From: a virus
Length of the DNA stretch: 64,000 bases
Virus record (IMG/VR): IMGVR_UViG_3300006841_000093
Span: 1 to 64,000 of that record
Direction: 5' to 3' (one strand)
Shown here: positions 1 through 64,000 of the stretch, in pieces
Layout: each line of letters begins with the position of its first letter
Numbering within the stretch: position 1 is the first letter of the stretch
The notes under the pieces: model-generated
The model's input: the letters and a program-made list of their open reading frames with translations, nothing else
Database searches by the model: none
Told to the model about the DNA's origin: nothing
Program-made: the position numbers and the translations under genes

Positions 1-342
1 AGTGGTTCTGTCACCAAATCTGTGATAGTGAATCTCAGAACACCGGCACAAGAAGCAGAAGAACCAGAACATATTATTTTAGAAGATAGTACATCTTTTA
101 CAACAAATTTTCTATTATTAGACGCTGATGCAGGATCACCAACCGCAACGGGTAATATGAAATTCATAACAGAAACTAGTTCGACAGGAACAGGCGCAGC
201 AGGGATAAAAACTAGACTTACAGTTACTCCGGGTCCCGGCGATGTTACTGCTAATGATGATTTTGGTTACACAGAATCTTTTGAATATTTTGATGATAAC
301 ATTGATACTAATTTAGGCACCGGATTGGATGTAACTCTGTAA
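1..342 (+). CDS. gp15: Tail sheath stabilizer/terminator gp15, C-terminal part (5'-truncated by window)
   Basis: Frame open from base 1; C-terminal 'TANDDFGYTESFEYF' is typical of marine T4-like gp15; lies upstream of gp16/gp17. Confidence 0.65.
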   Translation, partial: SGSVTKSVIVNLRTPAQEAEEPEHIILEDSTSFTTNFLLLDADAGSPTATGNMKFITETSSTGTGAAGIKTRLTVTPGPGDVTANDDFGYTESFEYFDDNIDTNLGTGLDVTL

Positions 343-343
343 C

Positions 344-754
344 ATGTGGTTTCGGGGTTTTCTAATTGGTTGTTTCATTTGCGTTGGAACAGTATGTGTT
401 GCGCAAAGCCCAAGTGAAATACAACCAGAACATCAAGAAATAATACACAATAGATATCAACCCCATAAGTTAAACAAAGAAACTTATAAAACTGAAGATG
501 TTTTATTATTGTTTAAATCTTGTTATGAAACATTATATTTTCTAGGTAATACAAAATACAAAAGAAGTAAAAAAGAATTAAAAGAAGAAGAAGTATCTAG
601 ACAATGTTTTTGTATATGTGATAAAATTAGATCTATATATAAACCCGAAGAGTTTTTAGATAGACCTCCAATAGACATACATAATATTATTAAACCATTA
701 ACTACTGAATGTATGACAGAAAAGGGTCAAATTTGGCATGATGAGGAAAAATGA
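344..754 (+). CDS. Hypothetical protein with signal-peptide-like N-terminus and Cys pairs
   Basis: 136-aa ORF, hydrophobic N-terminus, CxCxC motif; overlaps the gp16 start. Confidence 0.6.
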   Translation: MWFRGFLIGCFICVGTVCVAQSPSEIQPEHQEIIHNRYQPHKLNKETYKTEDVLLLFKSCYETLYFLGNTKYKRSKKELKEEEVSRQCFCICDKIRSIYKPEEFLDRPPIDIHNIIKPLTTECMTEKGQIWHDEEK

Positions 755-1161
755 CACAAGATACACGTATAGACGAAATTTTAGAAATCACAAGTTTAGT
801 TCCCACTACTGAACTTAAACCTGAACCGCCTGCCAGAATCATACCTAAATCTGGTAAGGATGATGACATTGATTATAATTATGCCCGTGAGAATTACTAC
901 AATTTAATTGAACGAAATCAAGATGCAATAGAGGAGATGTTGGAGATTGCTAAACAATCTGAACATCCACGTGCTTTTGAAGTAGTTGGTCAATTAATCA
1001 AATCCGGCTTGGATGCCAATAAAGAGTTAATGGGTCTACATAAAACCAAAAAAGAACTAAGTATAGAAAAGGGTGGACACACTACTACTGTCAATAACGC
1101 AGTATTTGTGGGATCTACAGCTGAATTACAAAAGTTACTGAAGGGGAAACGTGGCGAGTGA
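751..1161 (+). CDS. gp16: Terminase small subunit
   Basis: 'DYNYARENYYNLIE...SEHPRAFEVVGQLIK...NNAVFVGSTAELQKLLK' matches the gp16 pattern; directly before gp17. Confidence 0.9.
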   Translation: MTQDTRIDEILEITSLVPTTELKPEPPARIIPKSGKDDDIDYNYARENYYNLIERNQDAIEEMLEIAKQSEHPRAFEVVGQLIKSGLDANKELMGLHKTKKELSIEKGGHTTTVNNAVFVGSTAELQKLLKGKRGE

Positions 1162-2782
1162 AACATATCTCGGCAATCCAAATTTAAAAAACGTAGGACA
1201 AAATGTAGAGTGGACAGAAGAAACACTTCAAGAATATGTGAAGTGTAAAGATGATCCTCTTCACTTTGTAGAGAACTATGTTAAAATTATTCATGTAGAT
1301 CAAGGACTCGTACCATTTGAAATGTACCCCTATCAAAGAGAAATGATTCATAAGTTCAATGATAATCGTTTTGTAATATGTAAAATGCCACGACAAACAG
1401 GAAAGTCAACCACAATAATAGCTTTTCTTCTTCATTATTTACTATTCAACGAAAGTGTCAATATCGCAATGTTGGCAAACAAAGGAGCAACCGCAAGAGA
1501 ACTTCTTTCAAGACTACAACTTGCCTATGAACATTTACCCAAATGGTTACAACAAGGAGTGGTGATATGGAATAAAGGTAATATTGAAGTAGAGAATGGT
1601 AGTAAAGTGGTAGCAGCGGCTACTTCTTCTAGTGCAGTTCGTGGTAGTTCTTTTAATATTATTTTTCTAGATGAGTTTGCTCACGTTCCCCAAAACATAG
1701 CAGAATCATTTTTCACTTCTGTATATCCTACAATTTCTTCTGGTGAATCTACAAAAGTCTTAATCGTTTCAACTCCACTTGGATTGAATATGTTCTATAA
1801 GATGTGGATAGAAGCTGAAGAAGGAAGAAGTGATTATGTTCCCATTGAAGTTCATTGGTCGGAGATGCCTGGCAGAGATGGTAAATGGAAAGAAGAAACG
1901 ATACGTAATACCTCTGAAGTACAATTTACTCAAGAGTTTGAATGTGAATTTGTGGGATCAACTTACACATTAATTGCTCCATCGAAACTTAGAACAATGG
2001 TCTTTAAGAGTCCCGTTCACTCTGCTAATAACTTAGATGTATATGAACAACCAAAGAAAAATCGTACATACGCATTAGTGGCTGATACGGCACAAGGAAA
2101 AGGTGTGGACTATTCTGCTTTTTCAGTATTTGATGTTTCTGAAATGCCGTACAAACAAGTTGCAGTTTATAGAGACAATCAAATTTCACCTATGTTATAT
2201 CCAAATGTAATTTATAATGTGGGAAATAAGTATAATAATGCTCATGTTCTAGTTGAAGTAAATGATATTGGATCTCAAGTTGCTGATACTTTACACTACG
2301 ATTTAGAGTATGAGAATATCATGATCATTACTATGAGAGGTAGAGCAGGTCAACAGATCGGTGGAGGATTTGCGAAGAACATTCAATTAGGATTAAGAAC
2401 AAGTAAACAGATCAAGAGAATTGGATGTGCGGCATTAAAAGATCTAATAGAACAGGATCAATTAATTGTTCCAGACTTTAATACAATTAAAGAACTTACA
2501 ACCTTTGCTCTACAGAATAACACATATCAGGCAGAGGAAGGATCTCACGATGATATTGCAATGACCTTAGTGATATTTGGGTGGTTAGTACAACAAAGAT
2601 ATTTTAAAGAAATGACAAATATGGATATACGAAAGAAAATGTGGGAAGAACAAATGGAAACTTTAGAACAAGATATGTTGCCATTTGGTATTATAGATGA
2701 TGGACAAGAACCAGAATCCTTTAAAGATGATAAAGGTACAGTATGGACAGTTGATGATGAAAGTCAAAGAGTTTATTATTAA
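1151..2782 (+). CDS. gp17: Terminase large subunit
   Basis: 'YLGNPNLK', Walker A 'MPRQTGKST', Walker B 'IIFLDEFAHV', RNase H-like 'HDDIAM'. Confidence 0.97.
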   Translation: MASETYLGNPNLKNVGQNVEWTEETLQEYVKCKDDPLHFVENYVKIIHVDQGLVPFEMYPYQREMIHKFNDNRFVICKMPRQTGKSTTIIAFLLHYLLFNESVNIAMLANKGATARELLSRLQLAYEHLPKWLQQGVVIWNKGNIEVENGSKVVAAATSSSAVRGSSFNIIFLDEFAHVPQNIAESFFTSVYPTISSGESTKVLIVSTPLGLNMFYKMWIEAEEGRSDYVPIEVHWSEMPGRDGKWKEETIRNTSEVQFTQEFECEFVGSTYTLIAPSKLRTMVFKSPVHSANNLDVYEQPKKNRTYALVADTAQGKGVDYSAFSVFDVSEMPYKQVAVYRDNQISPMLYPNVIYNVGNKYNNAHVLVEVNDIGSQVADTLHYDLEYENIMIITMRGRAGQQIGGGFAKNIQLGLRTSKQIKRIGCAALKDLIEQDQLIVPDFNTIKELTTFALQNNTYQAEEGSHDDIAMTLVIFGWLVQQRYFKEMTNMDIRKKMWEEQMETLEQDMLPFGIIDDGQEPESFKDDKGTVWTVDDESQRVYY

Positions 2783-3384
2783 TGTTTACACAAAGAACAA
2801 CAAGTGAATTATTCCCTGTTCCACTATGGGGATTTGATTTAGATAATTCTAAAGAAGTTAATACTAGTATAGAGAATCGGGTTTATCAAAAATCCAAAAA
2901 TGAAAAAACTAGACATGCTTCTAATGAAGGGGGATGGCATTCTCAAGGGAATATGTTTGATGATCCGGTGATGAAATCCCTTTTAAGATTTATTGAATGG
3001 GCGGTTGGTGAACTAAGTACTGAAGCTGGAATGAAATATAGCACTTATAAGATATTTCTTTGGACTAATTTAAATAGGCCAGGAGATTATAATTCTATGC
3101 ATTCACACCCTGATAGTCAGTTGAGTGGTGTTTATTATGTTAAAATTCCTTCTGGTGATTGTGGTACATTGAGACTCTATAATCCAATGTATCATTACAA
3201 TTATCCCAATTCTCAAGGTTATAATATACCATTTACTACTCCAACAGCTGATGTAATCAATAAAGAAGGAAGTTTGTATATTTTTAGATCACCGATTATG
3301 CATGATGTTACTAGGAATAATACTCAAGAAGATAGGATTAGTGTATCATTTAATATAGTATTTGATTCTAATCTTTATAAGTGA
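2782..3384 (+). CDS. Putative 2OG-Fe(II) oxygenase (TIGR02466-like)
   Basis: 'W.NLNRPGDYNSMHSHP...LSGVYYVK...HDV...RISVSFN' gives the HxH...H...RxS motif. Confidence 0.85.
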   Translation: MFTQRTTSELFPVPLWGFDLDNSKEVNTSIENRVYQKSKNEKTRHASNEGGWHSQGNMFDDPVMKSLLRFIEWAVGELSTEAGMKYSTYKIFLWTNLNRPGDYNSMHSHPDSQLSGVYYVKIPSGDCGTLRLYNPMYHYNYPNSQGYNIPFTTPTADVINKEGSLYIFRSPIMHDVTRNNTQEDRISVSFNIVFDSNLYK

Positions 3385-3829
3385 ATGGATCAAACTCAGA
3401 AAAATTTACTTCAGTAGGTGGATTATAAATTTCGTTTATTAACTCTTCAATTTTATCAACTAAATCAGGTCTTTCTTTCTTTAATCTTACTAAGAAATTA
3501 ATTGAACCTGTTTCTAATTGAGCTGGATTAACAGAAATTCTTTTACCTAATCTTCTTTTGTCTGATAATTCAAGGTGTTCGGGATTTACACAAGAAGGAT
3601 TAAAACAAGTTTGTGTTATTACTTCATGGTCTGCTACTTCACCTTTATACATCATGAAGGAATATCTACTAGCAGGTATCGTTTTCCCCATAACAGAAAA
3701 CATACCATGACCTGTTTTATTTTTTGAAGCAAGCCAGATGTGACACTTAGTATGTGTTTCTGATAGATCAACCTTTTTAAGAAATCGGTCTTTTATTTTT
3801 TTGGTATTAAATAATGTGAGCTTATCCAT
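3368..3829 (-). CDS. Free-standing HNH (HNH_3-like) endonuclease homolog, catalytic residues apparently degenerate
   Basis: 'CHIW...GHG.F...CFNPSCVNPEHL'; antisense between gp17 and gp18. Confidence 0.7.
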   Translation of the reverse strand: MDKLTLFNTKKIKDRFLKKVDLSETHTKCHIWLASKNKTGHGMFSVMGKTIPASRYSFMMYKGEVADHEVITQTCFNPSCVNPEHLELSDKRRLGKRISVNPAQLETGSINFLVRLKKERPDLVDKIEELINEIYNPPTEVNFSEFDPFTYKD

Positions 3830-3961
3830 CTAAATCCTTGAATTATTTATGAGAACTCTTAATATTTATGGTTTTAGAGAACTACAAAATAATAAATAAC
3901 AGTACAATGGTAAAAATACCCTTAAGAAACCAATCTTTCAATTTAATATAGGAGAGATAAG

Positions 3962-6154
3962 ATGCCTTTTACAATTAGTCCGGGCGTTGTAACCAAAGAA
4001 ATAGATTTAACGACTGTCGTTCCTGAAATTTCTATGACAGAGGGAGCAATCGCCGGTCCTTTTAGGTGGGGACCTTCATATTGGGCAACAACAGTATCAA
4101 ATGAATCAGAATTGTCGGGTACGTTTGGTAAACCAGACGCTGCTACGTATAAAACATTTTTTACTGCAGCAAGTTATCTCGCATATTCGGGAAATCTTAA
4201 AGTAGTCCGTACACCTAATACCTCAGATGCAAAAAATGCTACAATGGATGCAGCAAATACTGTTTACATTGCAAATGACGAAGCTTATGAAAATACTTAT
4301 GATCCAGATATGGGTGGAACACAGTCTGATGACTTTGGTCCGTTTGTAGCAAAATATGTTGGTGATCTTGGAAATAGTTTAAGAGTTTCCATGTGTGCCG
4401 CAACTAAAGCAAACACAAATAGTGATGGAACACTTAATAGTAATACAGATACCGCTCTAACAGGAACAGCCGCATGGACAGAATCAAGTGGTGCACTTGC
4501 CGGTTCAGGTACAGCATTTACTACAGAGTTAAGTGTGGGAGATACTATTACACTAGGTACTAAAGTATTAGTAATAGCAACAATTACAAATGCAACAACA
4601 GTAGTTGCACGTAGTGCTCACGGATCGGATCTTGGTTCAGGATCAATGGTTCGACATAAGAGATCAGGATTCCAAGAACCTGTTGGTCAAATGGTTGGAA
4701 CTTGTGCAGCAAGTGCAAATGGTGTTACTGTTACAGGAACAAGTACATTTTTTGATCTTCAAGTAACTGTAGGTGATTTAATTAAACTTGTAGGTACTGA
4801 AGAAGAACGAAAAGTTTCTTCAATTACAAGTAATACAGTATTAACAGTTTCAGAACCTTTTGTTTCAGCCGCTTCGGCTAACACTTGGTCACGAAGATGG
4901 GAATATGCAGATTCATTTGATGGTGAACCAGTTACTTCAGCACATTGTGCAAGAAATAGTGGAGCTCAAGATGAAATTCATGTTGTCGTTGTAGACGAAG
5001 ATGGAGAATTTGCGGGAGCAAATAATACTGTACTAGAAACTTATTCTGGATCAGTTGCCGGTGGAGCTAAAGGTGAAGATGGTCAAAGTATTTACTACAA
5101 AGACCTTGTTAATAGAGGATCAAAGTATATTCGATGGATGGATCATCATGCAGATGGTGATGTAGATGCCGCTCTTTCAACAACCGCATGGGGTGGAGCA
5201 GCAAGTGGAACATTCAATGGTAAAGGAATTATCGTATCTGGAAGTATGACAGGTGGTGCCGCAGGTTCAGCCTCGACAGCCGGTAATATTCAAACAGGTT
5301 TAGATAAATTCAAAAATACTGAAGAAATTGATGTAACACTTCTAATGACTGCTGATGCAGACGCTGCTACTCAGATACACGCAATTAATAACATTGCAGA
5401 ATATCGTAAAGATTGTGTAGCTTTTATTTCACCACTTCAAGCACATGTTGTAAATAACGCAGGAAGTGAAACTACAGATGTAGTGGGTCATAGAAATTCT
5501 ATGCCCAGTTCTTCTTATGCTGTTTTGGATTCTGGGTGGAAGTATATGTACGATAAGTACAATGATGTCTATCGATATATTCCATTAAATGGTGATATCG
5601 CAGGATGTTGTGCATTTACTGATGAATCAAGAGATCCTTTCTGGTCACCGGCTGGATTAGATCGTGGTAATATCAGAAATTGCATTAAACTTCCTTATAA
5701 TCCAAATAAAACACAAAGGGATGAACTTTATAAGAATGGAGTTAATCCTGTTACAGCAATGCCAGGAAGTGGAATACTTCTTTTTGGAGATAAAACTCTA
5801 TTAGCAAAACCTTCTGCGTTTGATCGTATCAACGTAAGACGATTGTTTATTCTTTTAGAAAAATCAATTGCTAGTATGGCCAAATCTTTCTTGTTTGAAT
5901 TCAACGATGCATTCTCACGAAGTAGATTCGTGGCAACAGTTGAGCCATTCTTGAGAGATGTTCAAGGTAGAGGTGGAATTCAAGACTTTGCAGTTATCTG
6001 TGATGACAGTAATAATACTGGAGATGTGGTAGATCGAAACGAATTTCGTGGAGATATTTACGTGAAACCATCACGTTCCATTAACTTCATACAATTACAA
6101 TTTGTTGCAGTTAGAACCGGAGTTGAATTCGAAGAAATTATCGGTGCAAGATAA
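3962..6154 (+). CDS. gp18: Tail sheath protein
   Basis: 'SPGVVTKEIDLT', 'WSPAGLDRG', 'SAFDRINVRRLF', 'KPSRSINFIQLQFVA'. Confidence 0.97.
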   Translation: MPFTISPGVVTKEIDLTTVVPEISMTEGAIAGPFRWGPSYWATTVSNESELSGTFGKPDAATYKTFFTAASYLAYSGNLKVVRTPNTSDAKNATMDAANTVYIANDEAYENTYDPDMGGTQSDDFGPFVAKYVGDLGNSLRVSMCAATKANTNSDGTLNSNTDTALTGTAAWTESSGALAGSGTAFTTELSVGDTITLGTKVLVIATITNATTVVARSAHGSDLGSGSMVRHKRSGFQEPVGQMVGTCAASANGVTVTGTSTFFDLQVTVGDLIKLVGTEEERKVSSITSNTVLTVSEPFVSAASANTWSRRWEYADSFDGEPVTSAHCARNSGAQDEIHVVVVDEDGEFAGANNTVLETYSGSVAGGAKGEDGQSIYYKDLVNRGSKYIRWMDHHADGDVDAALSTTAWGGAASGTFNGKGIIVSGSMTGGAAGSASTAGNIQTGLDKFKNTEEIDVTLLMTADADAATQIHAINNIAEYRKDCVAFISPLQAHVVNNAGSETTDVVGHRNSMPSSSYAVLDSGWKYMYDKYNDVYRYIPLNGDIAGCCAFTDESRDPFWSPAGLDRGNIRNCIKLPYNPNKTQRDELYKNGVNPVTAMPGSGILLFGDKTLLAKPSAFDRINVRRLFILLEKSIASMAKSFLFEFNDAFSRSRFVATVEPFLRDVQGRGGIQDFAVICDDSNNTGDVVDRNEFRGDIYVKPSRSINFIQLQFVAVRTGVEFEEIIGAR

Positions 6155-6169
6155 TCGATAATAAAGTCA

Positions 6170-6177
6170 TATAAATA
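6170..6177 (+). promoter_or_regulatory. T4-type late promoter (TATAAATA) for gp19
   Basis: Exact TATAAATA in the gp18-gp19 intergenic region. Confidence 0.8.
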
Positions 6178-6275
6178 ATAATATACAGATGGGGGAAGAC
6201 GATGATTCCTGAAGAGGGTACTTATAAAAAAGACTTCCCCATCATCTCAATCTAATCATCGGATATGGAGAAAAC

Positions 6276-6830
6276 ATGCCAGATTTTAGTATTGACACAT
6301 TTACCTCTAACCTAACTAAAGGTGGAGCATTAGCAAGTTTATTTGAATGTGAACTTAGTGGAAGTAAAGGAAATGTAGCTACTACAGGAATAGGCTCTTT
6401 TAAATTTTTATGTAAAGGAGTAAATTTCCCAGCTTCAACTATAGAAGCCGCTACTGTTACCTATATGGGAAGATCAATAAATATTCCCGGTAATAGAGCT
6501 GCCCAGCAATTAACAACTTCTATCTATAATGATGAAAATATGGAAATTAGAAATCATATAGAAAGTTGGATGGAGAGAATCAATTCTCACAAATCAAATG
6601 TGAGAGAAGCTGGTTTTGCCGCTATTAACAGTTATACTGGATCGATGAAAGTTAAACAAGTCGCCAAAGATGGTGGATCTTACACTAAATCTTATGAATT
6701 TATTGATGTATGGCCATCAACTACTGGAGAAATAACTTTATCGTGGGATACTAATGATATCCAAACCTATGATGTAACATGGGAGTATAGCTATTGGAAA
6801 TCAAGTCAAAGTGGCGCTGGATTTAATTAA
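6276..6830 (+). CDS. gp19: Tail tube protein
   Basis: Follows gp18; 'FLCKGVNFPASTI...YMGRSINIPGNR...VWPSTTGEITLSWD'. Confidence 0.92.
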   Translation: MPDFSIDTFTSNLTKGGALASLFECELSGSKGNVATTGIGSFKFLCKGVNFPASTIEAATVTYMGRSINIPGNRAAQQLTTSIYNDENMEIRNHIESWMERINSHKSNVREAGFAAINSYTGSMKVKQVAKDGGSYTKSYEFIDVWPSTTGEITLSWDTNDIQTYDVTWEYSYWKSSQSGAGFN

Positions 6831-6860
6831 TATATATTTAAGTATGAAAAAAACGTTTTA

Positions 6861-6887
6861 CATGGGAGTGGTAATCCGCTCCCATTT
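6861..6887 (+). terminator. Rho-independent terminator-like hairpin after gp19
   Basis: ATGGGAGTGG-TAAT-CCGCTCCCAT followed by TTT. Confidence 0.65.
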
Positions 6888-6906
6888 TACCTATTAGGAA
6901 AGATGT

Positions 6907-8469
6907 ATGGCAGTTGAATTATTCGGTTTTTCTATAGGAAGAGTTGACAAAGATCAAAAGAGTAAAAAATCTTTTGCACTTCCTGAACCAGAAGATGGTG
7001 CACTTGAGGTTGGTCCTTCAGGCGGAGCATACGGAACGTATGTAGATCTTGAGGGTTATGCCAAAAATGAATTAGAATTAATTAGAAAATATCGGGAAAT
7101 GGCAACATATCCTGAGTGTGACCAAGCAATTGATGATGTTATTAATGAGGCCATTGTTACGAATAGGGAAGAATCTCCTGTCAGTATCAGCCTAGAGAAA
7201 TCAAATTTATCAGATACAATTAAAGAAGCAATAAAAGACGAATTTGCGGAACTAATACGTTTGCTAGATTTTCGAAGAGTGGGGTACGAACTATTTCGTA
7301 AATGGTATGTTGATGGTAGATTATATTTTCATGTTATTATTGATGAGAAAAATCCCAAACGTGGTATATTAGAACTACGCCCAATAGATCCCCTAAAAAT
7401 TAAAAAAGTTCGTCAACCAAAAGTGGTTCAAGGACCCAATGGTGCAGAACTTGATACTTCTGGTTTTCAAGAATATTTTATGTTCAATGAAAGGGGAATT
7501 TCACAAACTGCAGGTGGTACTACAGTTCAAATTGCAGGAGATTCCATTTCATATTGTCATTCAGGTGTATTAGATCCAGATAGAAAATTAGTTTTAAGTA
7601 ATCTACACAAAGCAATCAAACCACTCAATCAGTTACGAATGATCGAAGATGCAGTTGTCATCTATCGTATTTCACGTGCTCCAGAACGTAGAATATTCTA
7701 CATTGATGTTGGTAACTTACCTAAGATCAAAGCAGAACAGTATCTACGTGACATTATGAACAAATACAAGAACAAACTTGTATATGATTCTAATTCTGGC
7801 GAAATCAAGGATGAACGTAAGCACATGAGTATGTTAGAGGATTACTGGCTTCCACGAAGAGAAGGTGGTAGAGGTACAGAAATTTCAACTTTGCCAGGAG
7901 GGGAGAATCTTGGTGAGTTAGCTGATGTTGAATACTTCAAAACAAAATTATACAAAGCACTTAATGTTCCCCCTTCTAGACTAGAACAAGATTCTGGTTT
8001 CATACTTGGTAGAGCAGAAGAAATCTCAAGAGATGAAGTAAAATTTACACGTTTTATCGAGAGATTACGAGCAAGATTTAATCATTTATTCAATGATCTC
8101 ATAGAGAAACAACTATTACTTAAAGGAATTGTTTCATCTCAAGATTGGAAACTAGTAAAAGATCAACTTATTTATGAATGGCAAACTGATTCACATTTCG
8201 CGGAATTACAAAATGCTCAAATGATGAGAGAACGTTTGGGAATGTTAGTAAATGATATGGGATATAGAGATGAAGTTGTTGGTAAATATTTCTCACAAGA
8301 GTATGTTAATAAACATGTTCTTAAGTTGACTCAAGAGGAAATAGATGATATGAAAGAACAAATTGCCAAAGAAAAAGAAGAAGCTGGTGGTGAAGGTGAA
8401 GCTGAAGATCAACAATGGGAATTTGATCCTGCAGCAAATAAGCCAGATTTAAAGATTATATCTGGATAA
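6907..8469 (+). CDS. gp20: Portal vertex protein
   Basis: 'YRISRAPERRIFYIDVGNLPKIKAEQYL', 'EDYWLPRREGGRGTEISTLPGG'. Confidence 0.98.
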   Translation: MAVELFGFSIGRVDKDQKSKKSFALPEPEDGALEVGPSGGAYGTYVDLEGYAKNELELIRKYREMATYPECDQAIDDVINEAIVTNREESPVSISLEKSNLSDTIKEAIKDEFAELIRLLDFRRVGYELFRKWYVDGRLYFHVIIDEKNPKRGILELRPIDPLKIKKVRQPKVVQGPNGAELDTSGFQEYFMFNERGISQTAGGTTVQIAGDSISYCHSGVLDPDRKLVLSNLHKAIKPLNQLRMIEDAVVIYRISRAPERRIFYIDVGNLPKIKAEQYLRDIMNKYKNKLVYDSNSGEIKDERKHMSMLEDYWLPRREGGRGTEISTLPGGENLGELADVEYFKTKLYKALNVPPSRLEQDSGFILGRAEEISRDEVKFTRFIERLRARFNHLFNDLIEKQLLLKGIVSSQDWKLVKDQLIYEWQTDSHFAELQNAQMMRERLGMLVNDMGYRDEVVGKYFSQEYVNKHVLKLTQEEIDDMKEQIAKEKEEAGGEGEAEDQQWEFDPAANKPDLKIISG

Positions 8470-8473
8470 AATT

Positions 8474-8490
8474 TATAAATAGTATAAATA
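8474..8490 (+). promoter_or_regulatory. Tandem T4-type late promoters (2x TATAAATA)
   Basis: TATAAATA at 8474-8481 and 8483-8490, upstream of the prohead core genes. Confidence 0.8.
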
Positions 8491-8514
8491 TAATAGAACA
8501 ATAGAGGAAATTTT

Positions 8515-8754
8515 ATGTCTAATGAAACTACAGTTGGTGATATTATAGGATTATCCGTTAAAGGTGATGCAGCAGGAGTAAAATCGGCAATAGGTGATGT
8601 ACTTCAGCAAAAAGTGATGGTATCGTTAGAAGGTAAAAAACAGGATATCGCAAAAACTTTTTTAAACAAAACGCAGACAGACTCGAAAGAGCCGGAAAGT
8701 GTACCAAGCGAGGAGAAAATAGAAGATGGCAGCAGAGACGCAAGTACTACGTGA
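8515..8754 (+). CDS. Small prohead core protein (gp67-like)
   Basis: Position between gp20 and gp21; short charged helical protein. Confidence 0.55.
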   Translation: MSNETTVGDIIGLSVKGDAAGVKSAIGDVLQQKVMVSLEGKKQDIAKTFLNKTQTDSKEPESVPSEEKIEDGSRDASTT

Positions 8755-9445
8755 TGACGAAAAAAAATACGTAGCAAAGTTTTTTTCAGATGCATCAGAA
8801 TCGGATGTTAAGAAGGTAGATTTATCGACACTTTCTTGGGCAAAACACACAATGACCTTATCAGGTGCAGCAAGCCCAAACTTTAAGATTGGTGAAGTAA
8901 TAACAACAGGCGGTGCAGAAACATTTCTTGTTACTGGTTTTACAGCCGGAGCATCTACAGTAGAAGTTGTAGGATGGGATAATACAAACAAAAAAGCAAC
9001 TTCAATCGATACAGGTATGTCTAATGGTGATGCAATTGTAGGTGGAGTATCTGGAGCCAATACTAGAACAGTAGCAAATAGTGGTAATTTTACAGGCTTA
9101 GAGTGGAATGTATTAGTTACTAAAATAATGTGGATTACGAATGGTTTACAAGTTGCTATTGAATGGGATGGATCAACCGCAGAAAAATATATTGCAGAAT
9201 TAAGTGGTAATGGTAGTTGGAATATGTCGGGTATGGAATGGCCAGGAATACCAATAAACGCAACTGGTGACACCTCTGAAGTTTTGGGAGACATACAATT
9301 TTCTACAACAGGACACGGATCTGGAGACTCTTATACAGTCATAATGGAATTAAAGAAACAAGCACCAGGCTTTGATATCCCAGCATACGAAGAAAATGGT
9401 TCGTTAGGATATAGAATAGACTACGCTAAAGGTAATTTCACATAA
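8726..9445 (+). CDS. Conserved head-region virion protein (gp68 position)
   Basis: 'SESDVKKVDLSTL...VTKIMW...GDIQFSTTG...YTVIMELKK' resembles a conserved marine T4-like head-cluster protein. Confidence 0.55.
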   Translation: MAAETQVLRDDEKKYVAKFFSDASESDVKKVDLSTLSWAKHTMTLSGAASPNFKIGEVITTGGAETFLVTGFTAGASTVEVVGWDNTNKKATSIDTGMSNGDAIVGGVSGANTRTVANSGNFTGLEWNVLVTKIMWITNGLQVAIEWDGSTAEKYIAELSGNGSWNMSGMEWPGIPINATGDTSEVLGDIQFSTTGHGSGDSYTVIMELKKQAPGFDIPAYEENGSLGYRIDYAKGNFT

Positions 9446-9458
9446 TAGGAGAAAATTA

Positions 9459-10106
9459 ATGAAACTTATATGCGAACAATTAGATAATGTAGAATTTATA
9501 TGTGAAGATACCAAAAAAGGAAAGAATTATTTTATCGAAGGTGTTTTTATGCAGGCCAATGTGAAAAATCGCAATGGTAGATTATACCCCAAAGCTATCC
9601 TACAAAAAGAGGCGCAAAGGTATGATCAAAATTACATAAAACAATCAAGAGCTTTTGGAGAATTAGGTCATCCAGAAGGACCTACAGTTAATTTAGAGAG
9701 AGTTTCCCATTTAATTCAGTCACTTGATGAGGATGGAGACAATTTCGTAGGTCGAGCAAAGATTATGGACACACCTTATGGTAAAATTGTAAAGAACCTT
9801 ATCGATGAGGGAGCCCGTTTGGGTGTCTCATCCAGAGGAATGGGTTCATTGAGACCCGTAGGACGCAATTGTAGTCATGTTCAAGATGATTTTTATCTTG
9901 CAACAGCTGCAGATATTGTTGCCGACCCTTCCGCTCCAGCGGCATTTGTCAATGGAATTATGGAAGGTAAAGAATGGATATGGGATAATGGTATTCTAGA
10001 TGAACGCCATGTTGCCCGAATCGAAAAACAAATAAAAATAACTAGTCAAAAGCAATTAGATGAAGTTCAGATAAAAGCATTTGATCAGTTTATGTCAAGT
10101 TTATAA
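9459..10106 (+). CDS. gp21: Prohead core protease
   Basis: 'IEGVFMQANVKNRNGRLYP', 'GELGHP', 'GVSSRGMGSL', 'DIVADPSAP'. Confidence 0.97.
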   Translation: MKLICEQLDNVEFICEDTKKGKNYFIEGVFMQANVKNRNGRLYPKAILQKEAQRYDQNYIKQSRAFGELGHPEGPTVNLERVSHLIQSLDEDGDNFVGRAKIMDTPYGKIVKNLIDEGARLGVSSRGMGSLRPVGRNCSHVQDDFYLATAADIVADPSAPAAFVNGIMEGKEWIWDNGILDERHVARIEKQIKITSQKQLDEVQIKAFDQFMSSL

Positions 10107-10164
10107 GTTTACTAAATAATAACAATAGTAAACACTCTAAAGTAACAGATACAGGAGACCCTAC

Positions 10165-11361
10165 ATGTCTGAAGAAATTTTGAACAAAGAGTCTGAAGAA
10201 ATGACAGAAGAAGAACTAGCTGAAAAGCGCAGAGCTGCTGCTGAACAAGATTCTTCAGACGAAGAAGAAGATGAAGAAGAAGTAGAAGAAAGTAAATCTT
10301 CTAAAGCTTCTGTGAAAAAAGAAGAAGAGGAAGAAGACGATGAAGAGGAAGTAGAAGAACAAAAAGCTTCCGTTAAAAAAGAAGAAGATGAGGAGGAAGA
10401 AGAGGAGGAAGAAGAACCCGCCGCTGAAGCCGTCCAAATCCCTAAGACTAAGAATCAAATGTTGAAAAACATTTATGATCAAGTCAATAAAATGAAAAAG
10501 TCTGACCTTTCAGGTAAATACGAATCTATCTTAAAAGCTACTCAAGAAGTAGTTAAAGAAGAGGAAGTCAAAGAAGAAGCAGAAACTACTAAGATTCAAG
10601 CTATTTCACCTCAAGAAATTGATCCCCCTAACGTTCAAGATGATGTAGAAGCGTTAGTTAGTGGAGAAGAGGGGCTTTCTGAAGATTTCAAGAAGAAAGC
10701 ATCTACAATTTTTGAAGCTGCTGTTCATGCAAAAGTTGTTGACGAAGTTAACAAACGTATGGAAGAGCAATCAAAAGAGGTTGACGCTTCTAAAGATGAA
10801 TTTCAAAAAGAACTTACTGAAAAAGTCGATGGATATCTCACTTACGTTGTAGAAGAGTGGATGAAGGAAAATGAATTGGCAATCGAAAGAGGAATTCGTT
10901 CCGAATTGGTTGAAGATTTCATGTCCGGACTCAAAACTCTTTTCACAGAGCATTACATTGACCTTCCAGAAGAGAAAGTTGACATGGTTGACGACTTATT
11001 CACAAAAGTCGAAGAACTTGAAGGCTCTCTGGATGAAGAAATTAATCGTGGAGTAGAACTCCAGAAAGAATTGGCTCAGTACAAAAAAACCGATGCCCTT
11101 AAATCAGCAACTAAAGATTTGGCCGATACAGATTCGGAGAAAATTGAGAAGTTAGCAGAAGGTATCGAATTTGAAAATACAGAGCAATACATTGAAAAAT
11201 TGAATGTTCTCAAGGAAAGTTATTTTCCTAAGTCTGATGCAGTGACCTCAGAAATTACTGAAACAGATGAAACAATCGAAGTTCAAAGTGAGGAAACTCC
11301 TGAGAAATTAGATGAGAGCATGGAACATTATACTTCAGCGATCCGTCGCTATAATTCTTAA
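10165..11361 (+). CDS. gp22: Prohead core scaffolding protein
   Basis: 'LSEDFKKKASTIFEAAV', 'YVVEEWMKENELAIERGIRSE', 'KESYF'; between gp21 and gp23. Confidence 0.93.
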   Translation: MSEEILNKESEEMTEEELAEKRRAAAEQDSSDEEEDEEEVEESKSSKASVKKEEEEEDDEEEVEEQKASVKKEEDEEEEEEEEEPAAEAVQIPKTKNQMLKNIYDQVNKMKKSDLSGKYESILKATQEVVKEEEVKEEAETTKIQAISPQEIDPPNVQDDVEALVSGEEGLSEDFKKKASTIFEAAVHAKVVDEVNKRMEEQSKEVDASKDEFQKELTEKVDGYLTYVVEEWMKENELAIERGIRSELVEDFMSGLKTLFTEHYIDLPEEKVDMVDDLFTKVEELEGSLDEEINRGVELQKELAQYKKTDALKSATKDLADTDSEKIEKLAEGIEFENTEQYIEKLNVLKESYFPKSDAVTSEITETDETIEVQSEETPEKLDESMEHYTSAIRRYNS

Positions 11362-11387
11362 TTTATATAACCCTATAGGAGAAAACT

Positions 11388-12668
11388 ATGTACCTAGCTG
11401 AAAACCTACAAAAGAAGTGGGGACCAGTCTTAGAGCACGAAGACCTTCCTAAGATTAAAGATAACTACCGCAAGGCCGTTACTGCAGTTCTCTTGGAAAA
11501 CCAAGAAACCGCAATGAAGGAACAGTCTCAACAAGGTAGTGGAGTCTTTATGACAGAGGCGGCTCACGCTAATAAGACCGGCGGTAATATCGATACCGTT
11601 GATCCCGTTTTGATTTCGTTGGTTCGTAGAGCTATGCCTAATCTTATCGCCTATGATGTTTGTGGTGTTCAACCAATGACTGGTCCTACCGGACTGATCT
11701 TTGCAATGAAATCACATATTACATCACAGGCCGGTGTTGAAGCGGCTGACTCTAAAGAAGCCGACACTTCTTTCTCTGGTAGTGGAACTCATTCCGCTAA
11801 CAGTAACCCCGCAGATGCCAGCATGACTACTGGTACTGGTACCGCTACAGCAACACAAGAAGCTGACGTTACCATTTCAGAGATGGCATTCGCAATCGAT
11901 AAAGTAACTGTAACCGCTAAGTCAAGAGCTCTGAAGGCCGAGTACACAGTAGAACTCGCCCAAGATCTTAAGGCCGTTCATGGTTTGGATGCAGAAACTG
12001 AGCTGTCAAATATTCTGTCAAGTGAAATCTTGGCTGAAATTAACCGCGAAGTTATGAGAACAATCTACACCAACGCTAAAACTGGTGCAGCTCATAATAC
12101 TACATCCGCAGGAACTTTTGACCTTGATACTGACTCTAATGGACGTTGGTCTGTTGAGAAGTTCAAAGGTTTGATGTTCCAGATTGAACGTGAAGCTAAC
12201 GCAATTGCTAAAGACACTCGCCGAGGTAAAGGTAATGTCTTGATTACATCTTCTGATGTAGCATCCGCATTGGCTATGGCCGGTCAACTTTCCGGAGCAC
12301 CTTCTGGAAACGATTTTGACCCAGATGACACAGGTTCAACTATGGTTGGAACTCTTAATGGTCGATTTAAAGTCTATGTTGATCCATATGCACCATCCGC
12401 TGCAACTAACTATTTCACAGTTGGTTACAAAGGTTCAAGTGCTTATGACGCCGGACTTTTCTATTGTCCTTATGTTCCATTACAGATGGTTCGTGCAGTT
12501 GGTGAGAACTCATTTCAACCGAAAATTGGTTTCAAGACTCGTTATGGTCTGGTTTCCAATCCTTTCGCAAACGAAACTGGATCCGCAAATAACGGAGCCG
12601 GTGATGGTTCACTTACTGCTAACGCTAACCGCTATTACAGGCACGTTATCGTTGCAAACCTTATGTAA
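11388..12668 (+). CDS. gp23: Major capsid protein
   Basis: 'DPVLISLVRRAMPNLIAYDVCGVQPMTGPTGLIFAM', 'AGLFYCPYVPLQM', 'FQPKIGFKTRYG'. Confidence 0.99.
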   Translation: MYLAENLQKKWGPVLEHEDLPKIKDNYRKAVTAVLLENQETAMKEQSQQGSGVFMTEAAHANKTGGNIDTVDPVLISLVRRAMPNLIAYDVCGVQPMTGPTGLIFAMKSHITSQAGVEAADSKEADTSFSGSGTHSANSNPADASMTTGTGTATATQEADVTISEMAFAIDKVTVTAKSRALKAEYTVELAQDLKAVHGLDAETELSNILSSEILAEINREVMRTIYTNAKTGAAHNTTSAGTFDLDTDSNGRWSVEKFKGLMFQIEREANAIAKDTRRGKGNVLITSSDVASALAMAGQLSGAPSGNDFDPDDTGSTMVGTLNGRFKVYVDPYAPSAATNYFTVGYKGSSAYDAGLFYCPYVPLQMVRAVGENSFQPKIGFKTRYGLVSNPFANETGSANNGAGDGSLTANANRYYRHVIVANLM

Positions 12669-12693
12669 TCCTTTATCTAAGGATGAACTTAAA

Positions 12694-12724
12694 GAAGGGT
12701 GGACTTTTGTTCACCCTTTTTTTT
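12694..12724 (+). terminator. Rho-independent terminator after gp23
   Basis: GAAGGGTG...CACCCTTT stem followed by a long T run. Confidence 0.85.
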
Positions 12725-12731
12725 GTGCTTA

Positions 12732-12759
12732 TTGACATTACTAAATATTAGTGTATAAT
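12732..12759 (+). promoter_or_regulatory. Sigma70-like promoter, TTGACA-N16-TATAAT class
   Basis: TTGACA at 12732-12737, TATAAT at 12754-12759. Confidence 0.75.
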
Positions 12760-12771
12760 GGAGGTAGTGAA

Positions 12772-13572
12772 ATGTTTGAAGGTGATGATGCTCAAGGAAT
12801 TGATAATGTTTTTGTACTAGGGAATGGTCCCAGTAGAAAAAATATAGATCCATCAAAATTAGATGGAACAGTTATAGGATGTAATGCTTGTCATAGAGAC
12901 TTTAATCCCGATGTGATTTGTGCCATAGATGCTGGAATAATAAGTGAAATTATTGATTCAGGATTTGATGGAGATTGTTATTTTACACATAATTCTTGGA
13001 ATTTACTTCCCGCTGAATCTTATGATGCATTAAAATATGGATTGGATGGAAAAGAGAAAGAATCTTACAGAAGATTTGATGATGAATATTTTGTATATAT
13101 TTCCGGACTAGATGAAAACTGTTCAGGCACAGAAAATTATATTATTTGGTTAAGAAGAGGTAAGGAAGACAAAATTCGTAATATAGGTACTGAAGTGATA
13201 GGATGGTCTACAGGAACTTCAGCTTTACATATTGCGTGTAGGGATTTTACTTGTGAAGATTATGAAAAGGTTTATCTATTAGGTTTTGATCACAAAAATG
13301 ATGAATATGATAATCTTTATGCGAATACCAAACATTATTTCAATAAAGATAGTAAAATTCGCGATGGTTACATACATGAAAATGGAGTTAAAACAATAAG
13401 ACAAGGAAATGAAAAAACTAAAGGTTGGATTGATGTTCATCAAAGTTGGACAGAACAAATTCTTAAAGTTGTTAAAGAACATCCAGCACTACAGTTTATT
13501 TGGGTTAATTATCAAGGAAATAATTTTCCAAATCTACCAAATTTATTTTCAAAGAATGAAAAGGAAATATGA
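12772..13572 (+). CDS. DUF115/MptE-like (GT29-like fold) hypothetical protein
   Basis: 'VFVLGNGPSR...IGCNA...WSTGTSAL...VYLLGFD'; ATG at 12772 has a GGAGG RBS. Confidence 0.6.
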   Translation: MFEGDDAQGIDNVFVLGNGPSRKNIDPSKLDGTVIGCNACHRDFNPDVICAIDAGIISEIIDSGFDGDCYFTHNSWNLLPAESYDALKYGLDGKEKESYRRFDDEYFVYISGLDENCSGTENYIIWLRRGKEDKIRNIGTEVIGWSTGTSALHIACRDFTCEDYEKVYLLGFDHKNDEYDNLYANTKHYFNKDSKIRDGYIHENGVKTIRQGNEKTKGWIDVHQSWTEQILKVVKEHPALQFIWVNYQGNNFPNLPNLFSKNEKEI

Positions 13573-14042
13573 CAAGTTTAACAGAACAACCTAAAAATAT
13601 TAATCCTCTGGCCGATGTTCAGTTTAGATTTGATGTTGCGGCAATACCGAAAACTTCCTTTTTTGTTCAAACAGTTAATTTACCAGGCATAACATTAGAA
13701 GGTGCGGTTATGGCCACACCACAACTTCAAAATTTTACTCGCCATACTGGTATTATAACCTATGAGCCTCTTAATGTAACTTTTATGATTGATGAATATT
13801 TAAAAAATTGGCAAGAAGTTTTTCAATGGATGGTCGGTGAAGAAAACAAATATACAACAGCTGTATTAACTATTTTAAGTAGTTCTATGAATCCCACAAT
13901 GGAATTTCATTTCAAAGATATTTTTCCTACCTCATTATCAGAAGTATCTTTTGACAGTACTACAACAGATCCAGTATATCAAGTAGCAACCGTTAATTTT
14001 AATTATACAGAATATATTATTAAAAATTTATTAAACGATTAA
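13569..14042 (+). CDS. gp3: Tail completion / tube terminator protein
   Basis: 'FFVQTVNLPGITL...YEPLNVTFMIDEYLKNWQEVFQWM...FKDIFPTSLSEVSFD'. Confidence 0.88.
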   Translation: MTSLTEQPKNINPLADVQFRFDVAAIPKTSFFVQTVNLPGITLEGAVMATPQLQNFTRHTGIITYEPLNVTFMIDEYLKNWQEVFQWMVGEENKYTTAVLTILSSSMNPTMEFHFKDIFPTSLSEVSFDSTTTDPVYQVATVNFNYTEYIIKNLLND

Positions 14043-14043
14043 A

Positions 14044-15327
14044 ATGAAACCGATTTCGGGTGAAGATATTTTAAAGGCTTGGAGCAATACCAAGTTAAAA
14101 ACGGGGGTTTACATTCACAGCCCATTTTGTAAAGAGCAATGCACTTATTGTACTTTTAAGGGTACAATGTTTGAAAAGGACGCCTTCCAACGTTATTATT
14201 CAGAATATTTACCAAATCAAATAAAATTTTATGAACCAATATTAAGTTCAGATCATATTCATAGCTATTTTTGGGGCGGTGGAACACCTACATTAATGTC
14301 TGCAGAAATAATGAATAATATATTTGGTCTTATACCCAATTTTAAAGATTGTAACAAAAAGATCATGGAAGTTCACATGTGCGATTGGACTAAAGAAAAA
14401 TTAGATGTTCTGAAAGAATATAATTTTAATACGGTAATAGCTTGTGTACAAAGTTTTGATAGAGAAATAGTTAAACAACAAAAACGTAGAGCACCCAAAA
14501 ATGATGATGTCATTTTTAACTTCTTAGACTATGCAAATTCATTAGGATTATTTATAATGTCAGATGTTATCTTTTTTGACACGGGTAATTTACAAACAGA
14601 TATAAATAGACTTATTTTAGATATACAAAACTTAATAGATCATAATGTATCAGAAATAAGTGTACAGACAATTTTTGATGAAGTGGGAAAATATGATACT
14701 TTAGTTTCTGGGATAGTTAATAAATTTTTGAATGATAATAAACAATATTGTGTGGCAGGCGCCGAAAATCAACAATTCGAAGATTATTTTTGTGATGACA
14801 CAGGAAGAAAATGTAGAAAAGAATTGAAGATGTATAAAAAAGAAATAGATTGGCAAGAAATGTCTTCACAAGATATGTTTCTTGACGGAATAATGACTAG
14901 TACTCCTATGATTATAACGACAAATTATAATGTATTGGGAATAGGATCTTATAAAAATCATAAATATACATTTTCTAGAATAGGTGATCAACTAGAATAC
15001 ATTGAAGATGGTGATACTTATAATCCTAAATGGATGTGTACTTATGATAAAAAAGATTGGTCTATAAAAAAACTGATAGCAGAGTTTTTTGAATCATTGG
15101 AAGAACATGGTTTAGGTGATCTTCCAGATGGAATAGATATTTACTTCAGCACGTATGTTGCTCAAGATGATGAAGATGATAGCAGAAAGAAAAGAGTTAA
15201 AAGAGTATTATTACCACGTTTTACATATTTGAGGAATGATATAGATCCTATTATTACAATTTATGATTATGTACCCAAATTAGAAAACTTTATTAATAAT
15301 GTATGGAATGAAAAATATAAAGAATAA
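14044..15327 (+). CDS. HemN/HemW-like radical SAM protein
   Basis: 'VYIHSPFCKEQCTYCTF' (CxxxCxxC) and 'WGGGTPT'. Confidence 0.8.
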   Translation: MKPISGEDILKAWSNTKLKTGVYIHSPFCKEQCTYCTFKGTMFEKDAFQRYYSEYLPNQIKFYEPILSSDHIHSYFWGGGTPTLMSAEIMNNIFGLIPNFKDCNKKIMEVHMCDWTKEKLDVLKEYNFNTVIACVQSFDREIVKQQKRRAPKNDDVIFNFLDYANSLGLFIMSDVIFFDTGNLQTDINRLILDIQNLIDHNVSEISVQTIFDEVGKYDTLVSGIVNKFLNDNKQYCVAGAENQQFEDYFCDDTGRKCRKELKMYKKEIDWQEMSSQDMFLDGIMTSTPMIITTNYNVLGIGSYKNHKYTFSRIGDQLEYIEDGDTYNPKWMCTYDKKDWSIKKLIAEFFESLEEHGLGDLPDGIDIYFSTYVAQDDEDDSRKKRVKRVLLPRFTYLRNDIDPIITIYDYVPKLENFINNVWNEKYKE

Positions 15328-15907
15328 TTTTGTGAATTTATTATGGTTATTTAATTCGCCCAGAGAAACAAGAGATATAATCCGATTAGATTTACATGAA
15401 GCAGGATTGTTATATAAGTATGCGGCTCAGCAATGGACAAGAATGCCCAAAGATGAACATGGTAATATTATATTAGAGATTGGTAGATATTGGGGAGGAT
15501 CAACAGTTTTACTCGCAATGGCTACTCATGATACCAAAGTAAAAGTAGTTTCAGTTGATGTAGTTGAGGGGTGTCATGACCCTGATGCAGATGATTGGTT
15601 GAATGAATATGAAGAAAAACACCGAATAGATATTAGAGTAGACAATTCGTGGGCAATGGAAAATATACCATTGTGTATGTTATTTGTTGATGGTGATCAT
15701 TCGTATGAAGGTGTTAAAAAAGATTTAATACATCATTGGAATTATTTGAATGGTCCGTGTTTAGCACATGATTATACTGATCCAACTTGTAGGGGTGTGA
15801 CACAATTTATAGATGAGTGGATTGAAGATGGTTATGCAGAAATAATTGAACAGGTAGGTACGATGGTTGCCCTTAAAAAATTAAAAGATTATGAAATTAA
15901 CAAGTGA
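15308..15907 (+). CDS. Class I SAM-dependent methyltransferase (Methyltransf_24-like)
   Basis: 'ILEIGRYWGGST...LFVDGDHSYEGVKKD...HDY'. Confidence 0.85.
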   Translation: MKNIKNNFVNLLWLFNSPRETRDIIRLDLHEAGLLYKYAAQQWTRMPKDEHGNIILEIGRYWGGSTVLLAMATHDTKVKVVSVDVVEGCHDPDADDWLNEYEEKHRIDIRVDNSWAMENIPLCMLFVDGDHSYEGVKKDLIHHWNYLNGPCLAHDYTDPTCRGVTQFIDEWIEDGYAEIIEQVGTMVALKKLKDYEINK

Positions 15908-16631
15908 TAAAAGAATATGGATTCCCGATGATGAAGATTGGTATAAATGGGGTGGAGATTATGAACAGACTCAATTCAATGAGGTGATGCCCCACATATC
16001 TAATCGAGATGTGGCACTTGATATTGGAGCACATGTAGGTATTTGGACTAGAAGGTTAGCACAAAATTTTAAAAGAGTCTATGCATTTGAACCCGTTCCC
16101 AAACATATAGAATGTTGGAAAAAAAATATGGAGAGTTTTATTAAAGATAATTCTGATTGGGGTAACATTAGTACTCTAGAGACAGTAGCACTTGGGCATG
16201 AGAATGGTACTGCTACAATGAAAGTACCAAATACTACCAATACTGGAATGGCATCACTTGTACATGAACCTAAACAAAAGACAGGTGACAGATGGGTACA
16301 ACCCGAATGGGAAAATTTTCCAAAAATACAAGTTAAAACAAAAACGTTGGATAGTTATAACTTTAATCAACTTGATTTTATAAAAATAGATGTTGAATGG
16401 TTTGAACTTAGAGTTTTACAAGGAGCTGAAAATACAATAAGAAAACATAAACCTATCATGTATATAGAGATGAGTGATTCTGAAGCTTATACCTATATAA
16501 AAGATTTAGATCTTGGTTATAGGAGTCTTTATGCTCATGGTGCAGATCGTTTATATAAGGTAGATACAAGCCATGAATGGAAGCAACACATAAAAAAGAT
16601 TGATAATTTGAAAGATATATTGAATAAATGA
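15891..16631 (+). CDS. FkbM-family methyltransferase
   Basis: 'ALDIGAHVGIW...AFEP...TLDSY...DFIKIDVE..ELRVLQGA'. Confidence 0.9.
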   Translation: MKLTSDKRIWIPDDEDWYKWGGDYEQTQFNEVMPHISNRDVALDIGAHVGIWTRRLAQNFKRVYAFEPVPKHIECWKKNMESFIKDNSDWGNISTLETVALGHENGTATMKVPNTTNTGMASLVHEPKQKTGDRWVQPEWENFPKIQVKTKTLDSYNFNQLDFIKIDVEWFELRVLQGAENTIRKHKPIMYIEMSDSEAYTYIKDLDLGYRSLYAHGADRLYKVDTSHEWKQHIKKIDNLKDILNK

Positions 16632-17062
16632 AATTTGAAGAAATACAGAAATTGTGGTCAGGAGATTGTGAAATTGATGAAACAGAACTATCTCAAGAAT
16701 CTGTTAAAATCCCACAACTACATAACAAATATTTAATTCTCTTTCATGATGAAAGATTGAGACTCCGTACTATGAAGTTTGATCATAGTAAACTTTTAAA
16801 AGTTAAAAGGGAGTATTATTCTGGAAGGATGGATGAAACCGAATTAGAGGCTTATGATTGGGAGCCATTCCAATATAAGTTACTCAAGGCAGATGTACAA
16901 GAGTATATAGATGCTGATGATGACATAATAGAGGGTAAGAAAAAAATATCACTACAAGAAGAAAAGGTGGATTATCTTGAAGCCATAGTAAAGGGATTAT
17001 CGAATAGAGGATATTTAATTAAAAATGCAATCGATTGGAAACGATTCACAGAAGGTCATTGA
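16628..17062 (+). CDS. uvsY: Recombination mediator UvsY
   Basis: 'ESVKIPQLHNKYL...YYSG...YIDADDD...RGYLIKNAIDWKRF'; upstream of uvsW. Confidence 0.9.
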   Translation: MKFEEIQKLWSGDCEIDETELSQESVKIPQLHNKYLILFHDERLRLRTMKFDHSKLLKVKREYYSGRMDETELEAYDWEPFQYKLLKADVQEYIDADDDIIEGKKKISLQEEKVDYLEAIVKGLSNRGYLIKNAIDWKRFTEGH

Positions 17063-18506
17063 AGTAATTGAGGTTACTAAGAAAGATGAAGTATTCCTCA
17101 AAATAAGCTGTGAAGCTGGAGTAGCACAAGAAATTTGTGATTATTTCACATTTACTGTACCGGGCCACACATTCATGCCAGCATATCGTATGAAAATTTG
17201 GGATGGTAAGATAAGATTATTCAATATTCACAATAGGTTACTGTATGGTGGATTACTTGAGTACGTGTTTATCTTTGCGGAGCCCCGAAATTATCGAGTG
17301 GCCCCGATAGGTTTTGATTGGAAACCTAGAAAAATAGCAAAAAATCAAGCTTTCCTTGATGACTTAAAGTTACCTTTTGAACCAAGAGATTATCAATTAG
17401 ATGGATTTCATCATGCCTTATCATACAAAAAAAGTTTATTAGTATCACCTACCGCAAGTGGAAAATCCCTAATCATCTATTTAATTGTACGAGCACTCAA
17501 TGTTAAAACATTAATAATCGTTCCTACCACTTCACTTGTTTCACAATTATATTCAGATTTTCAAGAGTATGGATGGGATTCCGCAAAGTATTGTCATCAA
17601 GTCTATGCCGGACAAGATAAGGTTTCCGATAAACTAGTGGTTATTTCAACGTGGCAATCTATTTACAAACTTAACAAAAAAACATTTGAACCATATAGGT
17701 TAGTGATTGGTGATGAGGCACATGGATTTAAATCTAAATCCCTTACAACTCTTATGACTAAATGTGTGAACGCTGAATATAGAATTGGAACTACAGGAAC
17801 ATTAGATGGAACACAAACACATAAATTAGTACTTGAAGGTTTATTTGGTAAGGTTTATAAAGTTACAACAACTAAAAAGTTGATGGATCGAAAAGAGTTA
17901 TCTTCTTTAAATGTGGAAATTATATTGTTAAAGTATCCTGATGTGATCTGTGAGCAATTTAAACAAATTAAGTATGCAGATGAGATAGAATTCTTGGTAG
18001 GTCATGAGAAAAGGAATAAATATATAAGAAACTTAGTATTGTCTTTGGAAGGTAATACTTTGTTACTCTTTAGATTAGTGAAAAAACATGGACGTATTTT
18101 ATACGATATGATCGAGGAGAAGACAGATGACAATAGGAAGACTTTTTTTGTATTTGGAGGAACAGAAACCGAGACTAGAGAACAGATACGAGCAATCGCA
18201 GAAACAGAACGAGATGCCATCATCGTGGCAAGTTATGGGGTATTCAGTACCGGCATCAACATTAGGAATTTGCATAACATTGTGTTCGCTTCTCCTTCTA
18301 AATCTCGCATACGAAATCTTCAATCGATAGGTCGAGGATTACGATTATCAGATACAACAGATAAAACTACCTTATACGATATAGCAGATGACTTGAGATG
18401 GAAGAATAGAAAAAATTATGCTTATCGCCATCATGAAGATAGATTAAAAATATATGATGAGGAAAAGTTTCCATACAAGATTCACAATATTACATTAAAG
18501 GTATAA
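17025..18506 (+). CDS. uvsW: DNA helicase UvsW (exact start uncertain)
   Basis: 'WDGKIRLF', 'SPTASGKS', 'IGDEAH', 'SKSRIRNLQSIGRGLR'. Confidence 0.96.
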   Translation: MQSIGNDSQKVIEVIEVTKKDEVFLKISCEAGVAQEICDYFTFTVPGHTFMPAYRMKIWDGKIRLFNIHNRLLYGGLLEYVFIFAEPRNYRVAPIGFDWKPRKIAKNQAFLDDLKLPFEPRDYQLDGFHHALSYKKSLLVSPTASGKSLIIYLIVRALNVKTLIIVPTTSLVSQLYSDFQEYGWDSAKYCHQVYAGQDKVSDKLVVISTWQSIYKLNKKTFEPYRLVIGDEAHGFKSKSLTTLMTKCVNAEYRIGTTGTLDGTQTHKLVLEGLFGKVYKVTTTKKLMDRKELSSLNVEIILLKYPDVICEQFKQIKYADEIEFLVGHEKRNKYIRNLVLSLEGNTLLLFRLVKKHGRILYDMIEEKTDDNRKTFFVFGGTETETREQIRAIAETERDAIIVASYGVFSTGINIRNLHNIVFASPSKSRIRNLQSIGRGLRLSDTTDKTTLYDIADDLRWKNRKNYAYRHHEDRLKIYDEEKFPYKIHNITLKV

Positions 18507-18884
18507 ATGGAAAAATTGGATAAAGATAATCTAAAAGTAATTAGATTAGATAATGGTGAAATAATTTTCTCTAAAGTTGTAGTAAATGATAGAAGTAAGG
18601 ATAATGGTTATTTAGAACTTCATTGGCCGATGAAAGTGATGATGAAATTTAATGATGATAAAAGAGAATCACAAATGGCACTACTTAAATGGCTACCCTT
18701 TACAGATACTACATTTGTACCCCTAGCAGCAAGGTGTATTATGTCTGTTTCGGAATTGGGAGAAGATTATCAAGAATTTTATATAAATTCTGTAAAAGAA
18801 GATATGGGACATAATAAAGATCAAGAAATGAACAAAATGACAAAAATATTAGAAGATTTTGAACCTGAAGGATTAATGAACTAA
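18507..18884 (+). CDS. Conserved T4-like hypothetical protein between uvsW and gp55
   Basis: 'KVIRLDNGEIIFS...LLKWLPFT' and conserved synteny. Confidence 0.65.
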   Translation: MEKLDKDNLKVIRLDNGEIIFSKVVVNDRSKDNGYLELHWPMKVMMKFNDDKRESQMALLKWLPFTDTTFVPLAARCIMSVSELGEDYQEFYINSVKEDMGHNKDQEMNKMTKILEDFEPEGLMN

Positions 18885-18886
18885 AC

Positions 18887-18914
18887 TTGACATCTACCAA
18901 ATTTATGATATAAT
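18887..18914 (+). promoter_or_regulatory. Sigma70-like promoter (TTGACA-N16-TATAAT) for gp55
   Basis: TTGACA at 18887, TATAAT at 18909. Confidence 0.8.
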
Positions 18915-18947
18915 AATAATACGACATTAATTGAAATAAAGAATATT

Positions 18948-19526
18948 ATGGCTAAACGAAAATCAAGTAAGAATAAACTACACTATGTGGACAATGCCAA
19001 ATTTTTAGAGGCAATGATTGAATATAAAGCAGAATATGATAATGCACGTAAAAAGAATAAAGAACTTCCTCAAATTTCAGAATATCTAGGTTCAGTATTT
19101 TTAAAGATTGCTCAAAGATTATCATTCAGACCAAACTTCATAAATTATGCATTTAAAAATGATATGATTTCTGATGGAATAGAAAACTGTTTACATTATA
19201 TCCACAATTTCAATCCAGAAAAATCCAACAATCCCTTTGCTTATTTTACTCAAATAATTTATTACGCCTTTATTCGAAGAATTCAAAAAGAGAAAAAACA
19301 GTTATACATAAAATATAAAAGTATGCAAAACTATGAAACAAATCCTAATTATATGGATATTGATCTTAGTGGTGAAGCAAATGAGCATGAAAACATTAAT
19401 GATTATAAAAATTCAGATTTCAAAGTAATAGTTGATGAATTTGTAGATACCTTTGAAAAGAGTAAGAAAAAGAAAGTTACTAAGAAACAAGATACAGCTT
19501 TAGAACTTTTTATGAGTGCAGCATGA
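18948..19526 (+). CDS. gp55: Late transcription sigma factor
   Basis: 'HYVDNAKFLEAM', 'PNFINYAFKNDMISDGIENCL.YIHNFNPEKSNNPFAYFTQI'. Confidence 0.97.
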   Translation: MAKRKSSKNKLHYVDNAKFLEAMIEYKAEYDNARKKNKELPQISEYLGSVFLKIAQRLSFRPNFINYAFKNDMISDGIENCLHYIHNFNPEKSNNPFAYFTQIIYYAFIRRIQKEKKQLYIKYKSMQNYETNPNYMDIDLSGEANEHENINDYKNSDFKVIVDEFVDTFEKSKKKKVTKKQDTALELFMSAA

Positions 19527-20596
19527 AAATAGCTTTAATCACAGATACCCATTGGGGAGCACGTGGAGATAGTCTCACCTTTCTAAATTATTTTAAAAAG
19601 TTTTATGATAATATTTTCTTTCCCTACCTTGAAGAACATAATATCAAAACATTAATTCATTTAGGTGATGTAGTTGATCGTAGAAAATTTATTAACTTCA
19701 AGATACTGAATGATCTACGAACAAATTTTGTTGAACGCCTATGGAAGATGGGAATTGATACACATATCATTATAGGTAATCACGATACTTTCCATAAAAA
19801 TACTAATGAATTAAATTCCATAGAAGAAATATTTACTACACATGAGGGTAAGGTAGAGCCGTGGATGTATTCTTCACCAAAAGAAGTTGATTTTGATGGA
19901 TTGGGTATACTTATGATGCCGTGGATAAATGAAGATAATTATGGTGAGTGTATGAAATCAATTCAGAATACACAATGTCAAATTCTTATGGGTCATCTTG
20001 AAGTAAAAGGATTTGAACAACATATTGGATCATGGAGTCATGAAGGTGTAGAAGCAAAACTCTTTGATAAGTTCGATATGGCTATGAGTGGACATTTTCA
20101 TCACAAGTCTGACAATGGAACAGTTTATTATCTTGGAAATCCTTATGAGATAACATGGAGTGATTATAAGGACGCCAGGGGTTTCCATATCTTTGATACA
20201 GAGACAAGAGAGTTAGAATTCATACAAAACCCCTATAGAATGTTCAGAAAATTTTATTATGATGACAGCGAAGAAACCTTTGAATCATTAACTGAAAAAG
20301 ATTATAGTGAATATGAAAATACACATGTAAAAGTAGTAGTTCAAAAGAAAACAAATCCCTTTTGGTTTGATACTGTATTAGATAAGTTGTATACAGAAAA
20401 TGTAGCTAATTTAGTAGTGGTTGAAGATTTTTCAGATTTGGAGTTTATGGAAGATGATGAATTAATAGATGAAGCACAAGACACCCTAACAATTTTAAGT
20501 AAATATGTAGACTCATTAAACATAGAAAATAAAACTGAATTAAATATGTTGATGAGAAATTTATATAATGAAGCCTTAACTGTGGAGTCAATATGA
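19523..20596 (+). CDS. gp47: Recombination endonuclease subunit (Mre11/SbcD-like)
   Basis: 'ITDTHWG', 'HLGDVVD', 'IGNHD', 'SGHFHH'. Confidence 0.96.
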   Translation: MKIALITDTHWGARGDSLTFLNYFKKFYDNIFFPYLEEHNIKTLIHLGDVVDRRKFINFKILNDLRTNFVERLWKMGIDTHIIIGNHDTFHKNTNELNSIEEIFTTHEGKVEPWMYSSPKEVDFDGLGILMMPWINEDNYGECMKSIQNTQCQILMGHLEVKGFEQHIGSWSHEGVEAKLFDKFDMAMSGHFHHKSDNGTVYYLGNPYEITWSDYKDARGFHIFDTETRELEFIQNPYRMFRKFYYDDSEETFESLTEKDYSEYENTHVKVVVQKKTNPFWFDTVLDKLYTENVANLVVVEDFSDLEFMEDDELIDEAQDTLTILSKYVDSLNIENKTELNMLMRNLYNEALTVESI

Positions 20597-21027
20597 TGGA
20601 AACCTATGCAGAAAGACTTGAAAGAGAAAAAAAGGAGAAAATGACTAATTATAATTTTGATGAAATGAAAAGACAAGAAAAGGCCAAAGTAGAACGTAAT
20701 TTGGGTTCTGCAGACTATGATGGTTGTTTAGGTCAAACTGATATACCGGCTGTTGCTCCTGAATGGGATGCAAGAAGGAGTGAAGAAGAACTACAAAAAA
20801 GAAAAGAATTCGCTCAAGACTTAATCGAGAGTGAACAACTACCAAAAGGATCTACAAATGTAGAACTAGAAATATCAAATAGTGATCTCCTACATCTAGC
20901 CAAAGCGGCACATGATAGAGATATAACCTTAAATCAATTATGTATTGATGTTCTTAAAAGTGCTTTTGATGATCTTGATTATCGATTTGAACATTCCTCA
21001 AAACCTGTCGTACTCAAAGAATACTAA
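20593..21027 (+). CDS. Hypothetical protein with C-terminal ribbon-helix-helix/HicB-like segment
   Basis: 'VELEISNSDLLHLAKAAHDRDITLNQL'. Confidence 0.55.
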   Translation: MMETYAERLEREKKEKMTNYNFDEMKRQEKAKVERNLGSADYDGCLGQTDIPAVAPEWDARRSEEELQKRKEFAQDLIESEQLPKGSTNVELEISNSDLLHLAKAAHDRDITLNQLCIDVLKSAFDDLDYRFEHSSKPVVLKEY

Positions 21028-21030
21028 ACC

Positions 21031-22698
21031 TTGATATATTTTAAAAATATTAGGTGGAAGAATTTACTGAGTACCGGCAATCAATTTACAGAAATAGAAT
21101 TAAATAAAACTTCCACTACACTAATTGTCGGAGAAAACGGATCAGGCAAATCTACTGTTTTAGATGCGTTGTGCTTTGGTCTATTCAGTAAACCATTTAG
21201 AAGAATTAATAGACCCCAATTAATCAACTCTATTAATGATGGTGGACTGTTAGTAGAGATTGAGTTTGAAGTTGGTAGTAAATCCTACATGGTTCGTAGG
21301 GGAATCAAGAAAAACATCTTTGAAATTTTTGTTGATGGTCAAAGATTAAATCAAGATGCCAAGACTCAAGATCAACAAGAATACCTTGAAAAGACAATAC
21401 TCAAACTGAACTACAAATCATTTACACAAATTGTTTTATTGGGAGCAAATCATTATATCCCATTTATGCAATTAAAGACACAAGATCGTAAAGGTATTGT
21501 TGAAGATTTACTTGATATTCAAATTTTCTCTGTAATGAATCACTTATTGAGATATAAAATATCAGAAAATAAAGAAGAACATCAAAATGTTGAAGTCAAT
21601 AGAAAATTATCTGTAGGAAATATTGATACTACTGAAGGTGTAATTAATGATTTAAAAAAGACCAAGAAAAATCAAATTCAACAAAATGAACGTGATATTA
21701 GTAACAATGAAAAAGAAATTGAGTCATTAAATACAAAAATACAAGAATTGATAGATTCAATATCAAATGATAAAACGGCTCAAACTCTTAAGGAGTTAGA
21801 AGGATATCAAGATGGTATTGAACGAAAGATGTTAGCAGCCGAAAAGGAAATCGAATTTTATGAACAAAACGATACGTGTTCTACTTGTAGTCAAGAACTA
21901 AATGAAGAACACAAAAAGAAGATGATTTCCGCACATCATGGAATAATGCATACGAGTAAAGGTGGATTATGGGAACTTGGTAACAAAATTAAAGATTTAA
22001 AAAAACGATTAGAAGAAGTAACAAATACTCAAACAGCTATAACTACACATCAAAATCAAGTTCAAGCAATTGGTGGTTATATTACAAAGCTAAAAGATCA
22101 AATTAAAGAAATAGAAGAAAGAGAAGATGATCTTGATGAAAAGGTAAAAAAGTTAAAAGAATTGAAAGAAGAATTTAAATCATGTATAGAACAGTTAGAA
22201 AAATTATCAGAACAGAAACAGTTGTATGAAACTGCAACTATTTTATTAAAAGATACTGGTATCAAAACACGTATCATTAAACAATATCTTCCTATAATGA
22301 ATACGTTAATTAATAAATATCTGGCCTCAATGGATTTCTTTGTGTCTTTTAATTTAGATGAAAAATTTGAAGAAAGCATTAAGTCAAGACATAGAGATGA
22401 ATTCACTTATGATTCATTTAGTGAAGGTGAAAAGATGAGAATAGACTTGGCACTTCTTTTCACTTGGCGAACTATTGCTAAGATGAAGAATAGTGTAAAT
22501 ACAAATTTACTGATTTTAGATGAAGTATTTGATTCCTCTTTAGATGCAAATGGTACAGATGAATTTTTAAAGATACTTAATCATTTAACAGGAAAACAAA
22601 ATGTTTTTATTATTAGTCATAAGGGAGATGTACTCTTTGACAAATTTAAAGATGTTATTAGATTTGAGAAATTTAAAAACTTTTCGAGGATAGTATGA
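21031..22698 (+). CDS. gp46: Recombination ATPase subunit (Rad50/SbcC-like)
   Basis: 'GENGSGKS', coiled coil with CxxC hook 'CSTC', 'FSEGEKMRIDLA', 'LILDEVFD'. Confidence 0.97.
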   Translation: MIYFKNIRWKNLLSTGNQFTEIELNKTSTTLIVGENGSGKSTVLDALCFGLFSKPFRRINRPQLINSINDGGLLVEIEFEVGSKSYMVRRGIKKNIFEIFVDGQRLNQDAKTQDQQEYLEKTILKLNYKSFTQIVLLGANHYIPFMQLKTQDRKGIVEDLLDIQIFSVMNHLLRYKISENKEEHQNVEVNRKLSVGNIDTTEGVINDLKKTKKNQIQQNERDISNNEKEIESLNTKIQELIDSISNDKTAQTLKELEGYQDGIERKMLAAEKEIEFYEQNDTCSTCSQELNEEHKKKMISAHHGIMHTSKGGLWELGNKIKDLKKRLEEVTNTQTAITTHQNQVQAIGGYITKLKDQIKEIEEREDDLDEKVKKLKELKEEFKSCIEQLEKLSEQKQLYETATILLKDTGIKTRIIKQYLPIMNTLINKYLASMDFFVSFNLDEKFEESIKSRHRDEFTYDSFSEGEKMRIDLALLFTWRTIAKMKNSVNTNLLILDEVFDSSLDANGTDEFLKILNHLTGKQNVFIISHKGDVLFDKFKDVIRFEKFKNFSRIV

Positions 22699-23204
22699 GA
22701 GAATTAGTATTAGAAGATGATCCTATTTTAAGGAAACGAGCAGTTCCTTTTGATTTTGATAATCCACAAGAAGACCCAGAAAAATTAACAGAAGAATTGT
22801 TAGATGCAATGCAAAAGTATGAAGGAATCGGTTTATCTGCTTGTCAAATAGGAGTTGACTTAAAAGTATTTGTGATGAGATATAATGGTGGTGCACTAGC
22901 AATGTTTAATCCAAGAATAGTTGAATATTCTCCACAAACCACATATATTAGCGAGGGATGTTTATCTTTTCCGGGATTATTTTTTCCAGTAGAGAGGGCG
23001 TATGGAGTTTCTACAGAATATTATCGAAAAGACGGAATTAAGATGAGTGGTACATTTGTTGATATAACAGCAAAATGTTTTCAACATGAGTATGATCACA
23101 TGTTAGGTAAATTATATACAGATGGAGTCAGCAATTTAAAATTAAAGAATGCCAGAAAAAAACAAGCACTCTGGAAAAGGAAAAATGGAAGAGTTCAAAG
23201 TTAA
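22695..23204 (+). CDS. def: Peptide deformylase
   Basis: All three PDF motifs: GIGLSACQIG, EGCLS, QHEYDH. Confidence 0.95.
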   Translation: MRELVLEDDPILRKRAVPFDFDNPQEDPEKLTEELLDAMQKYEGIGLSACQIGVDLKVFVMRYNGGALAMFNPRIVEYSPQTTYISEGCLSFPGLFFPVERAYGVSTEYYRKDGIKMSGTFVDITAKCFQHEYDHMLGKLYTDGVSNLKLKNARKKQALWKRKNGRVQS

Positions 23205-23322
23205 AAAAGATAAGAAAATCAGTAGGAAGAAAAGACGCCAAAATAATGATTATAAAAATTGGTCTGTAGATGATGTAGAAGACTTAGAAGAGGAGGAAGA
23301 AAAAGAGATAAATATTAGATAG
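23185..23322 (+). CDS. Small charged hypothetical protein (45 aa, not in ORF track)
   Basis: MEEFKVKKDKKISRKKRRQNNDYKNWSVDDVEDLEEEEEKEINIR; fills the gap between def and the ExbB-like gene. Confidence 0.5.
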   Translation: MEEFKVKKDKKISRKKRRQNNDYKNWSVDDVEDLEEEEEKEINIR

Positions 23323-23344
23323 AAAGAACTTTTAAGGAGAATAA

Positions 23345-23830
23345 ATGAAAATAGGAACAAAACTTTTAAAATGGTGGTTAATATTTTGCTTGATACTTAT
23401 AGGGTTTGGCACATCATATCATTTTAACTTGCATTCACTTTTATATTATGCAGATGTTACTAAACTTAGTTTTCTGATTATTATCATTTTCGTATTTACC
23501 TCAGTTTGGATTGGAAGAAAAACTTACGATTTAGAAACTAATTCTGACATTGATAATAAAATCGATGTTGGATGGTTTATTGCTGAAACTTGTCTTGCAT
23601 TAGGAATGGTTGGAACAGTAACCGGCTTTTTGTATATGTTAGGAACAGCATTCGAAAATATAGATGTTTCCAATACACAAACGTTACAAGACGCCCTTGC
23701 CTCAATGGCGAAGGGAATGTCTACCGCACTATATACAACCTTAACGGGTTTAATTGCTTCAATAGTCATTAAAGTACAATTAGTGAATTATGAAGTGGGC
23801 GAAGAAACTAATGAGTTACTTCAAGGATAG
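23345..23830 (+). CDS. MotA/TolQ/ExbB proton-channel family protein
   Basis: 'LGMVGTVTG' and 'GMSTALYTTLTGLIAS' family motifs; several TM segments. Confidence 0.85.
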   Translation: MKIGTKLLKWWLIFCLILIGFGTSYHFNLHSLLYYADVTKLSFLIIIIFVFTSVWIGRKTYDLETNSDIDNKIDVGWFIAETCLALGMVGTVTGFLYMLGTAFENIDVSNTQTLQDALASMAKGMSTALYTTLTGLIASIVIKVQLVNYEVGEETNELLQG

Positions 23831-23833
23831 CCC

Positions 23834-24646
23834 ATGTTCGATAAAAATAGATATAAGTCAACTATCGGGTTTACCGATATGTTGTTTAACGTATTGGTCG
23901 GTTTTGCCTTTCTTTTTATTGTGGCATTTTTACTTATAAAGCCCGAATCTAAAAAAGAAGATTTTGAAAGAAAAGCAGAATTTGTTATTGTTATGGAATG
24001 GGATCATGATCAACCTGATGATATTGATCTTTATGTACAAGATCCAACAGAAAATAAAGTACACTTTAGATTACCCATAATTAATTTTATGTATTTAGAT
24101 AAAGATGATTTGGGCTTTGCAAATGATGTTGTAACAAATGTCGATGGTACAGTACAAAAAGTAAATATCAATAGGGAAGTAGTTACTATTCGTGGAATCA
24201 TTCCTGGCGAATATATTGTTAATGCACATTATTATTCTTCAAGAGAGTGGACACGCATGGGACAATTAGCTACGAATGTTGGAGTTGTTCCAGAAGTCTC
24301 AAGTGAGAAAGTTTATAATAAAAAAGAACCATTAACTGTAAAAATAGAACTACATAGAGTTGATCCTTATAAAATTATGTGGGTAGGTGAAAAGAAATTT
24401 TTTCGCAAAGGCCAAGAAGAAACTTTTGTGAGATTTAAAATAGATAAAGAGGGAGAACAAATTGGAGCTTTTTCTTATGAAGAAAAAAAGTTTGTGACTC
24501 CATTTGATAATAGAGTAGGAATGGTCGCCCCTGCTCATGAACCAACAGGTTCACCATATATAAATTCGGGTACAGAAGAATCTCATTATTCTGAACGAGA
24601 TACAGGTACGGTTTCTGAAGAGTATGATGGGGTGGGGGGATTTTAG
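23834..24646 (+). CDS. Single-TM partner of the ExbB-like protein (MotB/ExbD-like TM Asp; DUF2135-like soluble domain)
   Basis: N-terminal TM 'GFTDMLFNVLVGFAFLFIVAF' with Asp; 'MEWD...DDIDLYVQDP'. Confidence 0.6.
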   Translation: MFDKNRYKSTIGFTDMLFNVLVGFAFLFIVAFLLIKPESKKEDFERKAEFVIVMEWDHDQPDDIDLYVQDPTENKVHFRLPIINFMYLDKDDLGFANDVVTNVDGTVQKVNINREVVTIRGIIPGEYIVNAHYYSSREWTRMGQLATNVGVVPEVSSEKVYNKKEPLTVKIELHRVDPYKIMWVGEKKFFRKGQEETFVRFKIDKEGEQIGAFSYEEKKFVTPFDNRVGMVAPAHEPTGSPYINSGTEESHYSERDTGTVSEEYDGVGGF

Positions 24647-24648
24647 AT

Positions 24649-25140
24649 ATGATAGGAATTTTAGTTTTTGGATTAGTAGTTCTTTCTACTGTTTGTCTTT
24701 GGTTATTAATCGAACAAAGAAAGAGTTGGAAATTTTTGATTTGGTTTATCCCTATTCTTTTAGTATTAAGCGCTTCAACTTATGTTACTTATACTTCAAT
24801 ATTAGGTTTTCCAAAAGTTGGAATACCACAAAAAGGAATGTATTTAAAACACTTTGTGGATGAACCAAGATGGATTTATCTATGGGTTTTGGGTAAAGAT
24901 AAAATACCAATGTCATATCAAATAGTTTATTCTAAAGAAACACATAATTCATTAGAGGGAGTTAAAGGTAAATCAGAAGAAGGTGCTTTTATGGTTTTAG
25001 GAGAAGATTCTGATTTAGAAGTAGATGAAGGAGATGGTAAAGAGCAAAACACTCGGCGAGGTTTTACAATAGGTGGTGATATAGGATTTTATGAATGGGA
25101 TTTTGAAACAAGTCTTACACCAAAAGACACACAACAATAA
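24649..25140 (+). CDS. Hypothetical membrane protein (2 N-terminal TM helices)
   Basis: Hydrophobic N-terminus; tightly coupled to the upstream genes. Confidence 0.65.
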   Translation: MIGILVFGLVVLSTVCLWLLIEQRKSWKFLIWFIPILLVLSASTYVTYTSILGFPKVGIPQKGMYLKHFVDEPRWIYLWVLGKDKIPMSYQIVYSKETHNSLEGVKGKSEEGAFMVLGEDSDLEVDEGDGKEQNTRRGFTIGGDIGFYEWDFETSLTPKDTQQ

Positions 25141-25151
25141 TAAAGGAACAA

Positions 25152-25385
25152 ATGCAAAAAAAGCTATTATTAGTTTTTATAATGGCGACATGGATGGTTG
25201 TTGGTTGTACAACAAATTTTACAAATACAGATAAAGATGGTTGTTATGGATTTTGGGAAGATAATCGATGGGGATTGAAAAGAGGTACTATAGCAGGCAA
25301 AAATACTAACTATAAGAAACCTTATCGACAATGTGTAGATGAAGATAATCATATATTAAATAAAGAAAAAAGACCTTATGGTTAA
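25152..25385 (+). CDS. Putative lipoprotein
   Basis: Signal peptide with lipobox-like 'MVVGC'. Confidence 0.55.
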   Translation: MQKKLLLVFIMATWMVVGCTTNFTNTDKDGCYGFWEDNRWGLKRGTIAGKNTNYKKPYRQCVDEDNHILNKEKRPYG

Positions 25386-25398
25386 ATAGGAGATTATT

Positions 25399-26367
25399 AT
25401 GTTTAGATTCTTTTTGAATAAAAAATGGTGGTTGTGGTCTTGGCTTGGTTCAATAATTATTTTGGGATCACTTTGGGTTCAAGTAAAAATTGATGTAAAA
25501 ATAAATGAATGGTTTGGTGTTTTTTATGACATGATACAAAAAGCACTTGCTACACCAAATGCAGTTACAATAGAAGAATATTTTGCGAGTTTATTTTCTT
25601 TTATTACACTAGCAGGAATATATGTTGGACTTTATGTTGTAATAAGTTATTTTACAGCCCATTATTTGTTTAGATGGCGTACAGCAATGGTTGAGTGGTA
25701 TCATAGTGTATATGAGAAAGCCAGAACAATAGAAGGAGCATCACAAAGGGTTCAAGAAGATACAATTAAATTTACCCGTATAATGGAAAGTTTAGGAACA
25801 TCTTTAATTGAATCAGTTATGGTTTTGGTTCAGTTTATTCCTATACTATTTGGATTGTCAATAGGTATTCCAATATTCTTTTTTGGTGAATGGGAATATG
25901 GATTGATTACAGGTGCATTACTTTGGACATTAGGTGGTACTGCTTTTTTAATTGGATTAGGGTGGATATTACGTCTAGTTGGTATAGAATATGATATACA
26001 AGCAAAGGAAGCGGCATATAGAAAAATACTTGTCATTGCCGAAGATGATGGAACAGTTAGACCAAAGAAAATTGAGGAGTTTTTTGAAGATGTTCGTAAG
26101 ATTCATTTTTTAAGTTACTTACGTTATCTATATTTTAATATTGGTCGAATGGCATACTTACAAGCAAATGTATTATCAGCTTATGTATTCCTAGCACCAG
26201 CAATAGTTGCAGGAGTGATGACTCTAGGTGTAATGCAACAAATAATAAGGGCATTTGGTCGAGTAGAAGGATCAATGCAATATCTATTAAAGGCGTGGCC
26301 TACCATTATTGAATTAATGAGTGTCTATAGGCGTTTACGTGAATTTGAAACTAAATTGAAAGGATAA
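25399..26367 (+). CDS. sbmA: SbmA/BacA-like peptide transporter
   Basis: 'INEWFGVFYDMIQKAL', 'FRWRTAM', 'IEGASQRVQEDT', 'AAYRKILVIAEDD'. Confidence 0.88.
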   Translation: MFRFFLNKKWWLWSWLGSIIILGSLWVQVKIDVKINEWFGVFYDMIQKALATPNAVTIEEYFASLFSFITLAGIYVGLYVVISYFTAHYLFRWRTAMVEWYHSVYEKARTIEGASQRVQEDTIKFTRIMESLGTSLIESVMVLVQFIPILFGLSIGIPIFFFGEWEYGLITGALLWTLGGTAFLIGLGWILRLVGIEYDIQAKEAAYRKILVIAEDDGTVRPKKIEEFFEDVRKIHFLSYLRYLYFNIGRMAYLQANVLSAYVFLAPAIVAGVMTLGVMQQIIRAFGRVEGSMQYLLKAWPTIIELMSVYRRLREFETKLKG

Positions 26368-26368
26368 C

Positions 26369-26515
26369 ATGGAAAGTTACGATATGTGTACTCAAATAAT
26401 ACATGAAATGTCAGATACCCATAAGTGGATGGGATTATTTATGTTCGGTTTTGGACTTTTTGTAGGAGTTATATTTCAAAAAATCCAAGATGGTGAGGTG
26501 GAAAGGACGCCATAA
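26369..26515 (+). CDS. Small membrane protein (48 aa, not in ORF track)
   Basis: ATG one base after the sbmA stop; central hydrophobic segment 'WMGLFMFGFGLFVGVIF'. Confidence 0.5.
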   Translation: MESYDMCTQIIHEMSDTHKWMGLFMFGFGLFVGVIFQKIQDGEVERTP

Positions 26516-26647
26516 TAATAGACAGAACAAACGAACAAAGAGAAAAGGCTAAGTTTTTTAGACAATATCGTTATAGGTGGGCTAAAATATTTGGTAAAAT
26601 GTCAATGAAACAAGAAAATGAATTATGGGAGATGTGGATAAGACCGA

Positions 26648-27196
26648 ATGAAAAAACATGAGCCGTTTAAAATTCCTATTTGGGAATTTGACCAACTAGG
26701 AATAGATAATGATTTACTAACAACTTATTGTTTAGAGTTTGAAGCAGAAAACCCCTCTATAACAAAAAGTAATCAAGGTGGTTATCAATCACCAAATTTA
26801 CTATTAAGCAATATGGAAATTTGTACATTGGTTACTGATATAGAATGGAAACTGCGTGAAATACAAGAAACTCCTTTAGTTGTATCTAATATATGGTTTA
26901 ATATTAATAGATACAAAGATACCAATCTTCCTCACGTACATCCAATGTCTCATTATTCTGGTGTATATTACGTTAAAACTTCTAAAGATTGTGGAAACAT
27001 TAATTTAGAACATCCGGCTCTTGATCTTTTACATCATTATCCTAATGGTGGAAAGGGTGCACTCTTTATTGGAGAGGCGCTAGAAAAAAGATTATATATA
27101 TTTCCAAGTTGGTTAAAGCATTATGTTTCACCCAATCTTAATAAAGATCAAGAAAGAATATCTATATCTTTCAATACTACGAATGGGGGTGGATAA
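26648..27196 (+). CDS. Putative 2OG-Fe(II) oxygenase (TIGR02466-like), second copy
   Basis: 'WFNINRYKDTNLPHVHP...SGVYYVK...FPSWLKHYV...RISISFN'. Confidence 0.85.
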   Translation: MKKHEPFKIPIWEFDQLGIDNDLLTTYCLEFEAENPSITKSNQGGYQSPNLLLSNMEICTLVTDIEWKLREIQETPLVVSNIWFNINRYKDTNLPHVHPMSHYSGVYYVKTSKDCGNINLEHPALDLLHHYPNGGKGALFIGEALEKRLYIFPSWLKHYVSPNLNKDQERISISFNTTNGGG

Positions 27197-27441
27197 TGCC
27201 TATTTATGAGTATAAATGTGACAAGTGTAATTGTATGTGGGAAGAAATTCAAAAGTTTAGTGATCCCACATTAACCTTATGCAAGGGATGTGAGCAAGAA
27301 GGAGGTGTTCATAAGCTCATTCCCGGCCAAATGAATTTTATATTAAAAGGTGATGGATGGTTCAAGGATGGATATTCCACACCAGCTAAAGAAAATGAGG
27401 GTGCTGATTCTGGGGCGGCGCAGGTGACTACTGACCAGTAA
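27196..27441 (+). CDS. FmdB-family zinc-ribbon protein
   Basis: 'MPIYEYKCDKC...CKGC...FILKGDGWFKDGY'. Confidence 0.9.
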   Translation: MPIYEYKCDKCNCMWEEIQKFSDPTLTLCKGCEQEGGVHKLIPGQMNFILKGDGWFKDGYSTPAKENEGADSGAAQVTTDQ

Positions 27442-27550
27442 CCAGATCGGCGGGTTTCGTCATCCGTCAGCAGTAGAGTCGTAAACACGTTGGACTCTTT
27501 GACTGTAGCACTCTCATCTTATATTATGTACCTATGAAAAAGAAACCCAA

Positions 27551-29107
27551 ATGAAAATAGTTATTGTTGGTGGCGGCACTGCTGGTTGGATTAGTGCAAT
27601 AATTGCTAGTGCAAGACATCCTAATCACAATATTACTGTTATAGAAAGCAGTAAAATAGCAGTTGTAGGAGTAGGTGAAAGTACAACAGGATTTTTTACT
27701 TCTATACTTGCAAACGGAGCAACAAACTTTGGTTGTGACCAACATGAATTTATCAAAGAAACAGGTGCAACACTAAAATATGCTATCAAACATAAAGGCT
27801 GGACTAATAATATAGATGATTATTACATAGGACCGATAGATGGAACGACCACTAACTGGTTTGTACCTGACATTATGTTTAATTATGGTTTAGATAAGCT
27901 ATCGCGACAAGATATGTTAAAATTATCAAGGCTTGGCCATAGGATTTATCATGGTAGTAGTAATTTTAACATACATACTAAACAATTTACAAATGTAAAA
28001 GATCATGCATATCATATAGACGCACACCTTACTGGTCAATATTTTAAGAAAATTTGTCTACAAAGAAATAACATAAAATTTATTGATTCAGAGGTATTGG
28101 ATGTGTCACTTAATGAACAGGGATATGTTAAAGACTTGAGCCTATCTAATGGCCAGACTGTTGATGGTGACTTATTTATTGACTGTTCAGGCTTTAATCG
28201 TGTAATAATGAAACACCTACCAAGCAAATGGATCAGTTATAAAGACAACTTACCATTAAACGTCGGTATGCCATTCAATTTAAAATATAAACAAGATGAA
28301 ATTCCTGAACCATATACAACAGCTTGGGCTCAAAAAGCAGGATGGATGTGGCAAATTCCATTAATGGACAGAAAAGGATGTGGGTATGTGTATTGTGATG
28401 CATATACTACTCCAGACAAAGCACAAGAAGAAATAGAAACTATACTAGGACAGGAGATTGATCCTATTAGAACAATTAAATTTTCTTCTGGACGGCAAGA
28501 ATCTGCATGGATCAAAAACTGTGTAACAATAGGACTTAGTAGTGCTTTCTTAGAACCATTGGAAGCAATTAGTATACATTCAACTATTGCACAAGCAAAC
28601 AATCTATTCTTAGAATGTGTAAAACCTACCATCAACAATACAATAAATAAAGGCAGTATTGCAATTTATAACAAGCGTACAAGAATAATGTATGATGATT
28701 TAAAAGATTTTCTTGTAATGCACTATATGGGTGGCCGAGAAGATAGTGAATTCTGGAAATATATAAAAACTGGTGTAACAAAAACCGAAATGGTTAAAGA
28801 ATTACTAGAAATGGCTAAAACTAATATACCTAATATTAATGCAGTCCCAGATAATCCAGGCGGTGCAAATTGGGGTTTATGGAGTTATGTAATGGAAGGC
28901 ATTAATGTAATCAATAAAGATGTAGCGGGTGCAGAATTGTCATGTATATATGACGGGATCAACTTGGCTGAACTTGCACAACTAGATTATTATGAGATGA
29001 ATAAACAATGGGATCAAGACTTACAAAATGAGTCTACATACAAAGAATTTATTGAATATTTTAGGGGATTAACAGATGAAAAAGAAACATCGAACACTTT
29101 ACGATAA
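27551..29107 (+). CDS. Flavin-dependent tryptophan-halogenase-family protein
   Basis: 'VGGGTAGW', 'VGVGESTT', 'GATLK', 'FIDCSGF', 'GWMWQIPL', 'FLEPLEA'. Confidence 0.92.
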   Translation: MKIVIVGGGTAGWISAIIASARHPNHNITVIESSKIAVVGVGESTTGFFTSILANGATNFGCDQHEFIKETGATLKYAIKHKGWTNNIDDYYIGPIDGTTTNWFVPDIMFNYGLDKLSRQDMLKLSRLGHRIYHGSSNFNIHTKQFTNVKDHAYHIDAHLTGQYFKKICLQRNNIKFIDSEVLDVSLNEQGYVKDLSLSNGQTVDGDLFIDCSGFNRVIMKHLPSKWISYKDNLPLNVGMPFNLKYKQDEIPEPYTTAWAQKAGWMWQIPLMDRKGCGYVYCDAYTTPDKAQEEIETILGQEIDPIRTIKFSSGRQESAWIKNCVTIGLSSAFLEPLEAISIHSTIAQANNLFLECVKPTINNTINKGSIAIYNKRTRIMYDDLKDFLVMHYMGGREDSEFWKYIKTGVTKTEMVKELLEMAKTNIPNINAVPDNPGGANWGLWSYVMEGINVINKDVAGAELSCIYDGINLAELAQLDYYEMNKQWDQDLQNESTYKEFIEYFRGLTDEKETSNTLR

Positions 29108-29132
29108 TTGGAAATATAAAAAAGGAAACTTT

Positions 29133-29570
29133 ATGGAATTTAATAATCCTATTTTTCAAACTCTTTTGGGTTTGGTAATTTTTTACATTGGTTTAAAAAT
29201 GTTTTCAGGTGGTATGAAGTCAATGGGAAAACTAGAACATCTTGAATATTTTATACACAATCCCTATTGGATGTTTTTCGGAGCAATAGGATGTACCCTC
29301 CTCTGGCAATCTTCATCACTTTCTACAACTGCTATAATAGGTCTAGTTGCTTCAGGCGCACTACCACTTCCTTCTGCGATTGCTGCAGTATTGGGAGCAA
29401 ATATAGGAACGACAGGCACTATATGGTTAGCAGGAATAATGGTTTCTGATGGAATGCCTCAAGGAATAACAAAACAAATAGCAATAGTACATACAGGAGT
29501 AAATGCAGCTATGGCAATTGCTTTACTTCCATTTTGTCAAGTTATAGCACGATTCGTGTCAAGATTTTGA
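29133..29570 (+). CDS. Na+/Pi cotransporter-family protein (single repeat)
   Basis: 'LWQSSSLSTTAIIGLV', 'LGANIGTT'; ATG at 29133 with AAGGA RBS. Confidence 0.85.
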   Translation: MEFNNPIFQTLLGLVIFYIGLKMFSGGMKSMGKLEHLEYFIHNPYWMFFGAIGCTLLWQSSSLSTTAIIGLVASGALPLPSAIAAVLGANIGTTGTIWLAGIMVSDGMPQGITKQIAIVHTGVNAAMAIALLPFCQVIARFVSRF

Positions 29571-29643
29571 TTTGATAAATAGAGATAAGAGATGGAAGGT
29601 TTCTTATCCACACACTTTTAATTATTAATGTCGGAAGGACGTA

Positions 29644-30636
29644 ATGCGAATTATTGATGATACTAAATTGGATTTTAGTGATGTTTTAATTACCCCCAAA
29701 AGATCTCAACTTACCTCACGCAAAGAAGCAGAACTCTCCAGACATTTTACCTTCAAACATTCAAATCACACTTGGACAGGAATTCCTATAATTGCGGCCA
29801 ATATGGATCATACAGGAACAATTGCTATGGCACATGTTCTTATGGAATATCCTATGCTTACAGCACTATGTAAGTTTGTTGAATCTTCTGAGTGGGGATG
29901 GAACAAAAATATAATAAGAACAGTCGGATTAGATCAAAATTTGGATGAACTACCTTATATGTCTGACTCGGCGCCATGGATTTGTCTTGATGTGGCGAAT
30001 GGATATACAGAACGATTTAATGATTATGTTGCATTAATGAGAGAACACGAAGCAACCAAAGGAAAAATAATCATAGCAGGAAATGTATGTACACCAGAAG
30101 CAACTGAACAAATAATTTTAGCAGGAGCAGATATTGTAAAGATAGGAATAGGTCCGGGCTCTGTTTGTACTACTCGTAAAATGACAGGGATAGGATATCC
30201 ACAATTATCTGCAATAATAGAATGTGCAGACGCGGCACATGGATTAGGTGGTCACATTGTTGCAGATGGTGGATGTACAGTAGTAGGAGATATAGCAAAG
30301 GCTTTTGGTGGTGGAGCAGATTTTGTAATGTTAGGTGGTATGTTAGCAGGACACAAAGAATGTGAAGGCGAAGTTGAAGATGATACAATGACATTTTATG
30401 GTATGTCTTCAGAAGAGGCACAACTCAAGTATTATGGTGAAAAGAAAACACATAGAGCATCAGAAGGAAAGAAAGTTCAAGTTCCATACAAAGGAAATGT
30501 TGCAGATACAATAGAAGAAATTTTAGGAGGATTACGAAGTTCTTGTACTTATGCCGGAGCACGAACATTAAAAGCATTACCAAAATGTTGTACATTTGTA
30601 AAAGTTAATAGACAATTAAATGAGGTATTTTCATGA
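29644..30636 (+). CDS. guaC: GMP reductase
   Basis: 'KLDFSDVLITPKRS', 'IIAANMD', 'LDVANGY', 'GIGPGSVCTTR', 'FYGMSS', 'RASEGK'. Confidence 0.93.
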   Translation: MRIIDDTKLDFSDVLITPKRSQLTSRKEAELSRHFTFKHSNHTWTGIPIIAANMDHTGTIAMAHVLMEYPMLTALCKFVESSEWGWNKNIIRTVGLDQNLDELPYMSDSAPWICLDVANGYTERFNDYVALMREHEATKGKIIIAGNVCTPEATEQIILAGADIVKIGIGPGSVCTTRKMTGIGYPQLSAIIECADAAHGLGGHIVADGGCTVVGDIAKAFGGGADFVMLGGMLAGHKECEGEVEDDTMTFYGMSSEEAQLKYYGEKKTHRASEGKKVQVPYKGNVADTIEEILGGLRSSCTYAGARTLKALPKCCTFVKVNRQLNEVFS

Positions 30637-31091
30637 GTGTAGATTTATGGTATGGATGGAGAGAAATGCGAAGAGATGTAAATACTCTTTGTAGAGAAAT
30701 AACATTAGATAAATTTAATCCTGAAGTTGTAGTAGGAATTTCAAGAGGTGGACTATTACCAGGCGTTATGATGTCACATTGGATGGAAAAACCATTTAAA
30801 CCAATTAAAGCGGCACTTAGAGATCATCCCGAATGGGAAGATTATTTACCAAGAAAAACAGATAAGCGTGTTTTAATTGTAGATGATGTATGTGATTCTG
30901 GTGAAACTTTTCATAAAATGAGAAACCACATTACAGAAAGAGCCAATGGAGTAGATGTTAGATTTGCTACTCTTTGGTGGAATAATGAGTGTAATTTTGA
31001 ACCTCATTATTATGCACAGCAATGTGCAAAGGATTCAGAAAATATCTGGATTCATTTCCCGTGGGAGAATTGGTGGAATTCTCCTAATTAA
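30633..31091 (+). CDS. Phosphoribosyltransferase (xanthine/hypoxanthine-guanine PRT-like)
   Basis: 'VVGISRGGL', PRPP-binding 'VLIVDDVCDSGET', 'WIHFPWE'. Confidence 0.85.
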   Translation: MSVDLWYGWREMRRDVNTLCREITLDKFNPEVVVGISRGGLLPGVMMSHWMEKPFKPIKAALRDHPEWEDYLPRKTDKRVLIVDDVCDSGETFHKMRNHITERANGVDVRFATLWWNNECNFEPHYYAQQCAKDSENIWIHFPWENWWNSPN

Positions 31092-31116
31092 CAATAAAAC
31101 TCGGAAGGAGTTAAAT

Positions 31117-32205
31117 ATGAAGAAAATTATTGCTATTTTAGCAGTTACGGCTCTTGTTGTAACTACTGGAATAATGGCAGTTGGTAAAAAAGTACCTTCA
31201 GTTGGTTATGTTTTAGTGGGACCAAAAAACGATGGTGGTTGGTCAATGAGACATTATCATGGTTTCATGTCCTTAAAAAAACATGGTTATAATGTATCTG
31301 GTGTTGAAATGGTGCCAGAAGCAGAATCAACAAAAGTATTCCGAAAATTAGCACGAAAACATGATATTGTTTTTGCAACATCTTTCGGTTATATGGATCA
31401 CATGTTGAAAGCTGCAAAGAAAGATTCTAGTACAGTTTTTATGCACGCCACAGGATATAAGGGTAATGATACAAATATGGACAACTACGTTTGTCATTCA
31501 TTCCAAGCACGATACCTCACAGGAATTGCAGCTGGAATGTTGACAAAAACAAATAAGATTGGTGTAGTTGGTTCACACCCAATTCCTGAAATTATTCGTA
31601 ACATTAATGCTCTAACTATTGGAGCCCAAACAGTAAATCCAGACATTGAAGTGAATATCGTATGGATTAATTCGTGGTTTGATCCGCCTAAAGATATGGA
31701 TGCGGCCAAAGCACTTTTGGAATCTGGAAATGATATACTTTATACAACAACCGATTCACCTAGTGTAGTTTCTCTTGCTCAAAAAGCATGGAAAACTGAG
31801 GGTAAGGAAGTATGGAGTATGGGCAATGATGCACCTATGGGAAGTAACGGCCCAGACAGATACATCACAGGAATGATGTTTAATTGGAATGTTCTTTACA
31901 AACATATAGTTGATCAACTTGCAGAAGGTAAACTTCAAATGAATCAACGTTGGGCATGGGGATTACAAGAAAATTGTGTAGCTCTATCGCCGTGGGGTAA
32001 AAATGTTCCAGGTGATGTAGTGAATAAAGTTGAAACTATCAAGATGCAATGGATTCAAGATGATCTAGGTACATACTTTCCTTTTGATCAAGGAGTTACA
32101 AAAGCAGATGGTAGTACAGTTGGTAAAGGTGAAATTGCAAGACCTCAATTAGAAACTATGCAATATTTTGTCAAAGGAGTGGCTTCACCATTTCCTGTAA
32201 AATAA
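31117..32205 (+). CDS. BMP/PnrA-family purine-nucleoside substrate-binding protein
   Basis: Signal peptide; 'DGGWS..HY', 'VFATSFGYMD', 'YLTGIAAG.LTKTNKIGVVG', 'WINSWFDPPK'. Confidence 0.9.
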   Translation: MKKIIAILAVTALVVTTGIMAVGKKVPSVGYVLVGPKNDGGWSMRHYHGFMSLKKHGYNVSGVEMVPEAESTKVFRKLARKHDIVFATSFGYMDHMLKAAKKDSSTVFMHATGYKGNDTNMDNYVCHSFQARYLTGIAAGMLTKTNKIGVVGSHPIPEIIRNINALTIGAQTVNPDIEVNIVWINSWFDPPKDMDAAKALLESGNDILYTTTDSPSVVSLAQKAWKTEGKEVWSMGNDAPMGSNGPDRYITGMMFNWNVLYKHIVDQLAEGKLQMNQRWAWGLQENCVALSPWGKNVPGDVVNKVETIKMQWIQDDLGTYFPFDQGVTKADGSTVGKGEIARPQLETMQYFVKGVASPFPVK

Positions 32206-32208
32206 TAA

Positions 32209-32244
32209 TTGGGGATGCCCTCATGGATGAGAAATTCCCCCCAA
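32209..32244 (+). other. Intergenic stem-loop between the BMP and permease genes
   Basis: TTGGGGA...TTCCCC outer stem enclosing a CTCAT-GG-ATGAG hairpin. Confidence 0.45.
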
Positions 32245-32263
32245 AAGAAAATGAAAGGTTAAT

Positions 32264-33397
32264 ATGGAAGGTCTGTTAGAAAGCATTTTAACAGCGGTTG
32301 CGGTGGTGATTAATGGTATACCTCAAGGGATTTTAGCACTATCTTTTGGGTTTGCCGCCTTTCCTACTGCAATAGCATTCGTTATTGGTATTATAGGATC
32401 AATAGCATTTGCTTCAGTAGCAACTATTTCGTTTCAAGCAGAAACGATTACATTAGCCGGTACTTTAGGTAAAACTATGAAAGAGAGGTTATCTCTCATA
32501 TTTTGGGGTGCCGCATTATTGTTGATTCCGTCATTGCTAGGAATGAACGAAGCACTTGTACAGTTTATCGGTCCGATTGTTGTCACATCGATGATGTGTG
32601 GAGTTGGATTGATGCTTGCAAATGTGTCAATAGATTTGTTTAATTCAGAAAAATGGACAGGCATAGTCTCTATGGTTAGTGCCTTGGCTGTTTGGTTTTG
32701 GACAAAAGATTTGGCATGGACAATTATTTCTTCTGTACTTATTTCTACTGCATTTTACGTTTTACTTAAACAAAATGCAATGTTACGAGAAACATTGGGA
32801 GTAGAAATAGAAGAGATTGAAGTTGATAAGTCAAGAGAAAAATTCACTACAGGAAATATTGAGTGGAAGTTTTGGACAAATAAAAATATTGTTTTAGGCG
32901 CATTATCTCTTGCGTGTCTAAACATTGGTGCAAATATCTCATTTGGTAAGATTACAGGATCTATTGCGGGTGCAAATACAAATATAGACCATTTAGCAAT
33001 TTATTCAAGTCTTGCAGACATGGGATCTGCATTCTTTGGTGGTGGGCCGGTTGAGGCAATCATCTCAGGAACTGCTGCAGCTCCAATGCCTATAGTTGCA
33101 TCTTGTATTATGATGGGAATTATGGCAGTCATACTTTTGACTAAATTACTTCCTGTTATTGGACAATATGTTCATCGTGCATCTATTGCGGGATTTCTTT
33201 TTGTCTTAGGAGTATTCGTTACTTTCATGACAAACATTAATGGTGCAATAGCTCAAGGTGGTGAATTTGCTGGCCCATACGGATTCGGTCCAATGGGAAT
33301 GGTAATTGGTGCAACCGCCTTTGTAACTATGAAGTGGAATCCTTTTTATGGATTAGTTGCAGGATTTGTTACTCAAATGATTTTTGTGGGAGCATAA
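32264..33397 (+). CDS. NCS2/AzgA-like nucleobase permease
   Basis: Highly hydrophobic, about 10-12 TM; 'FGGGPVEAIISGTAAA'; purine-gene context. Confidence 0.7.
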   Translation: MEGLLESILTAVAVVINGIPQGILALSFGFAAFPTAIAFVIGIIGSIAFASVATISFQAETITLAGTLGKTMKERLSLIFWGAALLLIPSLLGMNEALVQFIGPIVVTSMMCGVGLMLANVSIDLFNSEKWTGIVSMVSALAVWFWTKDLAWTIISSVLISTAFYVLLKQNAMLRETLGVEIEEIEVDKSREKFTTGNIEWKFWTNKNIVLGALSLACLNIGANISFGKITGSIAGANTNIDHLAIYSSLADMGSAFFGGGPVEAIISGTAAAPMPIVASCIMMGIMAVILLTKLLPVIGQYVHRASIAGFLFVLGVFVTFMTNINGAIAQGGEFAGPYGFGPMGMVIGATAFVTMKWNPFYGLVAGFVTQMIFVGA

Positions 33398-33952
33398 ATG
33401 GAAACGTATACTCTTAACGTAGCAGGTCTACAACGAGAGTTACCCAAAGTACAAATTAATGACGAGCTCGCAATAGCGAGCTTTGTCATGTTTGGTGACA
33501 CTCAGTTGATAGAATCTTGTGCAGAAGCAATTATTTTACATGCAGATTTTCCAAATCCTGTAAGTCAAATTGATATTTTGTGTTCGCCTGAAGCAAAATC
33601 AATTCCTTTAGTTCATGCTGTTGCGAGAAGATTAAATGTAGATTATGTGATTGCAAGAAAATCTGTTAAAGGATATATGTCTGAACCAATGGTTGAGAAA
33701 GTTCAATCTATCACGACAATAGGAGCTCAAACTCTTGTACTTGATAAGAGTGATGTTGAAAAATTAGAAGGTAAAAATATTTGTATAGTTGATGATGTTG
33801 TATCTACTGGTGGTTCAATTATTGGATTAGAAAATATGTTAAAAAAGATTGAATGTAATATAGTATGTAAAGCGGCGGTCTTATTGGAAGAGGCCGGTTA
33901 TGATAAAGATGATCTAGTGTATCTAGAAAAATTACCAATTTTTAAAGTATGA
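33398..33952 (+). CDS. Adenine-PRT-like phosphoribosyltransferase
   Basis: 'PEAKSIPL', 'IARKSVKGYM', 'ICIVDDVVSTGGS'. Confidence 0.88.
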   Translation: METYTLNVAGLQRELPKVQINDELAIASFVMFGDTQLIESCAEAIILHADFPNPVSQIDILCSPEAKSIPLVHAVARRLNVDYVIARKSVKGYMSEPMVEKVQSITTIGAQTLVLDKSDVEKLEGKNICIVDDVVSTGGSIIGLENMLKKIECNIVCKAAVLLEEAGYDKDDLVYLEKLPIFKV

Positions 33953-34338
33953 TTGATTTATTTCAAAAGGTAGATTTCAAATCCCACGCAGGATTAGATT
34001 TGAAATGGAAAATCGAAATGGATGCACTTTCACATGGAGAGTGGGAGTGTATTGCTCAAATGATTATGGAACTTTCTCCCCCATTTAAAGAAGCAATTGG
34101 AATTCCTAGAGGTGGTAATATACTAGGAAAATTAATGAATAAACACGGCACAGGAAAAAGAGAAGATCCAATATGTATTGTTGATGATGTCCTTACTACA
34201 GGCGGATCAATGAATGAATTTAGAACAAAGAGACATTGGAGAAACCCATCTAAGTACATTGGATGGGTAGTTTTTGCTAGATCAAAACCTCCAGATTGGG
34301 TAACTGCCCTTTTTCAAATGCCATCAACTACTAAATAG
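33949..34338 (+). CDS. Short orotate-PRT-like phosphoribosyltransferase
   Basis: 'FKSHAGLDLKWKIEMDAL', 'GIPRGG', 'IVDDVLTTGGS'. Confidence 0.75.
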   Translation: MIDLFQKVDFKSHAGLDLKWKIEMDALSHGEWECIAQMIMELSPPFKEAIGIPRGGNILGKLMNKHGTGKREDPICIVDDVLTTGGSMNEFRTKRHWRNPSKYIGWVVFARSKPPDWVTALFQMPSTTK

Positions 34339-34559
34339 TTTTTTATGGCTGCGGGGGTAGGATTCGAACCTACAGATTTTCTGCCAACAACAGATCGCGT
34401 TTGCCGGTTTCGCCACCCCGCAGTAAGTTTTTCAGCTCTTTTCGTTTGTTCTTCTAATGTTAGTTTTCCTAATTCACGTGCTCCTCTATTTAATTCCTCA
34501 ATAACTTTATAAATATCGTTTGGCTCATAAATTGGAATAACTTTCTTACTCTTCATCAT
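34314..34559 (-). CDS. Hypothetical protein whose 3' half reads through the tRNA-like element
   Basis: ATG overlaps the end of the AsnRS-like gene; no stop before the tRNA. Confidence 0.45.
   Translation of the reverse strand: MMKSKKVIPIYEPNDIYKVIEELNRGARELGKLTLEEQTKRAEKLTAGWRNRQTRSVVGRKSVGSNPTPAAIKNYLVVDGI
34346..34422 (-). tRNA. Atypical tRNA(-like), anticodon GTT (Asn)
   Basis: TGCGGGG/CCCCGCA acceptor, G73, encoded CCA, T arm GTAGG-TTCGAAT-CCTAC, D arm GCG..CGC; anticodon arm ATCTG-TTGTTGG-CAGAA has an A-A mismatch and G37. Confidence 0.7.
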
Positions 34560-35433
34560 TTTTAAGAATCAAATTAGCACGTTTCATTGCACTAATCATT
34601 CTAGTTACACCGATTCCGCCCCCATATCTAGGTATAAAATCGTGTGATAAAAATTCATCGAGTTCAGCTTCTACTCTTTCTTTTCCGAATAGATTAAATA
34701 ACAAGTCTGCATAACCGCCTTCAGAGATAGTATAGAATTGTTTTCTCATTTCATCAACATCTGTACCACGTTCAGCACTACCGATAGTTTCCATGCCTCC
34801 CATGATAACATCACATTTATTAGCAAGCTTATGTTGTTTTTTTACATCCATTTCACCAAGTTTCATATTCCAAAAAGGACTTGTAGATTGGGGAAAATGT
34901 GTTAGAAAAAATACATCACCATATTCTTGATACATTTCTTCTTCATGGTGGGCTTCTAATTCTGAGCCAGTATATTTTGCTAATACACTCTGATAAAATC
35001 CGCCAGGAAAATCTTCAGTATACATATTTTTTTCAATTCCGGCTTTAAATCCAAGATGTTTACAAAGATCATTTTCCATTTGAAGAAGATCCTCAAAATC
35101 ACCAGGAGCTTCAAATTCAAACATAGGAAAAATTAATTCATGTCTCCCCTCTTTTGGATTTTGTTCTTGTCGATATGAAGTTGATAAACAATAACATCCA
35201 GCAAGTTCAGGTCTTGTCAGTAGTTCATATTCTAACCACATTTGACCAGTTTGAGGAAGTGGCCAGATTTGTCCTGAATATTCGTATGTAGCAACAGTAG
35301 TAGGATCTTCACATGCTGCTAAAATAGATAATCTGTTTTGGGTATGTACTTCTTGAAATCCTCTATCATCAAAAAAGGATCGTAGTTGGCGAGTTACTTC
35401 TGTGAAATCATAAGGTGATATAATTGAGCTCAT
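34546..35433 (-). CDS. Class II aaRS catalytic-domain paralog (AsnRS/AspRS-like, archaeal-type asparagine synthetase-like), no anticodon-binding domain
   Basis: Motif 2 'SYRQEQNPKEGRHELIFPMFEFE', 'ETIGSAER', motif 3 'PRYGGGIGVTRM'; only 295 aa. Confidence 0.8.
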   Translation of the reverse strand: MSSIISPYDFTEVTRQLRSFFDDRGFQEVHTQNRLSILAACEDPTTVATYEYSGQIWPLPQTGQMWLEYELLTRPELAGCYCLSTSYRQEQNPKEGRHELIFPMFEFEAPGDFEDLLQMENDLCKHLGFKAGIEKNMYTEDFPGGFYQSVLAKYTGSELEAHHEEEMYQEYGDVFFLTHFPQSTSPFWNMKLGEMDVKKQHKLANKCDVIMGGMETIGSAERGTDVDEMRKQFYTISEGGYADLLFNLFGKERVEAELDEFLSHDFIPRYGGGIGVTRMISAMKRANLILKNDEE

Positions 35434-35486
35434 TTCTCCTTTCCAAAAAAATAATCACTAGTGAGCTTTCAGTAGAGATTTCTTTT

Positions 35487-35494
35487 TATTTATA
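35487..35494 (-). promoter_or_regulatory. T4-type late promoter on the minus strand for the AsnRS-like/tRNA unit
   Basis: TATTTATA on the + strand is TATAAATA on the - strand, about 55 nt upstream of the ATG. Confidence 0.6.
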
Positions 35495-35506
35495 AAATTT
35501 GATTTC

Positions 35507-35534
35507 TTGACAAAATGGAAAACTATGATATAAT
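35507..35534 (+). promoter_or_regulatory. Sigma70-like promoter (TTGACA-N16-TATAAT)
   Basis: TTGACA at 35507, TATAAT at 35529. Confidence 0.8.
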
Positions 35535-35563
35535 AATAGTAAATAAATATTTAAAAGGAAGAA

Positions 35564-36529
35564 ATGCGATTAAAATCTAACAAAGTACCACACGGACAAG
35601 ATATATTGAACCCAGAATGGCCAGATGCTAAATGGGATGTTGGTGGACTGTTTGTACATGATGATAATATTTTTCAGCTTTTAGATAATATAAAGCAAAG
35701 ATATGATTGTGTATTACCAATTACTTCAGTATTTGGATGTTATAATGTGAGATGGCAGGGAGGTAGAACCGCCTGTACTTCACCTATTAGTAATTATAGT
35801 GGATGGACACCAGAAGATTTAATTAGACAATATAACGATAGAGGAATCGGAGTTACATTTACTTTTTCCAATACTTTAATCAAAGAAGAACATTTATCAG
35901 ATCCAAGTTGTAATTATTTGTTAGATATTTTAGCAACACAAGGATATGAAAATAATGCAGTTGCTATTACTTGTGATATTTTGTCAGATTACATTAGAAA
36001 TAAATGGCCACATGTAACACAAAAAGCATCGATTGTAAAACTAGCATCAGAAATGCCTAAGAGAAGAACATTTGAATATTACGAAAGTTTATTTGAAAAA
36101 TATGATAAAATATATTTACATCCAGATGATAATCTTAATCTTAGACTATGTGAAAAAATAGCAGAATCTGGAAAAGTTGATAAGTATGAACTTTTAGTGA
36201 ACGAAAAATGTACTATAAATTGTAGTATACGAAAAGAACATTATGATGAAACTTCTTCAGCAGTTATAGAAGGATGGCATGGAATGTTTAATTTTTCTAA
36301 TGTTGATTTTATTCATAATCCTAGTCACCCCAATAGTATATGTGAAAGGTGGACAAAATCAGACTTAAGATCGTGTGTGCTCTCTAAGGCCGAATTTAAA
36401 GAACTTTATGATATGGGATTTCGAAATTTTAAATTACAAGGAAGAGATGCACCGTGGGGATTTGTAAATTATAATATTTCAGATTGGTTAGTAGAACAAG
36501 ATACCATTGCACCAATGTTAAATTTTTAA
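35564..36529 (+). CDS. U32-peptidase-related (Fe-S hydroxylase-like) protein
   Basis: 'LLVNEKCTINC', late Cys residues and C-terminal 'FKLQGRD' resemble the U32 family 'LKIEGR'. Confidence 0.55.
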   Translation: MRLKSNKVPHGQDILNPEWPDAKWDVGGLFVHDDNIFQLLDNIKQRYDCVLPITSVFGCYNVRWQGGRTACTSPISNYSGWTPEDLIRQYNDRGIGVTFTFSNTLIKEEHLSDPSCNYLLDILATQGYENNAVAITCDILSDYIRNKWPHVTQKASIVKLASEMPKRRTFEYYESLFEKYDKIYLHPDDNLNLRLCEKIAESGKVDKYELLVNEKCTINCSIRKEHYDETSSAVIEGWHGMFNFSNVDFIHNPSHPNSICERWTKSDLRSCVLSKAEFKELYDMGFRNFKLQGRDAPWGFVNYNISDWLVEQDTIAPMLNF

Positions 36530-36530
36530 T

Positions 36531-37715
36531 ATGTTAAATTTAAAATCATTCATTGTGGATGATGAGTTGATAATTGATAAACCAAATTGGTATAAACTCA
36601 AAAATGAGTATTCACAACAAGAATTGAAAGATGCAATATCTGATACTATTGAGGGCTTACCATTACCATTATTTCCAATTACCGAAAAAGAAGCTAAAGA
36701 AGAATTTGAAGAATTAGTAAAGTTTGATGCAAGAACTTTATTAACTAAAGACAATCTGTATTCCAAAGCAGATTACAAGTATGAGTTGTCTCATTGGTAT
36801 TTAAAAAATAGTGTAGTGGGTAGAAAATCATCTAATTATTTTCATCAACTTGCTAGGTGGAGAGTACAACATGCAAGACATACTAGCCCCTATCGTTCTT
36901 GGACTATTAAAAAATTCCATCAAACATTTTTAAATCCTCTATGGACATTAAGTATGCCAGAGGTAAATAGTAAATATTTAAGAATGTGTATTCAAATGAG
37001 AATGTATATGGCGGCACAATATCCACCAGCAGTAGCAAAATCTCTTTACAATTTATTTGAAGCAAAAGATGTTTTAGATTTTTCTATGGGGTGGGGTGAT
37101 AGATTGGCAGGATTTCACGCCTCTAATGCAGAAAGTTATACAGGCATTGATCCTAATGAAGAAGTGATGAAAAATTATCCAAGACAAAATGAACTTTATG
37201 AAACTTATAAGAAAACAAAATTTATACAAGCTCCTGCTGAAGATGTGGACTTGAGTGATAGTGAATTTGATATGGTCTTTACATCGCCACCATATTTTCA
37301 TGTTGAAAGATATGCAGATGATGAAACACAATCTTGGAAACGATATGGAAAAGATATAGATGTTTGGTTAGGAGATTTTCTATTTCCAGTTTTGGAAAAA
37401 TGTTGGAACTCCTTAAAGGATGGTGGAACAATGATTGTCAATATAGCAGATGTATATGCAACAGATAAAGGACAAAATAAATCTTATGTATCTATTTGTG
37501 ATCCTATGAACGATTTTATAAAAACCCTTCCACAATCAGAATATACGGGATGTATCGGACTACAATTAAATCGAAGGCCTGGAAGTAATAATGATAAGCC
37601 AGAGTCAAAGAATAAAAAAATTATTGAACCAATGTGGGTATGGAAAAAAGGAGATGATAGGACATTGGATCAAATAATTGATGATACTTCCCCCTTAAGC
37701 AAATTTTTTCAATAA
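36531..37715 (+). CDS. Amino-DNA methyltransferase-like protein (SPPY type), copy 1
   Basis: Motif I 'DFSMGWGDRLAG', motif IV 'FTSPPYF'; C-terminal SPLSKFFQ. Confidence 0.85.
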   Translation: MLNLKSFIVDDELIIDKPNWYKLKNEYSQQELKDAISDTIEGLPLPLFPITEKEAKEEFEELVKFDARTLLTKDNLYSKADYKYELSHWYLKNSVVGRKSSNYFHQLARWRVQHARHTSPYRSWTIKKFHQTFLNPLWTLSMPEVNSKYLRMCIQMRMYMAAQYPPAVAKSLYNLFEAKDVLDFSMGWGDRLAGFHASNAESYTGIDPNEEVMKNYPRQNELYETYKKTKFIQAPAEDVDLSDSEFDMVFTSPPYFHVERYADDETQSWKRYGKDIDVWLGDFLFPVLEKCWNSLKDGGTMIVNIADVYATDKGQNKSYVSICDPMNDFIKTLPQSEYTGCIGLQLNRRPGSNNDKPESKNKKIIEPMWVWKKGDDRTLDQIIDDTSPLSKFFQ

Positions 37716-37720
37716 AAGAC

Positions 37721-37765
37721 TTGACATTTCACCCCAATTGTGCTATACTATAAGTAAACAATGAG
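37721..37765 (+). promoter_or_regulatory. Early promoter cassette copy 1 (TTGACA-N17-TATACT ... AAACAATGAG)
   Basis: Drives the structured leader and tRNA-Tyr. Confidence 0.75.
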
Positions 37766-37841
37766 AATTGTTGATGTGGGCCGGTGAGTGTAGGTACTTA
37801 CTGGGAGCCTATGAGGATGGGGCGGGTCATAGGATTTCAAT

Positions 37842-37926
37842 GGGGAGGCTGAGCACGTGGTGAGCCCAACGGACTGTAAATCCGCCGGATATTCCTGTGA
37901 AGGTTCGACTCCTTCTCTCCCCACCA
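37842..37926 (+). tRNA. tRNA-Tyr(GTA)
   Basis: GGGGAGG/TCTCCCC acceptor, anticodon loop CTGTAAA, long variable arm, GAAGG-TTCGACT-CCTTC, A73 + CCA. Confidence 0.93.
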
Positions 37927-37938
37927 AAAAAAACTTTT

Positions 37939-37993
37939 AATAAACACTTGACATTTTCCCTATTTTCATGGTATAATATAATTAAACAATGAG
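37939..37993 (+). promoter_or_regulatory. Early promoter cassette copy 2 (TTGACA-N18-TATAAT ... AAACAATGAG)
   Basis: TAAACACTTGACA...TGGTATAATATAATTAAACAATGAG upstream of the cobT-like gene. Confidence 0.85.
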
Positions 37994-38019
37994 AGAAAAA
38001 CTTCTTTTAGAGAGAATTT

Positions 38020-40320
38020 ATGAAAATGGAATTAGCCAATAAACAGTCAAAGTCAATTCTGGCGAAACTTCTCGCCACAGAAAACGTGACTGTTGAACAC
38101 GGCAAATACAATACAGCATCATTTGACGTAAAGAATCGTGTCCTCAGACTTCCAATTTGGAAAGAGATGAGCGGGAATCTTTACGATTTACTTGTGCTAC
38201 ACGAAGTTGGACACGCCCTGTTCACTCCTGAAGAAGGTATGCACGATGCAAAAGGAGTTGGAAGGGGTTTCAAATCTTTTCTTAATGTAGTTGAAGATGC
38301 ACGAATTGAGAGAAAAATTAAAGTTAAATATCCAGGTGGTCGCCGTTCCTTTATTGAAGGATATTCGAATTTGATGGAACGAGATTTTTTCGGCCTCAAA
38401 GATATGGATATAAGTGGTTTGGGTTTGATTGACAAGATTAATCTTCACTACAAAGTGGGAGATCATGTTGATCTTACTTTTTCTGATGAAGAAAGTGTTT
38501 TTCTTGATAGAATTGATAAAGCAAATACTTGGAAAGAAGTTGTCAAGATTTGTGAAGATCTTTACGATTATGCAAAAGAAAATGAATCTGAAACCGATAT
38601 GTCTGACCACGATTGGGAAGAACAAATGATGGAAGGTGATGAAGAATCAGATGATTATTTTGAAGATTATGAAGATTCAGAAGATGATTCAGAAGAAAAT
38701 CCTATGGAGAATGAAGCCGGTGGAGAAAATGAAGAAGGCGAGGAAGAAGAAAAAGAAGGCGAAGGTTCTGAAAAAACTCCTGCAGATGAAGGTGAAGAAG
38801 CCTTAGAAGATGATATGAGATCATTTGGTGATGAAGGTGGAGAAGATGGAGATTTTGAGCCTGAGTCAAAGACCGATAACAATTTTAGGAATAATGAAAT
38901 AGAATTGGTTTCAGAAGAATCAAAGCCTTATCGATATGTTGATCTTCCAAACAAAGTTGATTTAAAGAAAATTATTGTTTCTCACAAAGAAATTTACGAG
39001 AAGTATGTAAAATATTATTCAGCAGGTTACACAAGCCGATATAGTGATGGAGTTACTGGTGATGAATTAAAGAACGAAGCTACAAAGTTATTTCAAGAGT
39101 TTCGTAGTAAGAATAAAAAAGTTGTTGAATATCTCGCAAAAGAGTTTGAGTTGAAAAAAGCAGCGAAAGAACACGCGAGAACAGCAACGGCTAATTCAGG
39201 AATACTTGATTCCGAAAGACTTTACACTTACAAGTATAATGAACATATTTTCAAAAAGTTGAATGTTGTTCCAGATGGAAAGAATCACGGCTTGGTAATG
39301 TTTGTCGATTGGTCTGGTTCAATGTCAAGAAATATGAAAGGAACTATCGAACAAATGATGACCTTAGTTATGTTTTGTAAGAGAGTCAACATTCCTTTTG
39401 AAGTATATGCCTTTAGTGATTCTTACACAAGGTATGATGATGAAGTTAAGAACAAGTGGTATCGTGATAATTATATGTCAGATGAAAGAATTATGGATCA
39501 TGGTACTGTAGCAGTTACTCGTTTCAATCTTTTGAACTTGTTTTCTTCAAAGATGAGAGCGAAAGAACTTCACGAAGCATATATCTATATGACAGCTACC
39601 GCAGAATATTATACTGACCGATACAGATGGGATAGATCACATGATTTTAATATTCCTGATGTGATGCATTTAGGTGGAACTCCTTTGAACTCTACTTTGT
39701 TTGTTGGATTTTCAGTAATGAGAGAATTTCAAAAGAAAAATCAAGTTGATGTTATTAACAGTATTTTTCTTACTGATGGTGATTCACATTCCAGCAATGG
39801 ATATTGGAATACTGAAGGAAAGATAAGTAATTTTGATATAAGAGATGAAAATGTTATTCTTAGAGATTCAGTTTCTAAAAAATCAGTAAGGTTACAATCA
39901 AACGGACATAATCGAACAAAAGATGTAACAACTTCATTAGTTAAATTTTATAGAGAGGTTTTTGATATTAATATTGTAAACTTCTTCTTGATAGGTAGTA
40001 TGAGAAAATACGATATGGCACATTACCTTGATTCTCAAAAAAGAGCAGAAGGAGAAATTTTGGGAGCCAATTACGAAGAAATAAATACCTCACTCAGAAA
40101 ATTTCGTAAAGACAAATATATGATTATGCCTGAAATGATGGGATTCAATGAGCAGTATTTGGTTCAAGGTGGAAAGGCCTTAGAAGTTGCAGATCAACCT
40201 TTGGAAGTTGCAGAAGGAGCAACAGTAGCCCAAATGGCAAAAGCATTTAAGAAGTTCTCTACTGGAAAATTACAAAACAGAAAGCTTCTTTCAAGATTTA
40301 TTGATATGGTAGCGGCGTAA
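38020..40320 (+). CDS. cobT: CobT-like protein (N-terminal HExxH metallopeptidase-like domain, acidic linker, vWA domain)
   Basis: 'LHEVGHAL', long D/E-rich linker, MIDAS 'VDWSGSM', 'GGTPL', 'FLTDG'. Confidence 0.8.
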   Translation: MKMELANKQSKSILAKLLATENVTVEHGKYNTASFDVKNRVLRLPIWKEMSGNLYDLLVLHEVGHALFTPEEGMHDAKGVGRGFKSFLNVVEDARIERKIKVKYPGGRRSFIEGYSNLMERDFFGLKDMDISGLGLIDKINLHYKVGDHVDLTFSDEESVFLDRIDKANTWKEVVKICEDLYDYAKENESETDMSDHDWEEQMMEGDEESDDYFEDYEDSEDDSEENPMENEAGGENEEGEEEEKEGEGSEKTPADEGEEALEDDMRSFGDEGGEDGDFEPESKTDNNFRNNEIELVSEESKPYRYVDLPNKVDLKKIIVSHKEIYEKYVKYYSAGYTSRYSDGVTGDELKNEATKLFQEFRSKNKKVVEYLAKEFELKKAAKEHARTATANSGILDSERLYTYKYNEHIFKKLNVVPDGKNHGLVMFVDWSGSMSRNMKGTIEQMMTLVMFCKRVNIPFEVYAFSDSYTRYDDEVKNKWYRDNYMSDERIMDHGTVAVTRFNLLNLFSSKMRAKELHEAYIYMTATAEYYTDRYRWDRSHDFNIPDVMHLGGTPLNSTLFVGFSVMREFQKKNQVDVINSIFLTDGDSHSSNGYWNTEGKISNFDIRDENVILRDSVSKKSVRLQSNGHNRTKDVTTSLVKFYREVFDINIVNFFLIGSMRKYDMAHYLDSQKRAEGEILGANYEEINTSLRKFRKDKYMIMPEMMGFNEQYLVQGGKALEVADQPLEVAEGATVAQMAKAFKKFSTGKLQNRKLLSRFIDMVAA

Positions 40321-40327
40321 AAAAATT

Positions 40328-40383
40328 GAATAAACACTTGACTTTTTACCCCAAACCGTGGTATAATATAATTAAACAATGAG
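40328..40383 (+). promoter_or_regulatory. Early promoter cassette copy 3 (TTGACT-N18-TATAAT ... AAACAATGAG)
   Basis: Near-identical to copies 2 and 4. Confidence 0.85.
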
Positions 40384-40421
40384 GGAATAATCCCAAAACC
40401 ATATAATGAGAGAAAAGTGAT

Positions 40422-41636
40422 ATGGAATATACTGACAAACAAATGAGTTTTCTTAGTGCAGCAGTTACCAAGTATGGTGAAGGCGCAGTTGTTTCTAAGG
40501 AAAACATTACAGAAACCGCCGAAGAAAATGGATTGAAATTTCCATTTTGGTTGACAGATACAAGGCGTATGGGTTCTTTTACTAAGGTTGATAAGGACAC
40601 ATACCGATTACCGGCGCTTAATGGTGGTGAGGGAGCTACAATAGCTGATGTTGTTGAAACAACAGTAGTAGTTGATAAAGCATCTGAAGTTGTCGTTGAA
40701 TCTAAGAATTCAGAAAGTTCAATGGATATGAGTACATATTTTAATCCAGCAGAATTGATTCCTAAAAAAGATCCGTTGTTTGTAGCACATGGACATTTTG
40801 GTGATTTGACTAAAGTTATTCAGTCAAGGAAATTCTATCCAGTATTTGAAACTGGAGAATCTGGAACTGGTAAAACTTATATGACCGAACAAGCGTGTGC
40901 CAAACTCAAGAGAGAATTTATCAGAGTAAACATTACTGTTGAAACCGATGAAGATGATCTTTTGGGTCACTACGCATTGATTGATGGTAATACAGTTTGG
41001 CAGGACGGCCCTGTAGTCATCGCAATGGAGCGTGGAGCAGTTCTTCTCCTTGATGAGATTGACTTGGCATCCAACAAAGTGATGTGTCTACAACCAATAC
41101 TTGAAGGTAAAGGTGTTTATCTGAAGAAGGTAAATCGAATGGTAAAACCAGCTGATGGTTTCACAGTAGTCGCAACCGCCAATACTAAAGGTAAAGGTTC
41201 TGAAGATGGAAGATTCGTTTTTACAAATATTTTGAACGAAGCTTTCCTTGAAAGATTTCCGATTACAATGGAAGTTGGATATCCTTCAGCACAAACCGAA
41301 AAGAAAATCGTGAACAAAGTTCTCGATTCACTTGGTGTTTCCGATACTGATTTTTCAGAAAAGTTAGTAAATTGGGCAAACGCCATTCGCAAGACTTTTT
41401 ATGATGGTGGAATTGACGAAGTTATCGCAACTCGCCGATTGGTTCATATCTCTAACGCATTCGCAATTTTCAGAGATAGAATGAAAGCCATTGAAATGTG
41501 TGTCAATCGTTTTGATGAAGACACAAAAACTAGTTTCTTGGATTTGTATTCCAAGATTGACGCCGGTGTTGACCTTGAAGAAACTGAAGAAGTTTCAGAA
41601 GAGGAATATCCCGAAGAAAATGTTAATCCTTATTAG
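40422..41636 (+). CDS. cobS: CobS/MoxR-like AAA+ ATPase
   Basis: 'GESGTGKT', 'LLLDEID', 'ATANTKGKGS.DGRF', 'LNEAFLERF'. Confidence 0.9.
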   Translation: MEYTDKQMSFLSAAVTKYGEGAVVSKENITETAEENGLKFPFWLTDTRRMGSFTKVDKDTYRLPALNGGEGATIADVVETTVVVDKASEVVVESKNSESSMDMSTYFNPAELIPKKDPLFVAHGHFGDLTKVIQSRKFYPVFETGESGTGKTYMTEQACAKLKREFIRVNITVETDEDDLLGHYALIDGNTVWQDGPVVIAMERGAVLLLDEIDLASNKVMCLQPILEGKGVYLKKVNRMVKPADGFTVVATANTKGKGSEDGRFVFTNILNEAFLERFPITMEVGYPSAQTEKKIVNKVLDSLGVSDTDFSEKLVNWANAIRKTFYDGGIDEVIATRRLVHISNAFAIFRDRMKAIEMCVNRFDEDTKTSFLDLYSKIDAGVDLEETEEVSEEEYPEENVNPY

Positions 41637-41644
41637 GAGAGATA

Positions 41645-41881
41645 ATGAAAATAAATGTTGAAACTCTTGTGGCAAATAACTATAAATATGTCGCAAGAGA
41701 TATGAATGGTGAAATTTACGCCTTTGAAAATGAACCGAGTCTCGCAACAGACATTGCTTGTGATACTTGGGATGTTAAAGAAGGTGAAATTTTAAAACTT
41801 ACTTCTGCAATCGAAGGAGAAACCGCAGTTGCGATTGATTCTGAGTTAGGTGATTGGAGAGATTCTTTAGTGGAGTTATAA
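41645..41881 (+). CDS. Hypothetical protein
   Basis: GGAG RBS; 'YKYVARDMNGEIYAFENEP'. Confidence 0.65.
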   Translation: MKINVETLVANNYKYVARDMNGEIYAFENEPSLATDIACDTWDVKEGEILKLTSAIEGETAVAIDSELGDWRDSLVEL

Positions 41882-41882
41882 T

Positions 41883-41969
41883 ATGAAAATGTGGTTAGAA
41901 GAAATAGGAACATTTGTCTTAATGATGGGATTGTTATATCTTGTCGTAGTATTAATGTTTAGTCTATAA
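41883..41969 (+). CDS. Small membrane peptide (28 aa, not in ORF track)
   Basis: MKMWLEEIGTFVLMMGLLYLVVVLMFSL; GGAG RBS upstream. Confidence 0.45.
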   Translation: MKMWLEEIGTFVLMMGLLYLVVVLMFSL

Positions 41970-41976
41970 AATAAAT

Positions 41977-42180
41977 ATGTTAACCTATATTTGGAGCCAA
42001 GGTATGGTCGATAAAATAGCAAAAAAAGTTGCTGAAGAACCAATAGAAGATATGAAGTCTCAGCACATTGATCACGTTGAAACTGAAAGATTAGTTGATC
42101 TTGCAAGAGAACGAGAACGTGATCGCAGACAAATGGAAATGTTTGATGATCCGTGGGAAAACTGGAGTGGACATCGATGA
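41977..42180 (+). CDS. Hypothetical protein
   Basis: ORF track; within a tightly packed small-gene run. Confidence 0.5.
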   Translation: MLTYIWSQGMVDKIAKKVAEEPIEDMKSQHIDHVETERLVDLARERERDRRQMEMFDDPWENWSGHR

Positions 42181-42274
42181 TAATTGGTTTATGGTGGGCA
42201 TATTTTTACATAAGAATAATGCTTTATTTACAATATGGAAACATTTAAAAATATGCTGACTGAGGAGAAGTTTA

Positions 42275-42496
42275 ATGAAAGCAATACTTGAATTTGAATT
42301 TCCAAGAGATCAGATAAAATTTGATACAGCTTCAAGGGGTTTGGATTGGGCACTTGTAGTGCGGGATATGGATCAAATAATGCACAAGAAGGTGAAATAT
42401 TCAGAACTATCCAATGAGGCCAAATTGGCGATAGAACAACTTAGATTAACAATGAGTGATATGTTAATTAATAGGGGGTTACTATATCCAGAATAA
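42275..42496 (+). CDS. Hypothetical protein
   Basis: GAGGAG RBS; 'MKAILEFEFPRDQ' is a common phage small-protein start. Confidence 0.7.
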   Translation: MKAILEFEFPRDQIKFDTASRGLDWALVVRDMDQIMHKKVKYSELSNEAKLAIEQLRLTMSDMLINRGLLYPE

Positions 42497-42513
42497 ATTT
42501 AAAAGAGATAATT

Positions 42514-42648
42514 ATGAATCCGTTTAAACCAAATACTAGTAGAGTTGATAAACTAGAAAACCAAATAATAAATCTCAGAGAACGGGTAGCAACGTTGGAA
42601 AGAGATTTACATTTTTTTATGAGACATTATGAAAAAAGCAACGATTGA
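42514..42648 (+). CDS. Small coiled-coil hypothetical protein (44 aa, not in ORF track)
   Basis: MNPFKPNTSRVDKLENQIINLRERVATLERDLHFFMRHYEKSND. Confidence 0.45.
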   Translation: MNPFKPNTSRVDKLENQIINLRERVATLERDLHFFMRHYEKSND

Positions 42649-42811
42649 AATTTTACATGAAGGTGAAACTATTTTTGGTTCTCCTACAAATGGTCCATAT
42701 TTTGTACAGGAATATGAAAACGGAGAAGTGATGGGCGCCAGTTTCCACAAGTATCTTCACGATGCAGTATCTCATGTAAAGAAATATCAGGAGATGGATT
42801 ATGAAGATTAA
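42629..42811 (+). CDS. Hypothetical protein
   Basis: ORF track; overlaps its neighbours in operon style. Confidence 0.55.
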   Translation: MKKATIEILHEGETIFGSPTNGPYFVQEYENGEVMGASFHKYLHDAVSHVKKYQEMDYED

Positions 42812-43136
42812 TGAATTTATACAGAAGTACAGAACAGTTAAAAAAATTATTCCAGGCATGACTAGTAGTTATTGTCCTTATGTGATTTGTAAAGATGGAT
42901 TTAAAATGTCTGTTCAAGCAGGACAATCTAATTATAGTGAACCGAAAGAGGTGGCAGATCATTACGAAGAAGCTGAAGTTGGTTATCCATCTAAAGAAGA
43001 ACATTTACTTGCAAGGTATGCAGAAGACGGCGAAAATCTTTGTGATACTGTATATGGTTATGTTCCGTGTTCAGTCATTGATAAAGTGATTGAAAAACAT
43101 GGTGGAATAGATGAGTCTAAAATTAAAAGTATATAA
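42801..43136 (+). CDS. Conserved phage hypothetical protein
   Basis: 'CKDGFKMSVQAG..YSEP...EVGYPS...VYGYVP'. Confidence 0.7.
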   Translation: MKINEFIQKYRTVKKIIPGMTSSYCPYVICKDGFKMSVQAGQSNYSEPKEVADHYEEAEVGYPSKEEHLLARYAEDGENLCDTVYGYVPCSVIDKVIEKHGGIDESKIKSI

Positions 43137-43139
43137 ATA
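43132..43139 (+). promoter_or_regulatory. T4-type late promoter (TATAAATA)
   Basis: Exact match upstream of the GT-like gene at 43181. Confidence 0.6.
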
Positions 43140-43180
43140 TTTTAGTGATATTGATTATTAATTTATAATAGGAAAGTGAA

Positions 43181-44128
43181 ATGAAAATTTCTATTGATAT
43201 AAATGAATTAAGAGAAAAGAAAATATTTGTAGGTACACCGATGTATGGTGGAATGTGTACGGGAATGTACACTAAAGCATCAGCTGATTTAGCAACCACT
43301 GCTACAAAATATGGTATGGACATAAAGTTCTTTTATCTCTTTAATGAAAGTTTAATTACAAGAGCAAGAAATTATCTAGTCGATGAATTTTTGCGTTCCC
43401 CATATACCCACCTGATGTTCATTGATTCGGACATTAATTTTAATCCACAAGATGTATTAGCACTCGCTTCATTGTGTAATGAGGACAAACCTATTATTGG
43501 TGGTCCGTACCCAAAGAAATGTATTGCATGGGAAAAAGTTCGAAACGCAGTTGATGCAGGACTTGCAGATGAAAATCCCAATGAGTTAGAAAAATATACT
43601 GGTGATTTTGTATTTAATCCAACAGCAGGAACAACTCAAATTAAAATCGATGAACCTACAGAAGTATTAGAAGTTGGTACTGGATTTGTAATGATTAGGC
43701 GAGAAGTGTTTGAAAAATTTAGAGAAGAATATCCTCAATTTTCATATAAGCCAGATCATAACCGCTCAGAACATTTTGATGGTTCACGTTATATACACGC
43801 CTTTTTTGATACTGTCATTGATAATGATACTTATGCAGGAAAAGGTTCAGGAGGTTCAGATCGTTATTTGTCTGAAGATTATATGTTTTGTCAATGGTCT
43901 AGAAAGATTGGTTTTACAACTTGGTTGTGCCCCTGGATGGAAGTAAATCATGTAGGTACTTATGTGTTTAATGGAACATTAAAAGAATTAGGTAAGTTAG
44001 AATATGCTTCACATGGTGTAGATATTACAACTAGACCTCAACAAGAAGAACGAAAGAAAAATAGAGCAGAAAGGAGGGCTGAAGCAAAGAAAGGAAAGAA
44101 GAAAAAAATAACGCAACCTCATGGTTGA
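43181..44128 (+). CDS. Glycosyltransferase-A-fold-like conserved protein
   Basis: 'IFVGTPMYGG', 'ESLITRARN', DxD 'FIDSDI', 'GTGFVMIRREVF', 'LSEDY.FC'. Confidence 0.7.
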   Translation: MKISIDINELREKKIFVGTPMYGGMCTGMYTKASADLATTATKYGMDIKFFYLFNESLITRARNYLVDEFLRSPYTHLMFIDSDINFNPQDVLALASLCNEDKPIIGGPYPKKCIAWEKVRNAVDAGLADENPNELEKYTGDFVFNPTAGTTQIKIDEPTEVLEVGTGFVMIRREVFEKFREEYPQFSYKPDHNRSEHFDGSRYIHAFFDTVIDNDTYAGKGSGGSDRYLSEDYMFCQWSRKIGFTTWLCPWMEVNHVGTYVFNGTLKELGKLEYASHGVDITTRPQQEERKKNRAERRAEAKKGKKKKITQPHG

Positions 44129-44152
44129 CAAATCAAAAATATATGTTATAAT
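44125..44152 (+). promoter_or_regulatory. Sigma70-like promoter (TTGACA-N16-TATAAT) for gp45
   Basis: TTGACA at 44125, TATAAT at 44147. Confidence 0.8.
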
Positions 44153-44191
44153 AAGAGAATATACAGTTAATAAATCAACATACGGAGTTAT

Positions 44192-44851
44192 ATGAAACTT
44201 ACAGCAGAAACAGTCGCGATACTTAAAAATTACGCAGCAATAAATCAAAACATACAGTTTAAGGAAGGTAAGACATTATCAACCATTTCCCCCCAAAAAA
44301 ATATTTTATCAAGTGCAGAAATTAGTGAAGAGATTTCACAAACATTTGCTATCTATGATCTTAATAGATTATTAGCGGCAATGAGTGCTTATGATAAAAT
44401 TCCAGAATTAATACTTGAAGAGAATCGATTGTTAATTAATGGTCAAACAAAATATACTTATGGTGATCCGGCCATGTTAGTATTACCTCCAGAGAAAAAA
44501 CTTGATTTTCCGGAGCCGGAGATACAATTTAAAATGCCAAAAGATAAGTATGATATGTGTTTGAAAATGGCATCGATTTTACAAGTTCCAGAATTAGTTG
44601 TACAAGGAGATGGAAGTAAAATATTTTTAGTTGCAACTGATACTAATAATTCTTCAGCAGATCAACATCCAGAAGAAGTTGGAACTACAGATAAACAATT
44701 TCAGATGGTTTTCAAGATTGAAAATATGAAACTTTTAAGTGGAAATTATGAAGTTGGAATCTCTTCTAAAGGTATTTCACATTTTTCACATGAACATTCT
44801 AAATTACAATATTGGATAGCAACAGAACAAAATTCAACGTTTAATGGATAA
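44192..44851 (+). CDS. gp45: Sliding clamp
   Basis: 'MKLTAETVAILKNYAAINQNI', 'FAIYDLNRLL', 'FKIENMKLLSGNYEV', 'YWIATE'. Confidence 0.95.
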   Translation: MKLTAETVAILKNYAAINQNIQFKEGKTLSTISPQKNILSSAEISEEISQTFAIYDLNRLLAAMSAYDKIPELILEENRLLINGQTKYTYGDPAMLVLPPEKKLDFPEPEIQFKMPKDKYDMCLKMASILQVPELVVQGDGSKIFLVATDTNNSSADQHPEEVGTTDKQFQMVFKIENMKLLSGNYEVGISSKGISHFSHEHSKLQYWIATEQNSTFNG

Positions 44852-44853
44852 AC

Positions 44854-45792
44854 ATGGAAAACTTTTTATGGGTCGAAGAATTCCGTCCTAAGACTGTAGC
44901 GGATTGTATTCTTATAGAACCAACTAAAGAAGTCTTTCAAGGTTTCGTTGATGATGGTAAAATTCCTAATTTACTTTTATCTGGCGGAGCGGGAGTAGGT
45001 AAAACTACTGTTGCTCGTGCTATGTGTGATGAAATTGGTGTAGACCATTTAATGATCAACGGATCTAATGAGGGAAGAAATATAGATACAGTAAGAACTA
45101 CTTTACAACAATACTGTAGTTCAGTTTCCATGTCAGGTGGAAGAAAAGTAGTAATAGTCGATGAGGCAGATTATATGAATGCTGATTCGGTACAACCTGC
45201 ATTAAGGGGGTTCATTGAAAAATTTAGTGCCAATGTTAGTTTTATCTTTACTTGTAATTTCCGTAATCGGATTATTGATCCTATCCATAGTCGTTGCTCT
45301 GTAGTAGAATTTATTACTCCAAGATCAGAGAAACCAAAACTCGCTCAAGAGTGTTTAGTTAGGGTTAAAGAAATTCTAACACAAAAAGGAATTAAGTTTG
45401 AAGAAAAAGTACTTGCAGAATTAGTTTTGAAACATTTTCCAGATATGAGGAGAGTGATAAATGAACTTCAAAGATATGCAGCGGGTGGAATTATTGATGC
45501 CGGTATCTTAGCACAGATTGGTGAAATCAATCTTCTTGAACTGATGAAGGCGTTGAAGGAAAAACATTTTTCAGAAGTTCGTAAATGGGTTACACAAAAT
45601 ATCGATAATGATCCAGTAAAGATTTTTAGAAAGATTTATGATGGTGTACATGAACATCTCAAAGATACTTCAATTCCACAAGCTGTTCTTGTTATTGCAG
45701 AATATCAATATAAATCTGCGTTTGTTGCAGATCAAGAAATTAACTTAGTTGCCTGTCTCACAGAGATGATGGTTGATTGCGAGTTTAAATGA
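44854..45792 (+). CDS. gp44: Clamp loader large subunit
   Basis: 'LWVEEFRPK', 'GGAGVGKTT', 'VDEAD', 'IIDPIHSRC', 'ADQEINLVACLTE'. Confidence 0.97.
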   Translation: MENFLWVEEFRPKTVADCILIEPTKEVFQGFVDDGKIPNLLLSGGAGVGKTTVARAMCDEIGVDHLMINGSNEGRNIDTVRTTLQQYCSSVSMSGGRKVVIVDEADYMNADSVQPALRGFIEKFSANVSFIFTCNFRNRIIDPIHSRCSVVEFITPRSEKPKLAQECLVRVKEILTQKGIKFEEKVLAELVLKHFPDMRRVINELQRYAAGGIIDAGILAQIGEINLLELMKALKEKHFSEVRKWVTQNIDNDPVKIFRKIYDGVHEHLKDTSIPQAVLVIAEYQYKSAFVADQEINLVACLTEMMVDCEFK

Positions 45793-47237
45793 ACGAAGAA
45801 CTATTAAAAATATATGAAGATAATACAAATGAATATGGATTGCCGGTATTCGATTTATTTACTTGGCAAAATATAAATACAAAATATATTGATCCTGATA
45901 CTTCTTTGCCTATGTCTAAACGGGCTAAAGTCATGATCGATACTATGATACATTTCTTTGAAAAACACAAACCTAAATTTCCATTTAGAGATTTTGATGA
46001 GCACGATGTTAGACAAAACTTTTATACTTTATGTAATCTCAATCTAAAAGATAATATCTTCCCTAAAGAAAAATGTAAAACTGTACATGAAAAATACGAT
46101 GACTATGTAGGAAATTTTCCAGAATGGGGAATGGGTATTTTAAATTTTAGTTCAAATTATAATAATATTTCAGATATGTTCATGAATCGTGAACGAATGA
46201 AATGTAGTTATGATCGTTCACCTAGCCCAATTACTATGTGGAATGATCAAACAGATTTAAAACAAATTCTTTCTCCAATATGGAGACTTCATCCTGATTG
46301 TGGAATGCCACTCAAGAATAATTTATATATTGAGGGTGTTAGAGTCGGAGCATATTTTGCTACTCAGTTTAAACCTTCAGTAGCAAAAGCCTTTTATGAT
46401 TTTACTAAGTCTAAAAAAGTTCTTGACACAAGTTCAGGATGGGGTGATCGAATGGCAGGATTCTTTGCATCAAATGCCGAAGAATATTATGGTATGGACC
46501 CGAATGGTGATCTACATCAAAACTATCACTCAATGGCCGTACAATATAATAATTGGTTAGGTGCAGAGAATCCCCAAACTACAACTGGAGATAATTGGTT
46601 TCAAGTTGAAGGTAAAAAGAAAGTAAAAATTTATAGATCACCGGCAGAGGATTTGCCGTGGGATGAAATTCCAGATGATATTGATATCATGTTTAGTTCA
46701 CCTCCGTATTTTGCTACTGAAAAATATGCAGAAGGAAGCAAGTTCGAAAATGATCAATCATGGAGTCGTTATAATTCTTATGAAGCATGGAGAGATGGGT
46801 TTTATCTTCCAGTAATGAAAAAAGCATTTGAGAAATTATCTCCCGGTGGATGGTTAATGGTGAATATCATGGACCCAAAAGTTAAAGGTAAAAGACATAA
46901 ATCTTGTGATGATTTGGTAAATGATCTTAAAGAATATTTTGTAGGTCAAATTGGAATGAGAATTATGGCTAGACCTAAAAGTATTAAATCTTTTGAGGGA
47001 GATACCCATGAAGAAAGAAAAGCAAAATATGATGAATGGCAAGCAAAATGGTTTATTGAATCAGTTTGGTGTTTTAGAAAGCCTGATCCTAGTAATAATA
47101 ATGTTGATATCTTTGCTCCTTATAAAGATTCTACTTTGGATGGCATGGGGCCAATCGTTGTTCAACAACCTATTAAAAAGAAAAAGTTATCAGAAGCAAC
47201 AACTGAGAAATCTTCATTAGAGGGGTTTTTTGATTAA
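45789..47237 (+). CDS. Amino-DNA methyltransferase-like protein (SPPY type), copy 2
   Basis: 'DTSSGWGDRMAG', 'FSSPPYF'; C-terminal KSSLEGFFD. Confidence 0.85.
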   Translation: MNEELLKIYEDNTNEYGLPVFDLFTWQNINTKYIDPDTSLPMSKRAKVMIDTMIHFFEKHKPKFPFRDFDEHDVRQNFYTLCNLNLKDNIFPKEKCKTVHEKYDDYVGNFPEWGMGILNFSSNYNNISDMFMNRERMKCSYDRSPSPITMWNDQTDLKQILSPIWRLHPDCGMPLKNNLYIEGVRVGAYFATQFKPSVAKAFYDFTKSKKVLDTSSGWGDRMAGFFASNAEEYYGMDPNGDLHQNYHSMAVQYNNWLGAENPQTTTGDNWFQVEGKKKVKIYRSPAEDLPWDEIPDDIDIMFSSPPYFATEKYAEGSKFENDQSWSRYNSYEAWRDGFYLPVMKKAFEKLSPGGWLMVNIMDPKVKGKRHKSCDDLVNDLKEYFVGQIGMRIMARPKSIKSFEGDTHEERKAKYDEWQAKWFIESVWCFRKPDPSNNNVDIFAPYKDSTLDGMGPIVVQQPIKKKKLSEATTEKSSLEGFFD

Positions 47238-48036
47238 TGAAATCACACCATTAGAACAGTATAAAATAAAAGATAAAACTGTTCATGTAAAACGTGATGA
47301 TCTCATGGGAGATGGAGTTGAACATCCACCGTGGGGTAAACTGACTGCTCTACGTAAGGTGTTAGAGACTATTAATCCTCAAAAACCATTAATACATCTT
47401 TCTGTTTATGGGTCTTGGTCTGGATGGGCACTCTCTGAAGTGTCAAAAGAATTAGATTATGAATTTATTATGGCCTATCCTGACTCTAAGAAATTCCCAA
47501 AACATATTTTAGACAAATCAGAAAATGTTCTTCCTATTAAACCTAATATGATGAACGTGATGTATAATAAAGTGGGACAGATAGCAAGAGAAAAAGATTA
47601 CATTAGATTACCATATGCGTTTGATCATCTAGAGTATATTAAAACACAAAAAGCTAGACTATACGAAGTTAAACAAGAATTAGAGTTTGATCATTTAGTA
47701 GTTTCTTCTGGATCGGGAGTTACTTGTCTTGGAATGGTGATGGAACATGAACCGTGGCCACAATTATTTGATACAGGAAATACAAGAACTTTTCATACTG
47801 TATGTGTATCAAGTGAAGGAACTATTAAAAAGAAATTTAAAAAATATGGTATCGAACCAACAGAACAAGTTGAAATAGTCAAGAGTAAATTTGCATTTGA
47901 TGATATGATGGATTCGTATGAAACTCCATTTCCTTGTAATGAATTTTGGGATAAGAAGGCTTGGTATTGGTTAGAACAAAACATTGACAAATTTAAAGGT
48001 GAAATTTTATTTTGGAATCTGGGAGGTAACTGGTGA
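47230..48036 (+). CDS. PLP-dependent fold-type II enzyme (ACC deaminase/D-cysteine desulfhydrase-like)
   Basis: 'ITPLEQ...VHVKRDDL...WGKL', 'VVSSGSGVT', 'ILFWNLGG'. Confidence 0.75.
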   Translation: MINEITPLEQYKIKDKTVHVKRDDLMGDGVEHPPWGKLTALRKVLETINPQKPLIHLSVYGSWSGWALSEVSKELDYEFIMAYPDSKKFPKHILDKSENVLPIKPNMMNVMYNKVGQIAREKDYIRLPYAFDHLEYIKTQKARLYEVKQELEFDHLVVSSGSGVTCLGMVMEHEPWPQLFDTGNTRTFHTVCVSSEGTIKKKFKKYGIEPTEQVEIVKSKFAFDDMMDSYETPFPCNEFWDKKAWYWLEQNIDKFKGEILFWNLGGNW

Positions 48037-48245
48037 AAAAATTAGATGAAGATGTAATTAGAGTTTGTGGATGGGTATGTTCTTTGTTATGTGTATTAAT
48101 AGGATCATATTTTGTTTGGCCACACATTCATGTAGCACTATTAGGAATTGCATTTTTTTACTTTGCAGTGAGAATTTTCAATTTCTCCACTTTTAAAGAA
48201 TACGCAGAAGATCGTAAAAAACTTTTACATAGATTACAGGGGTAA
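48033..48245 (+). CDS. Small membrane protein (2 TM)
   Basis: Two hydrophobic stretches; overlaps the upstream stop. Confidence 0.55.
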   Translation: MKKLDEDVIRVCGWVCSLLCVLIGSYFVWPHIHVALLGIAFFYFAVRIFNFSTFKEYAEDRKKLLHRLQG

Positions 48246-48247
48246 CT

Positions 48248-49126
48248 GTGAGTAGAGTTGTATTAAAAGACAAAAAAGATATGAATGAAATCCATCAATT
48301 TGGTGATCACTTCAAAACGTGGGATGAAGTTACAGATAATGGAATGGAGTGGGAAGATTATAAAATCATGGGCTCACAAGATGAAATTGAACGTGATCTT
48401 GAAACACAAGTATTGAGTGTTAAGTTTTCCAAGATAGGACAAAAAACATTTGATGCATATCCAAATCTAAAATGGATTCAATGTAGAGCACACGGATCGG
48501 ATAATATCAATTTAGAATTAGCTGAAGCTCGTAGAGTGGGAGTTGTTTGTTTAGATCCAGATACAGAAAATGTTGCAAATTGGATTAACCGATGGAAAAG
48601 GGGTAAACGAATTTTATTATTAGGTGCAGGTAAAATTGGTAAGATGTTAGCTCTTGGTTTAGATCATGAAGTAACAGAAGTGACTTCCCAAACTGATTAT
48701 AATACAATTTATCCATACATGGACACGTTTGATACAATAATCGTTGCTTCATCACCTACATCTCAACCAATCGTAGATCACGCATTGTTAGAAAAATTTA
48801 ATGGAAGTATTATTTCTATATCAAGACCGGCGTGTATAGATAATGAGGCATTACTTGAAGCGGCGAAGGATGGTAGAATAACACATGCTCAAATGGATAT
48901 GTTAGATCCTAAAGGAAGAGAAGAATTAATAGAAACAGGAAAAGTAAAGTATCATAAACACACTGCATGGGAAGCACAAGGACTAAGCCAATATGATATG
49001 AGATATTTTGCTATGGTGTTTCAAGAAATACAATGGTTATTAGTGGATAAACCAACGTATGAACCGCCCATACGAAATAGTAGAATTGTTTTAGAACGAA
49101 AAGGTAATGCATTGTTTGGAGACTAA
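48248..49126 (+). CDS. D-isomer-specific 2-hydroxyacid dehydrogenase-like protein
   Basis: 'NLKWIQCRAHGSDNI', Rossmann 'LLGAGKIG', 'SISRPACID', 'MDML...HKHTAW'. Confidence 0.75.
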   Translation: MSRVVLKDKKDMNEIHQFGDHFKTWDEVTDNGMEWEDYKIMGSQDEIERDLETQVLSVKFSKIGQKTFDAYPNLKWIQCRAHGSDNINLELAEARRVGVVCLDPDTENVANWINRWKRGKRILLLGAGKIGKMLALGLDHEVTEVTSQTDYNTIYPYMDTFDTIIVASSPTSQPIVDHALLEKFNGSIISISRPACIDNEALLEAAKDGRITHAQMDMLDPKGREELIETGKVKYHKHTAWEAQGLSQYDMRYFAMVFQEIQWLLVDKPTYEPPIRNSRIVLERKGNALFGD

Positions 49127-50051
49127 CGAATTTCCTTATTATCCTACAGATGATGTTTGGAGGAGAGAAGAATTTTCTAAATTTATTCAGTATCAAGGAA
49201 ACTTATTGGATAATAAAATAATAAAACAGACTATGCATGGTCTAGCACTTTCGTGGTCTTATATGCCACACGCCTTTGATGTTAAATGTGGTAATATGAA
49301 TACACCTTTACAAACTTTTCTTAATGACAAAGAAAAGATCAAAAAGAAGATGGAGCAACTTGGTCATGTTGATTCGCCTTCAGGTTTGAGAAAAGCATTA
49401 AAGGTTATGTCAGGCTCACAAGGAGTTAGTAATTTTAGACCTACTGCGGCTCAAGCAATATATGAAAAGTTTTTACCAAATGGTGGAACTACATGGGATA
49501 TGTCTGGAGGTTATGGTGGAAGATTATTGGGAGCAATAAAAACTCAAATAAATTATATTGCTACTGAACCGGCGAAAGAAACGTTTGATGGATTGACTCA
49601 GATCGCAAAGGATTGGGGTCAACAATCAAACCTTTTTGGAATAAAACAACGTTTAGAAATAGTTCAGAGTGGAAGTGAAGATTATGTTCCAGAGGAAGAT
49701 TCATTAGATTTGTGTTTCACTTCACCGCCCTATTTTGATACAGAAAAATATTCTAATGAAGATACTCAAAGTTATAAAAAGTTTCCAAAGAAAGTAGATT
49801 GGTTAGAAGGTTTTTTACGAAAGACAATTCAAAACTGTCACCGAGGCTTAAAGAAAAATCGTTATTTAATTATCAATATAGCTAATGTTAGCTCATTTGA
49901 TACATTAGAAGATGAAACTGGAAATATAGTTTTGTCTGAAGGATTTGAATACTTAGATACATTTCAACTTTCTCTGTCAAAGATGCCAGGAAAGAATATT
50001 GCAAATGATGTATTCAAATATGAACCCGTATTTCTTTTCAGAAAGAAATGA
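49107..50051 (+). CDS. Amino-DNA methyltransferase-like protein (SPPY type), copy 3
   Basis: 'DMSGGYGGRLLG', 'CFTSPPYFDTEKYS'. Confidence 0.85.
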   Translation: MHCLETNEFPYYPTDDVWRREEFSKFIQYQGNLLDNKIIKQTMHGLALSWSYMPHAFDVKCGNMNTPLQTFLNDKEKIKKKMEQLGHVDSPSGLRKALKVMSGSQGVSNFRPTAAQAIYEKFLPNGGTTWDMSGGYGGRLLGAIKTQINYIATEPAKETFDGLTQIAKDWGQQSNLFGIKQRLEIVQSGSEDYVPEEDSLDLCFTSPPYFDTEKYSNEDTQSYKKFPKKVDWLEGFLRKTIQNCHRGLKKNRYLIINIANVSSFDTLEDETGNIVLSEGFEYLDTFQLSLSKMPGKNIANDVFKYEPVFLFRKK

Positions 50052-50069
50052 AATTCGGATATAGTACAC

Positions 50070-50097
50070 TTGACAAATTAAAAAGTCATGATATACT
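50070..50097 (+). promoter_or_regulatory. Sigma70-like promoter (TTGACA-N16-TATACT)
   Basis: TTGACA at 50070, TATACT at 50092. Confidence 0.7.
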
Positions 50098-50194
50098 ATA
50101 TAATAGTAGATAACAATATGGTTTTGTTATCAAGTAAGTTGTTATACCTTAAACGTGGTGGACGCAACTCTAAATAACTTTTTTGGAGATAGTA

Positions 50195-51229
50195 ATGGAA
50201 AATTACACAAATGGCAGTAGACTGCTACAAAATAAGACTGTACCTATTACAGTTATAGCTGAAAGATTAAATCTCTCACCTAAAAGAAAATCGTTCAATA
50301 AAAACGATTACCTACCAATAACTTACCTCAAAGCAAGTCAACTTAAAGTAGCCACAGATATTCAGAGAATAGTCATAATCTCGATGATTAAAGGGGCTAA
50401 AGTTTTTAATGGTAAATTAGCAAGACCTTTATATGTCTTTAAAAGACCAAATGGTGATTATGTTGTAACAGATGGACAACATACTGCAATTATTGCAATT
50501 TTGTATACTGAGGAACGTGGTGATGTTATATTGCCTTGTCAAATAGATATACATCCCTCACATTATACCATTGAAGAATGTGAAGCGGCGGAAGCCCAAA
50601 AGTTTAGGGAGTTAAACAGTAAACGTAGACAAGCTGGTAAAGTAGATAGACTTAGGGCAGATATTGCAGAAGGACTTGAAGAGGCCTTACAGACTTTATC
50701 AGACCTAGTAGATATGGGTGTCCATGTTGAAAGACTTGGAAACGAAGATGGGCCTGAAGTTCATGGTTATTCTAAGTTAATGGAGGCACATAAAGCCTAT
50801 GGACTTAAAAGTGTTTGTTTAGCAATCGAACTATATCAAAAACTTCAAAACGATTCCAAATTTAGGAAGTGGAATAATATTGAAAAACCCCTTAATGGTG
50901 GTTTAATTGGTGGACTGGCAGCAGTTTACTATTTTATCAGAGAATATCTTGGAGAAGGTGATAAAAGGTTCGCTCTTGAAACTTTTTTAGATGATTATCT
51001 GGGTAAATTCAAACCAAAAGATTTGTTAGAGGGTACAGCAGGTGTTTCACAAGCTGTTCTTATTGCCCGAAAAATTATTATTAGTTGCAATACCCAAATA
51101 GATCTAGAACATATAACAAAGAAAAATGGTAATGTTCTAGAAGTAAATATTGGAGAAGAACTTTTGTCTCAAGCTGGATTGGGTGATCCTAGTAAAATGA
51201 AAAGGGAATTGACCAACTCCAGAACCTGA
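50195..51229 (+). CDS. ParB-like/DGQH-motif domain protein
   Basis: 'DIQR...PLYVFKRPNGDYVVTDGQHT'; ATG at 50195 with GGAG RBS. Confidence 0.65.
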   Translation: MENYTNGSRLLQNKTVPITVIAERLNLSPKRKSFNKNDYLPITYLKASQLKVATDIQRIVIISMIKGAKVFNGKLARPLYVFKRPNGDYVVTDGQHTAIIAILYTEERGDVILPCQIDIHPSHYTIEECEAAEAQKFRELNSKRRQAGKVDRLRADIAEGLEEALQTLSDLVDMGVHVERLGNEDGPEVHGYSKLMEAHKAYGLKSVCLAIELYQKLQNDSKFRKWNNIEKPLNGGLIGGLAAVYYFIREYLGEGDKRFALETFLDDYLGKFKPKDLLEGTAGVSQAVLIARKIIISCNTQIDLEHITKKNGNVLEVNIGEELLSQAGLGDPSKMKRELTNSRT

Positions 51230-51238
51230 AAATATTAA

Positions 51239-52675
51239 ATGTGTGGATTCGTAGCTGGAAATATTTTTAAAGATACAAAACACTTTCATGCCGCGTTGAG
51301 TCTTATTGATCATCGCGGTAGAGATTATAAAGGTGTTAATTATTGTATTAAAACAAATACTTACTTAGGTCATAATAGACTTTCTATTCAGGGGTTGACT
51401 GAGGAATCTAATCAACCTATGATTAAAGATAATTATACATTAGTTTATAATGGTGAATTATGGCACAGTATGAATCCACATAAAGAAAAATTCAATTTAC
51501 AGACTAGTAGTGATACAGAGTTGTTACTCAATATGTTTCACTTAGACCAACAAGATTGTATCAAAACACTTGATGGTATGTTTGGGTTTGCGGTCTTGGA
51601 TAATAAAAGAAATTACTTGACCTTTGCTAGAGATTTTATGGGTAGAATTCCCTTGTACTTTTTCAAGAGAGGTAAAGAAATTATCGTAGCAAGTGAACTA
51701 AAAGCAATTACAAACTCATTGAACATTAATGCTTCTGATGTAGTATTAGCAGATCCAGGTTGTTACTATCAATTTGATTATGTAACAGGAGAATTGACAA
51801 AGAGAACATATTATGAATTTCCTGCAATGGATGATATTGAAGATATGTCAGAAGAAGAAGTGATGGATGGTATACGTAATTTATTAACTGAAGGTGTACA
51901 TAATGAGTTAATAAGTGATGTACCTGTTTGTACAATTTTGTCAGGCGGAGTAGATTCTACTGTCGTTACATATCTACTCAAACAAAAAATTCCAGATCTA
52001 CAAGCATTTGTAGTGAGTATGGGTGATACTGGAAAGAAAGATGATTTGTACTATGCAAGAATGGCGGCTAAAGAAATTGGTGTTCCACTCCATGAAGTTA
52101 TTATTGATGAGGAGTGGGTAGAACAAAATTTAACTGAAGCAGTCTATGCAGTCGAAGATTTTAGTTGGACACAAGTTTCTCCGGCGGTTGCTCAATTAGC
52201 ACTTTCCAAAAGAATTCATGATGAAGGGTTTAAGGTCGTCTTTGGTGGAGAAGGTAGTGATGAATTGTTTGCTTCCTATGGACATGTATTTGCGTGGAAC
52301 TATGAAGATAAAGATTACATCAAAGAACGATATAAGCTGGTAGTAAATCTCCACAAAAACAATTTAATACGAACCAACAAAGCAATGATGTATGGTGGAA
52401 CAGTAGAATTAAGAACACCATTTCTTCACAAAGATTTGGTCGAATTTTGTTTGAGAATTCCCCCGAAGTATAAGCAAACAGCCGATAGAGTGTGGAAACC
52501 AATGTTAAGAAAAGCTTTTTCTGGCAAACTTTCAGATGAATTATTATTCAGACCAAAAAAGACTTTTCAAGATGGTTGTCACACTATCTACCTCAAGAAT
52601 CATAAGGAAAGAATTAAAGAAACGTATTTGACGCATTATGGTCAAAAAAATCCATTAGAGAGTTTTTTCGGATGA
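51239..52675 (+). CDS. asnB: Asparagine synthetase B-like glutamine amidotransferase
   Basis: N-terminal Cys 'MCGF', 'HRGRD', 'HNRLSI', 'YNGEL', 'LSGGVDS', 'GEGSDELF', 'ELRTPFL'; C-terminal NPLESFFG. Confidence 0.9.
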   Translation: MCGFVAGNIFKDTKHFHAALSLIDHRGRDYKGVNYCIKTNTYLGHNRLSIQGLTEESNQPMIKDNYTLVYNGELWHSMNPHKEKFNLQTSSDTELLLNMFHLDQQDCIKTLDGMFGFAVLDNKRNYLTFARDFMGRIPLYFFKRGKEIIVASELKAITNSLNINASDVVLADPGCYYQFDYVTGELTKRTYYEFPAMDDIEDMSEEEVMDGIRNLLTEGVHNELISDVPVCTILSGGVDSTVVTYLLKQKIPDLQAFVVSMGDTGKKDDLYYARMAAKEIGVPLHEVIIDEEWVEQNLTEAVYAVEDFSWTQVSPAVAQLALSKRIHDEGFKVVFGGEGSDELFASYGHVFAWNYEDKDYIKERYKLVVNLHKNNLIRTNKAMMYGGTVELRTPFLHKDLVEFCLRIPPKYKQTADRVWKPMLRKAFSGKLSDELLFRPKKTFQDGCHTIYLKNHKERIKETYLTHYGQKNPLESFFG

Positions 52676-53772
52676 AATTATATAATGAAGATTGCATGAA
52701 ACAAATGCAAGAGATGATTGATGATGGAATTCAAGTTGATTCTGTTGTTACAGATCCCCCATACGGTATTCATTTTATGGGTAAGGATTGGGATAAATTT
52801 AAAGGTACTAAAGTTACCAAGAGTCAAGTAGTTACAAATTTGGGAGCAGGAATGAGAATGACTACTCACAAAGAAAATATGGATTTTCAGAAATGGTGTA
52901 ACGAATGGGCAATTTTGTGTTTAGAGTTATTAAAGCCAGGTGGTTATATTTTAGCATTTAGTTCTTCAAGGACTTATCATCATTTGGCTTGTGGTATTGA
53001 ATCAGCAGGATTTGAAGTACGAGATCAACTTATGTGGTTGTATGGTTCAGGATTTCCAAAGAGTATGAATATCGGAAAAGGTTGGGGAACTGCACTCAAA
53101 CCAGCACACGAACCTGTTGTTATGGCGAGGAAACCAGTTGAAGGAACTGTCGCAGATAATGTTTTGAAACATGGAACAGGTGGTATCAATATTGATGATT
53201 GTAGAATAGATTTATCTGAAGGTGATGATCCAAGATTGGGCGGTAAAGGAACTTGGAAAACTGATAAGATGGCAAAAGATGTTTATGTTGGTGGATATGC
53301 AGGAGAAGATCAAGGATCAAGTGAGTTGGGTAGATTTCCAGCAAATGTGATGCACGATGGTTTAGAACAAGAGTGGGCACGATTCTTCTATTGTCCAAAA
53401 GTTTCTAGAAATGAAAGGAACGGGGGATTGGAAAATATGGAAGAAAAGATACACAATACAGAAGATTGTACTAATTTACCATCTATAAGAACTAATAGTG
53501 TAAATACTTCTAGTGGGAAACAAAGAACAGTCAATCCTACCAAAAATAATCATCCAACAGTCAAACCGATTGAGTTGATGAAATACCTTTGTCGCCTTGT
53601 AACTCCAAAAGGTGGAATTGTTCTTGATCCATTTATGGGTTCAGGTTCTACTGGAATGGCTGCGAAGGATGAAGGATTTGATTTTGTGGGAATTGAACGG
53701 GAGAAGGAATATTTTGAGATTGCAGAAGCACGTATCAATGCTTCTTCACCTTTATTGGATTTTTTTGAATAA
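52672..53772 (+). CDS. DNA methyltransferase, N4/N6 beta class
   Basis: 'VTDPPY' before 'HPTVKP' and 'VLDPFMGSGST'; C-terminal SPLLDFFE. Confidence 0.92.
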   Translation: MKLYNEDCMKQMQEMIDDGIQVDSVVTDPPYGIHFMGKDWDKFKGTKVTKSQVVTNLGAGMRMTTHKENMDFQKWCNEWAILCLELLKPGGYILAFSSSRTYHHLACGIESAGFEVRDQLMWLYGSGFPKSMNIGKGWGTALKPAHEPVVMARKPVEGTVADNVLKHGTGGINIDDCRIDLSEGDDPRLGGKGTWKTDKMAKDVYVGGYAGEDQGSSELGRFPANVMHDGLEQEWARFFYCPKVSRNERNGGLENMEEKIHNTEDCTNLPSIRTNSVNTSSGKQRTVNPTKNNHPTVKPIELMKYLCRLVTPKGGIVLDPFMGSGSTGMAAKDEGFDFVGIEREKEYFEIAEARINASSPLLDFFE

Positions 53773-53822
53773 ACACTTGACTTTTTCATCAAAACCGTGG
53801 TATAATATAACTGAACAATGAG
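53767..53822 (+). promoter_or_regulatory. Early promoter cassette copy 4 (TTGACT-N18-TATAAT ... AACAATGAG)
   Basis: Near-identical to the copy at 40328. Confidence 0.85.
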
Positions 53823-53833
53823 TAATAACCTTA

Positions 53834-54103
53834 ATGAGAGAGAATATGTTTGAGTTCAGAGCGGGTAGAAAACGAGTCGTAAAAACAGTTGAAACTGTAG
53901 ATGAAGCTAACAAATTGATGAGAGCAATGATTGCGATTCGCAATAACGATTCCCTTTGGGAAAATATTAATGTGAAAACTGGACATCTCCGTGCAGTTGA
54001 TGAATTGGAAAAGTTAGTCGGCACTATCTTTGATGTGTTTGATACTATGTCCATTTATGTAAATGGTAAATCTGTAAGGAAAATTTGGGCGAGGGGTTTC
54101 TAA
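53834..54103 (+). CDS. Hypothetical protein
   Basis: First ORF after the early promoter. Confidence 0.6.
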   Translation: MRENMFEFRAGRKRVVKTVETVDEANKLMRAMIAIRNNDSLWENINVKTGHLRAVDELEKLVGTIFDVFDTMSIYVNGKSVRKIWARGF

Positions 54104-54654
54104 TGAGAGACTTTAGTATTGTAGAAACTGCTTCTAGGGCAGAAATGAAAGAAATTTTATTTTATGTTTTGAAGTGGTTTAAGAAAAAAACACTTGGTAA
54201 TCCATTTAATTATAATCGAGCATTTGAGTGGTTACAGGCTGAAATTCTTGGTTTTGAATTAGAGAAAGTAGGTGGTGGTTCTGATGGAAAAGATAAAGAT
54301 GGTGTAACAGCGGAGTTTAAAGCTTCTGCTTGGAAAGGTCTTGGCGCGAAGGGTCAAGAATTGACAAACTCTTTTACATACAATGGAACAAGTCGATATG
54401 AAGATTGGAATGAACAAGAAGATTATTGTCTGAAAAAGATTTTTCGTGATCCTTTTCATTTTTGGTCTATCATCAATTATGAGGAAGGGAAATTCGTAAA
54501 AACATTTAAAGTTCCTGCAGAAACAGTTTGTAATTTACTTATGCCTAAATGGACAAATAGTTGGAAAAATCCTAGTAAAAAAGATCCGAGAATAGGTGGT
54601 TCAGTTTCAACTAAAGATTTAGCAGGAGAAAATTTTGAAATCATCAATCACTAA
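54103..54654 (+). CDS. Putative PD-(D/E)xK restriction-like endonuclease
   Basis: 'RAFE...GGSDG...AEFKAS' arrangement; adjacent to a DNA MTase. Confidence 0.5.
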   Translation: MRDFSIVETASRAEMKEILFYVLKWFKKKTLGNPFNYNRAFEWLQAEILGFELEKVGGGSDGKDKDGVTAEFKASAWKGLGAKGQELTNSFTYNGTSRYEDWNEQEDYCLKKIFRDPFHFWSIINYEEGKFVKTFKVPAETVCNLLMPKWTNSWKNPSKKDPRIGGSVSTKDLAGENFEIINH

Positions 54655-55363
54655 ACAAACAGATTTAGAATTACTTTCTACGATTAAAAATAATTCTGTT
54701 GATCTGGTTCTTACAGATCCACCGTATATTATCTCTAGAAAATCTGGGATGCAATCCTATAAAAATAGTTTAGAGAAGGGTGGAAAGGTAGATGAAAAAT
54801 TTGGAAAGAAATATGCTATAACTACTGAATTTGGTGAGTGGGATAATTCTTACACTATAGATGATTTAGAAAAAGCGATAAATGAATTTTATAGAATACT
54901 AAAATCTGGTGGTTCATGTATTATATTTTTTGATATATGGAAAATAGAAACTCTGTCAAAGTTGTTAAGTAAATTTTCCAAACATAGATTTATTGAATGG
55001 GTTAAATCAAATCCAATGCCAGTCAATCAATATGCAACATATCTATCAAATGCAAGAGAGATAGCTATTAGTTGTGTAAAAGGTGGTAAGGCAACATTTA
55101 ACAGTAAATATGATAATGGAATTTATGATTATCCAATATATGGCGGAAAAGATAGATTTCATCCTACTCAAAAATCTTTACCGATGTTTGAGGAATTAAT
55201 TAAAAAACATTCTAATGAAGGAGATACAGTAGTTGATCCTTATGCCGGAAGTGGTACTACTGCGGTAGCCGCTATAAACACAAATAGAAATTATTTGTGC
55301 TGTGAACCCTCTGATGAATATTTTGAGAAGGGGAAAAAAAGATGTGAAGATGCAAAAGCATAA
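54635..55363 (+). CDS. DNA methyltransferase, N4/N6 beta class
   Basis: 'VLTDPPY', 'FHPTQKS', 'VVDPYAGSGTT'. Confidence 0.92.
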   Translation: MKSSITKQTDLELLSTIKNNSVDLVLTDPPYIISRKSGMQSYKNSLEKGGKVDEKFGKKYAITTEFGEWDNSYTIDDLEKAINEFYRILKSGGSCIIFFDIWKIETLSKLLSKFSKHRFIEWVKSNPMPVNQYATYLSNAREIAISCVKGGKATFNSKYDNGIYDYPIYGGKDRFHPTQKSLPMFEELIKKHSNEGDTVVDPYAGSGTTAVAAINTNRNYLCCEPSDEYFEKGKKRCEDAKA

Positions 55364-55371
55364 ATAATTTT

Positions 55372-56472
55372 ATGGAATTACAGCAGTTTAAAGAAGTTAG
55401 TCAATTATTCATGGATTATGATGGAGAAGTTCAGATTAATCCATTTGCAAAGGTTCATTGGGGTACTGTTCAAGAGAATCACCTCAATGGAAAACTGTTT
55501 GTTGACAATGATAAAAACTATGGTATAATAGGTAGTGAGGCTAAAACAAGTAGAGAAGTAAAAGATTTTTCTAATCAAGTTGTTGGTCAAATTAAAGTAG
55601 GAGATATCTGTATCAAGAGATTTTTCTACAAAGAAGGATATAGAGAAAATGTAGTAAATCATATTTCGAAAATGAGAGAATCAACATTCGGAGATCGTGA
55701 TTTATGGTTTACTCATATTAATATGGAACATGAAGGAGATAAAGCGGTTGCTAAAGAATTTAATGCAACTTGGTTATCTTCAAGAATAGACGCGGTAGCA
55801 GCAGAAGTTAGAGGAGTATATTATTCTGGAGAACAAAAACAAATAGGATTAGGAAAACATGAAAATATTCCTTGTTGTAGATTAGATTATCCATATATTG
55901 AAGGATTAGATGAATTTTCAGAAGAATTAGATGAATACGTGAAAGATGGATGGGGAATAGCAGATCATCAAAAATCTTATGGTGGTAAAGATAAAACGTG
56001 GACATCTATCGAAATAATACCATTAATAGTTACTTATGGTACTAAAAAAGCAAAACAAGGTCTTAGGGGCGATTTAAACGAAGAATATATTAAGAGATTT
56101 CCTATTATTGAGAATATTATCAATCAGATAACCACTTTTGATGACTGTTTGTGGTTAGCAGTTGCTAAAGTATCTCCAAAAGGTGGTAATATATCAAGAC
56201 ATAGTGATAAAGGTATCGACAAAATGAATGCCGGAATACAGATTGGTAAAACGGCAAGAATACATTATGTGATGAAATCTAATCCTGAAACATATTTTCA
56301 ATTACAAGACCTTCAGGGAAAGACTCATAAATATTCTATGAAACAAGGTGAATATTGGTATATGGATAAGAGAAAACCCCACTCCGTATACAATAAAGGT
56401 GATACATTTAGGTATCACATGATTTTTGATATGAAAGTAACACAAGATTTATGGGACCATTTGATTTTATAA
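55372..56472 (+). CDS. Aspartyl/asparaginyl beta-hydroxylase-like 2OG oxygenase with an extra N-terminal domain
   Basis: C-terminal 'ISRHSD...RIHY...KPHSVYN...RYHMIFD' (HxD...H...R). Confidence 0.75.
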   Translation: MELQQFKEVSQLFMDYDGEVQINPFAKVHWGTVQENHLNGKLFVDNDKNYGIIGSEAKTSREVKDFSNQVVGQIKVGDICIKRFFYKEGYRENVVNHISKMRESTFGDRDLWFTHINMEHEGDKAVAKEFNATWLSSRIDAVAAEVRGVYYSGEQKQIGLGKHENIPCCRLDYPYIEGLDEFSEELDEYVKDGWGIADHQKSYGGKDKTWTSIEIIPLIVTYGTKKAKQGLRGDLNEEYIKRFPIIENIINQITTFDDCLWLAVAKVSPKGGNISRHSDKGIDKMNAGIQIGKTARIHYVMKSNPETYFQLQDLQGKTHKYSMKQGEYWYMDKRKPHSVYNKGDTFRYHMIFDMKVTQDLWDHLIL

Positions 56473-56855
56473 AAGCAATCAATACACATAAAAATATCAT
56501 GAAAGATGGTGATCCATTGGCTGAAAAGGATTATGTACCTTTTCTTGTTAATCGTGGTTTATCGTTTTTTCAAGATACTGTTATACAAGTCAATGAAATG
56601 AATAGGTTACATTTTATTGACCACAAGCTCCAATTCGATTATTTGCTAAATAACATTAGACCAAGAAAGAGATGGTCTAAGTGGTTGAAACCAGACAAAA
56701 TTGATAATCTAGAACTAGTCAAAGAGTATTTTGGTTTCGGTAATGAAAAAGCAAAGGATGCTCTTGAAATCCTTTCTAGTGAGGATATCGAAGAGATTAA
56801 GAGAAAACTTGCAAAAGGTGGAATGGAGAAAAATAATGACAGTAAACATAGATGA
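56451..56855 (+). CDS. gp62: Clamp loader small subunit
   Basis: 'FDFIKAIN...YVPFLVNRGLSFFQDT...NEMN...IRPRKRWSKW...VKEYFG'. Confidence 0.93.
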   Translation: MGPFDFIKAINTHKNIMKDGDPLAEKDYVPFLVNRGLSFFQDTVIQVNEMNRLHFIDHKLQFDYLLNNIRPRKRWSKWLKPDKIDNLELVKEYFGFGNEKAKDALEILSSEDIEEIKRKLAKGGMEKNNDSKHR

Positions 56856-57270
56856 GATGGTGGAATGTACATTAACAGAACCTGATGATTTTTTAAAAAT
56901 TAGAGAGACATTGACTAGAATTGGAGTAGCATCCAGAAAAGATAAAACTCTGTATCAATCATGTCATATATTACATAAACAAGGAAGATATTTTATTGTA
57001 CACTTTAAAGAATTATTTGCACTTGATGGTAAACCAACCAATTTTTCAGAAAATGATCAAGCGAGAAGAAACACAATAGCAAACTTATTAGCAGAATGGG
57101 GATTAATTAAATTAGTAAATCCTGATCAATCTTCTGCATTAGTTGTCCCGTTAAATCAATTAAAAATTCTAGCATATAAAGAAAAAGATGAATGGGCATT
57201 AACCGCAAAATACAATATTGGAAGTAAGAAAGTAAATTATGAGTACGGCGAAGAAGAAGGTGGTAACTAA
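56836..57270 (+). CDS. regA: Translational repressor RegA
   Basis: 'PDDFLKIRETLTRIGVASRK...LYQSCHILHKQGRYFIVHFKELFALDG'. Confidence 0.97.
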   Translation: MTVNIDEMVECTLTEPDDFLKIRETLTRIGVASRKDKTLYQSCHILHKQGRYFIVHFKELFALDGKPTNFSENDQARRNTIANLLAEWGLIKLVNPDQSSALVVPLNQLKILAYKEKDEWALTAKYNIGSKKVNYEYGEEEGGN

Positions 57271-57823
57271 AACAGAGTCATCACCAACAACCAATACAAG
57301 TACATCTTTAAAATTTTACAGATTGAACGAACAAGCCATATTACCAACATTTGCAACAAAACAATCAGCTTGTTTTGATTTATATGCAAATTTGATAAAT
57401 GGTGAGGAAGTTCAGTATTATCAGGCAATAGCTACTAAAGTACTACCCAGAAAAGTTTCATTTGATATAAATAGTAATAGATCATTTATACCAATCAATA
57501 ATGAAGAAAGAATGTTGATCCCTCTAGGGCTTATCGCAGATATACCAGAGGGATTTTCTGTTAGATTACATTCGAGATCTGGTATGGCATTTAAACAGGG
57601 AGTTTATCTTACAAATTGTGAAGGGATTATCGATAGTGATTATGTTGATCCAATGTTTGCAATGGTTACGAATATGAGTAATGTACCCGTAAAGATTTAT
57701 GATGGAGACAGGATATGCCAAGGAGAACTAGTTCGATGTGAAAAATATACATTGGATGAGTCTGATGAAGCACCAACTCAAAAAACAGATAGAGAAGGTG
57801 GATTTGGTTCAACTGGTACGTAA
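57239..57823 (+). CDS. dut: Trimeric dUTPase
   Basis: 'SACFDL', 'RSG', 'GIIDSDY', 'RICQG', 'REGGFGSTG'. Confidence 0.93.
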   Translation: MSTAKKKVVTKTESSPTTNTSTSLKFYRLNEQAILPTFATKQSACFDLYANLINGEEVQYYQAIATKVLPRKVSFDINSNRSFIPINNEERMLIPLGLIADIPEGFSVRLHSRSGMAFKQGVYLTNCEGIIDSDYVDPMFAMVTNMSNVPVKIYDGDRICQGELVRCEKYTLDESDEAPTQKTDREGGFGSTGT

Positions 57824-57865
57824 ATAACTACCAGTTAGTCTTTAACTTAATTTAACGGAGTTTAT

Positions 57866-58096
57866 ATGTTAGATAAAGCAGTCGGATGGATGCGCAGCCT
57901 TACCGAAGCCGGAATTGCATTAATCGCTCTTGGAGTGGTTTTACAAATAATCTGGCCAGGAGCCGCAGCGATTCCATTTATTGGAATAGACATTGTAGGA
58001 AACGTTCTTGCCCTAGTTGCAAAACTTGGTGGAGAAGGTCTTGTAGGTCTAGTTGCGTTATGGGTTCTTTGGGGCATCTATAGTAGAGGTCAGTAA
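57866..58096 (+). CDS. Small hydrophobic membrane protein
   Basis: Two to three TM segments; GGAG RBS; GC-richer than its surroundings. Confidence 0.65.
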   Translation: MLDKAVGWMRSLTEAGIALIALGVVLQIIWPGAAAIPFIGIDIVGNVLALVAKLGGEGLVGLVALWVLWGIYSRGQ

Positions 58097-58102
58097 AGGA
58101 TC

Positions 58103-58130
58103 TTGACAAATCCAAATTCCATGATATAAT
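58103..58130 (+). promoter_or_regulatory. Sigma70-like promoter (TTGACA-N16-TATAAT)
   Basis: TTGACA at 58103, TATAAT at 58125. Confidence 0.75.
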
Positions 58131-58212
58131 AAACCTAAGTGAATTTTATATTATGGAAGTAGAACTGAAGGGGTACAAACTACTGTTTGGCCCCTTCTTT
58201 TAATTACAAATA

Positions 58213-58347
58213 ATGATGAAAACAAAATTTAAGTTAGTAGTAAAAGACTCTGGTGAATATACAGCAGATTCGTTTAGTGAACTAATTTGGATAGTTATAA
58301 AACACAGATTTGGACACTTCTTCAAAGGAGAAGGGTTCATTGACTGA
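58213..58347 (+). CDS. Small conserved hypothetical protein (44 aa, not in ORF track)
   Basis: MMKTKFKLVVKDSGEYTADSFSELIWIVIKHRFGHFFKGEGFID. Confidence 0.6.
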   Translation: MMKTKFKLVVKDSGEYTADSFSELIWIVIKHRFGHFFKGEGFID

Positions 58348-58441
58348 GGTTGTCCATAGTGGAAACCTCTTTTACACAACGATTGCTCAAGCGAAAGAGA
58401 ATCGTTATTTTATTAACCTCGCTTTATAAGGAGGAATTATG
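58346..58441 (+). promoter_or_regulatory. Three-hairpin 5' UTR of hsp20, ROSE-like RNA thermometer candidate
   Basis: Last hairpin CCTCGCTT-TAT-AAGGAGG pairs UCGCU with the SD. Confidence 0.55.
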
Positions 58442-58915
58442 GTACTTCGCGCAGCACACACCCCTTTAAATTTTGGTGATTTAGAAAAAGTTCTAGGATT
58501 TTCCGTAGGATTTGATTCAATGTTTGATCGTTGGGAATCGGTTTTTGATTTCAATACGGCGAACAATACAAATTATCCCCCATACAACATTCGGAGAGAA
58601 GGAGATGAAAAATATTTCATCGAACTTGCGATTGCTGGTCTAAATGAAGATGATTTGGAAGTTTCATTACAGAGTCAAGTTCTTAATATTCGTTCTAAGA
58701 AGGAATCGGATCAGGAACCAGAAGATAATTATGTACATCGTGGAATTGCTAAAAGGCAATTTGAAAGAGAATTTACATTATCTGATGACATTGTAGTTAA
58801 GGGTTGTGATTTAACGAATGGAATGTTAACCATTGAACTTGAAAGAATAATTCCAGAGGAAAAACGAGCACGTTTAATTCCTATTGGAAAAAATAAAGTC
58901 AAGTCGATTAACTAA
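58439..58915 (+). CDS. Small heat-shock protein (Hsp20/IbpA-like)
   Basis: 'NYPPYNI', 'IELAIAG', 'YVHRGIAKRQFEREFTL', 'NGMLTIELERIIPEEK'. Confidence 0.95.
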   Translation: MVLRAAHTPLNFGDLEKVLGFSVGFDSMFDRWESVFDFNTANNTNYPPYNIRREGDEKYFIELAIAGLNEDDLEVSLQSQVLNIRSKKESDQEPEDNYVHRGIAKRQFEREFTLSDDIVVKGCDLTNGMLTIELERIIPEEKRARLIPIGKNKVKSIN

Positions 58916-58923
58916 TTCGATGC

Positions 58924-58957
58924 GCCCATCAATACTTTTGTATTGGTGGGCTTTTTT
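58924..58957 (+). terminator. Rho-independent terminator after hsp20
   Basis: GCCCATCAATAC-TTTT-GTATTGGTGGGC followed by TTTTTT. Confidence 0.9.
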
Positions 58958-58989
58958 GTTATCTAAATATTAGAAAAAAAGGAGAAAAT

Positions 58990-59076
58990 ATGTGTAATAA
59001 CGAACATTGTCATTGTGAGGGTTGTACTTGTGATCCTTGTGAATGTTCAGCAGATGATCTGTGTGGATGTGAATAA
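58990..59076 (+). CDS. Metallothionein-like Cys-rich peptide (28 aa, not in ORF track)
   Basis: MCNNEHCHCEGCTCDPCECSADDLCGCE: 9 Cys, 2 His; AGGAG RBS. Confidence 0.7.
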   Translation: MCNNEHCHCEGCTCDPCECSADDLCGCE

Positions 59077-59092
59077 TTTTTGAAAGGTTATA

Positions 59093-59554
59093 ATGCTTAC
59101 AATATTAGGAAGTGTATTAGGATTTGCTACTTCTACTGTACCTACCATAATGGACTTCTTTAAAGAAAAAGAAGAGAAGAAAGCAAAACAAGAAGAATTT
59201 AAATTACAGATAGAAGCAAAAAAAGCAGGTGTAGATTTAGACATTAAATTGTTTGAAGCAAAAAAAGATTTTGATGAACAGAAAATGCTTCTTGAACATG
59301 ATAAGGCATTAGGTCAACAAGGGGGTTTTATAAACTCGTTAAGAGCATTTGTAAGACCTTTTATAACTTATGTGTTTGTATTGACATTTATAGGTATTAA
59401 AGTAGTACTTGTATGGCAAGCAATACAAATAGATGCAGATTTAAATCAAACTATTGATATTGTGTGGGATGATGAAACTGAGGCTCTATTTGCAGCAATA
59501 ATTAGTTTTTGGTTCGGTTCTCGCGCAATGCCAGCGAAAAAGACCAATAAGTGA
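59093..59554 (+). CDS. Holin-like protein (3TM holin family)
   Basis: 'LRAFVRPFITY...IISFWFGSR'; directly before the endolysin. Confidence 0.7.
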   Translation: MLTILGSVLGFATSTVPTIMDFFKEKEEKKAKQEEFKLQIEAKKAGVDLDIKLFEAKKDFDEQKMLLEHDKALGQQGGFINSLRAFVRPFITYVFVLTFIGIKVVLVWQAIQIDADLNQTIDIVWDDETEALFAAIISFWFGSRAMPAKKTNK

Positions 59555-59563
59555 GGAAATGAA

Positions 59564-60040
59564 ATGGCAGGAAATATACAATTATCAAAGAACTTTTGGC
59601 TTAGTGAATTAATCAAGAGTTCTACTGCAGAAAGAAAGGGTATTGATAATACACCAGAGACAGAACATTTAGTTAATCTTACAGTAATAACACAACAAAT
59701 TTTACAACCGGTCAGAGAACATTTCGGAGTAATCACAGTCAATTCTGGATATCGAGGACCCAAATTAAATGCAGCTATTGGTGGATCAAAAACCTCTCAG
59801 CACATGAATGGTGAGGCGGTAGATTTTGAGCAATTAGGTACTCCTAATCCAACAGTAGCAAAATGGATAACAGAAAATCTAGTATGGGATCAAATCATAT
59901 TAGAGTTTTATAAAAAAGGTGAACCTAATTCGGGGTGGATACATTGTTCATACAAAAAAAATGGTCAAAATCGAAAGAAGATAACTACAGCATTAGTACA
60001 AAATGGAAAGACAGTTTACAAAAACGGGTTTGTTGTTTAA
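59564..60040 (+). CDS. Peptidase M15A-family endolysin
   Basis: 'LSKNFWLSEL', 'VNSGYR...LNAAIGGSKTSQHMNGEAVD', 'WIHCS'. Confidence 0.88.
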   Translation: MAGNIQLSKNFWLSELIKSSTAERKGIDNTPETEHLVNLTVITQQILQPVREHFGVITVNSGYRGPKLNAAIGGSKTSQHMNGEAVDFEQLGTPNPTVAKWITENLVWDQIILEFYKKGEPNSGWIHCSYKKNGQNRKKITTALVQNGKTVYKNGFVV

Positions 60041-60109
60041 TCGAATTTTACATTAAATTTTATCTTCAAATACTTTTCACGGTGGGCGCGTTCATGGGTC
60101 GCTCATGGG

Positions 60110-60138
60110 TTGACAAACACATAAAACTGTGTTATAAT
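60110..60138 (+). promoter_or_regulatory. Sigma70-like promoter (TTGACA-N17-TATAAT) for gp43
   Basis: TTGACA at 60110, TATAAT at 60133. Confidence 0.75.
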
Positions 60139-60204
60139 AGGTTAGATGAAATTAATAGTGATTATGATAAAGAAACGCGAACAAACTGGTATCCCAAAAA
60201 CTAA

Positions 60205-62679
60205 ATGTCAAAATTTTATACTAACGTAGTATGTCTAGGTAATTATATTTTCGAAAGGGGAATAGAAAATGGATTACCTTTTGAAGAAAGACATGAATTT
60301 AAACCTACCTTATATATTCCTACCACAACTGAAACTAAATGGCGAACACTTGAAGATGAGCCAGTAGCCCCTGTTCAATGGGGATCTATTAAAGAAACCC
60401 GCGAATCAGTAAAAAAGTATGAAGGTGTAGATAACATGAAAATCTACGGCCATACAAATTATAATTATTCTTTTATTGCTGAAACATATCCAGAAAATAT
60501 TGATTACAATTTAGAACATCTTAAAATGATGTTTCTAGATATTGAAGTTGCTTCTGAACAAGGATTTCCTGATCCTGAAAACGCATCAGAAGAAGTAGTT
60601 GCCATTACTACAAAGATGGGTGATGATATTCAAGTTTGGGGTTGTAATGAATTTAAGAATGATAAAGAGGATATTACATATAATAGATGTTTTGATGAAC
60701 GACAATTATTAGAAGAATTTGTCATGTATTGGCAGAAGAATTGTCCTCATGTAATTTCTGGTTGGAACACAAAAACATTTGATACTCCATATCTTATTAA
60801 CAGAATTCGTAATATCTTAAATGAAACGTGGGTCAAGAAACTTTCACCGTGGGGATTTGTTAAAGAACAAAAAATCTTTGGTATGGGTGGTCGTGAAGTT
60901 CAGACTTATGAAATCTATGGTGTGTCTGAAATTGATTACTTGGATGCCTACAAGAAGTTTACTTATACTAATCAAGAGTCATATAGATTAGATCATATTG
61001 CTTATGTAGAATTGGGTCAAACTAAACTAGACTTTTCTGAAGTAGCAACACTCCATGAATTGTACAAGAAAGATTTTCAAAAGTTCATTGAATACAATAT
61101 TCAAGATACATTATTGGTTAGTCGCCTTGAAGATAAATTAAAACTTTTAGAATTGATTATTTCTCTGGCATATCTGTCGAAGTGTAATCTCACAGATGTA
61201 TTTGCACAGACTAGAATGTGGGATTGTATTATTTACAATCATCTTTTGAGAGAGAAAATTGTAATTCCTCAAAAGACTAAACATAGTAAAGGTGATATGT
61301 ATGAGGGTGCTTATGTTAAAGCACCACAATGTGGTAGACATGAATGGATTGTGAGTTTTGATTTAAACAGTCTATATCCACATTTGATTATGCAATATAA
61401 TATTTCTCCTGAAACCATCTTAGGACAATGGAAAGATGAAATAGGAGTAGAAGGTTTAATCGATAAAGAATTTGATACATCAGTTTGGAAACAAAAAGAT
61501 ATAACAGTTACACCGAATGGATCTGTTTATCGTAGAGATAAGCAAGGGTTTCTTCCCCAATTAATGGAAAGTATGTACAATGATAGGGTGAAATATAAAA
61601 AGAAAATGTTAGATGAACAGAAAAAGGGAAGAAACTCTGATCCAAATAAATTATCACAATATTACAACTATCAACAAAATTTAAAGATTGCATTAAACTC
61701 CGCCTATGGAGCAATGGGTAATCAATGGTTTCGTTATTATGATGAACGTAATGCAGAAGCAGTTACTGCAGCAGGTCAGTTATCAATTCAATGGGCCGAG
61801 AATGCAGTAAACAATTATTTAAACAAAACATTAGGTACACAAGATGTTGACTATATTGTTGCTATGGATACTGATTCTTTATATGTTCGTCTTGATGATC
61901 TTGTTTCTAGAATTGGTATTACCGATAAGGAAAAAATCATTGGATTCTTGGACAAGGCCTGTGGAAGAATCGAAGAAGTAATTGAAAAATGTTATACTGA
62001 ATTAGCGGAGTACATGAACGCCTATCAACAAAAGATGGTCATGAAACGTGAGGTCATTGCTGATACAGGAATTTGGACAGCAAAGAAACATTATATTCTG
62101 AACGTTCACGATTCTGAGGGTGTTCGATATGAAGAACCAAAATTAAAGATTGTGGGTATTGAAGCAATTAAAAGTTCAACACCAGAAGCATGTAGACAAT
62201 CACTTAGAGAGATTTTCAATATTATTATTTCAGGCACAGAAGATGATGTTATTGGTTATATTGAAAAGTTTAAAGAGAAGTTTTTTGGTTTGAATATGGA
62301 AGCTGTAGCATTTCCAAGATCTGTTAATGGATTAAAAAAATATAAAGATTCAGCAACAATTTATAAAAAATCAACTCCAATTCATGTTAAGGGAAGTTTA
62401 ATTTATAATCACATGTTGAGGACTAAGAAATTAACTAGAAGATATCCTGTTATACAAGAGGGTGAAAAGGTTAAGTTCACTTATCTCAAAGATCCAAATC
62501 CAGCAGGTGATAAAGTAATTTCTGTATTAAATAGTTTACCAAAAGAATTTGAATTAGAGAAATATATAGATTATGATACCCAATTTGAGAAAGCATTTAT
62601 CGAACCATTAAAAGGTGTATTAGATGTAATTGGGTGGGAAACAGAGAGAAAGTCAAGTCTTGACAATTTTTTTATATAG
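60205..62679 (+). CDS. gp43: Family B DNA polymerase
   Basis: Exo 'FLDIEV', 'SFDLNSLYP', 'KIALNSAYG', 'DTDS'; C-terminal KSSLDNFFI. Confidence 0.98.
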   Translation: MSKFYTNVVCLGNYIFERGIENGLPFEERHEFKPTLYIPTTTETKWRTLEDEPVAPVQWGSIKETRESVKKYEGVDNMKIYGHTNYNYSFIAETYPENIDYNLEHLKMMFLDIEVASEQGFPDPENASEEVVAITTKMGDDIQVWGCNEFKNDKEDITYNRCFDERQLLEEFVMYWQKNCPHVISGWNTKTFDTPYLINRIRNILNETWVKKLSPWGFVKEQKIFGMGGREVQTYEIYGVSEIDYLDAYKKFTYTNQESYRLDHIAYVELGQTKLDFSEVATLHELYKKDFQKFIEYNIQDTLLVSRLEDKLKLLELIISLAYLSKCNLTDVFAQTRMWDCIIYNHLLREKIVIPQKTKHSKGDMYEGAYVKAPQCGRHEWIVSFDLNSLYPHLIMQYNISPETILGQWKDEIGVEGLIDKEFDTSVWKQKDITVTPNGSVYRRDKQGFLPQLMESMYNDRVKYKKKMLDEQKKGRNSDPNKLSQYYNYQQNLKIALNSAYGAMGNQWFRYYDERNAEAVTAAGQLSIQWAENAVNNYLNKTLGTQDVDYIVAMDTDSLYVRLDDLVSRIGITDKEKIIGFLDKACGRIEEVIEKCYTELAEYMNAYQQKMVMKREVIADTGIWTAKKHYILNVHDSEGVRYEEPKLKIVGIEAIKSSTPEACRQSLREIFNIIISGTEDDVIGYIEKFKEKFFGLNMEAVAFPRSVNGLKKYKDSATIYKKSTPIHVKGSLIYNHMLRTKKLTRRYPVIQEGEKVKFTYLKDPNPAGDKVISVLNSLPKEFELEKYIDYDTQFEKAFIEPLKGVLDVIGWETERKSSLDNFFI

Positions 62680-62687
62680 TGTATAAT
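62660..62687 (+). promoter_or_regulatory. Sigma70-like promoter (TTGACA-N16-TATAAT) overlapping the gp43 3' end
   Basis: TTGACA at 62660, TATAAT at 62682. Confidence 0.7.
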
Positions 62688-62698
62688 AGGGGGTATAC

Positions 62699-62929
62699 AT
62701 GGCAGGAAGTGTAATGGTAAGATATGCAAAGAAGACTACAAAACAATTAAGAAAAGAAAATTCAGGGTCACATGCTCAAATGTCAAAACAATTAAATTAT
62801 TCAATAGATATAGATCCAGATTCAATTAGTTATATGACTTTTGAAACTCAATCAGAAGCAAAGGCTTTTGCACAAAGAATGCAAGAAGATGGAAACCATA
62901 TAATTGAGATAAAAGATGATTACAGATGA
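62699..62929 (+). CDS. Hypothetical protein
   Basis: ORF track; GGGGG RBS. Confidence 0.6.
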   Translation: MAGSVMVRYAKKTTKQLRKENSGSHAQMSKQLNYSIDIDPDSISYMTFETQSEAKAFAQRMQEDGNHIIEIKDDYR

Positions 62930-63083
62930 TTTTGGTGGTTGGCTCACAGAAGATTTGCTACTTTTATTATCAGATTTAAAATTTCAAAGAGATCGTGTGG
63001 AAACATATTCTGAACGAGTAGATATAAATCAAGAAATTAGAGCAGTTAAAACAGAACTTAGATTAAGGAAAGATAATGAGTGA
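62916..63083 (+). CDS. Small hypothetical protein (55 aa, not in ORF track)
   Basis: [27 protein letters not shown]...; overlaps both neighbours. Confidence 0.55.
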
Positions 63084-64000
63084 TTATTTAGATAATTTAG
63101 TAAAAGTGACAGGTAATGAATTCGCAACAAAAGTTTCAGATGGGGTTGAAGCTGGTGATGTTACTGGTCATGTAGATACAGGAAGTTATATTTTAAATGC
63201 ATTAGTTTCAGGAGACATTTATGGAGGAATCCCATCAAACAAAATTACAGCTCTGGCAGGAGAAACTGCAACGGGTAAAACATTTTTCGCTCTTGGTATG
63301 GTCAAACAGTTTCTTTCAGATAATCCTAGCGGCGGCGTTTTGTATTTTGAGTCTGAGTCTGCACTCACTAAAGACATGATTGAGAGTAGGGGAATCGATT
63401 CAAAACGAATGATAATTCTCCCCGTAACTACTATACAAGAATTTACTCACCAAGCAGTTAAAATAGTAGAAAATCATACAGAAGATAAACCGATAATGAT
63501 GTGTCTCGATTCACTTGGAATGTTATCAACAACAAAAGAAGTTGGTGATATTACAGAAGGTAAGGAGACTAAAGATATGACACGGGCACAACTTGTTAAA
63601 GGGTGTTTCAGGGTCTTGACATTGAAATTAGGTAAAGCAGGAATTCCATTATTAGTAACCAATCATACATACAAACAAGTTGGAACTATGTTTCCACAAG
63701 ATGTGATGGGTGGTGGTAGTGGACTACAGTATGCAGCATCTACAATTATTTTCCTTTCCAAGAGAAAAGAAAAAGAGGGCACAGATGTTGTTGGTAATGT
63801 AATACATTGTAAGAATTTTAAATCTAGATTAACGAAAGAAAATAAAAAGGTAGATGTTCTCTTGAGGTATGATCAAGGTTTGAATAGATATTATGGGTTA
63901 CTTGAATTAGCAGAAGAAGCGGGGATTTTTAAAAAGGTTTCTACAAGATATGAGATGCCGGATGGTGGTAAAATTTTTGGAAAGGCAATACTGAATGAGC
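63076..64000 (+). CDS. uvsX: RecA-like recombinase UvsX (3'-truncated, not in ORF track)
   Basis: [10 protein letters not shown]...[13 protein letters not shown]...[20 protein letters not shown]; 'LDSLGMLST', 'KDMTRAQ'. Confidence 0.95.

Follow-up and report, generated by a model that had tools for sequence, protein, structure and literature searches.

A marine T4-like phage encodes on its minus strand a three-part unit consisting of a synthetase-like enzyme, a mini-protein, and a tRNA with the anticodon GUU. The unit lies within a stretch of 64,000 nucleotides, here called the window, that forms positions 1 to 64,000 of the IMG/VR record IMGVR_UViG_3300006841_000093. The enzyme belongs to a family that is tied to pyrimidine synthesis by gene fusions, by neighboring pyrD and pyrF genes, and by the absence of ATCase from genomes that carry it. 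The unit is best explained as a late-transcribed phage module, and the combination of its three parts with a pyrimidine-linked enzyme family may represent an undescribed form of tRNA-assisted nucleotide synthesis. Our preferred reading, held tentatively and somewhat short of an even chance, is that the enzyme would act as a pyrimidine-entry ligase and that a non-decoding tRNA, charged by host machinery, would supply the asparagine.

Organization of the Unit

The first gene of the unit (34546-35433, minus strand) encodes a 295-aa protein assigned by Pfam, PHROG, AF2 modeling, and structure matching as an AsnRS-derived class IIb catalytic core of PHROG 29758. Its end overlaps the start of the mini-protein frame (34425-34559, minus strand), which is recognized by conservation at the protein level and encodes about 45 residues with the pattern K-x-IP-I/V-Y followed by a helix. 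In the list of open reading frames this frame continues through the tRNA gene (34346-34422, minus strand) to give a full ORF of 81 aa (34314-34559, minus strand). A sequence-only reading of the window had described a minus-strand enzyme gene followed by a tRNA embedded in an ORF, and all of these elements are present at these positions, with the ORF (34559-34314) spanning the entire 77-nt cloverleaf and its encoded CCA.

The octamer TATAAATA, read directly and found by pattern match (35487-35494, minus strand), is located at 35494-35487, 53 nt 5' of the ATG of the enzyme gene. Its resemblance to T4-type late promoters, its suitable distance from the gene, and its recurrence in relatives lend support to the earlier suggestion that a late promoter precedes the enzyme, and it is treated here as a putative promoter. 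Across the window the octamer is found about as often as expected by chance (11 occurrences vs. 9.7 expected). Among 65 distinct phage loci it occurs 23-63 nt 5' of the enzyme gene in 29, including those of P-SSM2, P-SSM5, and P-SSM7, and many of the remaining loci have CTAAATA or GATAAATA upstream of the enzyme gene. The 5' leader (35434-35486, minus strand) comprises a AAAAAGAAATC motif, a small hairpin, and the predicted ribosome-binding site GGAAAGGAG. The motif and the hairpin arms recur in relatives with differing stem sequences; the fold energy of the hairpin in the window is no better than that of shuffled sequences (z 0.34), so any role for it is a lead only. Approximately 80 nt beyond the tRNA, within the 3' end of a convergent gene, a consensus scan places a 10-bp hairpin (34244-34268, no strand assigned) that is possibly a two-way terminator; the scan finds three terminator-like sites in the region vs. 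0.9 expected.

Sequence and Structure of the Enzyme

The sole Pfam match of the enzyme is to tRNA-synt_2 and covers the catalytic domain only (profile positions 26-296 of 308, E 1.3e-19), bearing out the earlier view of an AsnRS/AspRS catalytic core without an anticodon domain. The protein falls in PHROG 29758 with an E-value of 2.7e-102, and its AF2 model has a pLDDT of 94.3. It aligns only to residues ~230-530 of human AsnRS, the N-terminal OB-fold anticodon-binding domain being absent, and no separate OB-fold ORF flanks the gene. The motifs QTGQMWLE, SYRQE..GRHE, ETIGSAER, and GGGIGVTR are retained, and alignment to AsnRS chains reveals an AsnRS-type amino-acid pocket together with class II motifs 2 and 3. 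The best structural matches are catalytic domains of AsnRS (Z 26.5-27.4, rmsd 2.3-2.5 Å over ~252 residues, 22-25% identity), with 8TC8 at the top (Z 27.4), and AspRS is matched at Z 26.5. Canonical AsnRS structures (8TC8 and 8H53 from human, 2XTI from Brugia, 1X54 from P. horikoshii, 9SH8 from T. thermophilus) share class II motifs 2 and 3, the Q..Q..LE pattern, and the RH of motif 2 with the phage enzyme, which differs from them in having no OB-fold, a shorter insertion between motifs 2 and 3, and a genomic context of pyrimidine synthesis rather than translation. The cut-offs of the asnS equivalog models are missed (TIGR00457, 33.8 vs. 342.6 bits; NF003037, 32.8 vs. 414 bits).

Archaeal asparagine synthetase (AS-AR or "AsnRS2"; 3P8T, 3REU, 3REX, 3RL6, and 1NNH) had been cited earlier as a known AsnRS paralog of this kind, but it is not the closest match. 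AS-AR is likewise a stand-alone core of ~294 aa with a metabolic role, but, unlike the phage enzyme, it shows no linkage to tRNA or pyr genes. It ranks below AsnRS and AspRS in structure (Z 23.3-23.9, vs. 27.4 for AsnRS) and in sequence (identity of 20% vs. 24% for AsnRS in the structure comparison; profile E-values of 8e-8 vs. 7.6e-16), and the window enzyme therefore appears to be an independent truncation. These comparisons also weigh on the idea that the unit serves asparagine supply, in which an ammonia-dependent, AS-AR/AsnA-like asparagine synthetase would be paired with a spare tRNA-Asn for an AT-rich and Asn-rich late proteome. The core-only architecture and length shared with AS-AR (294 aa) and the AS-AR match at Z 23.5-23.9 fit such an enzyme, and a common Asn theme could account for its linkage to the tRNA. 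AsnRS is nonetheless the better match, Pfam AsnA (PF03590) is unmatched, and AsnB is already present in three enzyme-bearing genomes (G004, G005, and G031). With the missing ATCase and the PyrD and PyrF fusions left unexplained, and with a tRNA whose anticodon loop is non-canonical and which coexists with normal tRNA-Asn genes, asparagine supply is very unlikely to be the purpose of the unit.

An ACEDP motif and C82 are invariant and peculiar to the enzyme family. Conservation reaches 93% or more at approximately 95 positions, across members as distant as phages and giant viruses of eukaryotes; none of these positions is group-specific, and a scan of the family alignment found no residue separating tRNA-linked from tRNA-less enzymes. 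The window enzyme is 53-62% identical to cellular members. Taken from sequence and predicted structure, the best explanation is that it is an AsnRS-derived adenylate-forming ligase of a very conserved, uncharacterized family. Literature searches turned up no account of the enzyme family or of the enzyme/tRNA pair save the label "tRNA ligase, T4-GC 194" (PMC3037559).

Anatomy and Decoding Fitness of the tRNA

ARAGORN reports a tRNA-Asn (gtt) at 34346-34422 on the minus strand and the Rfam tRNA model scores it at 51.3 bits (gathering score 29, E 4.4e-8), so that both call the proposed cloverleaf a tRNA; a covariance model of its own family gives 83.2 bits. The window tRNA is 77 nt long with CCA encoded, U1-A72, and G73. 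The GUU anticodon and G73, previously taken as matching Asn, are invariant in the family, as is U1-A72, and the rest of the anticodon loop is variable. The other peculiarities that had been pointed out are present as well: the D arm is Leu-like, with a stem of 3 bp plus A13/A22, the anticodon stem contains an A27/A43 mismatch, and the loop UUGUUGG places G at position 37. The U at position 1, on the other hand, had been mistaken for an aberration; U1-A72 with G73 is the normal signature of bacterial tRNA-Asn (PMC9976931), and canonical phage tRNA-Asn genes likewise combine U1-A72, G73, and GUU. Asn identity resides in the anticodon and G73, U1-A72 is read by GatCAB, and t6A37 blocks aspartylation in yeast (PMC9976931).

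A test for a class I body, which would have a D stem of 4 bp and a variable loop of 4-5 nt, fails: the D stem has 3 bp plus A/A, and tRNA-Leu sequences score 58-68 bits on the family model, which points to a Leu-like body. The variable loop has 5 nt in the window, and variable arms in most relatives bring the tRNA to 85-111 nt. Pairing in the cloverleaf is kept at 99.6% in 25 relatives, with compensatory changes at 16 of 20 pairs, a level reached in none of 500 shuffles. Of 49 distinct family members, 34 have U at position 37, 11 have G, and only 4 have the A that all 18 of the other phage tRNAs at the same loci possess (p 8e-13). Six of the 49 no longer have U33, which is kept in all 18 control tRNAs. 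Three phages with the cassette (G001, G002, and G015) carry both the odd tRNA and a textbook tRNA-Asn with the loop CUGUUAA. To judge from these sequences, the tRNA looks built for something besides ordinary decoding. Nothing departs from the canonical form in its acceptor stem, T arm, and CCA, and since A37 is also found in 4 of 49 members, some decoding may persist.

Phage tRNAs are known to counter tRNA-cleaving defenses, and the sequence-only reading had raised a decoy function. Host anticodon nucleases that attack GUN tRNAs would then be lured away by the tRNA, or the tRNAs that they destroy would be replaced by it, with the enzyme servicing it; conservation of GUU while the remaining loop varies speaks for such a role. 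This proposal otherwise finds no support: next to the cassette neither nuclease genes nor the repair genes Pnk and Rnl were seen, and it explains neither the strict tie to one particular enzyme nor the pyrimidine link. A replacement tRNA should moreover decode well, and the cassette tRNA looks to be a poor decoder; the decoy is extremely unlikely.

Linkage of Enzyme and tRNA

The tRNA lies downstream of the enzyme gene on the same strand in P-SSM2, P-SSM5, and P-SSM7 and in 66 of 80 related IMG/VR loci. Its signature was accompanied by the enzyme in every one of the 18 testable contigs, and on the enzyme tree the linkage is clustered, requiring 8 changes vs. 45.6 in shuffles. The pair is thus dedicated and conserved, as had been anticipated; the non-ribosomal aminoacyl transfer that had been suggested for it is a possible role. 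Enzyme genes of cells and giant viruses have no adjacent tRNA. These tRNA-less members, together with the lack of tRNA-specific residues, suggest that the enzyme may never touch the tRNA. The counter-hypothesis set out with the original proposal, that relatives would show a plain asparagine synthetase with no tie to tRNAs, is half borne out: cellular and giant-virus relatives are indeed unlinked, but the enzyme behaves otherwise than a plain synthetase.

Strict linkage is also what would be expected of a private AsnRS/tRNA pair for translation, in which an anticodon-blind enzyme would charge the tRNA through its acceptor stem and Leu-like body and AAY codons would be read late in infection independently of the host. 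No class II motif is missing from the enzyme, whose pocket is AsnRS-like, and the tRNA keeps a canonical T arm along with invariant U1-A72, G73, CCA, and GUU. Three CPR genomes (G003, G005, and G006) encode the enzyme and no canonical AsnRS; all three also contain GatB, a point against this reading. Such a pair leaves the PyrD and PyrF fusions, the pyrD and pyrF synteny, and the absence of ATCase unexplained. No residue is specific to the tRNA-linked enzymes, and ~95 positions stay invariant between phage and giant-virus members. Decoding would suffer from U or G at position 37 and from the loss of U33, and a normal tRNA-Asn is also found in three of the phages. A role in translation is accordingly unlikely. 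As the most conservative reading, an anticodon-blind mini-AsnRS with a Leu-framed tRNA-Asn would be a candidate for a compact orthogonal pair. P-SSM2 and P-SSM7 are cultured phages of Prochlorococcus, which makes this idea directly testable.

The Mini-Protein

The suspicion that the 81-aa ORF is noise can be rejected, since its first ~45 codons are the conserved mini-protein. This is conserved at the protein level in 15 loci despite diverged DNA, with K6, P9, Y11, L23, and E29 invariant or nearly so (the Tyr invariant, the Lys near-invariant). The AF2 model (pLDDT 79) predicts an extended N-terminus and a helix at residues 16-44, and no family match is found in Pfam or PHROG. In the preferred reading the mini-protein is coupled to the enzyme in translation and is probably a subunit or adaptor. 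Loci of P-SSM2 and P-SSM7 have no mini-ORF and keep the tRNA. Giant-virus and cellular enzyme loci also occur without the mini-protein, their enzymes being indistinguishable from those of phages, and in some loci a zinc-finger peptide takes its place.

Further anticodon-domain-less cores with new acceptors, matched in structure at Z 22.9-23.4, are GluQRS and the LysRS paralogue EpmA/PoxA, which acts on EF-P. By analogy with EpmA acting on EF-P, or with aa:carrier-protein ligases, the enzyme might aminoacylate or adenylylate the mini-protein, the tRNA being secondary. Coupled translation and the presence of an invariant Tyr and a near-invariant Lys in the extended N-terminal segment accord with this, as does a comparable structural match to EpmA (Z 23.4). 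The phage enzyme differs from EpmA/PoxA in its Asn-type pocket, it scores ~20 bits on the NCBIfam EpmA models (cut-offs 264-287), and no link to EF-P is seen. The indistinguishable enzymes of P-SSM2, P-SSM7, giant viruses, and cells that have no mini-protein, and the loci with a zinc-finger peptide, make modification of the mini-protein extremely unlikely.

The mini-ORF frame always ends inside the tRNA, and further in for the subfamily of the window than for long-arm loci. In long-arm relatives it ends at a UGA that spans tRNA positions 8-10; with G10 the window tRNA reads UGG there, and the frame therefore continues to 34314. This arrangement, with the tRNA at a fixed place after the coding part, could reflect a pyrimidine-pathway ligase whose tRNA acts at the RNA level only, as a processing or 3'-end signal or as a switch between RNase P cleavage and translation of the mini-ORF, in which case aminoacylation would be unnecessary. 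The absence of tRNA-specific residues from the enzyme agrees with a tRNA that acts only as RNA. A processing signal, however, needs no invariant GUU, G73, U1-A72, and encoded CCA over such divergence, and P-SSM2 and P-SSM7 retain the tRNA without the mini-ORF; this role is distinctly unlikely.

Link to Pyrimidine Synthesis

Close relatives of the enzyme are fused to enzymes of the pyrimidine pathway. In P0124 (54% identity) PyrD is fused to the enzyme, and in P0135 (49% identity) the enzyme is fused to PyrF. The pyrD gene lies directly 5' of the enzyme gene in eight Bacteroidota loci, and pyrF abuts the cassette in nine phage contigs, right after it in eight and upstream in one. A pyrD-like gene (56.8 bits) and pyrF (94.9 bits) are also encoded in the genome of the window, at ~109.0-110.4 kb and away from the cassette. 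Among ten enzyme-bearing genomes pyrB is found in none, carB in two, and pyrF in all ten. ATCase is absent from nine enzyme-bearing Bacteroidota, whereas pyrB occurs in 67 of 70 sampled Bacteroidia that have no enzyme (p 1e-9, uncorrected for shared ancestry); on the enzyme tree the Bacteroidota enzymes fall in a single clade. Neither pyrD nor pyrF is found in P-SSM2, in P-SSM7, or in the complete 177-kb phage genome G001, so that host enzymes would have to complete the pathway there. Two Saccharibacteria genomes have the enzyme and no pyrD, pyrF, or ATCase. The neighboring phosphoribosyltransferases are of purine-salvage types (APRT-like and XPRT-like) and not clearly PyrE, which makes the local context one of nucleotide salvage in general.

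Proposed Mechanism

In our preferred reading, that of a pyrimidine-entry ligase supplied by a non-decoding tRNA, the enzyme family would act at the entry of pyrimidine synthesis and replace the carbamoyl-phosphate/ATCase route. As a best guess, an asparagine-type substrate would be converted at the expense of ATP to dihydroorotate or to the compound that directly precedes it. Conversion of asparagine to dihydroorotate uses no α-carboxyl chemistry of the synthetase type, and the reaction is a guess for that reason. The tRNA would keep the elements that host enzymes read (GUU and G73, recognized by AsnRS or by non-discriminating AspRS, and U1-A72, recognized by GatCAB); it appears to have shed A37, where t6A is formed, and some relatives have lost U33 as well. 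With these identity elements kept and A37 and U33 lost, it would be loaded with asparagine by the tRNA-dependent route of the host and could bring asparagine to the enzyme as its private carrier where the host's sole route to asparagine is on tRNA. A control cyanobacterium, S. elongatus, has GatB and neither AsnA nor AsnB, and it is the only genome in which this absence of asparagine synthetases is seen. Compared with substrates of known tRNA-dependent asparagine synthesis (ND-AspRS and GatCAB, the transamidosome), the phage tRNA keeps GUU, G73, and U1-A72 but differs in its non-canonical anticodon loop and in a class II body that is Leu-like; it is also encoded beside a synthetase-like ligase, and we infer its loading by the host. 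The fuller version of this proposal is doubtful: it would make the enzyme an unrecognized entry into pyrimidine synthesis, leading from asparagine to dihydroorotate with no carbamoyl phosphate and no ATCase, and the phage tRNA a non-decoding one that hijacks tRNA-dependent asparagine synthesis of the host.

Aminoacyl-tRNAs serve metabolism in several known systems, including the staphylococcal tRNA-Gly used by Fem transferases, Glu-tRNA in tetrapyrrole synthesis, and the cyclodipeptide synthases. The proposed phage tRNA would resemble these in delivering an activated amino acid off the ribosome, a likeness of logic only. None of them is known to concern pyrimidines, to employ an enzyme derived from a class II synthetase, or to use a private tRNA borne by a phage. 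The six-step pathway of de novo pyrimidine synthesis is regarded as universal, and an enzyme family replacing its first steps would, if confirmed, change that picture. A tRNA acting off the ribosome as a private substrate carrier of a virus would likewise represent a novel function of tRNA as well as an auxiliary metabolic gene of a new type, and the translation apparatus of the host would have been made to produce substrate for phage nucleotides.

Distribution of the Family

Hosts suggested by the labels of metagenome-assembled genomes (Methylophilaceae, Chloroflexota, Flavobacteriaceae, and Legionellales) were rejected because the contigs look like phage binned with bacteria. In 16 Patescibacteria loci the gene order is Dus-enzyme-dnaX, which may be mere synteny of the lineage. 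Carriers of the enzyme family include Bacteroidota, ultrasmall bacteria, and giant viruses, as well as ocean phages that rank among the most abundant; IMG/VR contains at least 594 related stretches, and at least 8000 metagenome proteins match the enzyme.

Conservation of the Enzyme-tRNA Cassette

The cassette opens on the minus strand with a late-promoter-type octamer, TATAAATA (35494-35487), upstream of a 295-aa ORF (35433-34546, minus) preceded by the ribosome-binding site GGAAAGGAG. An 81-aa ORF (34559-34314, minus), the start of which overlaps the last codons of the 295-aa ORF, contains a tRNA (34422-34346, minus) that ARAGORN calls tRNA-Asn(gtt) and that scores 51.3 bits with the Rfam tRNA model, against a gathering score of 29. 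The sequence-only reading described its anatomy correctly, including U1-A72, G73, encoded CCA, a 3-bp D stem with A13/A22, an A27/A43 mismatch, and the anticodon loop UUGUUGG, which places G at position 37.

That reading treated enzyme and tRNA as a pair, and the pair is indeed conserved in relatives. The Prochlorococcus phages P-SSM2, P-SSM5, and P-SSM7 encode enzymes of 54-56% identity annotated as "tRNA ligase," each directly followed by a tRNA(GUU) of 87-88 nt (ARAGORN). Literature searches returned no description of the enzyme family or of the enzyme/tRNA pair; the enzyme appears merely as "tRNA ligase, T4-GC 194" (Sullivan et al., 2010; PMC3037559). At least 594 stretches in IMG/VR are related to the cassette. 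With a covariance model trained on 25 of the cassette tRNAs, a downstream same-strand tRNA is detected in 66 of the 80 best loci, and 3 of the other 14 are truncated by a contig end. Conversely, a search with the short-arm tRNA signature yields 19 contigs, with the enzyme gene just upstream in 18 and cut off by the contig end in one. The late-promoter octamer precedes the enzyme gene in 29 of 65 distinct loci, P-SSM2, P-SSM5, and P-SSM7 included. Beyond marine phages, on giant-virus contigs and in true cellular loci, no tRNA adjoins the enzyme gene; the odd tRNA is a phage-specific accessory.

Three tRNA-less relatives (L069, L075, and L077, from IMG/VR GVMAG and other contigs) lie on giant-virus contigs with an NCLDV major capsid protein and a Ser/Thr kinase, and in L077 the enzyme gene adjoins that of the ribonucleotide reductase small subunit. 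Two uncultured huge phages of 735 kb and 484 kb (LR756501 and LR756508) carry divergent copies of 41-51% identity; no odd tRNA was detected close to them, and their records lack pyrF. Phage-type cassettes with enzyme and odd tRNA occur on five contigs (L094, L095, L116, L128, and L151) within bacterial MAGs labeled Methylophilaceae, Chloroflexota, Flavobacteriaceae, Bacteroidetes, and Legionellales; these are probably mis-binned phage contigs, and the Methylophilaceae case, 80% identical, could hint at an OM43-type host.

Features of the Cassette tRNA

Base-pair cells across the tRNA family are 99.6% paired, with compensatory changes in 16 of 20 pairs. U1-A72, G73, and GUU are invariant, and CCA is encoded in nearly all copies. 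The D arm is of the tRNA-Leu type (phage tRNA-Leu genes score 58-68 bits with the family model), and the variable region, 5 nt in the window, extends in relatives to long arms giving tRNAs of 85-111 nt. Of the 49 distinct members, 34 have U at position 37, 11 have G, and only 4 have A; 6 lack U at position 33. U33 and A37 are present in all 18 other tRNAs of these loci (p 8e-13). A textbook tRNA-Asn is encoded elsewhere in three phage records with the cassette (G001, G002, and G015); it has 75-76 nt (ARAGORN), a 4-bp D stem, and the loop CUGUUAA, and its Rfam score of 63-73 bits compares with 41-42 for the odd tRNA. This coexistence is newly described here. Given the off-canonical anticodon loop and the textbook gene carried elsewhere, the purpose of the odd tRNA is not simply the reading of AAY codons.

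In bacteria Asn identity resides in the anticodon and G73, and U1-A72 is the feature by which GatCAB selects Asp-tRNA(Asn); in yeast, aspartylation is hindered by t6A37 (PMC9976931). The elements kept in the family are those read by host charging enzymes, and those lost are the ribosome's needs. Because it fits this pattern, a non-decoding carrier that would be loaded by the host's Asn/Asp machinery is the preferred reading of the tRNA. Two rival explanations are a decoy for nucleases, as the sequence-only reading had also suggested, and a tRNA acting at the RNA level only.

A carrier of this kind would pay off wherever tRNA-bound synthesis is the sole source of Asn. S. elongatus, the control cyanobacterium, has GatB and lacks both AsnA and AsnB; AsnB is present in enzyme-bearing Bacteroidota and in one CPR genome. 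A plain Asn-supply module is a further rival reading of the cassette.

The Enzyme and Its Link to Pyrimidine Synthesis

The class II catalytic domain alone is present in the 295-aa protein, as expected of the AsnRS/AspRS core without anticodon domain recognized earlier. Its confident AF2 model (pLDDT 94.3) is matched best by AsnRS catalytic domains (Z 27.4), then by archaeal AspRS (Z 26.5), the archaeal asparagine synthetase AS-AR (Z 23.5-23.9), and EpmA (Z 23.4). Class II motifs 2 and 3 and AsnRS-type signatures are intact, and the protein falls below every curated equivalog cut-off. Approximately 95 positions, among them the ACEDP motif and C82, are at least 93% conserved among phage, CPR, Bacteroidota, and giant-virus enzymes. 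No residue separates tRNA-linked from tRNA-less enzymes across these four groups, also a new observation. A private, anticodon-blind AsnRS/tRNA pair is a rival explanation. In four distant members (P0245, P0189, P0190, and P0268 in alignment A4) the arginine and glycines of motif 3 are gone (e.g., RFSGSI..S.L), and these proteins may be catalytically dead or repurposed.

Gene context points to pyrimidine synthesis. Two close relatives are fusions, one of PyrD with the enzyme (P0124, 54% identity) and one of the enzyme with PyrF (P0135, 49%). Cellular members of the family share 53-62% identity; those of Aureispira, Saprospiraceae, and Chitinophagales have pyrD immediately upstream and pyrF close by. 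In eight phage contigs a convergent pyrF immediately follows the cassette, and in a ninth pyrF is upstream. The window's own genome carries a pyrD-like gene and pyrF at ~109.0-110.4 kb (G000:C1 ~109029-110385; 801-2157 of locus L090), outside the window and ~75 kb from the cassette. There, a short DHO_dh-like protein of 240 aa and a 220-aa OMP decarboxylase make up a late-pyrimidine gene pair on a phage genome, the former overlapping the start of the latter, with a SET-domain ORF immediately upstream.

Ten enzyme-bearing genomes were examined, nine from Bacteroidota (2.3-7.8 Mb) and one from a CPR bacterium. All ten have pyrF and two have carB; ATCase and a dihydroorotase scoring above cut-off are absent from every one. 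In contrast, ATCase is found in 67 of the 70 Bacteroidia sampled that do not carry the enzyme (Fisher p 1e-9, uncorrected for phylogeny). This contrast with sampled relatives, like the adjacency of pyrF in phage contigs, is new. The enzyme is likely to act at the entry to pyrimidine synthesis. Its reaction might, as a guess, convert asparagine and bicarbonate to dihydroorotate; another guess is that it uses ATP to close the ring of carbamoyl-aspartate. Two Saccharibacteria (G003 and G007) that have the enzyme, and in which pyrD, pyrF, and ATCase were not detected, fit badly with an exclusive role in UMP synthesis, and the lack of pyrD and pyrF in P-SSM2, P-SSM7, and the complete phage G001 also counts against exclusivity. 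The whole chain, a pyrimidine-entry enzyme joined to a host-loaded non-decoding tRNA carrier, is a tentative proposal, less probable than its enzymatic part.

In 16 Patescibacteria loci (L096, L099, L104, L105, L110, L111, L119, L123, L126, L131, L133, L135, L137, L138, L158, and L166) the enzyme gene is preceded by a dihydrouridine-synthase-family (Dus) gene and followed by dnaX, both immediately adjacent in most. Dus, a flavoenzyme, is a relative of dihydroorotate dehydrogenase, and this order may be functional or no more than lineage synteny.

The Mini-protein and the Overlapping ORF

The location of the tRNA inside the 81-aa ORF, remarked on in the initial reading, is real, and the length of the overlap is incidental. 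Its first ~45 codons specify a conserved mini-protein that has the segment K-x-IP-I/V-Y-K-N-G-x-G-I-H and then a helix. The frame stops, in long-arm loci, at a UGA made by tRNA positions 8-10; the window tRNA has G10, so the frame reads on through the tRNA. Both this anatomy and the overlap with the tRNA are additions of the present analysis. The mini-ORF start overlaps the enzyme stop codon in all loci having the mini-ORF, and P-SSM2 and P-SSM7 have no space for one. A rival explanation of the cassette is that the enzyme modifies the mini-protein. A C2H2-like zinc-finger peptide (C-x2-C ... H-x3-H), with weak Pfam matches to zf-C2H2 and zf-C2HE, is fused behind the mini-protein or stands alone between enzyme and tRNA (L010, L012, L019, and L065, in the enzyme-tRNA spacer; L018, L035, L044, and L046).

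Genomic Surroundings

The record of the window genome spans 134.5 kb and is rated complete; the nearest tail sheaths to its own are those of pelagimyophages and Methylophilales phage Melnitz (~45-48% identity). It has two tRNAs only, that of the cassette and a canonical tRNA-Tyr(GTA) (37842-37926, plus) with a CUGUAAA loop and a modest Rfam score of 35.6 bits. The leader after the late promoter (35434-35486, minus) contains the motif AAAAAGAAATC, conserved in the matching leaders of L007, L020, L024, and L034, and a short hairpin, which has no statistical support in the window and the arms of which change together between loci. The leader could be a regulatory element.

A perfect 12/12 sigma-70 consensus (TTGACA, 16 nt, TG-TATAAT; 35507-35534, plus) points away from the cassette, toward a 321-aa ORF without Pfam or PHROG family (35564-36529, plus) and, 1 nt after it, a 394-aa methyltransferase-domain protein (36531-37715, plus). 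On the other side, a nucleotide-salvage block (29644-34338, plus) extends up to the cassette and includes GMP reductase (474 bits), an XPRT-like PRTase, a BMP-family lipoprotein-like protein, a 377-aa membrane protein without family, an APRT-subfamily PRTase (218 bits), and a 129-aa PRT-like ORF.

What the first reader, a model, noticed from the sequence alone, without database searches (positions are those of the whole stretch)
36531..62679. DNA-modification enzymes carry the polymerase's sliding-clamp-binding tail: a candidate replisome-tethered modification system
Seen in sequence: the C-termini are gp43 KSSLDNFFI, MTase-2 (45789) KSSLEGFFD, AsnB-like (51239) KNPLESFFG, beta-MTase (52672) SSPLLDFFE and MTase-1 (36531) TSPLSKFFQ. 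Weaker matches are gp55 TALELFMSAA and the dehydrogenase (48248) KGNALFGD. These proteins belong to unrelated folds yet converge on [S/P]-L-x-x-F-F at the extreme end. Established: T4 gp43, gp55 and gp33 bind the gp45 clamp through short C-terminal (S/T)LDFL-type peptides. Inference: this phage loads MTases and an amidotransferase onto its own clamp, so newly replicated phage DNA, and not host DNA, is modified processively. That would also implicate the AsnB paralog in DNA chemistry rather than amino-acid supply.
Basis: partly seen in the sequence, partly recalled or inferred. Interest (0 to 1): 0.92.

Follow-up and report, generated by a model that had tools for sequence, protein, structure and literature searches.

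The report
Clamp-docking tails on phage DNA-modification enzymes
In this marine T4-like phage, three DNA methyltransferase-type enzymes and an asparagine-synthetase-like amidotransferase end in the same short peptide as the phage DNA polymerase, which most likely hooks them onto the phage's sliding clamp so that DNA is modified where it is replicated; binding itself has not been measured.

Summary
In the whole 134.5-kb genome, exactly five of about 203 ORFs end in [S/P]-L-x-x-F-F plus one residue (about 0.005 expected). They are the gp43 polymerase, three methyltransferase-type enzymes and an AsnB-like amidotransferase.

The tail aligns position for position with T4 gp43's clamp-binding end (SLDFLFG). 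It is a flexible add-on to unrelated folds and is kept in orthologs while the linker drifts. It also follows the polymerase's own tail in other T4-like lineages, for example x-K-F-F on polymerase, methyltransferase and AsnB alike. Homologous methyltransferases on contigs without T4-type replisome genes end in a bacterial beta-clamp-like QLSLF.

A co-fold of the gp45 trimer with the AsnB tail gave only weak support (0.39 against 0.00 for controls). Clamp docking is therefore well supported by comparison but not measured.

This scan has noted clamp tails on phage methyltransferases in other genomes. The AsnB client is new here. It is tailed in two deep lineages and linked to SPPY methyltransferase paralogs, which points to an unknown DNA hypermodification step that forms an amide. 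The claims of processive action and of selectivity for phage DNA remain untested.

The parts
60205..62679 (+). gp43 family B DNA polymerase. The tail KSSLDNFFI (62650-62676) is the reference clamp-binding-type peptide.
   Evidence: phrog_262 E 0, PF00136/PF03104. 51% identical to cyanophage gp43. The tail aligns with T4 gp43 SLDFLFG and S-SM2 NLELFFS.
44192..44851 (+). gp45 sliding clamp, the proposed docking platform.
   Evidence: phrog_223 E 1.9e-60, PF09116. A perfect sigma70-type promoter lies at 44125.
44854..45792 (+). gp44 clamp-loader large subunit. Its stop overlaps the start of MT2.
   Evidence: phrog_168 E 4.6e-118, PF21328.
56451..56855 (+). gp62 clamp-loader small subunit. It marks the far end of the island inserted between gp44 and gp62.
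   Evidence: phrog_225 E 2.8e-40. regA follows it.
45789..47237 (+). MT2: 482-aa SPPY class I SAM methyltransferase-type enzyme with an unknown N-terminal domain of about 170 aa, a disordered linker (452-475) and the tail KSSLEGFFD (47208-47234).
   Evidence: PF01555 E 5.4e-7. Motifs I and IV seen in A3. AF2 model pLDDT 90.6 with residues 452-482 below 50. Nearest fold is Trm11. Tail kept in 26 orthologs, including 67% relatives with a different linker.
36531..37715 (+). MT1: 394-aa paralog of MT2 (31% identity) with an appended tail of about 20 aa ending TSPLSKFFQ (37686-37712).
   Evidence: Homologs at 39-47% identity end at the core ...EPMWVWKK, and only the 64-86% clade has the tail.
51239..52675 (+). 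AsnB-like glutamine-dependent amidotransferase with the tail KNPLESFFG (52646-52672). Its stop overlaps the start of the beta-MTase.
   Evidence: PF00733 E 1.7e-52 and GATase_7. 1CT9 E 1.5e-45. Cys2, SGGxDS, L473 and F476 are invariant in A1. All full-length homologs at 64% identity or more are tailed. In lineage B the tail is NKFF-type, like the gp43 there.
52672..53772 (+). Beta-class N6/N4 DNA methyltransferase with the tail SSPLLDFFE (53743-53769).
   Evidence: PF01555 E 7e-38, phrog_67 E 6.9e-77. 100 of 120 best homologs end L..F[FLMYWI].
18948..19526 (+). gp55 late sigma factor, a canonical gp45 client. Its tail TALELFMSAA fits the loose motif.
   Evidence: phrog_234 E 1.8e-55. T4 gp55 ends SPSLDFLYEAND. 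Review PMC9690074.
48248..49126 (+). 2-hydroxyacid dehydrogenase ending NALFGD, a possible weaker tail.
   Evidence: PF02826/PF00389. N[AS]LF[GR]D is kept down to 47% identity, and one ortholog ends KSFFED. Whether this is a tail is unresolved.
49107..50051 (+). MT49107: third MT1-family paralog, untailed (ends at the core ...EPVFLFRKK).
50183..51229 (+). Viral protein of unknown function, only weakly ParB-like. First gene of the unit with AsnB and the beta-MTase, behind an 11/12 promoter match at 50070.
   Evidence: phrog_2558 E 5.3e-57, phrog_1033 E 7e-4. DUF6551 E 0.024..
47230..48036 (+). PALP-like (fold-type II PLP enzyme-like) protein that travels with AsnB and the dehydrogenase.
   Evidence: PF00291 E 0.0046, below cut-off. 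Atlas neighbours are PALP-like viral clusters. Co-occurrence seen.
55372..56472 (+). 2OG/Fe(II) oxygenase resembling amino-acid hydroxylases. Last gene of the island.
   Evidence: PF05118 E 2.5e-10. HxD...H is invariant in A7. Foldseek top hits are proline 4- and 3-hydroxylases and AspH, not TET/JBP.
54635..55363 (+). Second beta-class N6/N4 methyltransferase, untailed.
   Evidence: PF01555 E 4.3e-33. Ends ...RCEDAKA.

Best explanation
The shared C-terminal peptide [S/P/T]-L-x-x-F-[F/M/L] plus 0-3 residues is this phage lineage's version of the T4 gp45 clamp-binding tail. It has been added, behind a flexible linker, to three methyltransferase-type enzymes (MT1, MT2 and the beta-class MTase) and to an AsnB-family amidotransferase. 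These enzymes are made early, and MT2 appears to be co-transcribed with the clamp and its loader. They dock on gp45 rings that the gp44/62 loader places on phage DNA, so modification is concentrated on DNA that is being or has just been replicated. This resembles the way DNMT1 uses PCNA.

The AsnB-like enzyme keeps its glutaminase and adenylation machinery but not AsnB's aspartate-binding segment. It most likely amidates a carboxyl group on a base adduct installed by the linked SPPY methyltransferase-type paralogs, as one step of an uncharacterised hypermodification.

Shown here: the motif, its enrichment, its appended and disordered nature, its conservation, its tracking of the polymerase tail, and the gene linkage. 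Inferred: binding to gp45, action on DNA, and the chemistry.
For: (1) Exactly 5 of 203 ORFs carry the strict motif against about 0.005 expected.
(2) The tail matches the phage's own gp43 tail, which aligns residue for residue with T4 gp43 SLDFLFG. gp55 also fits. T4 gp43, gp55 and gp33 tails bind gp45 (PMC9690074).
(3) The tail is appended. MT1 homologs at 39-47% identity stop at the catalytic core. MT2 residues 452-482 are disordered beyond a confident fold. The AsnB alignment to 1CT9 ends at residue 457.
(4) Conservation: L473 and F476 are invariant in an unanchored alignment of 27 AsnB orthologs while the linker varies. MT2 relatives at 67% identity keep TLESFFA behind a different linker. 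Synonymous codon changes occur at the conserved Leu and Phe.
(5) The tail tracks the polymerase tail on the same contigs: TLEGFFN/PLSEFFA, TLEDFF$/PLMEFM$, VLDDFL$/DLDSFL$, TLEDFFT/TLEKFL$. In a lineage with gp43 about 30% identical, the polymerase ends KKFFEF or DKFFSF, AsnB ends NKFFQYA, NKFFE or KKFWG, and MTases end NKFFS/G.
(6) MTase homologs on contigs with terminase and portal genes and no T4-type replisome genes end QLSLFG or QLTLF, which is the beta-clamp type.
(7) In the wider MT1/MT2 family, 31 of 81 representatives carry 13-57-aa extensions ending in a hydrophobic pair and 34 stop at the core.
(8) An HNH cassette inserted at the MT2 stop carries a replacement copy of the tail codons.
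(9) Co-fold of the gp45 trimer with AsnB residues 434-478: tool verdict 'weak support', ipSAE 0.39 (runs 0.37-0.44) against 0.00 for the best of three controls. The tool's mark was reached by 58 of 80 solved complexes and 2 of 110 mismatched pairs, but scores of 0.60 or under were given by only 7 of those 80 and by both passing mismatches. Runs agree in at least 34% of contacts, and partner pLDDT is at least 41.
(10) AsnB linkage: it lies next to two or three MT1-family paralogs and gp43/gp44 in lineage B. It overlaps the beta-MTase start here. Streptomyces phage TurkishDelight has a row of ParB-like, MTase, AsnB-like and MTase genes. E. coli AsnB's TTIR segment is TQVS here (the role of TTIR is from my own knowledge).
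(11) Perfect sigma70-type promoters lie before gp45 and gp43, and an 11/12 match lies before the AsnB unit.
Against: No binding measurement exists, and the co-fold pass is weak and could reflect memory of solved clamp-peptide complexes. The gp33 homolog ends SKLPL, not this motif. Two MTase-type genes of the island (49107 and 54635) are untailed, and MT1 paralogs are untailed in lineage B. Tracking of the polymerase tail is imperfect: many lineage-B AsnB tails keep Leu or Ile at -3 although their polymerases do not. AsnB also occurs untailed with the same dehydrogenase, PALP-like and oxygenase partners (L153, L161) and fused to the dehydrogenase in homologs on long contigs. The module may therefore have a role in small-molecule metabolism. 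TurkishDelight's enzymes have no clamp-like tails. No known modification matches the gene set.
Confidence: 0.72

Rival explanations
1. The tails do bind gp45, but their role is not processive or replication-coupled modification. They might compete with the polymerase or gp55 for clamp sites to time the switch from replication to late transcription. Or they might simply concentrate enzymes near DNA, while the AsnB, dehydrogenase, PALP-like and oxygenase module makes a small-molecule donor or cofactor and does not act on DNA.
For: The AsnB/dehydrogenase/PALP-like/oxygenase set also occurs where AsnB is untailed (L153, L161) and as AsnB-dehydrogenase fusions. The oxygenase resembles free amino-acid hydroxylases. 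Two MTases work without tails.
Against: Tails on catalytic enzymes of several families, kept for long evolutionary times and replaced by beta-clamp peptides in other phages, fit substrate targeting better than competition. A metabolite-making enzyme gains little from a clamp tether.
Confidence: 0.12
2. The shared tail binds a common partner other than the clamp, for example the gp32 single-strand-binding protein, the helicase loader, the clamp loader or a chaperone.
For: Binding was not measured. The gp33 homolog lacks the motif. The co-fold support is weak.
Against: The polymerase tail aligns with the T4 gp43 tail, whose partner is gp45. gp55, another gp45 client, fits the motif. Homologous MTases elsewhere carry the beta-clamp consensus at the same position. 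Controls in the co-fold scored 0.00.
Confidence: 0.08
3. The tail is a C-terminal turnover or sorting signal, such as a protease degron or a packaging tag, and is shared by early enzymes.
For: Hydrophobic C-termini can act as degrons in bacteria (own knowledge). All carriers are early-type genes.
Against: Only DNA enzymes carry it, out of about 203 ORFs. It follows the polymerase tail across lineages and switches to QLSLF in phages without a gp45-type clamp, which a host-protease degron would not do.
Confidence: 0.04
4. The similarity is a by-product of DNA-level events, such as a mobile 3' cassette, gene conversion or overlap with downstream signals, and is not a selected peptide.
For: An HNH cassette in relatives duplicates the tail codons, and the HNH frame acquires the tail by reading into them.
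Against: The five tails have different codons and different downstream sequence. Synonymous variation occurs at conserved residues. The motif persists at 40-67% protein identity in several families.
Confidence: 0.02

Closest known systems
C-terminal gp45-binding peptides of T4/RB69 gp43, gp55 and gp33 ((S/T)LDFL type)
   Same: Extreme C-terminal position, a flexible linker and a Leu plus aromatic-pair core. This phage's gp43 tail SLDNFFI aligns with T4 SLDFLFG. A gp45-type clamp and a gp44/62 loader are encoded.
   Different: The clients here are DNA-modification enzymes (three MTase-type and one AsnB-type amidotransferase), not polymerase or transcription factors. No paper in the searched library describes such clients. 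The gp33 homolog here has a different end.
DNMT1 bound to PCNA through a PIP box (replication-coupled maintenance methylation)
   Same: A DNA methyltransferase is recruited to the sliding clamp by a short peptide (PMC9690074). L-x-x-F-F equals the [LIM]-x-x-[FY]-[FY] half of the PIP box.
   Different: The peptide is C-terminal, not internal, and the conserved Gln is not in register. The clamp is gp45, not PCNA. The enzymes are amino-MTases, not C5-MTases. An amidotransferase is also tailed.
Bacterial beta-clamp-binding motif clients (QL[S/D]LF)
   Same: Homologs of the beta-class MTase on contigs without T4-type replisome genes end QLSLFG or QLTLF at the equivalent position. This shows the same design principle with another clamp.
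   Different: This phage's tails lack the Gln and match its own gp43 tail, and its clamp is the trimeric gp45 type.
Phage DNA hypermodification clusters containing amidotransferases (GATases in ParB-linked thymidine clusters, PMC13229309 and PMC8989533; an AsnB-like gene in the 7-deazaguanine cluster of phage Motura)
   Same: An amidotransferase is encoded beside DNA-modifying genes and a (weakly) ParB-like protein.
   Different: There is no TET/JBP oxygenase, and no P-loop kinase, aGPT-Pplase/AADT or deazaguanine genes were detected in the island. The partners are SPPY amino-MTase paralogs, a PALP-like protein, a 2-hydroxyacid dehydrogenase and an amino-acid-hydroxylase-like oxygenase. None of the published systems is reported to be clamp-tethered.

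Membership tests
T4-type gp45 clamp clients with a C-terminal binding peptide | Hydrophobic/aromatic motif of the (S/T)LDFL(F/Y) type at the extreme C-terminus | tested here: met
   Five proteins end [SP]L..FF plus one residue, and the register aligns with T4 gp43 SLDFLFG.
T4-type gp45 clamp clients with a C-terminal binding peptide | The peptide lies outside the folded domain on a flexible linker | tested here: met
   MT2 residues 452-482 have pLDDT below 50 after a confident core. MT1 homologs end at the core. AsnB homology to 1CT9 ends at residue 457.
T4-type gp45 clamp clients with a C-terminal binding peptide | The genome encodes a gp45-type clamp and a gp44/62 loader | tested here: met
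   gp45 44192-44851, gp44 44854-45792, gp62 56451-56855.
T4-type gp45 clamp clients with a C-terminal binding peptide | Physical binding of the peptide to gp45 | tested here: inconclusive
   Prediction only. Tool verdict 'weak support': ipSAE 0.39 against 0.00 for the best control. The mark was reached by 58 of 80 solved complexes and 2 of 110 mismatches, but scores of 0.60 or under came from only 7 of those 80 and from both passing mismatches. Contact agreement is at least 34% and partner pLDDT at least 41. No measurement is possible with these tools.
Bacterial beta-clamp-binding motif clients | QL[S/D]LF-type pentapeptide, usually near a terminus | tested here: not met
   The tails in this genome lack the Gln-Leu-x-Leu-Phe pattern. 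The pattern occurs in MTase homologs of other phages.
PIP-box clients of PCNA | Q-x-x-[LIM]-x-x-[FY]-[FY] | tested here: not met
   The [L]-x-x-F-F half is present, but no Gln lies three residues before the Leu in any of the five tails. The clamp is gp45-type, not PCNA.
Asparagine synthetase B proper | N-terminal Cys nucleophile and PP-loop SGGxDS | tested here: met
   C2 and S235-G236-G237-D239-S240 are invariant. 1CT9 E 1.5e-45.
Asparagine synthetase B proper | Aspartate-binding segment (E. coli TTIR; its role is from my own knowledge of AsnB mutagenesis) | tested here: not met
   It aligns to TQVS, which is invariant in the clade as T311, Q312 and S314.
N6/N4 amino-DNA methyltransferases | SAM-binding motif I and a (D/N/S)PP(Y/F) motif IV on a class I fold | tested here: met
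   52672: PF01555 E 7e-38. MT1, MT2 and MT49107: LDFSxGWGDR plus SPPY. The MT2 model matches class I MTases such as Trm11. The transferred group and the target base were not tested.
ParB-dependent 5mYOX (TET/JBP) thymidine hypermodification clusters | A TET/JBP-family DNA dioxygenase with a cognate ParB | tested here: not met
   The island's oxygenase hits PF05118, and Foldseek places it with proline hydroxylases and AspH. The ParB likeness of 50183 is weak (E 7e-4).

The most novel reading that the evidence does not exclude
Marine T4-like phages carry out a multi-step DNA base hypermodification on the sliding clamp. SPPY methyltransferase-type paralogs install a carboxyl-bearing, amino-acid-like group on a base. 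A clamp-tethered AsnB-family enzyme then converts it to an amide using ATP and glutamine. A dehydrogenase, a PALP-like enzyme and an amino-acid-type hydroxylase make or tailor the donor. This would be a new modified base and the first amidotransferase shown to work on DNA from a replication clamp.
Probability: 0.3. Interest if true: 0.9.

Novelty: new variant of a known kind. Interest (0 to 1): 0.75.

Why it matters
Clamp-binding tails are textbook for polymerases and for T4 late transcription factors. DNMT1 on PCNA is the model for replication-coupled methylation in animals. If phage DNA-modification enzymes use the same device, that would explain how a phage marks its own newly made DNA quickly and selectively before host nucleases see it. 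It also gives a simple sequence rule for finding DNA-acting enzymes among unannotated phage genes: does the protein share the polymerase's tail? Here that rule picks out an AsnB-family amidotransferase, in two deeply separated phage lineages. This makes an unknown amide-forming step in DNA hypermodification directly testable. The tail is also a portable tag that could be used to recruit enzymes to clamps.

Tried and rejected
- **MT2 as gp62.** MT2 lies directly after gp44, so I considered that it might be the small clamp-loader subunit. Rejected: gp62 is the 134-aa ORF at 56451-56855.
- **The 94-aa ORF as gp33.** The ORF ending LGKFMT has no PHROG hit and looks like a Zn-ribbon protein. The gp33 homolog is at 131618-131845 and ends SKLPL.
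- **The island as a ParB-dependent TET/JBP system.** Rejected: the oxygenase resembles amino-acid hydroxylases.
- **Two-class scoring of co-variation (Leu at -3 or not).** Too coarse, because many lineage-B AsnB tails keep Leu or Ile at -3.
- **The entropy table anchored on the motif.** It is circular at positions 0 and +3, so I rely on the unanchored alignment A1 instead.
- **The 321-aa ORF upstream of MT1 (ends APMLNF).** No homologs in the fetched loci, so I dropped it.
- **Polymerase tails for the contigs whose MTases end KLPL, ALPL or TLPM.** The records were too fragmentary.
- **Nucleotide search of the phage collection.** A megablast of 44192-53772 found nothing.
- **PDB sequence searches of MT2, the PALP-like protein, the ParB-like protein and the oxygenase.** Nothing useful.
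- **Tool issues.** One search was a mistaken placeholder of mine and did not run.

Full report
**What the window is.** The window is the first 64 kb of a 134.5-kb viral record. Its genes and order are those of a marine T4-like myovirus: CobT-like peptidase, CobS, gp45, gp44, gp62, regA, Hsp20, gp43, UvsX and gp41. Its polymerase is only 51% identical to the nearest cultured relatives, which are T4-like cyanophages. About 10.7 kb of enzymes (45789-56450) is inserted between gp44 and gp62. The 482-aa protein directly after gp44 is not gp62, which is the 134-aa ORF at 56451-56855 (phrog_225, E 2.8e-40).

**The observation.** Over the whole genome, exactly five of about 203 ORFs end [S/P]-L-x-x-F-F plus one residue:
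- gp43;
- MT1 (36531);
- MT2 (45789);
- the AsnB-like enzyme (51239);
- the beta-class methyltransferase (52672).

The internal frequency of the motif and composition-matched shuffles both predict about 0.005 such termini, giving Poisson P about 2e-14. A looser pattern adds only gp55, a canonical clamp client, and a 94-aa Zn-ribbon-like protein. The five tails use different codons and have different downstream sequence, and orthologs show synonymous changes at the conserved Leu and Phe. The signal is therefore a peptide under selection and not a DNA repeat.

**Why the peptide is probably a clamp-binding tail.**
- T4 gp43 ends SLDFLFG, gp55 ends SLDFLYEAND and gp33 ends TLDFLL. These ends bind gp45 (PMC9690074).
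- This phage's gp43 ends SLDNFFI, the same register, and cyanophage S-SM2 gp43 ends NLELFFS.
- The tail is an add-on. MT1 homologs at 39-47% identity stop exactly at the catalytic core (...EPMWVWKK), and only this clade has the extra 20 residues or so.
- The MT2 model is confident to about residue 445 (pLDDT 90.6, pTM 0.87) and disordered from 452 to the end, apart from a short helix over the motif.
- The AsnB-like protein aligns with E. coli AsnB only to residue 457 of 478.

**Conservation.**
- All 26 MT2 orthologs recovered keep L-x-x-F-[FL]. That includes relatives at 67% identity whose linker is unrelated (...YRDTTLESFFA against ...TEKSSLEGFFD).
- In an unanchored alignment of 27 AsnB orthologs (65-96% identity), L473 and F476 are invariant while the preceding linker is not.
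- Of the 120 best homologs of the beta-MTase (47-99% identity), 100 end L..F[FLMYWI], and most of the rest are close variants such as PLMDCFE or PLMEFV.
- In the wider MT1/MT2 family, 34 of 81 representatives stop at the core, and 31 have 13-57-aa extensions ending in a hydrophobic pair of varied, lineage-specific form.

**The tail follows the polymerase tail.** On contigs that carry both genes, the client tail resembles the local polymerase tail.

| Contig or lineage | gp43 tail | Client tail(s) |
|---|---|---|
| G002 | TLEGFFN | MTase PLSEFFA |
| G003 | TLEDFF$ | MTase PLMEFM$ |
| G004/G005 | VLDDFL$ | MTase DLDSFL$ |
| G015 | TLEDFFT | MTase TLEKFL$ |
| Lineage B (gp43 about 30% identical, contigs up to 274 kb) | KKFFEF, DKFFSF, EQFFSFG | MTases NKFFS, NKFFG, NQFFG; AsnB NKFFQYA, NKFFSING, NKFFE, KKFWG |

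The match is not perfect. Many lineage-B AsnB tails keep Leu or Ile at -3 although their polymerases have Ala, Lys or Asp there. The clearest shared feature in lineage B is Lys or Gln just before the Phe pair.

As an outgroup, beta-MTase homologs on contigs with terminase and portal genes and no T4-type replisome genes end QLSLFG or QLTLF. That is the bacterial beta-clamp consensus. One complete 44-kb phage without gp43 has an untailed homolog.

**Co-fold.** A gp45 trimer (alignment A2) was folded with AsnB residues 434-478 (alignment A1). The tool's verdict was 'weak support'. The ipSAE was 0.39 (runs 0.37, 0.39 and 0.44) against 0.00 for the best of three controls. The tool's mark was reached by 58 of 80 solved complexes and 2 of 110 mismatched pairs, but scores of 0.60 or under came from only 7 of those 80 and from both mismatches that passed. 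Runs agree in at least 34% of contacts, and the partner's pLDDT is at least 41. Solved clamp-peptide complexes exist, so the pass may partly be memory. It adds little beyond the comparative evidence.

**The AsnB-like enzyme.** It belongs to the AsnB family (1CT9, E 1.5e-45), with the Cys2 nucleophile, the SGGxDS PP-loop and GEGSDE all intact. E. coli's TTIR segment aligns to an invariant TQVS. From my own knowledge of AsnB mutagenesis that segment contributes to aspartate binding, so a different carboxylate substrate is plausible.

- Every full-length homolog at 64% identity or more is tailed.
- More distant viral clades end SIFW, KFWE or NKFFQYA.
- The 548-aa homologs, some of them on 447-566-kb contigs, have no such tail.
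- In lineage B the gene lies next to two or three MT1-family paralogs and gp43/gp44.
- Here its stop overlaps the beta-MTase start, and the unit follows an 11/12 promoter match.
- Streptomyces phage TurkishDelight has ParB-like, ParB-like, methyltransferase, AsnB-like (33%) and methyltransferase genes in a row, without clamp-like tails.
- In Achromobacter phage Motura a more distant AsnB-like gene sits within a 7-deazaguanine cluster.
- Published work notes amidotransferases in thymidine-hypermodification clusters but assigns them no role (PMC13229309 and PMC8989533).

Together these results place the enzyme in DNA modification and not amino-acid supply. The reaction remains unknown.

**The rest of the island.**
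- MT1, MT2 and MT49107 are paralogs with motif I (LDFSxGWGDR) and motif IV (SPPY) in gamma-like order, plus an unknown N-terminal domain of about 170 aa. The MT2 fold is nearest to exocyclic-amine methyltransferases such as Trm11.
- AsnB also travels with a PALP-like protein, a 2-hydroxyacid dehydrogenase and a 2OG/Fe(II) oxygenase. The oxygenase has an invariant HxD...H triad, and its fold is closest to proline 4- and 3-hydroxylases and AspH, not TET/JBP.
- AsnB-dehydrogenase fusions exist.
- The same four genes occur on two contigs where AsnB is untailed. The module may therefore make or tailor an amino-acid-like donor.
- The dehydrogenase's end, N[AS]LF[GR]D, is conserved down to 47% identity, and one ortholog ends KSFFED. 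Whether it is a weak tail is unresolved.

**Expression.** Perfect 12/12 sigma70-type promoters with an extended TG lie just upstream of gp45 (44125) and gp43 (60110). 11/12 matches lie before the ParB-like/AsnB/beta-MTase unit (50070) and after the beta-MTase (53777). MT2's start overlaps the gp44 stop. This points to early expression together with the replisome, although the promoters are consensus matches only.

**Points against, or limits.**
- Binding is unmeasured.
- The gp33 homolog ends SKLPL. Some MTase homologs elsewhere end GKLPL, EALPL or QTLPM, which may be a second tail type. I could not obtain their polymerases.
- Two MTase-type genes of the island are untailed, and the MT1 paralogs are untailed in lineage B.
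- Selectivity for phage over host DNA, and processivity, are inferences.

**Relation to earlier work.**
- In the searched library I found no paper describing clamp-binding tails on phage methyltransferases or amidotransferases.
- This scan has noted such tails on phage methyltransferases in other genomes, and one note also records the beta-clamp peptide in relatives.
- I saw the beta-clamp-type tails myself, before reading those notes.
- The finding is a new variant of a known kind. The device is the T4 clamp-binding tail, and the logic is that of DNMT1 on PCNA. The clients are new, and the AsnB-type client is the part specific to this report.

Noticed in passing
window 34346-35433 (- strand): A 295-aa class II aminoacyl-tRNA-synthetase catalytic core without an anticodon domain (PF00152, E 1.3e-19) is followed by tRNA-Asn(GTT) at 34346-34422. 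It lies 1 kb upstream of the tailed MT1. Together with the AsnB-like gene this is an unexplained 'asparagine' theme. tRNA-Tyr is at 37842-37926.
   Followed up: partly
genome 123645-123929 (+), outside the window (L217:646-930): A 94-aa protein with a CxxC...CxxxC Zn-ribbon-like start, a basic disordered linker and the end DLGKFMT. It is the only other loose-motif hit in the genome, has no PHROG match and is a possible extra clamp client.
   Followed up: partly
L005:6780-7480 (also L006, L007, L023, L024, L042): An HNH endonuclease cassette is inserted exactly at the MT2 stop codon. It brings a diverged copy of the tail codons, so MT2 keeps TTLDGFFE*, while the HNH frame reads into the old tail (SLAGFFD*). 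The HNH tail is probably a by-product of where the cassette inserted.
   Followed up: yes
genome 131618-131845 (+); L115, L090, L048: The gp33 homolog ends SKLPL. Some beta-MTase homologs in other contigs end GKLPL, EALPL or QTLPM. This may be a second tail type shared by a canonical clamp client and methyltransferases.
   Followed up: partly
genome 126535-127368 (+): The RNase H homolog ends LTESLSEF, much like T4 RNase H (LTNSINEF). This conserved C-terminal end may also be a partner-binding peptide.
   Followed up: no
window 44125, 55502, 58103, 60110, 62660 (+): Five perfect 12/12 TTGACA-N16/17-TATAAT promoters, four of them with an extended TG, lie in 20 kb. The overall count of promoter-like sites is not above the shuffles. 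The 55502 site lies inside the oxygenase gene.
   Followed up: partly
P0171, P0214, P0215 (homologs of window 51239-52675): AsnB-like proteins of about 770 aa are fused to 2-hydroxyacid dehydrogenase domains. This links two separate genes of the island functionally.
   Followed up: partly
L223 (Streptomyces phage TurkishDelight, NC_073473.1 88364-93606): ParB-like, ParB-like, methyltransferase, AsnB-like amidotransferase and methyltransferase genes lie in a row at the genome end. The architecture resembles the core of this island, in an unrelated siphovirus, and there are no clamp-like tails.
   Followed up: partly

Follow-up and report, generated by a model that had tools for sequence, protein, structure and literature searches.

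A predicted clamp-tethered DNA hypermodification module between the clamp-loader genes of a T4-like phage

What is the function of a 10.7-kb block of genes that separates the two clamp-loader genes of a marine T4-like phage? The DNA analyzed (the window) is the first 64,000 nucleotides of IMG/VR record IMGVR_UViG_3300006841_000093, and all features described below lie on its plus strand. The block is bordered on the left by gp44, the clamp-loader large subunit (44854..45792; Pfam Gp44_lid and AAA), which is 57% identical to gp44 of cyanomyovirus and HTVC008M, and on the right by gp62, the small subunit (56451..56855; Pfam Phage_clamp_A, 2.2e-13). The gp45 sliding clamp (44192..44851; Pfam gp45-slide_C, 2.6e-9) is encoded upstream of gp44, and the same operon contains regA (Pfam Translat_reg). 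An earlier note on this DNA counted 11 genes between gp44 and gp62. The separation is confirmed by the Pfam matches of the borders, but the gap holds 12 mostly overlapping ORFs (A to L). The GC content of the island equals that of its flanks (0.31-0.38). The same genome carries IMPDH/GMP-reductase-like, phosphoribosyltransferase and halogenase genes among many metabolic ones.

In HTVC008M and S-T4, two to three unrelated genes occupy the gp44-gp62 gap, so loss of this adjacency is common enough in marine T4-like phages. In cyanophages, speD, purL and 2OG-oxygenase genes adjoin gp44. The region could thus be viewed as hyperplastic, with unrelated auxiliary metabolic genes acting on free metabolites beside ordinary DNA methyltransferases: asparagine would be synthesized by one enzyme, and 2-oxo acids would be handled by a PLP enzyme and a dehydrogenase. 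In HTVC008M, S-T4 and cyanophages this gap is a hotspot of insertion, and the genome is rich in metabolic genes, both in line with such a view. However, part of the block moves jointly. The 10.7-kb stretch is composite, and its conserved core consists of A, B, D, G and, optionally, E and L. Twenty-two IMG/VR loci have the common order A-B-D-(E)-G-(L). Of 33 non-redundant B loci flanked by 3 kb or more on each side, 28 contain an A/E-family gene within 6 kb; a G-like gene is found in 19 of these loci, D in 19 and L in 10. In uncultured marine phage contigs, the core occupies three kinds of site, namely the gp44-gp62 gap, the position directly after the DNA polymerase gene and the position directly before it. 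Where gp44 identity exceeds 90%, the gp44-gp62 gap holds the module; where it is about 56%, the module directly follows the polymerase. A, B, D and G recur across many phage contigs at three replication-cluster positions, with E and L as optional members, and form a mobile phage module that travels as a unit.

Genes F, H and I-J-K are separate from the core, as variable additions under promoters of their own. They are found in the window and in one related locus, L005, and gene F in these two only; H has relatives elsewhere, and I also occurs in L007 and L011, with 81-96% conservation across these three loci. A near-consensus sigma-70 promoter with an extended -10 element (50070..50099; 11/12 with TG) lies upstream of gene F (50183..51229; phrog_2558, 5e-57), whose probable true start is the ATG at 50195. 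The earlier reading of gene F as ParB-like is tentative: a weak phrog_1033 ParB-like match (E 7e-4) and a DGQH motif suggest a ParB/Srx-like protein, but Pfam, NCBIfam and PDB sequence searches gave no support. Its homolog in S-RIM2 adjoins a Dam-type methyltransferase. ParB-like proteins are known to aid DNA-modifying enzymes, the T-dioxygenases, in phage modification clusters (PMC13229309). The island may likewise place a ParB-like protein in such a setting; however, gene F is weakly ParB-like and accessory, and no 5mYOX/TET-type oxygenase is present here. H (52672..53772) is a beta-class N6/N4 DNA methyltransferase with a DPPY motif and a full-length N6_N4_Mtase match (7e-38). A second near-consensus sigma-70 promoter (53777..53806; 11/12 with TG) precedes I-J-K. 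I (53834..54103) encodes 89 amino acids and has no family match. J (54085..54654; phrog_35715) is a candidate PvuII-like type II restriction endonuclease. It resembles the Endonuc-PvuII clusters of the Atlas (feature score 0.94, structure TM 0.71), which makes the predicted nuclease a lead only. Its partner K (54635..55363; Pfam N6_N4_Mtase, 4.3e-33) is another beta-class DPPY methyltransferase. As a lead, J and K resemble a restriction-modification pair of their own. These promoter-bounded, variable genes contradict the idea of the whole island as one pathway.

The first core gene, A (45789..47237), encodes a class-I SAM-dependent transferase-like protein with a partial Pfam N6_N4_Mtase match. 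Its motifs I and IV read D-x-S-x-G-W-G-D-R and SPPYF, and a disordered linker leads to the C-terminal tail SSLEGFFD. The AF2 model has a pLDDT of 92, and the last 30 residues (452-480) are disordered. E (49107..50051; Pfam, PHROG) is an SPPY paralog of A, present in L005, L007, L011 and L015 and absent from L006, L012 and L014. A third paralog (36531..37715; Pfam Methyltransf_25 and partial N6_N4_Mtase) is encoded outside the island. The four genes that the original description called amino-methyltransferases are all found: A and E carry SPPY, H and K carry DPPY, and A, H and K match N6_N4_Mtase. The nearest folds of A are TrmN, Trm11, METTL5 and O-methyltransferases (Z about 14), and Trm14 and the protein methyltransferase PrmC are also among the nearest solved folds. 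In the model, the fold by itself indicates neither a DNA substrate nor aminocarboxypropyl transfer; RNA amino-methyltransferases and O-methyltransferases would fit equally well. The family is very large (3803 cluster representatives), and the majority of its members are probably plain methyltransferases.

TrmN, Trm11, Trm14 and METTL5 are amino-methyltransferases of tRNA or rRNA, and these folds raise the question of whether the module acts on RNA (tRNA or rRNA) or protein instead of DNA. Wybutosine, acp3U and diphthamide offer known cases of aminocarboxypropyl transfer, side-chain hydroxylation and PP-loop amidation. On the other hand, fusions join A-like domains to a beta-class DNA methyltransferase and to HTH domains; in three lineages the module lies in or beside the replisome genes; B has DNA-acting homologs; and the tails described below are common to the polymerase and gp55. 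We consider an RNA or protein target highly improbable.

B (47230..48036) is a fold-type II PLP enzyme, as the earlier note had proposed. The Pfam PALP match is weak, PHROG matches "threonine dehydratase" (4e-21), and PDB profile matches include cysteine synthase and ACC deaminase 1j0a. In hhalign, B aligns end to end with phi_M6 gp52 (probability 99.8%, E 3.5e-28, 260 columns). Matches by tblastn are limited to M6/YuA-like and related phages, and M6/YuA-type gp52 homologs are the sole relatives among cultured phages. A pattern scan of 185,579 cellular species genomes found no relatives. M6 gp52 and ViI gp226 are decarboxylases of amino acids joined to nucleobases in DNA; the Schiff-base lysine is proposed to be K36 (PMC8989533). 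K37 of B is invariant in the family alignment. The nearest characterized relative is a decarboxylase and not a deaminase, whereas the earlier note had suggested deamination or elimination for the PLP step. A and B are also linked by fusion in two metagenomic proteins: P0191 combines A-like, PALP and GNAT-like parts, and P0271 combines B (46% identity, E 6e-77) with an A-like part (E 7e-21). These fusions, together with a B family that in cultured phages comes only from DNA hypermodification clusters, argue against a chance gathering of metabolic genes.

In M6 and ViI, thymidine hypermodification employs a 5-HMUDK kinase, an amino-acid:DNA transferase, a radical-SAM isomerase and the PLP decarboxylase gp52/gp226 (PMC8989533). 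The present module shares with this system a full-length gp52 homolog, the logic of altering an amino-acid-like group on DNA bases after replication (if B is read correctly) and mix-and-match tailoring enzymes that include an acetyltransferase-type fold. In contrast, no ThyA-like enzyme or dUMP/dCMP hydroxymethylase was found in the genome, and no kinase, aGPT-Pplase/AADT or radical-SAM enzyme was recognized among the island genes. The partners of B here are a SAM-dependent SPPY enzyme, a 2-hydroxyacid dehydrogenase and an AsnB-type amidotransferase.

The dehydrogenase, likewise predicted earlier, is D (48248..49126). Both of its domains (Pfam 2-Hacid_dh and 2-Hacid_dh_C) score above cut-off and place it in the D-2-hydroxyacid dehydrogenase family. 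The catalytic residues R193, D217 and H238 are invariant, and C-terminal R-x5-F and LFGD are conserved. Between B and D lies C (48033..48245), a hydrophobic ORF of 70 amino acids without a match in Pfam, NCBIfam or PHROG. It is a window-specific insertion; in relatives, the stop codon of B is where D begins. In some related modules, a TS-like gene replaces D, which suggests alternative ways of making the chemical handle.

G (51239..52675; Pfam, NCBIfam) is a complete glutamine-dependent AsnB-type amidotransferase/adenylating enzyme with Pfam Asn_synthase (1.7e-52) and GATase matches, Cys2 and the PP-loop. The expected AsnB-like enzyme is therefore present, in a family that includes proven amidators of DNA carboxylates (PMC12783734). 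Its score of 284 bits against TIGR01536 exceeds the NCBIfam threshold of 267 for true asparagine synthase, which suits a role on free metabolites. However, compared with E. coli AsnB (1ct9), TTIR is changed to TQVS, K376 to L and D384 to N, at positions that we take to be functionally significant. CmoY, an AsnB homolog, converts 5-carboxymethylcytosine in DNA to an amide, and a glutaminase domain is present in a large cluster of CmoY-type ligases (PMC12783734), as it is in G. In Synechococcus phage S-B43, CmoA-CmoX-CmoY produces 5-carboxymethylcytosine and its glycine amide (PMC12783734). The S-B43 system combines SAM-family alkyl transfer to a base with ATP-dependent amidation by an AsnB-family enzyme, as the present one would; both belong to marine T4-like phages, often with ParB-domain proteins nearby. 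They differ in that no CmoA was found in the present genome, A has SPPY (exocyclic-amine type) instead of SPPC (C5-cytosine type), and the PLP, dehydrogenase and oxygenase steps are additional. Also, tblastn found no relative of G in S-B43 even at E<=1.

The last gene of the island, L (55372..56472; Pfam Asp_Arg_Hydrox, 2.5e-10), is the anticipated 2OG oxygenase fusion. Residues 1-156 are GNAT-like and are followed by a double-stranded beta-helix of the proline-hydroxylase/AspH type (Foldseek, VIA; AF2 pLDDT 85). The catalytic residues of this Fe(II)/2OG oxygenase (R-H277-x-D279, H337 and R347) are invariant, the tail has the form Q-x-x-L-x-x-L-I, and the Atlas clusters are viral-only. L is not obligatory, being absent from L006, L012 and L014, which are close relatives. 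Mom of phage Mu, which makes N6-carbamoylmethyl-adenine, also has a GNAT-like fold. Should the SPPY and G readings hold, the product here could, like that of Mom, be an exocyclic amine carrying an alkyl group with an amide. The comparison with Mom is one of fold only; the enzymes are unrelated, and the route here takes several genes.

A connection to replication is suggested by the C-termini. The family-B DNA polymerase gp43 (60205..62679; Pfam DNA_pol_B and exonuclease domain) ends in SSLDNFFI, which served as the reference clamp-binding tail and was compared with the polymerase tails of HTVC008M and S-T4. The late sigma factor gp55 (18948..19526; phrog_234, 1.8e-55), a second known class of clamp client, ends in TALELFMSAA. 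A, G (NPLESFFG), H (SSPLLDFFE) and the third paralog (SPLSKFFQ) share the terminal pattern S/P-L-x-x-F-F, a tail type also found on the phage's own polymerase and gp55. B, E and gene F have no such tail. L-x-x-F-[FLM] occurs at the C-terminus of 7 of 201 genes (polymerase, gp55, A, G, H, the third paralog and a 94-aa ORF), against 0.45 expected and a maximum of 3 in 2000 shuffles. In relatives, the tails are kept behind divergent linkers and match the polymerase tails of the same phages; that of G is conserved among proteins 66-97% identical. More distant G-like proteins have other C-termini, unlike the tails of their polymerases, and the other gap genes of HTVC008M and S-T4 have no clamp tail. 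In T4, gp43, gp55 and gp33 bind gp45 through interchangeable C-termini (PMC2988020). The same arrangement, a short hydrophobic/acidic tail after a variable linker, is seen here on different proteins: a SAM transferase predicted to modify DNA, an amidotransferase and a methyltransferase. From this likeness we infer that the tails of A, G, H and the third paralog dock on gp45. No report of a clamp tail on phage modification enzymes was found in the literature searched. A eukaryotic analogy is DNMT1, which is tethered to PCNA. With a conserved polymerase-type tail on the very enzyme that resembles asparagine synthase, we regard the hyperplastic view as highly improbable.

Taken together, we read the core as a post-replicative, clamp-tethered predicted DNA hypermodification module, with a probability of roughly 0.65. 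The base hypermodification locus proposed earlier is thus retained for the core, given the co-inheritance of A, B, D and G, the homology of B and the tails on A, G and H; it does not extend to the whole island. The tails would bring A, G, H and the third paralog to gp45, so that they would work on DNA immediately behind the fork. A would place a SAM-derived group bearing an alpha-amino acid, likeliest 3-amino-3-carboxypropyl, on N4 of cytosine or N6 of adenine, as suggested by its SPPY pocket. B would then decarboxylate the amino-acid moiety as in M6, or convert it to a 2-oxo acid; D would reduce the 2-oxo acid to a 2-hydroxy acid; and G would turn the leftover carboxylate into a primary amide with ammonia from glutamine. 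L, if present, may acylate and/or hydroxylate the side chain. Among the add-ons, gene F may be a ParB-type helper, H an ordinary clamp-tethered DNA methyltransferase and I-J-K a restriction-modification-like cassette. Aminocarboxypropyl chemistry followed by tailoring is our best guess, and a rather doubtful one. Decarboxylase B and amidotransferase G would be rivals for the one aminocarboxypropyl carboxylate, and D needs a 2-oxo or 2-hydroxy acid for which there is no proven supplying step. The asparagine synthase score of G, the dispensability of L and the tailless B, E and F also count against the main reading.

The same DNA-directed module may instead start from other chemistry, with B, D, G and L building on that or another handle. 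A and E could be plain N6-A/N4-C methyltransferases, and SPPY with intact SAM motifs suits ordinary amino-methyltransferases, but a methyl group would give the PLP enzyme, dehydrogenase and amidotransferase no chemistry. B could make decarboxylated SAM for aminopropyl transfer, SAM being a nucleoside-tethered amino acid like the gp52 substrate; an aminopropyl group, however, has no carboxylate for G or D. Carboxymethyl from host carboxy-SAM would follow the proven CmoX/CmoY logic of carboxymethylation and then AsnB-type amidation, and the modules with a TS-like gene would also fit another start, but this genome lacks CmoA and a ThyA-like enzyme. Overall, we consider a different starting chemistry unlikely. 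Under the preferred reading of a clamp-tethered DNA hypermodification module, the modification would shield phage DNA from restriction, and its product is most likely a still-undescribed complex chemical group on DNA bases.

CheckV rates the virus record as complete, at 134.5 kb (34% GC), and the window covers its first 64 kb. The phage is of the marine T4-like type, and its gp44 shares no more than 57% identity with those of cyanomyoviruses and of the Pelagibacter phage HTVC008M. Pfam matches identify gp45 (the sliding clamp, 44192-44851), gp44 (44854-45792), gp62 (56451-56855) and regA. The interval between gp44 and gp62 is filled by 12 co-oriented ORFs, here called A to L, and the GC content of this island does not differ from that of its flanks. 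None of 50,697 phage records matched the island by Megablast. The island is remarkable for its content, not for the gap as such. In HTVC008M and S-T4, the gap already holds two or three genes, including a 2OG oxygenase and a small methyltransferase. None of these residents is related to L, the oxygenase fusion of the island, and L was therefore rejected as an ancestral occupant. Since the gap is already occupied in these phages by unrelated genes, the adjacency of gp44 and gp62 in T4 is a poor baseline for marine relatives. In many cyanophages, speD or purL adjoins gp44. An S-adenosylmethionine (SAM) decarboxylase gene lies next to gp44 or gp45 in several of them (S-B64, S-H35, S-RIM4 and S-T4), which is the same replisome slot that SAM-dependent modification genes occupy here.

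The earlier note had proposed gene co-occurrence in other genomes as a check on its reading of the island. Such co-occurrence was found for a core and not for the whole island. The core comprises A (an SPPY-type transferase), B (a PLP enzyme), D (a 2-hydroxyacid dehydrogenase) and G (an AsnB-type amidotransferase), with E, a paralog of A, and L as optional members. In 22 IMG/VR loci with a homolog of B, the genes follow one order, A-B-D-(E)-G-(L). In close relatives, whose gp44 is more than 90% identical, the module lies between gp44 and gp62. In a lineage with a gp44 identity of 56% (L017, L019 and L020), A-B-D-G-L follows the DNA polymerase gene and starts at its stop codon or shortly behind it, and in more distant phages a set of G-like, B and A-like genes lies directly upstream of the polymerase. 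The order gp44-A-TS-like-G'-B-gp62, which includes a thymidylate-synthase-like (TS-like) gene, is seen in L035 and L036.

The neighbors of B were counted in 33 non-redundant loci flanked by at least 3 kb in each direction. An A/E-family gene lies within 6 kb of B in 28 of them. A G-like gene accompanies B in 19 loci, as does D, and L is present in 10. A short TS-like gene was found with B in 14 loci and never together with D (0 of 33). The TS-like genes encode 232-235 aa (L035:1852-2559; L060:5790-6488) and stand beside B, G-like and A-like genes in other phage lineages. B and the A family are also fused in metagenomic proteins. P0191 combines an A-like domain, PALP and a GNAT-like LPG_synthase_C region, and P0271 combines B (46% identity, E 6e-77) with an A-like domain (E 7e-21); the order of the B and A-family domains is opposite in the two. 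The core travels as a unit and stays in the replisome gene cluster. With 494 database relatives of B and 152 viral-contig stretches that carry it, the module is frequent among uncultured marine T4-like phages.

B, a short PLP enzyme of fold-type II, has a glycine-rich loop and a lysine, K37, that is invariant in 17 family members. It aligns end to end with gp52 of phage phi_M6 (hhalign probability 99.8%, E 3.5e-28, 260 aligned columns), and tblastn against M6 covers residues 1-265 (E 2e-16). The two proteins share the family-specific motifs TPxExY...VKRxDL, PFPCNxF[WY]DxKxWxWL and FWNxG, and K37 aligns with the region of M6 K36. As pure enzymes, M6 gp52 and ViI gp226 decarboxylate amino-acid:nucleobase conjugates in DNA (PMC8989533). 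Their models used the structure 1j0a as a template, and the proposed Schiff-base lysine is K36 (PMC8989533). The B profile gave weak PDB matches to cysteine synthase and to this same ACC deaminase 1j0a, and a single-sequence PDB search gave chance matches only. Among the 50,697 phage records, the relatives of B are confined to gp52 homologs of M6/YuA-like Pseudomonas phages, Bordetella phages and a few others. The phi_M6 match sits between a gene in the aGPT-Pplase position and an SPL-like radical-SAM gene. A pattern scan of 185,579 cellular species genomes found no relatives, a weak negative given the limits of the pattern method. By its predicted membership of a PLP enzyme family with proven action on DNA, B ties the module to DNA. 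We also considered B and D as an anti-restriction SAM lyase, which would degrade SAM. This reading was set aside because the partners of B and D need SAM and because B is fused to A-family domains.

The enzyme types that the earlier note had assigned to the island were confirmed, with qualifications for F, J and L. A adopts the class-I methyltransferase fold, extended at the N-terminus, and its SAM motifs are intact (D213-x-S-x-G217-W-G219-D-R221, D237 and S304-P-P-Y307). Both A and E carry the SPPY motif and match the amino-methyltransferase family PF01555. The solved structures closest to A are generic O-methyltransferases and the RNA/protein amino-methyltransferases TrmN, Trm11, METTL5 and PrmC (Z 12-14.7), so the fold does not indicate DNA. 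The modeled fold also cannot tell methyl from aminocarboxypropyl transfer. A single-sequence PDB search with A gave chance matches only, and a search with the A-family profile was empty. The family has 3803 representatives, and some of them are fused, apart from the PLP fusions, to beta-class DNA methyltransferase or HTH domains.

D matches PF02826 (31.7) and PF00389 (29.9), both above cut-off. Its R193, D217 and H238 are invariant in 17 homologs and probably form the catalytic Arg/acid/His triad. L had been read as a 2OG oxygenase fusion. The oxygenase domain stands: the C-terminal DSBH domain resembles proline cis-4-hydroxylase (Z 15.9, rmsd 2.5, 174 aligned) and AspH (Z 14.4), and H277, D279, H337 and R347, which correspond to the H-x-D...H triad and the 2OG-binding Arg, are invariant. 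Its fusion partner (residues 1-156) has a GNAT-like fold, with Z 10.5-12.1 to many acetyltransferases. The predicted catalytic residues of A, B, D, G and L are all intact.

As an AsnB-type enzyme, G is complete: it has Cys2, the glutaminase domain and a PP-loop (Asn_synthase, 1.7e-52). It passes the cut-off of TIGR01536 (284 against 267.1) and fails that of PRK09431 (287 against 499). Compared with E. coli AsnB, the PP-loop and the E348 and K449 regions are kept, whereas TTIR is changed to TQVS, K376 to L and D384 to N; we take these three positions to be substrate or transition-state residues. No relative of G was found in cyanophage S-B43 by tblastn at E<=1. Since tblastn shows nothing close to G in S-B43 and G passes one asparagine-synthase equivalog cut-off, homology alone would permit a metabolic role. 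The strongest argument against such a role comes from the C-terminus.

The family-B DNA polymerase of the phage (60205-62679) ends in SSLDNFFI, and those of HTVC008M and S-T4 end in SNLEDFF and SLEDFFG. We scanned 201 non-overlapping ORFs for the pattern L-x-x-F-[FLM] followed by at most three further residues at the C-terminus. Seven ORFs have it, against a mean of 0.45 and a maximum of 3 in 2000 shuffles of the tails. They are the polymerase, gp55 (phrog_234), A (SSLEGFFD), G (NPLESFFG), H (SSPLLDFFE), a third A paralog outside the island (36531-37715, SPLSKFFQ) and a 94-aa ORF (genome 123645-123929; L096:646-930) ending in SADLGKFMT. The 94-aa ORF may be a gp33-type late co-activator; searches of PHROG and the phage database gave no match that would identify it as such. 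Similar hydrophobic/acidic C-termini of T4 gp43, gp55 and gp33 bind gp45 and are interchangeable (PMC2988020).

The tails persist in relatives on divergent linkers, as STLEEFFK, NTLESFFN and STLEDFFV in A and as DSLEEFMT, QSLEKFMGT and NSLEKFME in G. They resemble the polymerase tails encoded on the same contigs (GSLEDFFN and TTLEDFFG). In the model of A (pLDDT 92), the last 30 residues are disordered. No clamp-type tail was found on the gp44-gp62 gap residents of HTVC008M and S-T4, or on B, E, F, J and K. L ends in Q-x-x-L-x-x-L-I and D in a conserved R-x5-F / LFGD, and these termini may be weaker variants. The tails suggest that A, G and H work on DNA while anchored to the sliding clamp. A literature search of incomplete coverage found no account of this module, of clamp-tethered phage modification enzymes or of aminocarboxypropyl-DNA.

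Upstream of the third A paralog lies a 321-aa gene (35564-36529), which was rejected as kin of the extra module genes in L017 and L038 because it is unrelated to them. Further upstream, positions 27551-35433 hold a run of unusual auxiliary genes. These encode a Trp-halogenase family protein (27551-29107), an IMPDH/GMP-reductase-like protein (29644-30636), a Bmp/PnrA-like nucleoside-binding lipoprotein (30955-32205), a phosphoribosyltransferase (33398-33952) and, on the minus strand, a 295-aa class-II aminoacyl-tRNA-synthetase-core protein (34546-35433, phrog_29758).

Near-consensus sigma-70 promoters with an extended -10 precede gp45 (44125), F (50070) and I (53777). A perfect 12/12 sigma-70 match with a TG extension lies at 55502-55529, inside the 5' part of L that encodes the GNAT-like domain; it may drive gp62-regA as an internal promoter, or it may have arisen by chance. 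Among the 22 loci with B, the genes F, H, J and K are limited to the window and L005, and C, a 70-aa hydrophobic ORF, is limited to the window. I, J and K (53834-55363) encode a small protein, a possible PvuII-like endonuclease and a beta-class methyltransferase, and behind the promoter at 53777 they look like a separate PvuII-type restriction-modification cassette. For J, the nuclease of the earlier note, the match to PvuII-type endonucleases in Atlas is a lead only. Relatives keep I, and unrelated proteins of 213 and 309 aa, of no known kind, replace J-K. H and K match PF01555 over nearly the whole profile (131 bits, positions 1-220 of 221, and 116 bits, positions 1-219), each with an N-terminal motif IV DPPY and a C-terminal motif I. 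H is predicted to be an ordinary beta-class DNA methyltransferase. It was rejected as the methyltransferase beside the F homolog in S-RIM2, which is a Dam-type enzyme. The ParB-like assignment of F is tentative, with a weak match to phrog_1033 (E 7e-4), no match in Pfam or NCBIfam and chance matches in a single-sequence PDB search.

Relatives carry other additions. A 167-aa ORF between A and B in L007 (9505-10008) ends in SNASLAGFFD and has no Pfam family; to judge by this ending, it is another clamp-tailed protein. Inside the island of L016, a 482-aa gene (5054-6502) has a weak, sub-threshold match to GmrSD_N (E 9e-6) and may encode a modification-dependent nuclease carried beside the modification genes.

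The module belongs among phage DNA hypermodification clusters as a variant. It shares the enzyme family of B with the thymidine pathways of both M6 and ViI. However, the 5-hmdU route needs a ThyA-like hydroxymethylase, a 5-HMUDK kinase and an aGPT-Pplase/AADT. The complete 134.5-kb genome has no PF00303 match and encodes only ThyX (genome 92947-93537), and no kinase or AADT family was found among the island proteins. A dUTPase/dCTP-deaminase-like gene lies directly 3' of regA (57239-57823). Together with ThyX and the absence of ThyA, it suggests a canonical dTTP supply with no pre-replicative pyrimidine replacement. In the CmoA-CmoX-CmoY system, an AsnB-family ATP-dependent amide ligase stands beside the transferase, as G does here. 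CmoY, the AsnB homolog of S-B43, ligates glycine to 5-carboxymethylcytosine in DNA (Yang et al., PMC12783734). The same study reported a glutaminase domain in the second-largest cluster of ligases, and ParB-domain genes as frequent neighbors (PMC12783734). That system depends on a phage-encoded carboxy-SAM synthase, CmoA, for which the genome has no TIGR00740 match. CmoX is a C5-cytosine methyltransferase homolog with SPPC and a carboxylate-binding Arg, whereas A and E are SPPY proteins of PF01555. The module thus lacks the initiating enzymes of both the M6/ViI and the CmoXY systems, and its own additions are a 2-hydroxyacid dehydrogenase, a GNAT-oxygenase fusion and clamp tails.

We read the core as a clamp-tethered, post-replicative DNA hypermodification system, with a probability of about 0.65. 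Since the genome lacks a hydroxymethylase and CmoA, and the island lacks a kinase and an amino-acid:DNA transferase, the SAM-dependent A (and E) is the sole candidate for placing a group on DNA. The substrate must have an alpha-amino acid for the family of B and a carboxylate for G, and 3-amino-3-carboxypropyl is the one SAM-derived group that offers both. Methyltransferase-fold enzymes transfer this group in the synthesis of wybutosine and opine metallophores. In the proposed route, A would install 3-amino-3-carboxypropyl on N4 of cytosine or N6 of adenine, and B would then process the amino acid of the installed group. D would reduce a 2-oxo acid, G would form an amide, and L would acylate or hydroxylate the side chain. 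Each step is typical of the chemistry of its enzyme's family. There are three weak points. The relatives of B are decarboxylases, and decarboxylation would remove the substrate of G; the 2-oxo acid of D is supplied by no proven step; and L is optional. Because of these, the aminocarboxypropyl route is held only tentatively, far below the general reading.

To our knowledge, every characterized multi-step route begins with 5-hydroxymethylpyrimidines or carboxy-SAM. The present module has neither start and joins a proven DNA-acting PLP family to a SAM-dependent amino-type transferase, a dehydrogenase and a glutamine amidotransferase. A somewhat bolder and rather doubtful proposal is a never-described base, in which a SAM-derived 3-amino-3-carboxypropyl group on the exocyclic amine of cytosine or adenine in DNA would be trimmed to an amine, hydroxy-acid or amide by enzymes riding the clamp via a polymerase-type tail. 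If true, both the aminocarboxypropyl-type DNA modification and the coupling of hypermodification machinery to the clamp would be without precedent. Restriction, CRISPR and other defenses succeed or fail depending on phage DNA hypermodifications, which are also a source of new DNA-labeling enzymes. The polymerase-type tails suggest concretely how a phage could couple the modification of bases to its replication fork, and they offer a simple sequence marker that separates DNA-acting enzymes from metabolic look-alikes in T4-like genomes.
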